Positions 1-64,000 of a stretch of 64,000 bases of DNA are shown one piece after another (the stretch's first letter is position 1; each line of letters opens with the position of its first letter). The translations under genes and the position numbers were made by a program. The notes under the pieces were generated by a model. It saw only the letters and a list, made by a program, of their open reading frames with translations. It ran no database searches and was not told the DNA's origin. The DNA is from Eledone cirrhosa (taxonomy: Eukaryota). The DNA is taken from the NCBI GenBank assembly GCA_964016885.1, contig OZ024740.1, positions 8,060,001-8,124,000 of the forward strand, written 5' to 3'.

Positions 1-3000
1 CTATTGGTATATCAGTTTCTATTGTTATGTCAGTTTCTATTGGTATATCAGTTTTGATTGGTATATTAGTTTCGATTGGTATGTCAGTTTCTATTGGTAT
101 ATCAGTTTTTATTGGTATGTAAGTTTTGATTGGTATATTAGTTTCGATTGGTATGTCAGTTTCGATTAGTATGTCAATTTCTACTGGTATGTCAGTTTCA
201 ATTAGTATATCAGTTTCTATTGGTATGTCATTTTCGATTGGTATGTCAGTTTCGATTGCTTTGTCAGTTTCGATTGGTATATCAGTTTCGAATGGTATGT
301 CAATCTCGATTGGTATGTCAGTTTCGATTGGTATATCAGCTTCTATTGGTATGTCAGTTTCAATTAGTATATCAGTTTCTATTGGTATGTCAGTTTCTAT
401 TGCTATATCAGTTTCTATTGGTATATCAGTTTCGATTGGTAAATCAGTTTCGATGGTATGTCAGTTTCGATTGGTATGTCAGTTTCTATTGGTATATCAG
501 TTTCGATTGATATATCAGTTTCGATTAGTATGTCAATTTCTACTGGTATGTCAGTTTCAATTAGTATATCAGTTTCTATTGGTATGTCAGTTTCTATTGG
601 TATGTCAGTTTCTATTGGTATATCAGCTGCGATTAGTATATCAGTTTCGATTAGTATGTCAGTTTCTATTGGTATGTCAGTTTCAATTGGAATGTCAGTT
701 TTGATTGGTATATCAGTTTCTATTGGTATGTCAGTTTTTATTATTATATCACTTTCTATTGGTATGACAGTTTCGATTGGTATGTCAGTTTCGATTGGTA
801 TATAAGTTTCTATTGGTATATCAGTTTCCATTGGTATGTCATATTCGATTGGTATGTCAGTATTGATTGGTATATGAGTTTCTACTGATATGTCAGTTTC
901 GATTAGTATATCAGTTTCTATTGGTATGTCAGTTTCTATTGGTATATCAGTTTTGATTGGTATATCAGTTCAGATTGGTATGTCAATTTATATTGGTATA
1001 TCAGTTTTTATTGGTATGTCAGTTGTGATTGGTATATTAGTTTCTATTGGTATGTCAGTTTCTATTGGTATGTCAGTTTCGATTGGTATGTCAGTTTCGA
1101 TTGGTATATCAGCTTCGATTGGTATGTTAGTTTCGATTGGTATGTCAATTTCGATTGGTATATTACTTTCTACTGGTATTGCAGTTTCAATTAATATATC
1201 AGCTTCTATTGGTATGTCAGATTCAATTAGTATATCAGTTTCTATTGGTATGTCAGTTTCGATTGGTATGTTAGTCCTCGAATTGTATGTCAGTTTCTAT
1301 TGGTATATCAGTTTCGATTGGTATGTCAATTTCAATTAGTATATCAGTTTCTATAGGTATGTCAGTTTCTATTGGTATGTCAGTTTCTATTGCTATATCA
1401 GTTTCTATTGGTATATCAGTTTCGATTGGTATGGCAGTTTCGATTAGTATATCAGTTTCTATAGGTATGTCAGTTTCTATTGGTATATCAGTTTCGATTG
1501 GTATATCAGTTTCTATGGTATGTCAGTTTCGTTTGGTATGTCAGTTTCTATTGGTATATCAGTTTCGATTGATATATCCATTTCGATTAGTTTGTCAGTC
1601 TCTACTGGTATGTCAGTTTCGATTAGTATATCAGTTTCTATTGGTATGTCAGTTTCGATTGATATGTCAGTTTCTATTTGTATATCAGTTTCGATTGGTA
1701 TATCAGTTTCTATTGGTATATCAGATTCAATTAGTATATCAGTTTCGATTAGTATGTCAGTTTCTATTGTTATGACAGTTTCGATTGTTATGTCAGTTTC
1801 GATTGGTATATAAGTTTCTATTGGTATATCAGTTTCCATTGTTATGTCACATTCGATTGGAATGTCAGTTTCTATTGGTATATCAGTTTCGATTGGTAGG
1901 TCAGTTTCTATTGGTATATCAGTTTCGATTAGTATATCAGTTTCTATTGGTATGTCTGTTTCTATTGGTATATCAGTTTCGATTGGTATGTCAGTTTCAA
2001 TTGGTATATCAGTTTCAATTGGTATATCAGTTTCGATTGGTATATCAGTTTAGATTGGTATGTAAGTTTCGATTGGGATGTCAGTTTTGATTGGTATATC
2101 AGTTTCTATTGGTATATCAGTTTCTATTGTTATGTCAGTTTCTATTTGTATATCAGTTTTGATTGGTATATTAGTTTCGATTGGTATTTCAGTTTCTATT
2201 GGTATATCAGTTTTTATTGGTATGTAAGTTTTGATTGGTATATTAGTTTCGATTGGTATGTCAGTTTCGATTAGTATGTCAATTTCTACTTGTATGTCAG
2301 TTTCAATTAGTATATCAGTTTCTATTGGTATGTCATTTTCGATTGGTATGTCAGTTTCGATTGGTATATCAGTTTCGATTGATATATCAGTTTCGATTAG
2401 TATGTCAATTTCTACTGGTATGTCAGTTTCAATTAGTATATCAGTTTCTATTGGTAGGTCAGTTTCTATTGGTATGTCAGTTTCTATTGGTATATCAGCT
2501 GTGATTAGTATATCAGTTTCGATTAGTATGTCAGTTTCTATTGGTATGTCAGTTTCAATTGGTATGTCAGTTTTGATTGGTATATCAGTTTCTATTGGTA
2601 TGTCAGTTTTCATTATTATATCAGTTTCTATTGGTATGACAGTTTCGATTGGTATGTCAGTTTTGAGTGGTATATAAGTTTCTATTGGTATATCAGTTTC
2701 CATTGGTATGTCATATTTGATTGGTATGTCAGTTTTGATTGGTATATCAGTTTCTACTGATATGTCAGTTTCGATTAGTATATCAGTTTCTATTGGTATG
2801 TCAGTTTCTATTGGTATATCAGTTTTGATTGGTATATTAGTTTCGATTGGTATGTCAGTTTCTATTGGTATATCAGTTTTTATTGGTATGTAAGTTTTGA
2901 TTGGTATATTAGTTTCGATTGGTATGTCAGTTTCGATTACTATGTCAATTTCTACTGGTATGTCAGTTTCAATTAGTATATCAGTTTCTATTGGTATGTC

Positions 3001-6000
3001 ATTTTCGATTGGTATGTCAGTTTCGATTGCTTTGTCAGTTTCGATTGGTATATCAGTTTCGATTGGTATGTCAATTTATATTGGTATATCAGTTTTTATT
3101 GGTATGTCAGTTGTGATTGGTATATTAGTTTCTATTGGTATGTCAGTTTCGATTGATATGTCAGTTTTGATTGGTATATCAGTTCCGGTTGGTATGTCAG
3201 TTTCGATTGGTATGTCAGTTTCGATTGGTATATCAGCTTCGATTGGTATGTCAGTTTCGATTGGTATGTCAATTTCGATTGGTATATTACTTTCTACTGG
3301 TATTGCAGTTTCAATTAATATATCAGCTTCTATTGGTATGTCAGATTCAATTAGTATATCAGTTTCTATTGGTATGTCAGTTTCGATTGGTATGTTAGTC
3401 CTCGAATTGTATGTCAGTTTCTATTGGTATATCAGTTTCGATTGGTATGTCAATTTCAATTAGTATATCAGTTTCTATAGGTATGTCAGTTTCTATTGGT
3501 ATGTCAGTTTCTATTGCTATATCAGTTTCTATTGGTATATCAGTTTTGATTGGTATGTCAGTTTCGATTAGTATATCAGTTTCTATAGGTATGTCAGTTT
3601 CTATTGGTATATCAGTTTCGATTGGTATATCAGTTTCTATGGTATGTCAGTTTCATTTGGTATGTCAGTTTCTATTGGTATATCAGTTTCGATTGATATA
3701 TCAGTTTCGATTAGTATGTCAGTTTCTACTGGTATGTCAGTTTCGATTAGTATATCAGTTTCTATTGGTATGTCAGTTTCGATTGATATGTCAGTTTCTA
3801 TTTGTATATCAGTTTCGATTGGTATATCAGTTTCTATTGGTATATCAGATTCAATTAGTATATCAGTTTCGATTAGTATGTCAGTTTCTATTGGTATGAC
3901 AGTTTCGATTGTTATGTCAGTTTCGATTGGTATATAAGTTTCTATTGGTATATCAGTTTCCATTGTTATGTCACATTCGATTGGTAAATCAGTTTCGATG
4001 GTATGTCAGTTTCGATTGGTATGTCAGTTTCTATTGGTATATCAGTTTCGATTAGTATGTCAATTTCTACTGGTATGTCAGTTTCAATTAGTATATCAGT
4101 TTCTATTGGTATGTCAGTTTCTATTGGTATGTCAGTTTCTATTGGTATATCAGCTGCGATTAGTATATCAGTTTCGATTAGTATGTCAGTTTCTATTGGT
4201 ATGTCAGTTTCAATTGGTATGTCAGTTTTGATTGGTATATCAGTTTCTATTGGTATGTCAGTTTTTATTATTATATCACTTTCTATTGGTATGACAGTTT
4301 CGATTGGTATGTCAGTTTCGATTGGTATATAAGTTTCTATTGGTATATCAGTTTCCATTGGTATGTCATATTCGATTGGTATGTCAGTTTTGATTGGTAT
4401 ATGAGTTTCTACTGATATGTCAGTTTCGATTAGTATATCAGTTTCTATTGGTATGTCAGTTTCTATTGGTATATCAGTTTTGATTGGTATATCAGTTCCG
4501 ATTGGTATGTCAATTTATATTGGTATATCAGTTTTTATTGGTATGTCAGTTGTGATTGGTATATTAGTTTCTATTGGTATGTCAGTTTCTATTGGTATGT
4601 CAGTTTCGATTGGTATGTCAGTTTCGATTGGTATATCAGCTTCGATTGGTATGTTAGTTTCGATTGGTATGTCAATTTCGATTGGTATATTACTTTCTAC
4701 TGGTATTGCAGATTCAATTAATATATCAGCTTCTATTGGTATGTCAGATTCAATTAGTATATCAGTTTCTATTGTTATGTCAGTTTCGATTGGTATGTTA
4801 GTCCTCGAATTGTATGTCAGTTTCTATTGGTATATCAGTTTCGATTGGTATGTCAATTTCAATTAGTATATCAGTTTCTATAGGTATGTCAGTTTCTATT
4901 GGTATGTCAGTTTCTATTGCTATATCAGTTTCTATTGGTATATCAGTTTCGATTGGTATGGCAGTTTCGATTAGTATATCAGTTTCTATAGGTATGTCAG
5001 TTTCTATTGGTATATCAGTTTCGATTGGTATATCAGTTTCTATGGTATGTCAGTTTCGTTTGGTATGTCAGTTTCTATTGGTATATCAGTTTCGATTGAT
5101 ATATCCATTTCGATTAGTTTGTCAGTCTCTACTGGTATGTCAGTTTCGATTAGTATATCAGTTTCTATTGGTATGTCAGTTTCGATTGATATGTCAGTTT
5201 CTATTTGTATATCAGTTTCGATTGGTATATCAGTTTCTATTGGTATATCAGATTCAATTAGTATATCAGTTTCGATTAGTATGTCAGTTTCTATTGTTAT
5301 GACAGTTTCGATTGTTATGTCAGTTTCGATTGGTATATAAGTTTCTATTGGTATATCAGTTTCCATTGTTATGTCACATTCGATTGGAATGTCAGTTTCT
5401 ATTGGTATATCAGTTTCGATTGGTAGGTCAGTTTCTATTGGTATATCAGTTTCGATTAGTATATCAGTTTCTATTGGTATGTCTGTTTCTATTGGTATAT
5501 CAGTTTCGATTGGTATGTCAGTTTCGATTGGTATGTCAGTTTCAATTGGTATATCAGTTTCGATTGGTATATCAGTTTAGATTGGTATGTAAGTTTCGAT
5601 TGGGATGTCAGTTTTGATTGGTATATCAGTTTCTATTGGTATATCAGTTTCTATTGTTATGTCAGTTTCTATTTGTATATCAGTTTTGATTGGTATATTA
5701 GTTTCGATTGGTATTTCAGTTTCTATTGGTATATCAGTTTTTATTGGTATGTAAGTTTTGATTGGTATATTAGTTTCGATTGGTATGTCAGTTTCGATTA
5801 GTATGTCAATTTCTACTTGTATGTCAGTTTCAATTAGTATATCAGTTTCTATTGGTATGTCATTTTCGATTGGTATGTCAGTTTCGATTGGTATATCAGT
5901 TTCGATTGATATATCAGTTTCGATTAGTATGTCAATTTCTACTGGTATGTCAGTTTCAATTAGTATATCAGTTTCTATTGGTAGGTCAGTTTCTATTGGT

Positions 6001-8444
6001 ATGTCAGTTTCTATTGGTATATCAGCTGCGATTAGTATATCAGTTTCGATTAGTATGTCAGTTTCTATTGGTATGTCAGTTTCAATTGGTATGTCAGTTT
6101 TGATTGGTATATCAGTTTCTATTGGTATGTCAGTTTTCATTATTATATCAGTTTCTATTGGTATGACAGTTTCGATTGGTATGTCAGTTTTGAGTGGTAT
6201 ATAAGTTTCTATTGGTATATCAGTTTCCATTGGTATGTCATATTTGATTGGTATGTCAGTTTTGATTGGTATATCAGTTTCTACTGATATGTCAGTTTCG
6301 ATTAGTATATCAGTTTCTATTGGTATGTCAGTTTCTATTGGTATATCAGTTTTGATTGGTATATTAGTTTCGATTGGTATGTCAGTTTCTATTGGTATAT
6401 CAGTTTTTATTGGTATGTAAGTTTTGATTGGTATATTAGTTTCGATTGGTATGTCAGTTTCGATTACTATGTCAATTTCTACTGGTATGTCAGTTTCAAT
6501 TAGTATATCAGTTTCTATTGGTATGTCATTTTCGATTGGTATGTCAGTTTCGATTGCTTTGTCAGTTTCAATTGGTATATCAGTTTCGATTGGTATGTCA
6601 ATTTATATTGGTATATCAGTTTTTATTGGTATGTCAGTTGTGATTGGTATATTAGTTTCTATTGGTATGTCAGTTTCGATTGATATGTCAGTTTTGATTG
6701 GTATATCAGTTCCGGTTGGTATGTCAGTTTCGATTGGTATGTCAGTTCCGATTGGTATATCAGCTTCGATTGGTATGTCAGTTTCGATTGGTATGTCAAT
6801 TTCGATTGGTATATTACTTTCTACTGGTATTGCAGTTTCAATTAATATATCAGCTTCTATTGGTATGTCAGATTCAATTAGTATATCAGTTTCTATTGGT
6901 ATGTCAGTTTCGATTGGTATGTTAGTCCTCGAATTGTATGTCAGTTTCTATTGGTATATCAGTTTCGATTGGTATGTCAATTTCAATTAGTATATCAGTT
7001 TCTATAGGTATGTCAGTTTCTATTGGTATGTCAGTTTCTATTGCTATATCAGTTTCTATTGGTATATCAGTTTCGATTGGTATGTCAGTTTCGATTAGTA
7101 TATCAGTTTCTATAGGTATGTCAGTTTCTATTGGTATATCAGTTTCGATTGGTATATCAGTTTCTATGGTATGTCAGTTTCATTTGGTATGTCAGTTTCT
7201 ATTGGTATATCAGTTTCGATTGATATATCAGTTTCGATTAGTATGTCAGTTTCTACTGGTATGTCAGTTTCGATTAGTATATCAGTTTCTATTGGTATGT
7301 CAGTTTCGATTGATATGTCAGTTTCTATTTGTATATCAGTTTCGATTGGTATATCAGTTTCGATTGGTATATCAGATTCAATTAGTATATCAGTTTCGAT
7401 TAGTATGTCAGTTTCTATTGGTATGACAGTTTCGATTGTTATGTCAGTTTCGATTGGTATATAAGTTTCTATTGGTATATCAGTTTCCATTGTTATGTCA
7501 CATTCGATTGGAATGTCAGTTTCTATTGGTATATCAGTTTCGATTGGTAGGTCAGTTTCTATTGGTATATCAGTTTCGATTAGTATATCAGTTTCTATTG
7601 GTATGTCTGTTTCTATTGGTATATCAGTTTCGATTGTTATGTCAGTTTCGATTGGTATGTCAGTTTCAATTGGTATATCAGTTTCGATTGGTATATCAGT
7701 TTAGATTGGTATGTAAGTTTCGATTGGGATGTCAGTTTTGATTGGTATATCAGTTTCTATTGGTATATCAGTTTCTATTGGTATATCAGTTTTGATTGGT
7801 ATGTCAATTTCAATTAGTATATCAGTTTCTATAGGTATGTCAGTTTCTATTGGTATGTCAGTTTCTATTGCTATATCAGTTTCTATTAGTATATCAGTTT
7901 CGATTGGTATGTCAGTTTCGATTAGTATATCAGTTTCTATAGGTATGTCAGTTTCAATTGGTATATCAGTTTCGATTGGTATGTCAGTTTCGATTAGTAT
8001 GTTAGTTCCGATTTGTATGTCAGTTTCTATTGGTATATCAGTTTCGATTGGTATATCAGTTTCAATTTGAAAGTCAGTTTCTATTGGTATATCAGTTCCT
8101 ATTGGTATGTCAGTTTCGATTGGTATATCAGTTTCGATTGGTATATCAGTTCCTATTGCAATATCAGTTACTATTGGTATGTCAGTTTCTATTGGTATAT
8201 CAGCTTCGATTAGTATTTTCAGTTTCGATTAGTATGTCCGTTTCTATTGGTATATCAGTTTCGATTGGTATGTCAGTTTCTATTGGTATGTCAGTTTTGA
8301 TCATTATATCAGTTACTATTGGTATGTCAGTTTCGATTGGTATATCAGTTTCGACTGGTATGTCAGTTTCGATTAGTATATCAGTTTCTATTGGTATGTC
8401 AGTTTCTATTGGTATGTCAGTTTTGATTGGTATATCAGTTTCGA
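1..8444 (+). repeat. 18-bp tandem satellite array, forward block 1 (ATTGGTAT[A/G]TCAGTTTC[G/T]); continues past the window start
   Basis: Head-to-tail 18-mers read directly, with point variants and occasional 17/19-bp monomers; the ORF track shows 6-aa periodicity in several frames. Confidence 0.98.
505..7500 (+). repeat. Higher-order tandem duplication, period 3527 bp (two copies), with a nested 2124-bp sub-period; ends approximate
   Basis: Near-identical ORFs offset by exactly 3527 (890/4417, 1287/4814, 2231/5758, 2897/6424, 3644/7171) and by 2124 (1287/3411, 5312/7436); rare variants recur at these offsets. Confidence 0.9.
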
Positions 8445-11400
8445 TAGAAACTGATATACTAATTGAAACTGACATACCAATAGAAACTGATATAGCAATG
8501 GGAACTGATATTCCAATAGAAACTGACATACAAATTGAAACTGATATACCAATCGAAACTGATATACTAATAGAAACTGACATACGAATCGAGGACTAAC
8601 ATACCAATCGAAACTGATATACCAATCGAAACTGACATACCAATAGGAACTGATATACCAATAGAAACTGACATACGAATTGAAACTGATATACCAATAG
8701 AAATTGATATACCAATCAAAACTGATATACCAATCGAAACTGACATTCCAATCGAAACTGACATACCAATAAAACTGATATACTAATCAAAACTGACTTA
8801 CCAATAGACACTAACATACCAATTGAAACTGATATACCAATAGAAACAGACATACCAATCGAAACTGTTATGTCAATCAAAACTGATATACCAATAGAAA
8901 CTGATATACTAGTCTAAACTAATATACCAATCGAAACTGATATACCAATAGAAACTGACATACTATCCTAAACTGATATACCAATCGAAATTGACATACC
9001 AATCGAAACTGACATACCAATCGAAACTTACATACCAATAGAAACTGATATACTAATCGAAACTGACTTACCAATCGAAACTAACCTACCTATAGAAACT
9101 GATATACTAATCGAAACTAATATACCAATCGAAACTGATATACCAATAGAAATTGACATACTTTTCTAAACTGATATACCAATCGAAATTGACATACCAA
9201 TCGAAACTGACATACCAATCGAAACTGACATAACAATAGAAACTGACATACCAATCTAAACTGACATACCAATAGAAACTGATATACTAATCGAAACTGA
9301 CATACCAGTAGAAACTGACATACTAATCGAAACTGATATATCAATCGAAAATGATATACCAATAGAAACTGACATACCAATCGAAATTGACATACCATCG
9401 AAACTGATAAACCAATCAAAACTGATATACCAATAGAAACTGACTTACCAATAGAAAATGATATACTAATCGAAACTGACATACCAATCGAAACTGATAT
9501 ACCAATCGAAACTGACATACCGATCGAAACTGATATACCAATCAAAACTGATGTACCAATCGAAACTGATATATCAATAGAAACTGACATACCAATCGAA
9601 ACTGACATACCAATAGAAAGTGATATACTAATCGAAACTAACATACCAATAGAAACTGACATACTAATCGAAACTGATATACCAATCGAAATTGACATAC
9701 CAATCGAAACTGACATACCAATAGAAACTGACATACTAATCTAAACTGATATACCAATCGAAACTGACATACCAATCGAAACTGATATATCAATCGAAAC
9801 TGATATACCAATAGAAACTGATATACCAATCGAAACTGATATACCAATAGAAACAGATATACCTATAGAAACTGATGTACTAATCGAAACTGACATACCA
9901 ATAAAAACTGATATACTAATTGAAATTGACATACCAATCGAAAATGATATACCAATCAAAACTGACATACCAATCGAAACTGACATACCAATCGAAAGTG
10001 ATATAAGCTATCGAAACTGATATAGCAATAGAAACTGATATACCTATCGAAACTGATATACTAATTGAAATTGACATACCAATAGAAACTGATATACTAA
10101 TTGAAATTGACATACCAATCGAAACTGATATACCAATAGAAACTGATATACTAATTGAAACTGACATACCAATAGAAACTAATATACCTATCAAAATTGA
10201 CATACCAGTCGAAACTGACATACCAATCGAAACTGATATACCAATCAAAACTGACATACCAATCGGAACTGATATACCAATCGGAACTGACATACCAATC
10301 GAAACTGACATACCAATAGAAACTGATATACCAATCGAAACTGACATACCAATCGAAACTGACATACCAATCGAAACTGATATACCAATCAAAACTGATA
10401 TACCAATCGAAACTGATATATCAATTGAAACTGATATACCAATCAAAACTGACATACCAATAGAAAATGATATACCAATAGAAACTGACATACCAATCAA
10501 AACTGATATACCAAGAGAAACTGACATACCAATCAAAACTGATATACCAATAGAAACTGTCATTTGAGGACTAACATACCAATCGAATCTGACATACCAA
10601 TCGAAACTCATGTACCAATCGAAACTGACATACCAATAGAAACTGATATACCAATCAAAACTGATATATCCATAGAAACTGACATAACAATCGAAAATGA
10701 CATTCTAATCGAAACTGACATACCAATAGACACTGATATACTAATCGAAACTGACATACCAGTAGAAACTGACATACCATCGAAACTGATATACCAATCG
10801 AAACTGATATACCAATAGAAACTGACATATACCTATAGAAACTGATGTACTAATCGAAACTGACATACCAATCGAAACTGATATACCAATAGAAACTGAT
10901 ATACTAATTGAAATTGACATACCAATCGAAACTGATATACCAATCGAAACTGACATACCAATCGAAACTGATATAAGCTATCGAAACTGATATAGCAATA
11001 GAAACTGATATACCTATCGAAACTGATATACTAATTGAAATTGACATACTAATAGAAACTGATATACTGATTGAAATTGACATAACAATCGAAACTGATA
11101 TACCAATAGAAACTGACATACCAATCGAAACTGCCATACCAATCGAAACTGATATACCAATCGAAACTGACATACCAATCGTAACTGATATACCAATCGA
11201 AACTGACATACCAATCGAAACTGATATACTCATTGAAACTGACATACCAATAGAAACTTATATACTAATTGAAACTGACATACCAATAGAAACTAATATA
11301 CCTATCGAAATTGACATACCAATCGAAACTGACATACAAATCGAAACTGATATACCAATCAAAACTGACATACCAATCGGAACTGATATACCAATCGAAA

Positions 11401-11729
11401 CTGACATACCAATCGTAACTGATATACCAATCGAAACTGACATACCAATCGAAACTGCCATACCAATCGAAACTGATATACCAATCAAAACTGATATGCC
11501 AATCGAAACTGATATATCAATCGAAACTGATATACCAATCAAAACTGACATACCAATAGAAAATGATATACCAATAGAAACTGACATACCAATCGAAACT
11601 GATATACCAATCGAAACTGATATAGCAATAGAAACTGATATACTAATCGAAAATGACATACCAATTGAAACTGATATACCAATCGAAACTGATATACCAA
11701 TAGATACTGACATACCAATCGAAACTGAT
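8445..11729 (-). repeat. 18-bp satellite, inverted block, part A
   Basis: Monomer reads AT[C/A]GAAACTGA[C/T]ATACCA, the reverse complement of block 1; the switch is at tttcgAT/ATagaaac (8444-8445). Confidence 0.98.
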
Positions 11730-12785
11730 ATCATCATCATCATCATCATCAACGTTTAACGTCCGTGTTCCACGCTTGCATGGGTTTGGACGGGGGTAGT
11801 CCCATTTGAGGCAAGAGTGATTGTCTTGCTCGCATAGGACTGTCTGGCAGGTTTTCTACAGTTGGATGCCCTTCCTAACACCAATCACATTTACAGTGTG
11901 GGTCTGGGAGGTTTTTACCGTGTTGCCTACACGGCCACATTACAGCGTGGACTGTGTGTTTTATTGTCGTGACACATACACGATCTCATTTGTTTCGGCC
12001 TCGATGGCGCGGCACCAACATAACTTTACATAGAACGGGGTGGTGTGGATGGGGTGGGGGTGGTGGTGGTGGGACGGGGTGTATTGTGTTAGAGATGCCT
12101 ACTGGCTGGAGTAGGTTTTACTATATATTTAGTTAAGGCGGGTCTTCTCTGTTACTGAGTACCGCCAAAGGTCTCGGTCCAGTGACATTGTCTTGGAGAG
12201 GTGTAAGTGTGTGATGTCGGAGTTTATCAGCTCGTCCCAGGTTTTTCTAGGTCTGCCTATTCCGTGAGTACTGTCTATCTTTATTGCCCTGCACTTTGTT
12301 ATACAGCTATCGACTTTCATGCGCATCACGTGTCCATACCAACGTAGCCTTCTCTCGAGTAAACAACATCTGATCCCTCTTATCTCTAATTTTTTCCTTA
12401 GTTCGTTTATGCTTTGCCGTTCACGTATATTACTGTTACACATCCAGCGGAGCATGCAAGCTTCGTTCCTCTCTAGTCTGCGTATATCCTCTGCACACAA
12501 TGCCCAGGTCTCACTGCCATGCAGCATTGCTGTTCGTATGCAGGCATCGTACAACCTGCCTTTCATTTTTAGGGAGAACCCTTTAGCAACTAATAGTGGT
12601 ATAAGCTCTCTGAACTTTTTCCAACCAGTTCTGACTCTAGCTACAGTACTTTCAGAGCACCCTCCCCCACTGCTGATTTTATCGCCCAGGTAACGGAAGC
12701 TGTCCACTATTTCTATAGAACCCTCTGCGCAATTGAAAGAGCTAGTATTTTGTGGACACTTGCTGCTACTTATTGCACCAGAACA
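11730..12785 (-). mobile_element. 5'-truncated RTE-like LINE, short copy (~1.05 kb) with (GAT)7 tail
   Basis: Reverse complement of 45118-46151 at ~98% identity by eye, plus one 28-bp indel; (ATC)7 at 11730-11750 on +; satellite on both sides. Confidence 0.95.
12129..12785 (-). pseudogene. C-terminal fragment of the LINE ORF (post-RT region), no native start
   Basis: CSGAISS...IEIVDSFRYLG...MLHGSETW...RLRWYGHVMRM...GRPRKTW...KTRLN*; motifs typical of RTE-clade C-termini. The N-terminal residues of the called ORF (12786-12827) are satellite. Confidence 0.9.
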
Positions 12786-15700
12786 TACCAATCGAAACTG
12801 ACATACCAATAGAAACTGATATAGCAATAGGAACTAATATACAAATCAAAACTGATATACCAATCGAAACTGACTTACCAATAGGAACTTATATACCAAT
12901 AGAAACTGACATACAAATTGAAACTGATATACCAATCGAAACTGATATACCAATAGAAACTGACATACAAATCGAGGACTAACATACCAATCGAAACTGA
13001 CATACCAATCGAAACTGACATACCAATAGGAACTGATATACCAATAGAAACTGACATACAAAGTGAAACTGATATACCAATCGAAACTGATATACCAATC
13101 GAAACTGACATACCAATCGAAACTGACATACCAATAGTAACTGACATACCAATCGAAACTGATATACCAATAAAAACTGACATACCTATCGAAACTGACA
13201 TACAAATTGAAACTGATATAACAATAGAAACTGACATACCAATAGTAACTAACATACCAATCGAAACTGATATACCAATAAAAACTGACATACCAATAGA
13301 AACTGACATACAAATTGAAACTGATATACCAATCGAAGCTGATATACCAATAGAAACTGACATACAAATAGAAACTGTTATACTAATCGAAACTGACATA
13401 CCAATCGAAACTGATATACCAATCGAAACTGACATTCCGATCGAAACTGACATACCAATCGAAACTGATATACCTATCGAAATTGATATAGCTATAGAAA
13501 CTGACATACCAATAACAAGTGATATACTAATTGAAATTGACATACCAATCAAGACTGATATACCAATAGAAACTGACATTCGAGGACTAACATACCAATC
13601 GAATCTGACATATCAATATAAACTGATATACTAACTGAAACCGACATACCAATAGAAACTAATATACCTAACGAAATTGACATACCAATCGAAACTGACA
13701 TACCAATCGAAACTGATATACCAATGGAAACTGACATACCAATCGAAACTGATATACCAATCAAAACTGATGTACCAATCGAAACTGATATATCAATAGA
13801 AACTGACATACCAATCGAAACTGACATACCAATAGAAAGTGATATACTAATCGAAACTAACATACCAATAGAAACTGACATACTAATCGAAACTGATATA
13901 CCAATCGAAATTGACATACCAATCGAAACTGACATACCAATCGAAACTGACATACCAAGAGAAACTGATATACTAATAGAAACTGATATACCAATCAAGA
14001 CTGATATATCAATCAAAACTAACATAACAATCGAAAATGACATTCTAATCGAAACTGATATACCAGTCGAAACTGATATACCAATAGAAACTAACATACC
14101 AATAGAAACTGACATACTATTCTAAACTGATATACCAATCGAAACTGACATACCAATCGAAACTGATATACCAATCGAGACTGACATACCAATCGAAACT
14201 GACATACCAATAGAAACTGACATACCAATCGAAACTGACATACCAATAGACACTGATATACTAATCGAAACTGACATACCAGTGGAAACTGACATACTAA
14301 TCGAAACTGATATATCAATCAAAACTGACATACCATTCAAAACTGAAATACCATCGAAACTGATATACCAATCGAAACTGATATACCAATAGAAACTGAC
14401 ATACCTATAGAAACTGATGTACTAATCGAAACTGACATACCAATCGAAACTGATATACCAATAGAAACTGACATACCAATCGAAACTGACATACCAATCG
14501 AAAGTGATATAAGCTATCGAAACTGATATAGAAATAGAAACTGATATACCTATCGAAACTGATATACTAATTGAAATTGACATACCAATCGAAACTGATA
14601 TACCAATAGAAACTGACACACAATTCGAGGACTAACATACCAATCGAAACTGACATACCAATAGAAACTGATATACTAATTGAAACTGACATACCAATCG
14701 AAACTGACATACCAATCGAAACTGACATACCAATAGAAACTGATATACCTATCGAAATTGACATACCAATCGAAACTGACATACCAATCGAAACTGATAT
14801 ACCAATCAAAACTGATATACCAATCGAAACTGATATATCAATCGAAACTGATATACCAATCAAAACTGACATACCAATAGAAAATGATATACCAATAGAA
14901 ACTGACATACCAATCGAAACTGACATACTAATCGAAACTGATATATCAATCGAAACTGATATACCAATAGAAACAGACATTCGAGGACTAACATACCAAT
15001 TGAACCTGACATACCAATATCAACTGATATACTAATTGAAACTGACATACCAATAGAAACTAATATACCTAACGAAATTGACATACTAATCGAAACTCAT
15101 GTACCAATCGAAACTGACATACCAATCGAAACTGATATAACAATCAAAACTGATGTACCAATCGAAACTGATATACCAATAGAAACTGATATACTAATAG
15201 AAACTGATATACCAATCAAGACTGATATATCAATCAAAACTAACATAACAATCGAAAATGACATTCTAATCGAAACTGACATACCAATAGACACTGATAT
15301 ACTAATCGAAACTGACATACCAGCAGAAACTGACATAGTAATCGAAACTGATATATCAATCGAAACTGATATACCAATAGAAACTGACATACCAATCGAA
15401 ACTGATATACCAATAGAAACTGATATACTAATTGAAATTGACATACCAATCGAAACTGATATACCAATCGAAACTGACATACCAATCGAAACTGATATAA
15501 GCTATCGAAACTGATATAGCAATAGAAACTGATATACCTATCGAAACTGATATACTAATTGAAATTGACATAACAATCGAAACTGATATACCAATAGAAA
15601 CTGACTCACAATTCGAGGACTAACATACCAATCGAAACTGACATACCAATAGAAATTGATATACTAATTGAAACTGACATACCAATAGGAACTGATATAC

Positions 15701-18700
15701 TAATTGAAACTGACATACCAATAGAAACTATTATACCTATCGAAATTGACATACCAATCGAAACTGACATACCAATCGAAACTGATATACCAATCAAAAC
15801 TGACATACCAATCGGAACTGATATACCAATCGAAACTAACATACCAATCGAAACTGACATACCAATAGAAACTGATATACCAATCGAAACTGACATACCA
15901 ATCGAAACTGCCATACCAATCGAAACTGCCATACCAATCGAAACTGATATACCAATCAAAACTGATATACCAATCGAAACTGATATATCAATCGAAACTG
16001 ATATACCAATCGAAACTGACATACTAACAGAAAATGATATACCAATAGAAACTGACATACCAATCGAAACTGATATACCTATCGAAATTGATATAGCTAT
16101 AGAAACTGACATACCAATAACAAGTGATATACTAATTGAAATTGACATACCAATCAAGACTGATATACCAATAGAAACTGACATTCGAGGACTAACATAC
16201 CAATCGAATCTGACATATCAATATAAACTGATATACTAACTGAAACCGACATACCAATAGAAACTAATATACCTAACGAAATTGACATACCAATCGAAAC
16301 TGACATACCAATCGAAACTGATATACCAATGGAAACTGACATACCAATCGAAACTGATATACCAATCAAAACTGATGTACCAATCGAAACTGATATATCA
16401 ATAGAAACTGACATACCAATCGAAACTGACATACCAATAGAAAGTGATATACTAATCGAAACTAACATACCAATAGAAACTGACATACTAATCGAAACTG
16501 ATATACCAATCGAAATTGACATACCAATCGAAACTGACATACCAATCGAAACTGACATACCAAGAGAAACTGATATACTAATAGAAACTGATATACCAAT
16601 CAAGACTGATATATCAATCAAAACTAACATAACAATCGAAAATGACATTCTAATCGAAACTGATATACCAGTCGAAACTGATATACCAATAGAAACTAAC
16701 ATACCAATAGAAACTGACATACTATTCTAAACTGATATACCAATCGAAACTGACATACCAATCGAAACTGATATACCAATCGAGACTGACATACCAATCG
16801 AAACTGACATACCAATAGAAACTGACATACCAATCGAAACTGACATACCAATAGACACTGATATACTAATCGAAACTGACATACCAGTGGAAACTGACAT
16901 ACTAATCGAAACTGATATATCAATCAAAACTGACATACCATTCAAAACTGAAATACCATCGAAACTGATATACCAATCGAAACTGATATACCAATAGAAA
17001 CTGACATACCTATAGAAACTGATGTACTAATCGAAACTGACATACCAATCGAAACTGATATACCAATAGAAACTGACATACCAATCGAAACTGACATACC
17101 AATCGAAAGTGATATAAGCTATCGAAACTGATATAGAAATAGAAACTGATATACCTATCGAAACTGATATACTAATTGAAATTGACATACCAATCGAAAC
17201 TGATATACCAATAGAAACTGACACACAATTCGAGGACTAACATACCAATCGAAACTGACATACCAATAGAAACTGATATACTAATTGAAACTGACATACC
17301 AATCGAAACTGACATACCAATCGAAACTGACATACCAATAGAAACTGATATACCTATCGAAATTGACATACCAATCGAAACTGACATACCAATCGAAACT
17401 GATATACCAATCAAAACTGATATACCAATCGAAACTGATATATCAATCGAAACTGATATACCAATCAAAACTGACATACCAATAGAAAATGATATACCAA
17501 TAGAAACTGACATACCAATCGAAACTGACATACTAATCGAAACTGATATATCAATCGAAACTGATATACCAATAGAAACTGACATTCGAGGACTAACATA
17601 CCAATTGAACCTGACATACCAATATCAACTGATATACTAATTGAAACTGACATACCAATAGAAACTAATATACCTAACGAAATTGACATACTAATCGAAA
17701 CTCATGTACCAATCGAAACTGACATACCAATCGAAACTGATATAACAATCAAAACTGATGTACCAATCGAAACTGATATACCAATAGAAACTGATATACT
17801 AATAGAAACTGATATACCAATCAAGACTGATATATCAATCAAAACTAACATAACAATCGAAAATGACATTCTAATCGAAACTGACATACCAATAGACACT
17901 GATATACTAATCGAAACTGACATACCAGTAGAAACTGACATAGTAATCGAAACTGATATATCAATCGAAACTGATATACCAATAGAAACTGACATACCAA
18001 TCGAAACTGATATACCAATAGAAACTGATATACTAATTGAAATTGACATACCAATCGAAACTGATATACCAATCGAAACTGACATACCAATCGAAACTGA
18101 TATAAGCTATCGAAACTGATATAGCAATAGAAACTGATATACCTATCGAAACTGATATACTAATTGAAATTGACATAACAATCGAAACTGATATACCAAT
18201 AGAAACTGACTCACAATTCGAGGACTAACATACCAATCGAAACTGACATACCAATAGAAATTGATATACTAATTGAAACTGACATACCAATAGGAACTGA
18301 TATACTAATTGAAACTGACATACCAATAGAAACTATTATACCTATCGAAATTGACATACCAATCGAAACTGACATACCAATCGAAACTGATATACCAATC
18401 AAAACTGACATACCAATCGGAACTGATATACCAATCGAAACTAACATACCAATCGAAACTGACATACCAATAGAAACTGATATACCAATCGAAACTGACA
18501 TACCAATCGAAACTGCCATACCAATCGAAACTGCCATACCAATCGAAACTGATATACCAATCAAAACTGATATACCAATCGAAACTGATATATCAATCGA
18601 AACTGATATACCAATCGAAACTGACATACTAACAGAAAATGATATACCAATAGAAACTGACATACCAATCGAAACTGATATATCAATCGAAACTGATATA

Positions 18701-19100
18701 CCAATCGAAACTGATATACCAATAGATACTGACATACCAATCGAAACTGATATACCAATCGAAACTGACATACCAATAGAAACTGATATAGCAATAGGAA
18801 CTGATATACAAATCGAAACTGATATACCAATCGAAACTGACATACCAATAGGAACTGATATACCAATAGAAACTGACATACAAATTGAAACTGATATACC
18901 AATCGAAACTGATATACCAATAGAAATTGACATATAATAGAAACTAATATACTAATCGAAACTGACATACCAGTCGAAACTGATATACCAATCGAAACTG
19001 ACATACCAATCGAAACTGATATACCAATCGAAAATGACATACCAATCGAAACTGACATACCAATAGTAACTGACATACCAATCGAAACTGATATACCAAT
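12786..19100 (-). repeat. 18-bp satellite, inverted block, part B
   Basis: Reverse-orientation monomers up to ...gatataccaat (19100), followed by forward atgttagtttc. Confidence 0.98.
13445..18682 (-). repeat. Near-perfect tandem duplication, period 2605 bp (two copies)
   Basis: ORF pairs offset by 2605 (13549/16154, 13724/16329, 14567/17172, 15097/17702, 15606/18211); only about two mismatches noticed by eye. Confidence 0.92.
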
Positions 19101-22100
19101 ATGTTAGTTTCTATTGGTATATCAGTTTGGATTGTTATATCAGTTTCGACTGGTATGTCAGTTTTGATTAGTATATCAGTTTCTATTGGTATGTCAGTTT
19201 CTATTGGTATATCAGTTTCGATTGGTATATCAGTTTCTATTGGTACGTTAGTTTTGATTAGTATATCAGTTTCTATTGGTATGTCAGTTTCGTTTGGTAT
19301 GTCAGTTTCGATTGGTATATCAGTTTCTATTGGTATGTCTGTTTCTATTGGTATATCAATTTCAATTTGTATGTCAGTTTCAATTGGTATATCAGTTTCG
19401 ATTTGTATATCAGTTCCTATTGGTATATCAGCTTCGATTTGTATATCAGTTCCTATTGCTATATCAGTTTCTATTGGTATGTCAGTTTCGATTGGTATAT
19501 TAGTTTCGATTGGTATGTCAGTTTCGATGAGTATATCAGTTTCTATTGGTTTGTCAATTTCTATTTGTATATCAGCTTCGATTGGTATATCAGTTTCGAT
19601 TAGTATGTCAGTTTCTATTGGTATGTCAGTTTTGATTAGTATATCAGTTTCTATTGGTATGTCAGTTTAGATTGGTATGTCAGTTGCGATTGGTATATCA
19701 GTTTCGATTATTATATCAGTTACTATTGGTATGTCAGTTTGGATTGGTATGTCATTTTCAATTGGTATATCAGTTTCTATTGGTATGTCAGTTTCGATTG
19801 GTATATCAGTTTCGATTGGTATGTCAGTTTGGATTGGTATGTCAGTTTCGATTAGTATGTCAGTTTCGATTGGTATGTCAGTTTCGATTGGTATATCAGT
19901 TTCTATTGGTATGTCAGTTTCTATTGGTACATCTGTTTCGATTGGTATATCAGTTTCTATTGGTATGTTAGTTTCGATTAGTATATCAGTTTCTATTGGT
20001 ATGTCAGTTTCGATTGGTATGTCAGTTTCGATTGGTATATCAGTTCCGATTGGTATGTCAGTTTGGATTGGTATGTAAATTCTGATAGGTATATCAGTTT
20101 CGATAAGTATGTCAGTTTCGATTAGTATGTCTGTTTCTATTGATATATCACTTTCGATTGGTATATCAGTTTTGATTGGTATATTAGTTTGGACTGGTAT
20201 ATCAGTTTCGATTGGTATGTCAGTTGCGATTGGTATGTCAGTTTCTATTGGTATATCAGTTTCGAATGGTATGTCAGTTTCGATTGGTACGTCAGTTTCG
20301 ATTAGTATATCAGTTTCTATAGGTATGTCAGTTTCGATTGTTATGTCAGTTTCTATTGGTATATCAGTTTCGATTAGTATGTCAGTTTCTACTGGTATGT
20401 CAGTTTCGATTAGTATATCAGTTTCTATTGGTATGTCAGTTTCGATTGGTATATCAGTTTCGATTGGTATGTCAATTTCGATTGGTATGTCAGTTTCGAT
20501 TGGTATATCAATTTCAATTAGTATATCAGTTTCTATTGGTATATCAGTTTCGATTGGTATGTCAGTTTCGATTAGTATATCAGTTTCTATAGGTATGTCA
20601 GTTTCGATTGTTATGTTAGTTTCTATTGGTATATCAGTTTCAATTGGTATGTCAGTTTCGATTGGTATGTCAGTTTCTATTGGTATGTCAGTTTCGATTG
20701 GTATATCAGTTTCGATTAGATTATCAGTTTCTATTGGTATATGAGTTCCTACTATTGATATATCAGTTTCGATTGGTATATCAGTTTTGATTGGTATATC
20801 AGTTTTGAATGGTATGTCAGTCTTGATTGGTATGTCAATTTCGATTGGTATATCAGTTTAGATTAGTATGTCAGTTTCTATTGGTATATCAGTTTCGACT
20901 GGTATGTTAGTTTCGATTGGTATGTCAGTTTCTATTGGTATATAAGTTTCTATTGGTATGTCAGTTTTGATTAGTATATCAGCTTCGATTGGTATGTCAG
21001 TTTCGATTGGTATGTCAGTTTCGATTGGTATGTCAGTTTCTATTGGTATATCAGTTTCGATTGGTATATCAGTTTCGATTTGTATATCAGATCCTATTGC
21101 TATATCAGTTTCTATTGGTATGTAAGTTTGGATTGGTATATCAGTTTCGATTTGTATATCAGATCCTATTGCTATATCAGTTTCTATTGGTATGTCAGTT
21201 TCTATTAGTATATCAGCTTCGATTGGTATATCAGTTTCGATTAGTATGTCAGTATCTATTGGTATGTCAGTTTCGCTTGGTATGTCATTTTCGATTGGTA
21301 TATCAGTTTCTATTGGTATGACAGTTTTGATTGGTATATCAGTTTCGATTGGTATATCAGTTTAGATTGGTATGTCAGTTGTGTTTGGTATGTCAGTTTC
21401 GATTGGTATATCAGTTTCGATTGGTATGTTAGTTTCTATTGTTATATCAGTTTTTATTGGTATGTCAGTTTCAATAGGTATGTCAGTTTTTATTGGTATA
21501 TCATTTTTAATTGGTATGTCAGTTTGTATTGGTATGTCAGTTTCGATTATTATATCAGTTACTATTGGTATATCAGTTTCGATTGGTATGTCAGTTTCGA
21601 TTGGTATATCAGTTTCGATTAGTATGTTAGTTTCTATTGGTATATCAGTTTCGATTGGTATATCAGTTTCGACTGGTATGTCAGTTTCGATTAGTATATC
21701 AGTTTCGATTGGTATATCAGTTTCGATTAGTATGTTAGTTTCTATTGGTATGTTAGTTTCGATTAGTATATCAGTTCCTATTGGTATGTCAGTTTCTATT
21801 CATATATCAGTTTCGATTGGTATATCAGTTTCGACTGGTATATCAGTTTCGATCGGTATGTCAGTTTATGTTGGTATGTCAGTTTAGATCGGTATGTCAG
21901 TTGCGATTGGTATGTCAGTTTCGATTGGTATGTCAGTTTCGATTGGTATGTCAGTTTCAATTGGTGTGTCAATTTCAATAGGTATGTAAGTTGCTATTTG
22001 TATATCAGTTTCGATTGGTATGTCAGTTTCGATTAGCATATCAGTTTCTATTGGTATGTCAGTTTCAATTGGTATGTCAGTTTCTATTGGTATGTCAGTT

Positions 22101-23475
22101 TCGATTATTATATCAGTTAATATTGGTATGTCAGTTTCGATTGGTATGTCATTTTCGATTGGTATCTGAGTTTCTATTGGTATGACAGTTTCGATTGGTA
22201 TATCAGTTTGGATTGGTATCTCAGTTTGGATTGGTATGTCAGTTTCGATTAGTATGTTAGTTTCTATTAGAATATCAGTTTCGATTGGTATGTCAGTTTC
22301 GATTGGTATATCAGTTTCGACTGGTATATCAGTTTCGATTAGTATAATCAGTTTCTATTGGTATGTCAGTTTCTATTGGTATATCAGTTTCGATTGGTAT
22401 ATCAGTTTCGATTAGTATGTCAGTTTCTATTGGTATGTTAGTTTCGATGAGTATATAAGTTTCTATTGGTATGTCAGTTTTGATCGGTATGTCATTTTCT
22501 ATTGATATATCAGTTTTGATTGGTATATGAGTTTCGATTGGTATGACAATTTCTATTGGTATGTCAGTTTCTATTGGTATATCAGTTTCGATTGGTATAT
22601 CAGTTTCGATTAGTATGTCAGTTTCTATTAGTATGTTAGTTTCGATTAGTATATCAGTTTCTATTTGTATGTCAGTTTCGATTGGTATGTCAGTTTCTAT
22701 TCATATATCAGTTTCGATTGGTATATCAGTTTCTATTGTTATATCAGTTTCGACTGGTATATCAGTTTCGATTAGTATAATCAGTTTCTATTGGTATGTC
22801 AGTTTCTATTGGTATATCATTTTCGATTAGTATGTCAGTTTCTATTGGTATGTTAGTTTTGATTAGTATATCAGTTTCTATTGGTATGTTAGTTTTGATT
22901 GGTATATCAGTTTCTATTGGTATATCAGTTTCGATTGGTATGTCAGTTTCGATTGGTATATCAGTTTCGATTGGTATGTCAGTGTTTATTGGTATGTTAG
23001 TTTCGATTAGTATATCACTTTCTATTGGTATGTCAGTTTCGATTGATATATCAGTTTCGATTGGTATATCAGTTTTGATTGGTATATCAGTTTCGATTGG
23101 TATGTCAGTTTCTATTGGTATATCAGTTTCTATTGGTATGTCAGTTTTGATTGGTATATCAGTTTTGAATGGTATGTCAGTTTCGATAGGTATGTCAGTT
23201 TCGATTGGTATGTCAGTTTTGATTGGTATATCAGTTCCGATTGGTATGTCAGTTTCGATTGGTACGTCAATTTCGATAGGTATATTAGTTTCTATTGGTA
23301 TGTTAGTCTCAATTAGTATATCAGTTTCTATTGGTATGTCATTTTCGATTGGTATGTTAGTCCTCGAATTGTATGTCATTTTCTATTGGTATTTCAGTTT
23401 TGATTAGTATATCAGTTTCGATTGGTATATCAGTTTAGATTGGTATGTCAGTTTCTATTGGTATATCAGTTTCTA

Positions 23476-25920
23476 CTGGTATGTCAGTTTTGATTGGTAT
23501 ATCAGTTTCGATTGGTATGTCAGTTTCGATTGGTATGTCAGTTTTGATTATTATATCAGTTACCATTGGTATGTCAGTTTCGATTGGTATGTCATTTTCG
23601 ATTAGTATATCACTTTCTATTGGTATGTCAGTTTCTATTGATATATCAGTTTCGATTGGTATATCAGCTTTGATTGGTATATCAGTTTCGATTGGTATGT
23701 CAGTTTCGACTGGTATGTCAGTTTCGATTAGTATATCACTTTCTATTGCTATATCAGTTTCGATTGGTATATCAGTTTCGATTAGTATGTCAGTTTCTAT
23801 TGGTATGTTAGTTTCGATTAGTATATCAGTTTCTATTGGTATGTCAGTTTCGATTGGTATGTCAGTCTCTATTGATATATCAGTTTCGATTGGAATATCA
23901 GTTTCGATTGGTATATTAGTTTCGATTGTTATGTCAGTTTCTATTGGTATATCAGTTTCTATTGGTATGTCAGTTTTGATTGGTATATCAGTTTCGATTA
24001 GTATGTCAGTTTCGATTGGTATATCAATTTGGATTGGTATGTGAGTTTGGATTTGTATGTCAGTTTCGATTGTTATATCAGTTTAGATTGTTATGTCAGT
24101 TGCGATTGGTATGTCAGTTTTGATTGGTATATTAGTTTCGATTGGTATGTCAGTTTCTATTGGTATGTCAGTTTCGATTATTATATCACTTACTATTGGT
24201 ATGTCTGTTTCGATTGGTATGTCATTTTCGATTGGTATATCAGTTTCTATTGGTATGACAGTTTCGATTGGTATATCAGTTTCGATTGGTATGTCAGTTT
24301 GGATTGGTATATGAGTTTCAACTGGTATGTCAGTTTCGATTAATATATCACTTTCTATTGGTATGTCAGTTTCTATTGATATATCAGTTTCCATTGGTAT
24401 ATCAGCTTTGATTGGTATATCAGTTTCTGTTGGTACGTTAGTTTCGATTAGTATATCACTTTCTATTGGTATGTCAGTCTTGATAGGTATGTCAGTCTCT
24501 ATAGATATATCAGTTTCGATTGGTATATCAGTTTTGATTGGTATATCAGTTTCGATTGGTATGTCAGTTTCGATTGGTACATCAGTTTCGATTGGTATGT
24601 CAGTTTCGATTGGTATGTCAATTTCGATAGGTATATTAGTTTCTATTGATATGTCAGTTTCAATTAGTATATCAGTTTCTATTGGTATGTCAGTTTTGAT
24701 TGGTATATCAGTTTCGATTGGTATGTCAGTTTCGATTGGTATGTCAGTTTTGATTATTATATCAGTTACCATTGGTATGTCAGTTTCGATTGGTATGTCA
24801 TTTTCGATTAGTATATCACTTTCTATTGGTATGTCAGTTTCTATTGATATATCAGTTTCGATTGGTATATCAGCTTTGATTGGTATATCAGTTTCGATTG
24901 GTATGTCAGTTTCGACTGGTATGTCAGTTTCGATTAGTATATCACTTTCTATTGCTATATCAGTTTCGATTGGTATATCAGTTTCGATTAGTATGTCAGT
25001 TTCTATTGGTATGTTAGTTTCGATTAGTATATCAGTTTCTATTGGTATGTCAGTTTCGATTGGTATGTCAGTCTCTATTGATATATCAGTTTCGATTGGA
25101 ATATCAGTTTCGATTGGTATATTAGTTTCGATTGGTATGTCAGTTTCTATTGGTATATCAGTTTCTATTGGTATGTCAGTTTTGATTGGTATATCAGTTT
25201 CGATTAGTATGTCAGTTTCGATTGGTATATCAATTTGGATTGGTATGTGAGTTTGGATTTGTATGTCAGTTTCGATTGTTATATCAGTTTAGATTGTTAT
25301 GTCAGTTGCGATTGGTATGTCAGTTTTGATTGGTATATTAGTTTCGATTGGTATGTCAGTTTCTATTGGTATGTCAGTTTCGATTATTATATCACTTACT
25401 ATTGGTATGTCAGTTTCGATTGGTATGTCATTTTCGATTGGTATATCAGTTTCTATTGGTATGACAGTTTCGATTGGTATATCAGTTTCGATTGGTATGT
25501 CAGTTTGGATTGGTATATGAGTTTCAACTGGTATGTCAGTTTCGATTAATATATCACTTTCTATTGGTATGTCAGTTTCTATTGATATATCAGTTTCCAT
25601 TGGTATATCAGCTTTGATTGGTATATCAGTTTCTGTTGGTACGTTAGTTTCGATTAGTATATCACTTTCTATTGGTATGTCAGTCTTGATAGGTATGTCA
25701 GTTTCTATAGATATATCAGTTTCGATTGGTATATCAGTTTTGATTGGTATATCAGTTTCGATTGGTATGTCAGTTTCGATTGGTACATCAGTTTCGATTG
25801 GTATGTCAGTTTCGATTGGTATGTCAATTTCGATAGGTATATTAGTTTCTATTGATATGTCAGTTTCAATTAGTATATCAGTTTCTATTGGTATGTCAGT
25901 TTTGATTGGTATATCAGTTT
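23476..25920 (+). repeat. Tandem duplication, period 1206 bp (67 monomers); related copies near 27.1-28.3 kb and 31.7-32.9 kb
   Basis: ORF offsets 24029/25235, 24093/25299, 24327/25533; marker GTTACCATTGG at ~23559, ~24765, ~27234, ~31756. Confidence 0.88.
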
Positions 25921-28900
25921 CTATTGGTATGTCAGTTTCGATTGGTATGTTAGTCCTCGAATCGTATGTCAGTTTCTAATGGTATATCAGTTTCGATTGG
26001 TATGTCAGTTTCGATTGGTATATCAGTTTCAATTGGTGTGTCAATTTCAATAGGTATGTAAGTTGCTATTTGTATATCAGTTTCTATTGGTATGTCAATT
26101 TCGATTGGTATATCTGTTTTGATTAGTATGTCAGTTTCTATTGGTATGTTAGTTTCGATTAGTATATCACTTTCTATTGGTATGTCAGTTTCGATTGGTA
26201 TGTCTCTTTCTATTGATATATCAGTTTCTATTGGTATATCAGTCTTGATTGATATATCAGTTTCAATTGGTGTGTCAATTTCAATAGGTATGTAAGTTGC
26301 TATTTGTATATCAGTTTCTATTGGTATGTCAATTTCGATTGGTATATCTGTTTTGATTAGTATGTCAGTTTCTATTAGTATGTTAGTTTCGATTAGTATA
26401 TCAGTTTCTATTTGTATGTCAGTTTCGATTGGTATGTCAGTTTCTATTCATATATCAGTTTCGATTGGTATATCAGTTTCTATTGTTATATCAGTTTCGA
26501 CTGGTATATCAGTTTCGATTAGTATAATCAGTTTCTATTGGTATGTCAGTTTCTATTGGTATATCATTTTCGATTGGTATATAAGTTTCGATTAGTATGT
26601 CAGTTTCTATTGGTATGTTAGTTTTGATTAGTATATCAGTTTCTATTGGTATGTTAGTTTTGATTGGTATATCAGTTTCTATTGGTATATCAGTTTCGAT
26701 TGGTATGTCAGTTTCGATTGGTATATCAGTTTCGATTGGTATGTCAGTGTTTATTGGTATGTTAGTTTCGATTAGTATATCACTTTCTATTGGTATGTCA
26801 GTTTCGATTGATATATCAGTTTCGATTGGTATATCAGTTTTGATTGGTATATCAGTTTCGATTGGTATGTCAGTTTCTATTGGTATATCAGTTTCTATTG
26901 GTATGTCAGTTTTGATTGGTATATCAGTTTTGAATGGTATGTCAGTTTCGATAGGTATGTCAGTTTCGATTGGTATGTCAGTTTTGATTGGTATATCAGT
27001 TCCGATTGGTATGTCAGTTTCGATTGGTATGTTAGTCCTCGAATTGTATGTCAGTTTCTATTGGTATTTCAGTTTTGATTAGTATATCAGTTTCGATTGG
27101 TATATCAGTTTCGATTGGTATGTCAGTTTCTATTGGTATATCAGTTTCTACTGGTATGTCAGTTTTGATTGGTATATCAGTTTCGATTGGTATGTCAGTT
27201 TCGATTGGTATGTCAGTTTTGATTATTATATCAGTTACCATTGGTATGTCAGTTTCGATTGGTATGTCATTTTCGATTAGTATATCACTTTCTATTGGTA
27301 TGTCAGTTTCTATTGATATATCAGTTTCGATTGGTATATCAGCTTTGATTGGTATATCAGTTTCGATTGGTATGTCAGTTTCGACTGGTATGTCAGTTTC
27401 GATTAGTATATCACTTTCTATTGCTATATCAGTTTCGATTGGTATATCAGTTTCGATTAGTATGTCAGTTTCTATTGGTATGTTAGTTTCGATTAGTATA
27501 TCAGTTTCTATTGGTATGTCAGTTTCGATTGGTATGTCAGTCTCTATTGATATATCAGTTTCGATTGGAATATCAGTTTCGATTGGTATATTAGTTTCGA
27601 TTGGTATGTCAGTTTCTATTGGTATATCAGTTTCTATTGGTATGTCAGTTTTGATTGGTATATCAGTTTCGATTAGTATGTCAGTTTCGATTGGTATATC
27701 AATTTGGATTGGTATGTGAGTTTGGATTTGTATGTCAGTTTCGATTGTTATATCAGTTTAGATTGTTATGTCAGTTGCGATTGGTATGTCAGTTTTGATT
27801 GGTATATTAGTTTCGATTGGTATGTCAGTTTCTATTGGTATGTCAGTTTCGATTATTATATCACTTACTATTGGTATGTCAGTTTCGATTGGTATTTCAT
27901 TTTCGATTGGTATATCAGTTTCTATTGGTATGACAGTTTCGATTGGTATATCAGTTTCGATTGGTATGTCAGTTTGGATTGGTATATGAGTTTCAACTGG
28001 TATGTCAGTTTCGATTAATATATCACTTTCTATTGGTATGTCAGTTTCTATTGATATATCAGTTTCCATTGGTATATCAGCTTTGATTGGTATATCAGTT
28101 TCTGTTGGTACGTTAGTTTCGATTAGTATATCACTTTCTATTGGTATGTCAGTCTTGATAGGTATGTCAGTTTCTATAGATATATCAGTTTCGATTGGTA
28201 TATCAGTTTTGATTGGTATATCAGTTTCGATTGGTATGTCAGTTTCGATTGGTACATCAGTTTCGATTGGTATGTCAGTCTCGATTGGTATATCAGTTTC
28301 GATTGGTATATCACTTTCTATTGGTATATCAGTTTCGATTGGTATGTCAGTTTCGATTGTTATGTCAGTTGCGATTAGTATATCAGTTTCTATTGGTATG
28401 TCAGTTTCGATTGGTATGTTAGTCCTCGAATCGTATGTCAGTTTCTAATGGTATATCAGTTTCGATTGGTATGTCAGTTTCGATTGGTATATCAGTTTCA
28501 ATTGGTGTGTCAATTTCAATAGGTATGTAAGTTGCTATTTGTATATCAGTTTCGATTGGTATGTCAGTTTCGATTAGTATATCAGTTTCTATTGGTATGT
28601 CAGTTTCTATTGGTATATCAGCTTTGATTGGTATATCAGTTTCGATTAGTATGTCAGTTTCTATTGTTATGTCAGTTTTGATTAGTATATCAGTTTCTAT
28701 TGGTATATCAGTTTCAATTGGTATGTCAGTTTCTATTGGTATGTCAGTTTCGATTATTATATCAGTTAATATTGGTATGTCAGTTTCGATTGGTATGTCA
28801 TTTTCGATTGGTATCTGAGTTTCTATTGGTATGACAGTTTCGATTGGTATATCAGTTTGGATTGGTATCTCAGTTTGGATTGGTATGTCAGTTTCGATTG

Positions 28901-31900
28901 GTATGTCAGTTTCAATTGGTATGTCAATTTCGATTGGTATATCAGTTTCGATTAGTATGTTAGTTTCTATTGGAATATCACTTTCGATTGGTATGTCAGT
29001 TTCGATTGGTATATCAGTTTCGACTGGTATATCAGTTTCGATTAGTATAATCAGTTTCTATTGGTATGTCAGTTTCTATTGGTATATCAGTTTCGATTGG
29101 TATATCAGTTTCGATTAGTATGTCAGTTTCTATTGGTATGTTAGTTTCGATGAGTATATAAGTTTCTATTGGTATGTCAGTTTTGATCGGTATGTCATTT
29201 TCTATTGATATATCAGTTTTGATTGGTATATGAGTTTCGATTGGTATGTCAATTTCTATTGGTATGTCAGTTTCTATTGGTATATCAGTTTCGATTGGTA
29301 TATCAGTTTCGATTAGTATGTCAGTTTCTATTAGTATGTTAGTTTCGATTAGTATATCAGTTTCTATTTGTATGTCAGTTTCGATTGGTATGTCAGTTTC
29401 TATTCATCTATCAGTTTCGATTGGTATATCAGTTTCTATTGTTATATCAGTTTCGATTGGTATGTCAGTTTCGATTGGTATATCAGTTTCGACTGGTATA
29501 TCAGTTTCGATTAGTATAATCAGTTTCTATTGGTATGTCAGTTTCTATTGGTATATCAGTTTCGATTGGTATATCAGTTTCGATTAGTATGTCAGTTTCT
29601 ATTGGTATGTTACTTTCGATGAGTATATAAGTTTCTATTGGTATGTCAGTTTTGATCGGTATGTCATTTTCTATTGATATATCAGTTTTGATTGGTATAT
29701 CAGTTTCGAATAGTATGTCAGTTTCTATTAGTATGTTAGTTTCGATTAATATATCAGTTTCTATTGGTATGTTAGTTTTGATTAGTATATCAGTTTCTAT
29801 TGGTATGTTAGTTTTGATTGGTATATCAGTTTCGATTGGTATGTGAGTTTCGATTGGTATGTCAGTTTCGATTGGTATATCAGTTCCGATTGGTATGTCA
29901 GTTTTGATTGGTATATCAGTTTCTATTGGTATATCAGTTTCGATTGGTATATCAGTTTCGATTGTTATATCAGTTTCTATTGGTATATCAGTTTCGACTG
30001 GTATGTCAGTTTCAATTAATATATCAATTTCTATTGGTATGTCAGTTTCTATTGGTATATCAGTTTCGATTAGTATGTCAGTTTCTATTAGTATGTTAGT
30101 TTCGATTAATATATCAGTTTCTATTAGTATGTCAGTTTCGATTAGTATGTCAGTTTCTATTCATATATCAGTTTCGATTGGTATATCAGTTTCGATTGGT
30201 ATGTCAGTTTCTATTGGTATATCAGTTTCTATTGGTATGTCAGTTTTGATTGGTATATCAGTTTCAATTGGTATGTCAGTTTCGATTGGTATGTCAGTTT
30301 CAATTCGTATATCAGTTCCGATTGGTATGTCAGTTTCGATTGGTATGTCAGTTTCGATTGGTATATCAGTTTCGATTGGTATGTCAGTGTTTATTGGTAT
30401 ATCAGTTTTGAATGGTATATCAGTTTTGATTGGTATATCAGTTTCGATTGGTATGTCAGTTTCTATTGGTATATCAGTTTCTATTGGTATGTCAGTTTTG
30501 ATTGGTATATCAGTTTCAATTGGTATGTCAGTTTCGATTGGTATGTCAGTTTCAATTCGTATATCAGTTCCGATTGGTATGTCAGTTTCGATTGGTATGT
30601 CAGTTTCGATTAGTATATCACTTTCTATTGGTATGTCAGTTTCGATTGATATATCAGTTTCGATTGGTATATCAGTTTTGATTGGTATATCAGTTTCGAT
30701 TGGTATGTCAGTTTCTATTGGTATATCAGTTTCTATTGGTATGTCAGTTTTGATTGGTATATCAGTTTTGAATGGTATGTCAGTTTCGATTGGTATGTCA
30801 GTTTTGATTGGTATATCAGTTCCGATTGGTATGTCAGTTTCGATTGGTACGTCAATTTCGATAGGTATATTAGTTTCTATTGGTATGTTAGTTTCAATTA
30901 ATATATCAGTTTCTATTGGTATGTCAGTTTCAATTAGTATATCAGTTTCTATTGGTATGTCATTTTCGATTAGTATGTCAGTTTCTATTCATATATCAGT
31001 TTCGATTGGTATATCAGTTTCGATTGGTATGTCAGTTTCTATTGGTATATCAGTTTCTATTGGTATGTCAGTTTTGATTGGTATATCAGTTTCAATTGGT
31101 ATGTCAGTTTCGATTGGTATGTCAGTTTCAATTCGTATATCAGTTCCGATTGGTATGTCAGTTTCGATTGGTATGTCAGTTTCGATTAGTATATCACTTT
31201 CTATTGGTATGTCAGTTTCGATTGATATATCAGTTTCGATTGGTATATCAGTTTTGATTGGTATATCAGTTTCGATTGGTATGTCAGTTTCTATTGGTAT
31301 ATCAGTTTCTATTGGTATGTCAGTTTTGATTGGTATATCAGTTTTGAATGGTATGTCAGTTCCGATTGGTATGTCAGTTTTGATTGGTATATCAGTTCCG
31401 ATTGGTATGTCAGTTTCGATTGGTACGTCAATTTCGATAGGTATATTAGTTTCTATTGGTATGTTAGTTTCAATTAATATATCAGTTTCTATTGGTATGT
31501 CACTTTCAATTAGTATATCAGTTTCTATTGGTATGTCATTTTCGATTGGTATGTTAGTCCTCGAATTGTATGTCAGTTTATATTGGTATTTCAGTTTTGA
31601 TTAGTATATCAGTTTCGATTGGTATATCAGTTTCGATTGGTATGTCAGTTTCTATTGGTATATCAGTTTCTACTGGTATGTCAGTTTTGATTGGTATATC
31701 AGTTTCGATTGGTATGTCAGTTTCGATTGGTATGTCAGTTTCGATTATTATATCAGTTACCATTGGTATGTCAGTTTCGATTGGTATGTCATTTTCGATT
31801 GGTATATCAGTTTCTATTGGTATGACAGTTTCGATTGGTATATCAGTTTCGATTGGTATGTCAGTTTGGATTGGTATATCAGTTTCAACTGGTATGTCAG

Positions 31901-34900
31901 TTTCGATTAGTATATCACTTTCTATTGGTATGTCAGTTTCTATTGATATATCAGTTTCGATTGGTATATCAGCTTTGATTGGTATATCAGTTTCGATTGG
32001 TATGTCAGTTTCGACTGGTATGTCAGTTTCGATTAGTATATCACTTTCTATTGCTATATCAGTTTCGATTGGTATATCAGTTTCGATTAGTATGTCAGTT
32101 TCTATTGGTATGTTAGTTTCGATTAGTATATCAGTTTCTATTGGTATGTCAGTTTCGATTGGTATGTCAGTCTCTATTGATATATCAGTTTCGATTGGAA
32201 TATCAGTTTCGATTGGTATATTAGTTTCGATTGGTATGTCAGTTTCTATTGGTATATCAGTTTCTATTGGTATGTCAGTTTTGATTGGTATATCAGTTTC
32301 GATTAGTATGTCAGTTTCGATTGGTATATCAATTTGGATTGGTATGTGAGTTTGGATTTGTATGTCAGTTTCGATTGTTATATCAGTTTAGATTGTTATG
32401 TCAGTTGCGATTGGTATGTCAGTTTTGATTGGTATATTAGTTTCGATTGGTATGTCAGTTTCTATTGGTATGTCAGTTTCGATTATTATATCACTTACTA
32501 TTGGTATGTCAGTTTTGATTGGTATGTCATTTTCGATTGGTATATCAGTTTCTATTGGTATGACAGTTTCGATTGGTATATCAGTTTCGATTGGTATGTC
32601 AGTTTGGATTGGTATATGAGTTTCGATTAATATATCACTATCTATTGGTATGTCAGTCTCTATTGATATATCAGTTTCCATTGGTATATCAGCTTTGATT
32701 GGTATATCAGTTTCTGTTGGTACGTTAGTTTCGATTAATATATCACTTTCTATTGGTATGTCAGTCTTGATAGGTATGTCAGTTTCTATAGATATATCAG
32801 TTTCGATTGGTATGTCAGTTTCGATTGGTACATCAGTTTCGATTGGTATGTCAGTTTCGATTGGTATGTCAATTTCGATAGGTATATTAGTTTCTATTGA
32901 TATGTCAGTTTCAATTAGTATATCAGTTTCTATTGGTATGTCAGTTTTGATTGGTATATCAGTTTCGATTGGTATGTCAATTTCGATTGGTATGTCAATT
33001 TCGATTGGTATATCTGTTTTGATTAGTATGTCAGTTTCTATTGGTATGTTAGTTTCGATTAGTATATCACTTTCTATTGGGATGTCAGTTTCGATTGGTA
33101 TGTCTCTTTCTATTGATATATCAGTTTCTATTGGTATATCAGTCTTGATTGATATATCAGTTTCGATTGGTATGTCAGTTTCTATTGGTATATCAGTTTT
33201 GATTGGAATGTCAGTCTCGATTGGTATATCAGTTTCGATTGGTATATCACTTTCTATTGGTATATCAGTTTCGATTGGTATGTCAGTTTCGATTGTTATG
33301 TCAGTTGCGATTAGTATATCAGTTTCTATTGGTATGTCAGTTTCGATTGGTATGTTAGTCCTCGAATTGTATGTCAGTTTCTAATGGTATATCAGTTTCG
33401 ATTGGTATGTCAGTTTCGATTGGTATATCAGTTTCAATTGGTGTGTCAATTTCAATAGGTATGTAAGTTGATATTTGTATATCAGTTTCGATTGGTATGT
33501 CAGTTTCGATTAGTATATCAGTTTCTATTGGTATGTCAGTTTCTATTGGTATATCAGCGTTGATTGGTATATCAGTTTCGATTAGTATGTCAGTTTCTAT
33601 TGTTATGTCAGTTTTGATTAGTATATCAGTTTCTATTGGTATATCAGTTTCAATTGGTATGTCAGTTTCTATTGGTATGTCAGTTTCGATTATTATATCA
33701 GTTAATATTGGTATGTCAGTTTCGATTGGTATGTGATTTTCGATTGGTATCTGAGTTTCTATTGGTATGACAGTTTCGATTGGTATATCAGTTCGGATTG
33801 GTATCTCAGTTTGGATTGGTATGTCAGTTTCGATTGGTATGTCAGTTTCAATTGGTATGTCAATTTCGATTGGTATATCAGTTTCGATTAGTATGTTAGT
33901 TTCTATTGGAATATCCGTTTCGATTGGTATGTCAGTTTCGATTGGTATATCAGTTTCGACTGGTATATCAGTTTCGATTAGTATAATCAGTTTCTATTGG
34001 TATGTCAGTTTCTATTGGTATATCAGTTTCGATTGGTATATCAGTTTCGATTAGTATGTCAGTTTCTATTGGTATGTTAGTTTCGATGAGTATATAAGTT
34101 TCTATTGGTATGTCAGTTTTGATCGGTATGTCATTTTCTATTGATATATCAGTTTTGATTGGTATATGAGTTTCGATTGGTATGTCAATTTCTATTGGTA
34201 TGTCAGTTTCCATTGGTATATCAGTTTCGCTTGGTATATCAGTTTCGATTAGTATGTCAGTTTCTATTAGTATGTTAGTTTCGATTAGTATATCAGTTTC
34301 TATTTGTATGTCAGTTTCGATTGGTATGTCAGTTTCTATTCATATATCAGTTTCGATTGGTATATCAGTTTCTATTTTTAAGTCAGTTTCGATTGGTATG
34401 TCAGTTTCGATTGGTATATCAGTTTCGACTGGTATATCAGTTTCGATTAGTATAATCAGTTTCTATTGGTATGTCAGTTTCTGTTGGTATATCAGTTTCG
34501 ATTGGTATATCAGTTTCGATTAGTATGTCAGTTTCTATTGGTATGTTAGTTTCGATTAGTATATCAGTTTCTATTGGTATGTTAGTTTTGATTGGTATAT
34601 CAGTTTCGATTGGTATGTGTGTTTCGATTGGTATGTCAGTTTCGATTGGTATATCAGTTCCGATTGGTATGTCAGTTTTGATTGGTATATCAGTTTCTAT
34701 TGGTATATCAGTTTCGATTGGTATATCAGTTTCGATTGTTATATCAGTTTCGATTGGTATATCAGTTTCGACTGGTATGTCAGTTTCAATTAGTATATCA
34801 GTTTCTATTGGTATGTCAGTTTCGATTGGTATATCAGTTTCGATTGGTATATCAGTTTCGATTGGTATGTCAGTTTCTATTGGTATATCAGTTTCTATTG

Positions 34901-37900
34901 GTATGTCAGTTTTGATTGGTATATCAGTTTCGATTGGTATGTCAGTTTCGATTGGTATGTCAGTTTCAATTGGTATATCAGTTCCGATTGGTATGTCAGT
35001 TTCGATTGGTATGTCAGTTTCGATTGGTATATCAGTTTCGATTGGTATGTCAGTGTTTATTGGTATGTTAGTTTCGATTAGTATATCACTTTCTATTGGT
35101 ATGTCAGTTTCGATTGCTATGTCTATTTCTATTGATATATCAGTTTCGATTGGTATATCAGTTTTGATTGGTATATCAGTTTCGATTGGTATGTCAGTTT
35201 CTATTGGTATATCAGTTTCTATTGGTATGTCAGTTTTGATTGGTATATCAGTTTTGAATGGTATGTCAGTTTTGATTGGTATATCAGTTCCGATTGGTAT
35301 GTCAGTTTCGATTGGTACGTCAATTTCGATAGGTATATTAGTTTCTATTGGTATGTTAGTTTCAATTAATATATCAGTTTCTATTGGTATGTCAGTTTCA
35401 ATTAGTATATCAGTTTCTATTGGTATGTCATTTTCGATTGGTATGTTAGTCCTCGAATTGTATGTCAGTTTCTATTGGTATTTCAGTTTTGATTAGTATA
35501 TCAGTTTCGATTGGTATATCAGTTTCGATTGGTATGTCAGTTTCTATTGGTATATCAGTTTCTACTGGTATGTCAGTTTTGATTGGTATATCAGTTTCGA
35601 TTGGTATGTCAGTTTCGATTGGTATGTCAGTTTCGATTATTATATCAGTTACCATTGGTATGTCAGTTTCGATTGGTATGTCATTTTCGATTGGTATATC
35701 AGTTTCTATTGGTATGACAGTTTCGATTAGTATATCACTTTCTATTGGTATGTCAGTTTCTATTGATATATCAGTTTCGATTGGTATATCAGTTTCGATT
35801 TGTATGTCAGTTTCGACTGGTATGTCAGTTTCGATTAGTATATCACTTTCTATTGCTATATCAGTTTCGATTGGTATATCAGTTTCGATTAGTATGTCAG
35901 TTTCTATTGGTATGTTAGTTTCGATTAGTATATCAGTTTCTATTTGTATGTCAGTTTCGATTGGTATGTCAGTTTCTATTGATATATCAGTTTCGATTGG
36001 AATATCAGTTTCAATTGGTATATTAGTTTCGATTGGTATGTCAATTTCTATTGGTATATCAGTTTCTATTGGTATGTCAGTTTTGATTGGTATATCAGTT
36101 TCGATTAGTATGTCAGTTTCGATTGGTATATCAATTTTGATTGGTATGTGAGTTTGGATTTGTATGTCAGTTTCGATTGGTATGTCAGTTTTGATTGGTA
36201 TATTAGTTTCGATTGGTATGTCAGTTTCTATTGGTATGTCAGTTTCGATTATTATATCAGTTACTATTGGTATGTCAGTTTCGATTGGTATGTCATTTTC
36301 GATTGGTATATCAGTTTCGATTGGTATGTCTGTTTAGATTGGTATATGAGTTTCAACTGGTATGTCAGTTTCGATTAGTATATCACTTTCTATTGGTATG
36401 TCAGTTTCTATTGATATATCAGTTTCCATTGGTATATCAGCTTTGATTGGTATATCAGTTTCTGTTGGTACGTTAGTTTCGATTAGTATATCACTTTCTA
36501 TTGGTATGTCAGTCTTGATAGGTATGTCAGTTTCTATAGATATATCAGTTTCGATTGGTATATCAGTTTTGATTTGTATATCAGTTTCGATTGGTATGTC
36601 AGTTTCGATTGGTACATCAGTTTCGATTGGTATGTCAGTTTCGATTGGTATGTCAATTTCGATAGGTATATTAGTTTCTATTGATATGTCAGATTCAATT
36701 AGTATATCAGTTTCTATTTGTATGTCAGTTTCGATTGGTATGTTAGTCCTCGAATTGTATGTCAGTTTCTAATGGTATATCAGTTTCGATTGGTATGTCA
36801 GTTTCTATTGTTATGTCAGTTTTGATTAGTATATCAGTTTCAATTGGTATGTCAGTTTCTATTGGTATGTCTGTTTCGATTATTATATCAGTTAATATTT
36901 GTATGTCAGTTTCGATTGGTATGTCATTTTCGATTGGTATATCAGTTTCCATTGGTATGACAGTTTCGATTGGTATATCAGTTTGGATTGGTATCTCAGT
37001 TTGGATTGGTATGTCAGTTTGACTTGGTATGTCAGTTTCGATTGGTATGTCAGTTTCAATTGGTATGTCAATTTCGATTGGTATATCAGTTTCGATTAGT
37101 ATGTTAGTTTCTATTGGAATATCAGTTTCGATTGGTATGTCAGTTTCGATTGGTATATCAGTTTCAACTGGTATATCAGTTTCGATTAGTATAATCAGTT
37201 TCTATTGGTATGTCAGTTTCTATTGGTATATCAGTTTCGATTGGTATATCAGTTTCGATTAGTATGTCAGTTTCTATTGGTATGTTAGTTTCGATGAGTA
37301 TATATGTTTCTATTGGTATGTCAGTTTTGATCGGTATGTCATTTTCTATTGATATATCAGTTTTGATTGGTATACGAGTTTCGATTGGTATGTCAATTTC
37401 TATTGGTATGTCAGTTTCTATTGGTATATCAGTTTCGATTGGTATATCAGTTTCGATTAGTATGTCAGTTTCTATTAGTATGTTAGTTTCGATTAGTATA
37501 TCAGTTTCTATTTGTATGTCAGTTTCGATTGGTATGTCAGTTTCTATTCATATATCAGTTTCGATTGGTATATCAGTTTCTATTGTTATATCAGTTTCGA
37601 TTGGTATGTCAGTTTCGATTGGTATATCAGTTTCGACTGATATATCAGTTTCGATTAGTATAATCAGTTTCTATTGGTATGTCAGTTTCTATTGGTATAT
37701 CAGTTTCGATTGGTATATCAGTTTCGATTAGTATGTCAGTTTCTATTGGTATGTTAGTTTCGATTAGTATATCAGTTTCTATTGGTATGTCAGTTTTGAT
37801 TGGTATATCAGTTTCGATTGGTATGTGAGTTTCGATTGGTATGTCAGTTTCAATTGGTATATCAGTTCCGATTGGTATGTCAGTTTTGATTGGTATATCA

Positions 37901-40900
37901 GTTTCTATTGGTATATTAGTTTTGATTGGTATATCAGTTTCGATTGTTATATCAGTTTCGATTGGTATATCAGTTTCGACTGGTATGTCAGTTTCAATTA
38001 ATATATCAGTTTCTATTGGTATGTCAGTTTCTATTGGTATGTCAGTTTCGATTGGTATATCAGTTTCGATTAGTATGTCAGTTTCTATTAGTATGTTAGT
38101 TTCGATTAATATATCAGTTTCTATTAGTATGTCAGTTTCGATTAGTATGTCAGTTTCTATTCATATATCAGTTTCAATTGGTATGTCAATTTCGATTGGT
38201 ATGTTAGTCCTCGAATTGTATGTCAGTTTCTAATGGTATATCAGTTTCGATTGGTATGTCAGTTTCGATTGGTATATCAGTTTCGATTGGTATGTCAGTT
38301 TCGATTCGTATGTCAGTTTCAATTGGTATGTCAATTTCGATTGGTATATCAGTTTCGATTAGTATGTTAGTTTCTATTGGAATATCAGTATCGATTGGTA
38401 TATCAGTTTCGATTGGTATGTCAGTTTCGATTGGTATATCAGTTTCGACTGGTATATCAGTTTCGATTAGTATAATCAGTTTCTATTGGTATGTCAGTTT
38501 TTATTGGTATATCAGTTTCGATTGGTATATCAGTTTCGATTAGTATGTCAGTTTCTATTGGTATGTTAATTTCGATGAGTATATAAGTTTCTATTGGGAT
38601 GTCAGTTTTGATCGGTATGTCTGTTTCTATTGATATATCAGTTTTGATTGGTATATCAGTTTCGATTGGTATATCAGTTTCGATTGGTATGTCACTTTCT
38701 ATTGGTATGTCAGTTTCTATTGGTATATCAGTTTCGATTGGTATATCAGTTTCGATTAGTATGTCAGTTTCTATTAGTATGTTAGTTTCGATTAGTATAT
38801 CAGTTTCTATTTGTATGTCAGTTTCGATTGGTATGTCAGTTTCTATTCATATATCAGTTTCTATTGGTATATCAGTTTCTATTGTTATATCAGTTTCGAT
38901 TAGTATGTCAGTTTCGATTGGTATATCAGTTTCGACAGGTATATCAGTTTCGATTAGTATAATCAGTTTCTATTGGTATGTCAGTTTCTATTGGTATATA
39001 AGTTTTGATTGGTATATCAGTTTCGATTAGTATGTCAGTTTCTATTGGTATGTTAGTTTCGATTAGTATATCAGTTTCTATTGGTATGTCAGCTTTGATT
39101 GGTATGTCAGTTTCGATTGGTATGTCAGTTTCGATTGGTATGTCAGTTTCTATTGGTATATCAGTTTCTACTGGTATGTCAGTTTTGATTGGTATATCAG
39201 TTTCGATTGGTATGTCAGTTTCGATTAGTATATCACTTTCTATTGGTATGTTAGTTTCTATTGATATGTCAGTTTCAATTAGTATATCAGTTTCTATTGG
39301 TATGTCAGTTTCGATTGGTATGTTAGTCCTCGAATTGTATGTCAGTTTCTAATGGTATATCAGTTTCGATTGGTATGTAAGTTGCTATTGGTATATCAGT
39401 TTCGATTGGTATGTCAGTTTCTATTGGTATGTCAGTTTTTATTGGTATATCAGCTTTGATTGGTATATCAGTTTCGATTAGTATGTCAGTTTCTATTGTT
39501 ATGTCAGTTTTGATTAGTATATCAGTTTCTATTGGTATGTCAGTTTAGATTGGTATGTCAGATTCGATAGGTATGTCAGTTTTTATTGGTATATCAGTTT
39601 CGATTGGTATGTCAGTTTCTATTGGTATCTCAGTTTCGATTATTATATCAGTTAATATTGGTATGTCAGTTTCGATTGGTATGTCATTTTCGATTGGTAT
39701 ATGAGTTTCTATTGGTATGAAAGTTTCGATTGGTATATCAGTTTGGATTGGTATCTCAGTTTGGATTGGTATGTCAGTTTGGCTTGGTATGTCAGTTTCG
39801 ATTCGTATGTCAGTTTCAATTGGTATGTCAATTTCGATTTGTATATCAGTTTCAAATAGTATGTTAGTTTCTATTGGAATATCAGTTTCGATTGGTATAT
39901 CAGTTTTGATTGGTATGTCAGTTTCGATTGGTATATCAGTTTCGACTGGTATATCAGTTTCGATTAGTATAATCAGTTTCTATTGGTATGTCAGTTTCTA
40001 TTGGTATATCAGTTTCGATTGGTATATCAGTTTCGATTAGTATGTCAGTTTCTATTGGTATATCAGTTTCGATTGGTATGTCACTTTCTATTGGCATGTC
40101 AGTTTCTATTGTTATATCAGTTTCGATTGGTATATCAGTGTGTATTGGTATGTTAGTTTCGATTAGTATATCACTTTCTATTGGTATGTCAGTTTCGATT
40201 GGTATGTCTATTTCTATTGATATATCAGTTTCGATTGGAATATCAGTTTTGATTGGTATATCAGTTTCGATTGGTATGTCAGTTTCTATTGGTATATCAG
40301 TTTCTATTGGTATGTCAGTTTTGATTGGTATATCAGTTTCTATTTGTATATCAGTTTCAATTGGTATATCAGTTTGGATTGTTATATCAGTTTCGATTGG
40401 TATATCAGTTTCGACTGGTATGTCAGTTTCGATTAGTATATCAGTTTCTATTGGTATGTCAGTTTTGATTGGTATATCAGTTTCGATTGGTATGTCAGTT
40501 TCGATTGGTATGTCAGTTTCAATTGGTATATCCGTTCCTATTGGTATGTCAGTTTCGATTGGTATGTCAGTTTCGATTGGTATATCAGTTTCGATTGGTA
40601 TGTCAGTGTGTATTGGAATGTTAGTTTCGATTAGTATATCACTTTCTATTGGTATGTCAGTTTCAATTGGTATGTCTATTTCTATTGATATATCAGTTTC
40701 GATTGGAATATCAGTTTTGATTGGTATATCAGTTTCGATTGGTATGTCAGTTTCTATTGGTATATCAGTTTCTATTGGTATGTCAGTTTTGATTGGTATA
40801 TCAGTTTTGAATGGTATGTCAGTTTCGATTGGTATGTCAGTTTTGATTGGTATATCAGTTCCGATTGGTATGTTAGTTTCAATTAATATATCAGTTTCTA

Positions 40901-43375
40901 TTCGTATGTCAGTTTCAATTAGTATATCAGTTTCGATTGGTATGTCAGTTTCCATTGGTATATCAGATTCAACTGGTATGTCAGTTTCGATTAGTATATC
41001 ACTTTCTATTGCTATATCAGTTTCGATTGGTATGTCAGTTTCGATTAGTATGTAAGTTTCTATTGGTATGTTAGTTTCGATTAGTATATCAGTTTCTATT
41101 GATATATCAGTTTCGATTGGAATATCAGTTTCGATTGGTATATTAGTTTCGATTGGTATGTCAGTTTCTATTGGTATATCAGTTTCTAATGGTATGTCAG
41201 TTTTGATTGGTATATCAGTTTCGATTAGTATGTCAGTTTCGATTGGTATATCAGTTTGGATTGGTTGTGAGTTTGGATTGGTATGTCAGTTTCGATTGGT
41301 ATATCAGTTTGGATTAGTATGTTAGTTTCTATTGGTATATCAGTTTCGATTGCTATATCAGTTTCGACTGGTATGTCAGTTTCGATTAGTATATCAGTTT
41401 CTATTGGTATGTCAGTTTCTATTGGTATATCAGTTTCGATTGGTATATCAGTTTCGATTAGTATGCTAGTTTCCATTGGTATGTTAGTTTCGATCAGTAT
41501 ATCAGTTTCTATTGGTATGTCAGTTTCGATTGGTATGTCAGTTTCTATTCATATAACAGTTTCGATTGGTATATCAGTTTCGATCTGTATATCAGTTTCG
41601 ATTGGTATGTCAGTTTCGATTGGTATATCAGTTTCGATTGGTATGTCAGTTTCTATTGGTATATCAGTTTCTATTGGTATGTCAGTTTCAATTAGTATAT
41701 CAGTTTCTATTGGTATGTCAGTTTCGACTGGTATGTTAGTCCTCGAATTGCATGTCAGTTTCTATTGGTATATCAGTTTCTATTGGTATGTAAGTTTCTA
41801 TTGGTATATCAGCTTTGATTGGTATATTAGTTTCAATTAGTATGTCAGTTTCTATTGTTATATCAGTTTTGATTAGTATATCAGTTTCTATTGGTATGTC
41901 AGTTTAGATTGGTATGTCAGTTTCCATTGGTATATCAGTTTCGACTGGTATATCAGTTTCGATTAGTATAATCAGTATCTATTGGTATGTCAGTTTCTAT
42001 TGGTATATCAGTTTCGATTGGTATGTTAGTTTTGATCGGTATGTCAGTTTCTATTGATATATCAGTTTTGATTGGTATATCAGTTTCGATTAGTATGTCA
42101 GTTTCTATTAGTATGTTAGTTTCGATTAGTATATCAGTTTCTATTCGTATGTCAGTTTCGATTGGTATGTCAGTTTCTATTCATATATCAGTTTCGATTG
42201 GTATATCAGTTTCTATTGTTATATCAGTCTCGATTAGTATGTCAGTTTCGATTGGTATATCAGTTTCGACTTGTATATCAGTTTCGATTAGTATAATCAG
42301 TTTCTATTGGTATGTCAGTTTCTATTGGTATATCAGCCTCGATTGGTATATCAGTTTCGATTAGTATGTCAGTTTCTATTGGTATGTTAGTTTCGATTAG
42401 TATATCAGTTTCTATTGGTATGTCAGTTTCGATCGGTATGTCAGTTTCTATTGATATATCAGTTTTGATTGGTATATCAGTTTCGATTGGTAAATCAGTT
42501 TCGATTGGTATGTCAATTTCTATTGGTATATCAGTTTCTATTGGTATGTCAATTTTGATTGGTATATCAGTTTCTATTGGTATATCAGTTTCGATTGGTA
42601 TATCAGTTTCGATTGTTATATCAGTTTCGATTGGTATATCAGTTTCGACTGGTATGTCAGTTTCGATTAGTATATCAGTTTCTATTGGTATGTCAGTTTC
42701 GATTGGTATATCAGTTCCGATTGGTATGTCAGTTTCGATTGGTATGTCAGTTTCAATTGGTATATCAGTTTCGATTGGTATGTCAATGTCTATTGGTATG
42801 TTAGTTTCGATTAGTATATCACTTTTTATTGGTATGTCAGTTTCGATTGGTATGTCTATTTCTATTGATATATCAGTTTCGATTGGTATATCAGTTTTGA
42901 TTTGTATATCAGTTTCGATTGGTATGTCAGTTTCTTTTGGTATATCAGTTTCTATTGGTATGTCAGTTTTGATTGGTATATCAGTTTTGACTGGTATATC
43001 AGTTCCGATTGGTATGTCAGTTTCGATTGGTACGTCAATTTCGAGAGGTATATTATTTTCTATTGGTATGTTAGTTTCAATTAATATATCAGTTTCTATT
43101 GGTATGCCAGTTTCAATTAGTATATCAGTTTCTATTGGTATGTCATTTTCGATTGGTATGTTAGTCCTCGAATTGTATGTCAGTTTTTATTGGTATTTCA
43201 GTTTTGATTAGTATATCAGTTTCGTTTGGTATATCAGTTTCGATTCGTATGTCAGTTTCTATTGGTATATCAGTTTCTACTGGTATGTCAGTTTTGATTG
43301 GTATATCAGTTTCGATTGGTATGTCAGTTTCGATTGGTATGTCAGTTTCGATTGGTATATCAGTTCCCGATTGGT

Positions 43376-43381
43376 ATGTTA
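43376..43381 (+). repeat. Left target-site duplication ATGTTA (right copy 46150-46155)
   Basis: ttggtATGTTA-gacgtg at the 5' junction and gatgATGTTA-atttcg at the 3' junction; empty paralogous sites with a single ATGTTA at 57734-57739 and 61139-61144. Confidence 0.8.
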
Positions 43382-45786
43382 GACGTGACAGAGTGTCTGT
43401 TGTAAACACTAAATCCCTCCCCCATGAAGAATGCACCTCCCAACATAGACTGATAATTAGCGACCTCATAGTCAGGTCGAGACGTACTCGACAGCAGAAG
43501 AGGACTATCCTCAGGAGAAAAATATGGAAGCTAAAGGACCCCACAGCCAAAAATAAATTTCAAAACATATTACTTGATGCTTTCGACAGTAAGGAAGAAC
43601 ACTTAGAGTCGGACAATATAGAGGGACAGTGGGAATTTCTGAAAGCAAACCTGCTGTTGGCCACAGACGAAGTCTGTGGCTGGAGCAGGCCTGTAGGCAG
43701 GAGGAGAGTAACATGGTGGTGGAACAGTAAGGTGGAGGAGTCAATTAAGGCCAAAAAGCAGGCTTGGAAAGTATGGCGGGATGGGGGAAGTAGAGTAGAC
43801 TATCAAGTGGCCAGGAGGGAAGCTAGGAGAGAAGTGTACTTAGCAAGAAGGGAAGCTGAGGAAAGAAAGTTCAAGCATGTCCTACAACGCGATGACCAAA
43901 AACGTGAGGTGTTCAGGATTGCTAGGCAATGCGTCAAGGAAAACCGTGATATTGTCGGGGAGAAGTGTGTACTTAACGATGATGGCATACTTGCCATCAC
44001 CGACACTGATAAGAAGGCAGCTTGGAAGTGTCACTATGAAAGGCTACTAAATGAGGAGAATAAATGGGAGAAAGACAGTCTCCCCCATGTCGACCCAATA
44101 GAGGGACCAGCAGTGTTAGTCGAGGGGAGTATAATAAGTAAGGCAATCAAGGACATGAAGACAGGTAAGGCGGCTGGGCCTTCGGAAATAGTTGCTGAGA
44201 TGCTGAAGGCATCTGGCACGGTGGGACACACCATGGTCACCCGCATAGTTAACCAAGTCGTACAGAATGGGGTTGTTCCGAAGGACTGGCATAGCAGCAT
44301 CATCGTTAACTGTTATAAGGGTAAAGGAGACGCCCTAGATAGGAGTAACTATAGAGGCATTAAATTAATCGACCAGGTCATGAAGGTCACAGAAAAAGTA
44401 ATAGCGCAACTAATCAGAGAGAGAATTGACCTAGATGAAATGCAGTTCGGGTTTGTGTCAGGCAAAAGTACCACAGACGCTCTTTTCATAGTACGACAAC
44501 TACAGGAGAAGTACCTAGCTAAAGGTAAACCCCTCTACTTAGCTTTTGTCGACTTGGAGAAAGCCTTCGACAGAGTCCCCCGCTCCATTATCTGGTGGGC
44601 TCTTAGAAAACTAGGCGTTGACGAATGGCTTGTGAGGGCTATACAAGCCATGTATAAAGAAACAGTCAGCAAGGTTAGAATTAACAACGAATATAGTGAA
44701 GAGTTTAGCGTAAAAGTTGGCGTCCATCAGGGCTCTGTTCTCAGCCCCCTACTATTTATTATTGCCCTTCAGGCTATAACAGAGGAGTTCAAGACAGGCT
44801 GCCCATGGGAACTCCTATACGCAGACGACCTGACACTCATAGCGGAATCAATGGCCGAGCTAGAGAAGAAATTCCAAACATGGAAGCACGGCCTAGAGTC
44901 AAAAGGACTTAAAATTAACCTGGCTAAGACCAAAGTTCTAGTTTGTAGGAAAGAAAACAAGGCGGCGGTCCCTTCTGTGAAATGGTCATGCTCGGTGTGT
45001 AGGAAAGGCGTAGGTAGAAACTCCATTTTGTGTCCTAAATGCAAAGTATGGGTGCATAAAAGATGTAGTGGGATCACAGGTAAGCTAACTAAGAACATAG
45101 ATTTTACATGTGGCCGGTGTTCTGGTGCAATAAGTAGCAGCAAGTGCCCACAAAATACTAGCTCTTTCAATTGCGCAGAGGGTTCTATAGAAATAGTGGA
45201 CAGCTTCCGTTACCTGGGCGATAAAATCAGCAGTGGGGGAGGGTGCTCTGAAAGTACTGTAGCTAGAGTCAGAACTGGTTGGAAAAAGTTCAGAGAGCTT
45301 ATACCACTATTAGCTGCTAAAGGGTTCTCCCTAAAAATGAAAGGCAGGTTGTACGATGCCTGCATACGAACAGCAATGTTGCATGGCAGTGAGACCTGGG
45401 CATTGTGTGCAGAGGATATACGCAGACTAGAGAGGAACGAAGCTTGCATGCTCCGCTGGATGTGTAACAGTAATATACGTGAACGGCAAAGCATAAACGA
45501 ACTAAGGAAAAAATTAGAGATAAGAGGGATCAGATGTTGTTTACTCGAGAGAAGGCTACGTTGGTATGGACACGTGATGCGCATGAAAGTCGATAGCTGT
45601 ATAACAAAGTGCAGGGCAATAAAGATAGACGGTAGCCACGGAATAGGCAGACCTAGAAAAACCTGGGACGAGCTGATAAACTCCGACCTCACACACTTAC
45701 ACCTCTCCAAGACAATGTCACTGGACCGAGACCTTTGGCGGTACTCAGTAACAGAGAAGACCCGCCTTGCCAGTAGGCATCTCTAA
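43378..45786 (+). CDS. N-terminally truncated LINE polyprotein (~800 aa): end of AP endonuclease, reverse transcriptase, PHD-type Zn finger, C-terminal domain
   Basis: Element-derived part of ORF 43177..45786, with no stop or frameshift; EECTSQHRLI resembles the final APE (SDH-equivalent) motif; YADD at 44818-44829. Confidence 0.92.
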   Translation, partial: VRRDRVSVVNTKSLPHEECTSQHRLIISDLIVRSRRTRQQKRTILRRKIWKLKDPTAKNKFQNILLDAFDSKEEHLESDNIEGQWEFLKANLLLATDEVCGWSRPVGRRRVTWWWNSKVEESIKAKKQAWKVWRDGGSRVDYQVARREARREVYLARREAEERKFKHVLQRDDQKREVFRIARQCVKENRDIVGEKCVLNDDGILAITDTDKKAAWKCHYERLLNEENKWEKDSLPHVDPIEGPAVLVEGSIISKAIKDMKTGKAAGPSEIVAEMLKASGTVGHTMVTRIVNQVVQNGVVPKDWHSSIIVNCYKGKGDALDRSNYRGIKLIDQVMKVTEKVIAQLIRERIDLDEMQFGFVSGKSTTDALFIVRQLQEKYLAKGKPLYLAFVDLEKAFDRVPRSIIWWALRKLGVDEWLVRAIQAMYKETVSKVRINNEYSEEFSVKVGVHQGSVLSPLLFIIALQAITEEFKTGCPWELLYADDLTLIAESMAELEKKFQTWKHGLESKGLKINLAKTKVLVCRKENKAAVPSVKWSCSVCRKGVGRNSILCPKCKVWVHKRCSGITGKLTKNIDFTCGRCSGAISSSKCPQNTSSFNCAEGSIEIVDSFRYLGDKISSGGGCSESTVARVRTGWKKFRELIPLLAAKGFSLKMKGRLYDACIRTAMLHGSETWALCAEDIRRLERNEACMLRWMCNSNIRERQSINELRKKLEIRGIRCCLLERRLRWYGHVMRMKVDSCITKCRAIKIDGSHGIGRPRKTWDELINSDLTHLHLSKTMSLDRDLWRYSVTEKTRLASRHL
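44989..45120 (+). other. C4HC3 PHD-like zinc-finger coding segment inside the LINE ORF
   Basis: CSVC-x10-CPKC-x4-H-x2-C-x14-CGRC, with Trp two residues before the His; lies between KTKVL and IEIVDSFRYLG. Confidence 0.8.
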
Positions 45787-46124
45787 CAAAATACACCCCG
45801 TCCCACCACCACCACCCCCACCCCATCCACACCACCCCGTCCTATGTAAAGTTATGTTGGTGCCGCGCCATCCGGGCCGAAACAAATGAGATCGTGTAGG
45901 TGTCACGACAAAAAAACACACAGTCCACGCTGTAATGTGGCCGTGTAGGCAACACGGTAAAAACCTCCCAGACCCACACTGTAAATGTGGTTGGTGTTAG
46001 GAAGGGCATCCAACTGTAGAAAACCTGCCAGACAGTCCTATGTGAGCAAGACAATCACTCTTGCCTCAAGTGGGACTACCCCCGTCCAAACCCATGCAAG
46101 CGTGGAACACGGACGTTAAACGTT
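45787..46124 (+). other. LINE 3' UTR with C-rich tract, degenerate ~49-bp direct repeat and terminal stem-loops
   Basis: C-rich 45796-45838; hairpins CCGTGT/ACACGG (45941-45957), GCAAGA/TCTTGC (46046-46064) and CGTCC..CCATG/CGTGG..GGACG (46083-46115). Confidence 0.75.
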
Positions 46125-46151
46125 GATGATGATGATGATGATGATGATGAT
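46125..46151 (+). repeat. (GAT)9 retrotransposon tail
   Basis: Directly visible; the other copy has (GAT)7. Confidence 0.97.
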
Positions 46152-49100
46152 GTTAATTTCGATTGGTATATCAGTTTCTATTGGTATGTCAGTTTCGATT
46201 GGTATGTCAGTTTCTATTGGTATATCAGTTTCGATTGATATATCAGTTTCGATTAGTATATCAGTTTCTATTGGTATGTCAGTTTGATTGTTATATCAGT
46301 TTCGATTCGTATATCAGTTCGTATTGCTATATCAGTTTCTACTGGTATGTCAGTTTCAATTGGTATGTAAGTTTCGATTGGTATATCAGTTTCAATTGGT
46401 ATGTCAGTTTCAATTAGTAGATTGGTTTCGATTGGTATGTCAATTTCAATTAGTATATCAGTTTCTATTGGTATATCAGTTTCGATTGGTATGTCAGTTT
46501 CGATTAGTATATCAGTTTCTATAGGTATGTCAGTTTCTATTGGTATATCAGTTTCGATTGGTATATCAGTTTCTATTGGTATGTCAGTTTCGATTGGTAT
46601 GTCAGTTTCTATTGGTATATCAGTTTCGATTGATACATCAGTTTCGATTAGTATGTCAGTTTCTATTGCTATGTTAGTTTCGATTAGTATATCAGTTTCT
46701 ATTGGTATGTCAGTTTCGATCGGTATGTCAGTCTCTATTGATATATCAGTTTTGATTGGTATATCAGTTTCGATTGGTATATCAGTTTCGATTGGTATGT
46801 CAGTTTCTATTGGTATATCAGTTTCTATTGGTATGTCAGTTTCGATTGGTATATCAGTTTCGATTGGTATGTCAGTTTCGATTGGTATGTCAGTTTCGAT
46901 TGGTATATCAGTTCCGATTGGTATGTCAGTTTTGATTGGTATATCAGTTTCTATTGGTATATCAGTTTCGATTGGTATATCAGTTTCGATTGTTATATCA
47001 GTTTCGATTGGTATATCAGTTTCGACTGGTATGTCAGTTTCGATTAGTATATCAGTTTCTATTGGTATGTCAGTTTCTATTGGTATATCAGTTTCGATTG
47101 GTATATCAGTTTCGATTAGTATGTCAGTTTCTATTAGTATGTTAGTTTCGATTAGTATATCAGTCTCTATTAGTATGTCAGTTTAGATTGGTATGTCAGT
47201 TCCTATTAGTATGTTAGTTTCGATTAGTATATCAGTTTCTATTAGTATGTCAGTTTCGATTGGTACATCAGTTTCGATTGGTATATCAGTTTCGATTGGT
47301 ATGTCACTTTCTATTGGTATATCAGTTTCTATTGGTATGTGACTTTTGATTGGTATATCAGTTTCGTTTGGTATGTCAGTTTCGACTGGTATGTCAGTTT
47401 CGATTGGTATATCAGTTCCGATTGGTATATCAGTTTCTATTGGTATATCAGTTTCGATTGATATATCAGTTTCGATTAGTATATCAGTTTCTATTGGTAT
47501 GTCAGTTTGGATTGGTATGTCAGTTTGGATTGGTATGTCAGTTTCGATTGGTATGTCACTTTCGATTGGTATATCAGTTTCGATTAGTATGTTAGTTTCT
47601 ATTGGAATATCAGTTTCGATTGGTATATCAGTTTCGATTGGTATATCAGTTTCGATTAGTATGTCAGTTTCTATTAGTATGTTAGTTTCGATTAGTATAT
47701 CAGTCTCTATTAGTATGTCAGTTTAGATTGGTATGTTAGTTTCTACTGGTATGTCAGTTTGGATTAGTATGTCAGTTTCGATTGGTATGTCAGTTTCGAT
47801 TAGTATGTCAGTTTCTATTGGTATATCAGTTTCTATTTGTATGTCAGTTTTGATTGGTATATCAGTTTCGATTGGTATGTCAGTTTCGATTGGTATATCA
47901 GTTTCGATGGTATGTCAATTTCGATTGGTATATCAGTTTCGATTAGTATGTCAGTTTCTATTGGTATATCAGTTTCTATTGGTATATCAGTTTCGATTGA
48001 TATATCAGTTTCGATTAGTAGGTCAGTTTCTACTGGTATGTCAGTTTGGATTGGTATGTCAGTTTGGATTGGTATGTCAGTTTCGATTGGTATGTCAATT
48101 TCGATTGGTATATCAGTTTCGATTAGTATGTTAGTTTCTATTGGAATATCAGTTTCGATTGATATATCAGTTTCGATTCGTATGTCAGTCTCTATTGGTA
48201 TAACAGTTTCGACTGGTATATCAGTTTCGATTAGTATAATCAGTTTCTATTGGTATGTCAGTTTCTATTGATATATCAGTTTTGATTGGTATATCAGTTC
48301 CGATTGGTATATCAGTTTCGATTGGTAAGTCAGTTTCTATTGGTATATCAGTTTCTATTGGTATGTCAGTTTTGATTGCTATGTCAGTATCGATTGGTAT
48401 GTCAGTTTTGATTGGTATGTCAGTTTCTATAGGTATGTCAGTTTCTATTGGTATATCAGTTTCGATTAGTATATCAGTTTCTACTGCTATGTCAGTTTCG
48501 ATTAGTATATCAGTTTCTATTGGTATGTCAGTTTCGATTGGTATATCAGTTTCGATTCGTATATCAGTTCCAATTGCTATATCAGTTTCGATTGGTATAT
48601 CAGTTTCAATTGGTATGTCAGTTTCAATTAGTATATTTGTTTCGATTGGTATGTCAATTTCAATTAGTATATCAGTTTCTATTGGTATATCAGTTTCGAT
48701 TGGTATGTCAGTTTCGATTAGTATGTCAGTTTCTATTGGTATATCAGTTTCTATTGGTATGTCAGTTTTGATTGGTATATCAGTTTCGATTGGTATGTCA
48801 GTTTCGATTGGTATATCAGTTTCGATGGTATGTCAATTTCGATTGGTATATCAGTTTCGATTAGTATGTCAGTTTCTATTGGTATATCAGTTTCTATTGG
48901 TATATCAGTTTTGATTGGTATATCAGTTTCGATTAGTATGTTAGTTTCTATTGGAATATCAGTTTCGATTGGTATATCAGTTTCGATTGGTATGTCAGTT
49001 ACTATTGGTATATCAGTTTCGACTGGTATATCAGTTTCGATTAGTATAATCAGTTTCTATTGGTATGTCAGTATCTATTGATATATCAGTTTTGATTGGT

Positions 49101-52100
49101 ATATCAGTACCGATTGGTATATCAGTTTCGATTGGTAAGTCAGTTTCTATTTGTATATCAGTTTCTATTGGTATATCAGTTTCGATTGGTATATCAGTTT
49201 TACGATTTGTATATCAGATCCTATTGCTATATCAGTTTCTATTGGTATGTCAGTTTCTATTGGTATATCAGCTTCGATTAGTATGTCAGTATCTATTGGT
49301 ATGTCAGTTTCGCTTGGTATGTCATTTTCGATTGGTATATCAGTTTCTATTGGTATGACAGTTTTGATTGGTATATCAGTTTCGATTGGTATGTCAGTTT
49401 GGATTGGTATATCAGTTTCAACTGGTATGTCAGTTTCTATTGGTATATAAGTTTCTATTGGTATGTCACTTATGATTGGTATATCAGTTTCTGTTGGTTC
49501 GTTATTTTCGATTAGTATATCACTTTCTATTGGTATGTCAGTCTTGATAGGTATGTGAGTTTCTATAGATATATCAGTTTCGATTGGTATATCAGTTTTG
49601 ATTGGTATATCTGTTTCGATTGGTATGTCAGTTTCGATTGGTACATCAGTTTCGATTGGTATGTCAGTTTCGATTGGTATGTCAATTTCGATAGGTATAT
49701 TACTTTCTATTGATATGTCAGTATCAATTAGTATATCAGTTTCTTTTGGTAGGTCAGTTTCGATTGGTATGTTAGTCCTCGAATTGTATGTCAGTTTCTA
49801 ATGGTATATCAGTTTCGATTGGTATGTCAGTTTCGAATGGTATATCAGTTTCGATTGGTATGTCAGTTTCGATTAGTATATCAGTTTCTATTGGTATGTC
49901 AGTTTCTATTGGTATATCAGCTTTGATTGGTATATCGGTTTCGATTAGTATGTCAGTTTCTATTGTTATGTCAGTTTTGATTAGTATATCAGTTCCTATT
50001 GGTATGTCAGTTTAGATTGGTATGTCAGTTTCGATAGGTATGTCAGTTTTTATTGGTATATCAGTTTCGATTGGTATGTCAGTTTCTCTTGGTATCTCAG
50101 TTTCGATTATTATATCAGTTAATATTGGTATGTCAGTTTCGATTGGTATGTCATTTTCGATTGGTATATGAGTTTCTATTGGTATGACACTTTCGATTGG
50201 TATATCAGTTTGGATTGGTATCTCAGTTTGGATTGGTATGTCAGTTTGGCTTGGTATGTCAGTTTCGATTCGTATGTCAGTTTCAATTGGTATGTCAATT
50301 TCGATTGGTATATCAGTTTCGATTAGTATGTTAGTTTCTATTGGAATATCAGTTTCGATTGGTATATCAGTTTCGATTGGTATGTCAGTTTCGATTGGTA
50401 TATCAGTTTCGACTGGTATATCAGTTTCGATTAGTATAATCAGTTTCTATTGGTATGTCAGTTTTTATTGGTATATCAGTTTCGATTGGTATATCAGTTT
50501 CTATTAGTATGTCAGTTTCTATAGGTATGTTAGTTTCGGTGAGTATATAAGTTTCTATTGGGATGTCAGTTTTGATCGGTATGTCTGTTTCTATTGATAT
50601 ATCAGTTTCGATTAGTATGTTAGTTTCTATTGGAATATCAGTTTCGATTGGTATATCAGTTTCGATTGGTATATCAGTTTCGATTAGTATGTCAGTTTCT
50701 ATTAGTATGTTAGTTTCGATTAGTATATCAGTCTCTATTAGTATGTCAGTTTAGATTGGTATGTTAGTTTCTACTGGTATGTCAGTTTGGATTAGTATGT
50801 CAGTTTCGATTGGTATGTCAGTTTCGATTAGTATGTCAGTTTCTATTGGTATATCAGTTTCTATTTGTATGTCAGTTTTGATTGGTATATCAGTTTCGAT
50901 TGGTATGTCAGTTTCGATTGGTATATCAGTTTCGATGGTATGTCAATTTCGATTGGTATATCAGTTTCGATTAGTATGTCAGTTTCTATTGGTATATCAG
51001 TTTCTATTGGTATATCAGTTTCGATTGATATATCAGTTTCGATTAGTAGGTCAGTTTCTACTGGTATGTCAGTTTGGATTGGTATGTCAGTTTGGATTGG
51101 TATGTCAGTTTCGATTGGTATGTCAATTTCGATTGGTATATCAGTTTCGATTAGTATGTTAGTTTCTATTGGAATATCAGTTTCGATTGATATATCAGTT
51201 TCGATTCGTATGTCAGTTTCTATTGGTATAACAGTTTCGACTGGTATATCAGTTTCGATTAGTATAATCAGTTTCTATTGGTATGTAAGTTTCTATTGAT
51301 ATATCAGTTTTGATTGGTATATCAGTTCCGATTGGTATATCAGTTTCGATTGGTAAGTAAGTTTCTATTGGTATATCAGTTTCTATTCGTATGTCAGTTT
51401 TGATTGCTATGTCAGTATCGATTGGTATGTCAGTTTTGATTGGTATGTCAGTTTCTATAGGTATGTCAGTTTCTATTGGTATATCAGTTTCGATTAGTAT
51501 ATCAGTTTCTACTGGTATGTCAGTTTCGATTAGTATATCAGTTTCTATTGGTATGTCAGTTTCGATTGGTATATCAGTTTCGATTCGTATATCAGTTCCA
51601 ATTGCTATATCAGTTTCGATTGGTATATCAGTTTCAATTGGTATGTCAGTTTCAATTAGTATATTTGTTTCGATTGGTATGTCAATTTCAATTAGTATAT
51701 CAGTTTCTATTGGTATATCAGTTTCGATTGGTATGTCAGTTTCGATTAGTATGTCAGTTTCTATTGGTATATCAGTTTCTATTGGTATGTCAGTTTTGAT
51801 TGGTATATCAGTTTCGATTGGTATGTCAGTTTCGATTGGTATATCAGTTTCGATGGTATGTCAATTTCGATTGGTATATCAGTTTCGATTAGTATGTCAG
51901 TTTCTATTGGTATATCAGTTTCTATTGGTATATCAGTTTCGATTGGTATATCAGTTTCGATTAGTATGTTAGTTTCTATTGGAATATCAGTTTCGATTGG
52001 TATATCAGTTTCGATTGGTATGTCAGTTACTATTGGTATATCAGTTTCGACTGGTATATCAGTTTCGATTAGTATAATCAGTTTCTATTGGTATGTCAGT

Positions 52101-55100
52101 ATCTATTGATATATCAGTTTTGATTGGTATATCAGTTCCGATTGGTATATCAGTTTCGATTGGTAAGTCAGTTTCTATTTGTATATCAGTTTCTATTGGT
52201 ATATCAGTTTCGATTGGTATATCAGTTTTACGATTTGTATATCAGATCCTATTGCTATATCAGTTTCTATTGGTATGTTAGTTTCTATTGGTATATCAGC
52301 TTCGATTAGTATGTCAGTATCTATTGGTATGTCAGTTTCGCTTGGTATGTCATTTTCGATTGGTATATCAGTTTCTATTGGTATGACAGTTTTGATTGGT
52401 ATATCAGTTTCGATTGGTATGTCAGTTTGGATTGGTATATCAGTTTCAACTGGTATGTCAGTTTCTATTGGTATATAAGTTTCTATTGGTATGTCACTTA
52501 TGATTGGTATATCAGTTTCTGTTGGTTCGTTATTTTCGATTAGTATATCACTTTCTATTGGTATGTGAGTTTCTATAGATATATCAGTTTCGATTGGTAT
52601 ATCAGTGTTGATTGGTATATCTGTTTCGATTGGTATGTCAGTTTCGATTGGTACATCAGTTTCGATTGGTATGTCAGTTTCGATTGGTATGTCAATTTCG
52701 ATAGGTATATTACTTTCTATTGATATGTCAGTATCAATTAGTATATCAGTTTCTTTTGGTAGGTCAGTTTCGATTGGTATGTTAGTCCTCGAATTGTATG
52801 TCAGTTTCTAATGGTATATCAGTTTCGATTGGTATGTCAGTTTCGATTGGTATATCAGTTTCGATTGGTATGTCAGTTTCGATTAGTATATCAGTTTCTA
52901 TTGGTATGTCAGTTTCTATTGGTATATCAGCTTTGATTGGTATATCGGTTTCGATTAGTATGTCAGTTTCTATTGTTATGTCAGTTTTGATTAGTATATC
53001 AGTTCCTATTGGTATGTCAGTTTAGATTGGTATGTCAGTTTCGATAGGTATGTCAGTTTTTATTGGTATATCAGTTTCGATTGGTATGTCAGTTTCTCTT
53101 GGTATCTCAGTTTCGATTATTATATCAGTTAATATTGGTATGTCAGTTTCGATTGGTATGTCATTTTCGATTGGTATATGAGTTTCTATTGGTATGACAC
53201 TTTCGATTGGTATATCAGTTTGGATTGGTATCTCAGTTTGGATTGGTATGTCAGTTTGGCTTGGTATGTCAGTTTCGATTCGTATGTCAGTTTCAATTGG
53301 TATGTCAATTTCGATTGGTATATCAGTTTTGATTAGTATGTTAGTTTCTATTGGAATATCAGTTTCGATTGGTATGTCAGTTTCGATAGGTATGTCAGTT
53401 TTTATTGGTATATCAGTTTCGATTGGTATATCAGTTTCGATTAGTATGTCAGTTTCTATTGGTATGTTAGTTTCGATGAGTATATAAGTTTCTATTGGGA
53501 TGTCAGTTTTGATCGGTATGTCTGTTTCTATTGATATATCAGTTTTGATTGGTATATCAGTTTCGATTGGTATATCAGTTTAGATTGGTATGTCACTTTC
53601 TATTGGTATGTCAGTTTCTATTCATATATCAGTTTCAATTGGTATATCAGTTTCTATTGTTATATCAGTTTCGATTAGTATGTCAGTTTCGATTGGTATA
53701 TCAGTTTCGACAGGTATATCAGTTTCGATTAGTATAATCAGTTTCTATTGGTATGTCAGTTTCTATTGGTATATAAGTTTTGATTGGTATATCAGTTTCT
53801 ATTGGTATGTCAGTTTTGATTGGTATATCAGTTTCGATTGGTATGTCAGTTTCGATTGGTATGTCAGTTTCGATTGGTATGTCAGTTTCTATTGGTATAT
53901 CAGTTTCTACTGGTATGTCAGTTTTGATTGGTATATCAGTTTCGATTGGTATGTCAGTTTTGATTAGTATATCACTTTCTATTGGTATGTCAGTTTCTAT
54001 TGATATGTCAGTTTCTATTCATATATCAGTTTCGATTGGTATATCAGTTTTGATTAGTATGTCAGTTTCTATTAGTATGTTAGTTTCGATTAGTATATCA
54101 GTTTCTATTTGTATGTCAGTTTCGATTGGTATGTCAGTTTCTATTCATATATCAGTTTCGATTGGTATATCAGTTTTGATTGGTATATCAGTTTCTATTG
54201 GTATATCAGTTTCAATTGGTATATCAGTTTGGATTGTTATATCAGTTTCGATTGGTATATCAGTTTCGACTGGTATGTCAGTTTCGATTAGTATATCAGT
54301 TTCTATTGGTATGTCAGTTTCTATTGGTATATCAGTTTCGATTGGTATATCAGTTTCGATTAGTATGTCAGTTTCTATTAGTATGTTAGTTTCGATTAGT
54401 ATATCAGTTTCTATTAGTATGTCAGTTTCGATTAGTATGTCAGTTTCTATTCATATATCAGTTTCGATTGGTATATCAGTTTCGATTGGTATATTAGTTT
54501 CGATTGGTATGTCAGTTTCTATTGGTATATCAGTTTCTATTGGTATGTCAGTTTTGATTGGTATATCAGTTTTGATTGGTATGTCAGTTTCGATTGGTAT
54601 GTCAGTTTCAATTGGTATATCCGTTCCGATTGGTATGTCAATTTCGATTGGTATGTCAGTTTCGATTGGTATATCAGTTTCGATTGGTATGTCAGTGTTT
54701 ATTGGTATGTTAGTTTCGATTAGTATATCACTTTCTATTGGTATGTCAGTTTCGATTGGTATGCCTATTTCTATTGATATATCAGTTTCGATTGGAATAT
54801 CAGTTTTGATTGGTATATCAGTTTCGATTGGTATGTCAGTTTCTATTGGTATATCAGTTTCTATTGGTATGTCAGTTTTGATTGGTATATCAGTTTTGAA
54901 TGGTATGTCAGTTTCGATTGGTATGTCAGTTTTGATTGGTATATCAGTTCCGATTGGTATGTTAGTTTCAATTAATATATCAGTTTCTATTCGTATGTCA
55001 GTTTCAATTAGTATATCAGTTTCGATTAGTATATCACTTTCTATTGCTATATCAGTTTCGATTGGTATGTCAGTTTCGATTAGTATGTAAGTTTCTATTG

Positions 55101-58100
55101 GTATGTTAGTTTCGATTAGTATATCAGTTTCTATTGATATATCAGTTTCGATTGGAATATCAGTTTCGATTGGTATATTAGTTTCGATTGGTATGTCAGT
55201 TTCTATTGGTATATCAGTTTCTATTGGTATGTCAGTTTTGATTGGTATATCAGTTTCGATTAGTATGTCAGTTTCGATTGGTATATCAGTTTGGATTGGT
55301 ATGTGAGTTTGGATTGGTATGTCAGTTTCGATTGGTATATCAGTTTGGATTAGTATGTTAGTTTCTATTGGTATATCAGTTTCGATTGGTATATCAGTTT
55401 CGACTGGTATGTCAGTTTTGATTAGTATATCAGTTTCTATTGGTATGTCAGTTTCTATTGGTATATCAGTTTCGATTGGTATATCAGTTTCGATTAGTAT
55501 GCTAGTTTCCATTGGTATGTTAGTTTCGATTAGTATATCAGTTTCTATTGGTATGTCAGTTTCGATTGGTATGTCAGTTTCTATTCATATAACAGTTTCG
55601 ATTGGTATATCAGTTTCGATCGGTATATCAGTTTCGATTGGTATGTCAGTTTCGATTGGTATATCAGTTTCGATTGGTATGTCAGTTTCTATTGGTATAT
55701 CAGTTTCTATTGGTATGTCAGTTTCAATTAGTATATCAGTTTCTATTGGTATGTCAGTTTCAACTGGTATGTTAGTCCTCGAATTGCATGTCAGTTTCTA
55801 TTGGTATATCAGTTTCTATTGGTATGTAAGTTTCTATTGGTATATCAGCTTTGATTGGTATATTAGTTTCGATTAGTATGTCAGTTTCTATTGTTATGTC
55901 AGTTTTGATTAGTATATCAGTTTCTATTGGTATGTCAGTTTAGATTGGTATGTCAGTTTCCATTGGTATGTCAGTTTCGATAGGTATGTCAGTTTTTATT
56001 GGTATATCAGTTACCATTGGTATGTCAGTTTCGATTGGTATGTCATTTTCGATTGGTATATGAGTTTCTATTGTTATGACAGTTTCGATTGGTATATCAG
56101 TTTGGATTGGTATCTTAGATTGGATTGATATGGCAGTTTGGCTTGGTATGTCAGTTTCGATTCGTATGTCAGTTTCAATTGGTATGTCAATTTCGATTGG
56201 TATATCAGTTTCGAATAGTATGTTAGTTTCTACTGGAATATCAGTTTCGATTGGTATATCAGTTTAGATTGGTATGTCAGTTTCGATTGGTATATCAGTT
56301 TCGACTGGTATATCAGTTTCGATTAGTATAATCAGTTTCTATTGGTATGTCAGTTTCTATTGGTATATCAGTTTCGATTGGTATATCAGTTTTGATTAGT
56401 ATGTCAGTTTCTATTGGTATGTTAGTTTCGATGAGTATATAAGTTTCTATTGGTATGTTAGTTTTGATCGGTATGTCAGTTTCTATTGATATATCAGTTT
56501 TGATTGGTATATCAGTTTCGATTAGTATGTCAGTTTCTATTAGTATGTTAGTTTCGATTAGTATATCAGTTTCTATTCGTATGTCAGTTTCGATTGGTAT
56601 GTCAGTTTCTATTCATATATCAGTTTCGATTGGTATATCAGTTTCTATTGTTATATCAGTTTCGATTAGTATGTCAGTTTCGATTGGTATATCAGTTTCG
56701 ACTGGTATATCAGTTTCGATTAGTATAATCAGTTACTATTGGTATGTCAGTTTCTATTGGTATATCAGCCTCGATTGGTATATCAGTTTCGATTAGTATG
56801 TCAGTTTCTATTGGTATGTTAGTTTCGATTAGTATATCAGTTTCTATTGGTATGTCAGTTTCGATCGGTATGTCAGTTTCTATTGATATATCAATTTTGA
56901 TTGGTATATCAGTTTCGATTGGTAAATCAGTTTCGATTGGTATGTCAATTTCTATTGGTATATCAGTTTCTATTGGTATGTCAATTTTGATTGGTATATC
57001 AGTTTCTATTGGTATATCAGTTTCGATTGGTATATCAGTTTCGATTGTTATATCAGTTTCGATTGGTATATCAGTTTCGACTGGTATGTCAGTTTCGATT
57101 AGTATATCAGTTTCTATTGGTATGTCAGTTTCGATTGGTATATCAGTTTCAATTGGTATATCAGTTTCGATTGGTATGTCAATGTCTATTGGTATGTCAG
57201 TTTCGATTAGTATATCACTTTTTATTGGTATGTCAGTTTCGATTGGTATATCGGTTTTGATTTGTATATCAGTTTCGATTGGTATGTCAGTTTCTTTTGG
57301 TATATCAGTTTCTATTGGTATGTCAGTTTTGATTGGTATATCAGTTTTGACTGGTATATCAGTTCCGATTGGTATGTCAGTTTCGATTGGTACGTCAATT
57401 TCGAGAGGTATATTATTTTCTATTGGTATGTTAGTTTCAATTAATATATCAGTTTCTATTGGTATGCCAGTTTCAATTAGTATATCAGTTTCGATTGGTA
57501 TATCAGTTTCGATGGTATGTCATTTTCGATTGGTATGTTAGTCCTCGAATTGTATGTCAGTTTCTATTGGTATTTCAGTTTTGATTAGTATATCAGTTTC
57601 GTTTGGTATATCAGTTTCGATTGGTATGTCAGTTTCTATTGGTATATCAGTTTCTACTGGTATGTCAGTTTTGATTGGTATATCAGTTTCGATTGGTATG
57701 TCAGTTTCGATTGGTATATCAGTTCCGATTGGTATGTTAATTTCGATTGGTATATCAGTATCTATTGGTATGTCAGTTTCGATTGGTATGTCAGTTTCTA
57801 TTGGTATATCAGTTTCGATTGATATATCAGTTTCGATTAGTATATCAGTTTCTATTGGTATGTCAGTTTGATTGTTATATCAGTTTCGATTCGTATATCA
57901 GTTCGTATTGCTATATCAGTTTCTATTGGTATGTCAGTTTCAATTGGTATGTAAGTTTCTATTGGTATGTCAGTTTCAATTGGTATATCAGTTTCTATAG
58001 GTATATCAGTTTCGATTGATATATAAGTTTCGATTAGTATGTTAGTTTCTACTGGTATGTCAGTTTGGAGTAGTATGTCAGTTTCTATTGGTATATCAGT

Positions 58101-61100
58101 TTCTATTTGTATGTCAGTTTTGATTGGTATATCAGTTTCGATTGGTATGTCAGTTTCGATTGGTATATCAGTTTCGATGGTATGTCAATTTCGATTGGTA
58201 TATCAGTTTCGATTAGTATGTCAGTTTCTATTGGTATATCAGTATCTATTGGTATATCAGTTTCGATTGATATATCAGTTTCGATTAGTAGGTCAGTTTC
58301 TACTGGTATGTCAGTTTGGATTGGTATGTTAGTTTCGATTGGTATGTCAGTTTCGATTGGTATGTCAATTTCGATTGGTATATCAGTTTCGATTAGTATG
58401 TTAGTTTCTATTGGAATATCAGTTTCGATTTATATATCAGTTTCGATTCGTATGTCAGTTTCTATTGGTATATCAGTTTTGACTGGTATATCAGTTTCGA
58501 TTAGTATAATCAGTTTCTATTGGTATGTCAGTTTCTATTGATATATCAGTTTTGATTGGTATATCAGTTTCGATTGGTAAGTCAGTTTCTATTGGTATTT
58601 CAGTTTCTATTGGTATGTCAGTTTTGATTGGTATGTCAGTTTTGATTGGTATGTCAGTTTTGATTGGTATGTCAGTTTCTATAGGTATGTCAGTTTCTAT
58701 TGGTATATCAGTTTCGATTAGTATATCAGTTTCTACTGGTATGTCAGTTTCGATTAGTATATCAGTTTCTATTGGTATGTCAGTTTCGATTGGTATATCA
58801 GTTTCGATTCGTATATCAGTTCCAATTGCTATATCAGTTTCTATTGGTATGTCAGTTTCAATTCGTATGTAAGTTTCGATTGGTATATCAGTTTCAATTG
58901 GTATGTCAGTTTCAATTAGTATATTTGTTTCGATTGGTATGTCAATTTCAATTAGTATATCAGTTTCTATTGGTATATCAGTTTCGATTGGTATGTCAGT
59001 TTCGATTGGTATATCAGTTTCGAGGGTATGTCAATTTCGATTGGTATATCAGTTTTGATTAGTATGTCAGTTTCTATTGGTATATCAGTTTCTATTGGTA
59101 TATCAGTTTCCATTGGTATATCAGTTTCGATTAGTATGTTAGTTTCTATTGGAATATCAGTTTCGATTGGTATATCAGTTTCGATTGGTATGTCAGTTTC
59201 TATTGGTATATCAGTTTCGACTGGTATATCAGTTTCGATTAGTATCATCAGTTTCTATTGGTATGTCAGTTTCTATTGATATATCAGTTTTGATTGGTAT
59301 ATCAGTTCCGATTAGTATATCAGTTTCGATTGGTAAGTCAGTTTCTATTTGTATATCAGTTTCTATTGGTATGTCAGTTTTGATTGGTATGTCAGTCTCG
59401 ATTGGTATGTAAGTTTTGATTGGTATGTCAGTTTCTATAGGTATGTCAGTTTCTATTCTTATATCAGTTTCGATTAGTATATCAGTTTCTACTGGTATGT
59501 CAGTTTCGATTAGTATATCAGTTTCTATTGGTATGTCAGTTTCGATTGGTATATCAGTTTCGATTCGTATATCAGTTCCTATTGCTATATCAGTTTCAAT
59601 TGGTATGTTAGTTTCGATTGGTATATCAGTTTCAATTGGTATGTCAGTTTCAATTAGTATATTTGTTTTGATCGGTATGTCAAATTCAATTAGTATATCA
59701 GTTTCTATTGGCATATCAGTTTCGATTGGTATGTCAGTTTCGATTAGTATATCAGTTTCTATAGGTATGTCAGTTTCAATTGGTATATCAGTTTCGATTG
59801 GTATATCAATTTCTATTGGTATGTCATTTTCGATTGGTATGTCAGTTTCTATTGATATATCAGTTTTGATTGGTATATCAGTTTCGATTGGTATATCAGT
59901 TTCGATTGGTATGTCAATTTCTATTGTTGGTATGTCAGTTTTTATTGGTATGTCAGTTTTGATTGGTATATCAGTTTCGATTGGTATGTCAGTTTCGATT
60001 GGTATGTCAGTTTCGATTGGTATATCAGTTCCGATTGGTATGTCAGTTTTGATTGGTATATCAGTTTCTATTGGTATATCAGTTTCGATTGGTATATCAG
60101 TTTCGATTGTTATATCAGTTTCGATTGGTATATCAGTTTCGACTGGTATGTCAGTTTCGATTAGTATATCAGTTTCTTTTGGTATGTCAGTTTCTATTGG
60201 TATATCAGTTTCTATTGGTACGTCAGTTTCTATTGGTATATCAGTTTCTATTGGTATATCAGTTTATATTAGTATGTCAGTTTCTATTGGTATGTTAGTT
60301 TCGATTAGTATATCAGATTCTATTAGTATGTCAGTTTCGATTAGTATGTCAGTTTCTATTCATATATCAGTTTCGATTGGTATATCAGTTTCGATTGGTA
60401 TATCAGTTTCGATTGGTATGTCAGTTTTGATTGGTATATCAGTTTCGATTGGTATGTCAGTTTCGATTGGTATGTCAGTTTCGATTGGTATATCAGTTCC
60501 GATTGGTATGTCAGTTTCGATTGGTATGTCAGTTTCAATTGGTATATCAGTTTCGATTGATATGTCAATGTCTATTGGTATGTTAGTTTCGATTAGTATA
60601 TCAATTTTTACTGGTATGTCAGTTTCGATTGGTATGTCTATTTCTATTGGTATGTCAGTTTCTATTGGTATATCAGTTTCGATTGGTATGTCAGTTTCTA
60701 TTGGTATATCAGTTTCTATTGGTATGTCAGTTTTGATTGGTATATCAGTTTTGACTGGTATATCAGTTCCGATTGGTATGTCAGTTTCGATTGGTACGTC
60801 AATTTCGATAGGTATATTAGTTTCTATTGGTATGTTAGTTTCAATTAATATATCAGTTTCTATTGGTATGCCAGTTTCAATTAGTATATCAGTTTCTATT
60901 GGTATGTCATTTTCGATTGGTATGTTAGTCCTCGAATTGTATGTCAGTTTCTATTGGTATTTCAGTTTTGATTAGTATATCAGTTTCGTTTGGTATATCA
61001 GTTTCGATTGGTATGTCAGTTTCTATTGGTATATCAGTTTCTACTGGTATGTCAGTTTTGATTGGTATATCAGTTTCGATTGGTATGTCAGTTTCGATTG

Positions 61101-64000
61101 GTATGTCAGTTTTGATTGGTATATCAGTTCCGATTGGTATGTTAATTTCGATTGGTATATCAGTTTCTATTGGTATATCAGTTCCGATTGGTATATCAAT
61201 TTCTATTGGTATATCAGTTTCGATTGATATATCAGTTTCGATTAGTATGTCAGTTTCTACTGGTATGTCAGTTTGGATTGGTATGTCAGTTTCGATTGGT
61301 ATGTCAGTTTCGATTAGTATGTCAGTTTCTATTGGTATATCAGTTTCTATTGGTATGTCAGTTTTGATTGGTATATCAGTTTCGATTGGTATGTCAGTTT
61401 CGATTGGTATATCAGTTTCGATTAGTATGTCAGTATCTATTGGTATTACAGTTTCTATTGGTATGTCAGTTTCGACCGGTATGTCAGTTTCGATTGGTAT
61501 ATCAGTTCCAATTGGTATATCAGTTTCTATTGGTATATCAGTTTTGATTGATATATCAGTTTCGATTAGTATGTCAGTTTCTACTGGTATGTCAGTTTGG
61601 ATTGGTATGTCAGTTTCTATTGGTATATCAGTTTCTATTGGTATGTCAGTTTTGATTGGTATATCAGTTTCGATTAGTATGTCAGTTTCGATTGGTATAT
61701 CAGTTTCGATGGTATGTCAATTTCGATTGGTATATCAGTTTCTATTGGTATATCAGTTTCCATTGGTATATCAGTTTCGATTGATATATCAGTTTCAATT
61801 AGTATGTCAGTTTCTACTGGTATGTCAGTTTGGATTGGTATATCAGTTTCGATTAGTATGTTAGTTTCTATTGGAATATCAGTTTCGATTGGTATATCAG
61901 TTCCGATTGGTATGTCAGTTTTGATTGGTATATCAGTTTCGACTGGTATGTCAGTTTCGATTAGTATATCAGTTTCTATTGGTATGTCAGTTTCTATTGG
62001 TATATCAGTTTCGATTGGTATATCAGTTTCGATTAGTATGTCAGTTTCTATTTGTATGTTAGTTTCGATGAGTATATAAGTTTCTATTGGTATGTCAGTT
62101 TTGATCGGTATGTCAGTTTCTATTGATATATCAGTTTTGATTGGTATATCAGTTTCGATTGGTATATCAGTTTCGATTGGTATGTCACTTTCTATTGGTA
62201 TGTCAGTTTCTATTGGTATATCAGTTTCGATTGGTATATCAGTTTCGATTAGTATGTCAGTTTCTATTAGTATGTTAGTTTCGATTAGTATATCAGTTTC
62301 TATTTGTATGTCAGTTTCGATTGGTATGTCAGTTTCTATTCATATATCAGTTTCGATTGGTATATCAGTTTTGATTGGAATATCAGTTTCTATTGGTATA
62401 TCAGTTTCAATTGGTATATCAGTTTGGATTGTTATATCAGTTTCGATTGGTATATCAGTTTCGACTGGTATGTCAGTTTCGATTAGTATATCAGTTTCTA
62501 TTGGTATGTCAGTTTCTATTGGTATATCAGTTTCGATTGGTATATCAGTTTCGATTAGTATGTCAGTTTCTATTAGTATGTTAGTTTCGATTAGTATATC
62601 AGTTTCTATTAGTATGTCAGTTTCGATTAGTATGTCAGTTTCTATTCATATATCAGTTTCGATTGGTATATCAGTTTCGATTGGTATATCAGTTTCGATT
62701 GGTATGTCAGTTTCTATTGGTATATCAGTTTCTATTGGTATGTCAGTTTTGACTGGTATATCAGTTTCGATTGGTATGTCAGTTTCGATTGGTATGTCAG
62801 TTTTAATTGGTATATCCGTTCCGATTGGTATGTCAGTTTCGATTGGTATGTCAGTTTCGATTGGTATATCAGTTTCGATTGGTATGTCAGTGTTTATTGG
62901 TATGTTAGTTTCGATTAGTATATCACTTTCTATTGGTATGTCAGTTTCGATTGGTATGTCTATTTCTATTGATATATCAGTTTCGATTGGAATATCAGTT
63001 TTGATTGGTATATCAGTTTCGATTGGTATGTCAGTTTCTATTGGTATATCAGTTTCTATTGGTATGTCAGTTTTGATTGGTATATCAGTTTTGAATGGTA
63101 TATCAGTTTCGATTGGTATGTCAGTTTTGATTGGTATATCAGTTCCGATTGGTATGTTAGTTTCAATTAATATATCAGTTTCTATTCGTATGTCAGTTTC
63201 AATTAGTATATCAGTTTCGATTGGTATGTCAGTTTCCATTGGTATATCAGATTCAACTGGTATGTCAGTTTCGATTAGTATATCACTTTCTATTGCTATA
63301 TCAGTTTCGATTGGTATGTCAGTTTCGATTAGTATGTAAGTTTCTATTGGTATGTTAGTTTCGATTGATATGTCAGTTTCTATTGGTATATCAGTTTCTA
63401 TCGGTATGTCATTTTCGATTGGTATGTCAGTTTCTATTGATATATCAGTTTTGATTGGTATATCAGTTTCGATTGGTATATCAGTTTCGATTGGTATGTC
63501 AATTTCTATTGTTGGTATATCAGTTTCTATTGGTATGTCAGTTTTGATTGGTATATCAGTTTCGATTGGTATGTCAGTTTCGATTGGTATGTCAGTTTCG
63601 ATTGGTATATCAGTTCCGATTGGTATGTTAGTTTTGATTGGTATATCAGTTTCTATTGGTATATCAGTTTCGATTGGTATATCAGTTTCGATTGTTATAT
63701 CAGTTTCGACTGGTATATCAGTTTCGGCTGGTATGTCAGTTTCGATTAGTATATCAGTTTCTATTGGTATGTCAGTTTCTATTGGTATATCAGTTTCTAT
63801 TGGTACGTCAGTTTCTATTGGTATATCAGTTTCGATTGGTATATCAGTTTATATTAGTATGTCAGTTTCTATTGGTATGTTAGTTTCGATTAGTATATCA
63901 GTTTCTATTAGTATGTCAGTTTCGATTAGTATGTCAGTTTCTATTCATATATCAGTTTCGATTGGTATATCAGTTTCGATTGGTATATCAGTTTCGATTG
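46150..64000 (+). repeat. 18-bp satellite, forward block 3; continues past the window end
   Basis: Continuous forward monomers. Confidence 0.98.
47570..53360 (+). repeat. Tandem duplication, period 3028 bp (3010 after a one-monomer loss); ends approximate
   Basis: ORF offsets 47733/50761, 48830/51858, 49151/52179 (3028) and 49788/52798, 50184/53194 (3010); rare variant TTTTACGATTTG at ~49198 and ~52226. Confidence 0.9.

Follow-up and report, generated by a model that had tools for sequence, protein, structure and literature searches.

An RTE-like LINE of Eledone cirrhosa inserts at one position of an 18-bp satellite, probably through a general TA/AT target site

LINEs integrate by target-primed reverse transcription. 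Elements of the TRAS/SART and R1/R2 types sit in a tandem repeat at a constant position and in a constant orientation, and most of their copies lie in that target repeat; RTE-type LINEs are usually regarded as unspecific. The way in which their endonuclease and microsatellite tail choose a site has been deduced from genomic logos, and one study calls for assays (PMC13295347). A Tn-TA signature with a spacing that matches the one considered below is described for Bov-B and plant RTEs in the accessible parts of the same study and of a second one (PMC6007223, PMC13295347), and the latter paper gives RTE target duplications of 7 to 15 bp, in ordinary DNA (PMC6007223). Among other non-LTR elements, Waldo (ACAY), Mino (AC), Kibi (TC) and Dong (TAA) are listed, in the part of the source at hand, as targeting microsatellites, with the endonuclease believed to be responsible, and the example given there for a TA microsatellite, Micron, is a DNA transposon and not a LINE (PMC3812793). 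The octopus elements RTE-2_OV and an RTE of O. bimaculoides are described, in the excerpted account, as having a single ORF of ~1100 aa with endonuclease and reverse transcriptase (RT) domains, a 3' microsatellite and recent activity, RTE-2_OV having in addition a C2H2 finger and a microsatellite that fills most of its 3' UTR; this account includes no analysis of target sites (PMC9115989). Neither the target preference described here nor RTE insertion at a constant phase of a satellite of this kind was reported in the literature searched, and a TA preference may be recorded in Repbase or in supplements.

The window (the whole stretch of 64,000 nucleotides that we analysed, C1:8060001-8124000 in a genome of 3.0 Gb) contains only two runs that are not satellite, and these are two copies of one LINE (Table 1). 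Matches to a satellite dimer pattern numbered 18,051 genome-wide and 435 in the window, which when scaled corresponds to ~2.5 Mb, in agreement with one array at approximately C1 7.23-9.59 Mb and a satellite share of ~0.08% of the genome; this picture of a single array is the one given by the dimer matches listed (first 100 places), and small arrays elsewhere are possible. With 17,924 dimer matches in one orientation and 127 in the other, 99.3% of the array runs in one chromosomal direction. The exact 2605-bp duplication of the inverted block is in tandem, and most tiles of this block have their best match inside it. More broadly, C1 4.4-17 Mb (L158-L167, L248-L287) is a mosaic of many satellites with periods of 12-77 bp, and the LINE-free stretches of this region coincide with those other satellites.

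Table 1. Coordinates of the satellite blocks, LINE copies and empty sites in the window
Feature	Position	Strand	Remarks
18-bp satellite ATTGGTATRTCAGTTTCK, forward block	3..8445	+	TRF; per-position frequencies
Same 18-bp satellite, inverted block	8447..19100	-	contains the short LINE copy and the exact 2605-bp internal duplication
Short LINE copy, 5'-truncated (ORF end, 3' UTR, tail)	11730..12785	-	
Short copy, tail (GAT)7; final AT overlaps monomer A7-T8	11730..11750	-	
Short copy, 5' junction: AT duplication, no longer than 2 bp; next TGT matches element	12785..12786	-	empty paralog near 18750
Empty-site paralog of short insertion, within inverted block	18641..18870	-	
18-bp satellite, forward block	19106..64000	+	belongs to ~2.4-Mb array, C1 7.23-9.59 Mb
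Long insertion, target duplication ATGTTA, 5' copy; last A common to element	43376..43381	+	
Long LINE copy, 5'-truncated (end of endonuclease region, RT, PHD-like finger, 3' UTR, tail)	43381..46151	+	
Long copy, open frame, 5'-truncated	43381..45786	+	Pfam RVT_1 E=1.8e-32, PHD E=1.4e-05
Long copy, 3' UTR	45787..46124	+	last 28 bases + tail start: 12,512 genome occurrences
Long copy, tail (GAT)9	46125..46151	+	
Long insertion, target duplication ATGTTA, 3' copy; first AT common to tail	46150..46155	+	
Uninserted target, empty-site paralog of long insertion	57647..57796	+	

The two copies in the window have different 5' ends, their alignment of 1035 columns contains 16 substitutions and one gap, and comparison with the empty-site paralogs (near 57727 for the long insertion and near 18750 for the short one) showed different target duplications, ATGTTA (5-6 bp) and AT (0-2 bp), respectively. 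They are therefore separate events, as a first-pass annotation of the window had maintained. Full-length copies in the array are open over one long frame, of 1030 aa in L120 and 1113 aa in L130, each with an Exo_endo_phos domain (APE-type endonuclease), RVT_1 and a PHD-like finger, and no second frame of >300 aa was found upstream of this long ORF in either copy. The element ends in a 338-bp UTR followed by a (GAT)n tail. Judged by its predicted architecture, with a single APE endonuclease and RT ORF, a short 3' UTR and a microsatellite tail, the element is RTE-like, and its one ORF and its tail are features that it would share with the Tn-TA LINEs of the RTE clade (Bov-B, plant RTE-1 and the Sauria and Au SINEs) as far as the available parts of their descriptions go. 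The architecture is common (304 relatives at E<=1e-100), and the only relatives in the PDB were distant L1/R2 ones. Compared by published description only, and in part, the element resembles RTE-2_OV and the O. bimaculoides RTE in ORF size, the presence of endonuclease and RT, the 3' microsatellite and recent activity, but RTE-2_OV differs in having a C2H2 finger, where this element has a PHD-like one, and in its microsatellite-filled 3' UTR. The PHD-like zinc finger lies 3' of the RT in the single ORF (window 45000-45130; L120, L130) and recurs in many homologs. In many copies (L049, L054, L199, L201, L219, L244, L289, L305) part of the 3' UTR is duplicated in tandem, with a recurring breakpoint ~203 bp from the end. 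The LINE is a young, genome-wide family.

Both tails in the window join the monomer at one place, between ATTGGT and ATRTCAGTTTCK, such that the last AT of the tail is A7-T8 of the monomer, and both copies are co-oriented with the ATTGGTATRTCAG strand of the satellite. The first-pass annotation had called attention to this shared position and polarity, and we found that it extends well beyond the window. An exact 28-mer from the 3' end of the element occurs 12,512 times in the genome and 40 times within the array span, and inspection of all 40 showed that the 39 with a satellite 3' flank all share one monomer position and strand. The remaining copy, L120, has a foreign 3' flank; this full-length copy with an intact frame (C1 7.90 Mb) has satellite on its 5' side, whereas its tail is followed by a CA-rich repeat of unrelated sequence. 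Removal of six duplicates left 33 independent sense events in this exact-match set, ~70 bp to 4.4 kb in length, and all 33 occupied the same one of 36 possible positions, which is not chance. The 5' junctions were phased as well, with 32 of 38 retaining satellite to T6 or further, and the target duplications in the 38 array events ranged from 0 to 11 bp (median ~4) and started at A7 (both read by eye). ATAT and ATGT monomers were hit about equally (15 and 17 times, respectively).

A search on the reverse strand returned three array matches, representing two events, and one non-satellite match on C2. Reverse insertions, which are rare, fall on the AT pair that the sense ones also use, and polarity for the exact-match family, at 33:2, is strong but not absolute. 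When all GAT-tailed elements were considered, there were 65 sense-phase and 10 antisense matches, which are raw counts without deduplication from sense and antisense patterns of different strictness; all 10 antisense matches fell at A7-T8 even though the pattern permitted all 18 phases. In a sense search open to any phase, all 25 distinct tails among the matches listed (100 of 215) were in phase. Other GAT-tailed elements, with at least three different 3' ends, also enter the same satellite site (L061, L062, L095, L102, L116, L121, L123, L156). The short copy of the window (12785) and an unrelated reverse insertion (L112/L114) have truncation points that lie a few bases apart, which may be chance. 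GAT-tailed elements often occur as pairs joined tail to tail (L009, L033, L036, L041, L058, L137), probably because every insertion creates an AT-rich site next to its own tail.

The family as a whole is strand balanced (6217 and 6295 copies), and 99.7% of it lies elsewhere: the array holds 40 of 12,512 copies (0.32%), an enrichment of 3.4-4.1-fold (p<1e-8), without spread over phases, so that neither of the two outcomes named in the first-pass annotation as refuting its view was observed. At junctions outside the array, in a set composed of the best DNA matches and the first places on C1 and so not strictly random, the first four target bases were ATAT in 40 of 59 cases, and about half (31 of 59) ran into TA-rich tracts; of 63 sites anchored by their duplications, 52 had T at position -1. 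Since TA-rich tracts made up 3.7% of a 100-kb sample, insertion rates come to ~60/Mb in TA-run-like DNA, 14-17/Mb in the satellite and ~2/Mb in other DNA, so that the per-base rate in TA-rich runs is ~4 times that in the satellite. Like Waldo, Mino, Kibi and Dong, the element has a simple-repeat preference, here a loose one for TA-rich DNA. That the TA runs are by-products of insertion is unlikely because the array junctions have no added TA runs. An apparent second satellite target on C2 (L322-L325, 252.06 Mb, in a 65/135-bp satellite) proved to be one event in four array-amplified copies.

We considered whether the LINE, or a sublineage of it, is specialised for the satellite in the manner of TRAS/SART or R1/R2. 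Its fixed site within the repeat unit (33 of 33) is like theirs, and the single phase, the strong polarity, the 3.4-4.1-fold enrichment and the lack of insertions in neighbouring satellites would all fit; unlike theirs, its copies are almost entirely outside the repeat, and TA-rich runs take insertions at a higher rate. Nor does a dedicated lineage emerge from the 3' 600 bp: in a tree of this segment for 33 satellite copies plus 70 others (of 114 eligible), the satellite copies were scattered among the others (28 changes, against a shuffled mean of 27.9), and three sets of identical sequences each include both satellite and other copies. Together with the other 3' ends at the same site and an enrichment smaller than the 8-fold overrepresentation of TTT-N7-TA in the array, these results largely refute specialisation, which we regard as very improbable, and the label of satellite-targeting retrotransposon given in the first pass has to be dropped. 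The element is not a new satellite-specific parasite. Because of its small share in the array, the higher rate in TA tracts, the interleaved tree and the other 3' ends, the LINE very likely has a general preference, with the satellite as a secondary target, and follows a general signal rather than a satellite-specific one. Multiplication of a few insertions by satellite turnover could mimic a common phase, and duplicates do exist (L121 in three copies, L097/098, L123/124, L125/126, L085/086 and L112/114, with L143/147 sharing a 5' junction), but the 33 events left after deduplication, of widely different length, also vary in 5' end, in flank and in their place in the tree, making this explanation extremely improbable; a duplication artefact is ruled out by the distinct 5' truncation points.

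As regards the strand, the monomer carries TTT at -11 to -9 from A7, along with T at -1, and in 23 kb the used strand has 1140 occurrences of TTT-N7-TA and the opposite strand none. Perfect GAT matches are frequent in the satellite (per 23 kb, 796 on one strand and 605 on the other) and never used, as had been remarked for the two window copies and as holds across the array; tail complementarity alone therefore does not choose the site. A local weight matrix built without the T tract (-3 to +4 or -6 to +6; 63 non-satellite sites) fails on polarity and on ATGT use. Evidence on the T tract outside the array came from 117 of 200 junctions, 53 having no 5' end in the DNA retrieved and 30, nested or internally duplicated, having been discarded by eye. 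At 89 non-satellite sites, TTT and AAA at -13 to -8 numbered 9 and 4, respectively (p=0.27), like control windows, and a post hoc TTT peak at -12 to -10 (7 vs 0 in 33 non-alternating sites) is one base off the satellite register. Of 38 monomers upstream of array insertions, 3 had a broken TTT, close to the ~8% expected by chance and hence no depletion (a comparison of low power), and the long copy of the window is among the three. Neighbouring 24-mer and 15-mer satellites, which have TA sites and no TTT-N7-TA, held zero exact-match insertions in ~0.2-0.3 Mb where 3-4 were expected (p 0.015-0.06), these controls having been picked after the gaps were seen and being partly more homogeneous and perhaps younger. 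Zero insertions were likewise counted in a 77-mer array that does have some TTT-N7-TA sites. Adjacent gaps totalling 8.7 Mb held zero insertions against 36 expected, a post hoc figure not used as a test. In our estimate it is close to a toss-up whether the TTT at -11 to -9 (Tn-TA), carried by one strand only, accounts for the strand bias.

The principal alternative is that the phase comes from the TA/AT site, with polarity due to replication-fork direction, satellite transcription or R-loops, DNA shape, or loss of one orientation. It would accord with the 9-to-4 result outside the array and with the one-way array, in which strand and chromosome direction are confounded, the inverted block supplying one informative insertion only, which may be older or younger than the inversion. 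Nevertheless, the bias is 6.5-16-fold, and the replication bias of L1 is smaller than this; the family is balanced between strands genome-wide, and the sole insertion in the inverted block follows the satellite strand. We consider this alternative unlikely, if much less so than specialisation.

The reading that we prefer, and consider probable, is that an RTE-like LINE enters one monomer position via a general TA/AT site, without seeking the satellite, with polarity perhaps from the T tract. There is one position per 18-bp monomer probably because the endonuclease nicks TA/AT steps and each monomer has one such site. The bottom strand would be nicked near 5'-AYAT/ACC-3', the exact bond being ambiguous within the 2-base AT overlap, and the first-pass deduction of a nick at 5'-AYAT/ACCAA-3' appears to be right within that ambiguity. 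The freed AT end could then pair with the AU of the (GAU)n RNA tail and prime reverse transcription, and a second nick would follow 0-11 bases downstream. Reverse insertions would represent the same reaction started on the other strand of the AT pair, the upstream TTT on one strand perhaps setting the orientation. As in Tn-TA elements, to the extent that the available sections describe them, the duplication begins at the A after T, and T3 lies ~10 bases upstream in the satellite target; unlike in those elements, duplications here have a median of only ~4 bp, about half of the copies adjoin TA-rich runs, the ORF includes a PHD-like finger, and non-satellite sites do not clearly show the T tract. 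A duplication of 7-15 bp is a typical RTE trait and not a definition of the clade, and the element behaves like an RTE with a Tn-TA-type preference, shifted to TA-rich DNA and short duplications. Possibly, though we would not call it probable, a family of GAT-tailed RTE-like LINEs has turned into a lineage that seeks TA microsatellites and reads a signal split into a T tract, one helical turn and TA.

More than 30 independent insertions in one repeated 18-mer constitute a base-exact record of site, strand and duplication length. The 18-mer is a defined substrate and intact full-length ORFs are present, so that a direct test is possible. The results also suggest a reason why some satellite arrays gather LINEs while adjacent ones do not. 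If the split-signal reading is true, the satellite would be a natural saturation screen, offering the signal every 18 bp on one strand, and the sole colonised array in a satellite-rich chromosome end; the Tn-TA signature would be extended to a mollusc, and the sequence of a satellite would decide which arrays take up LINEs.
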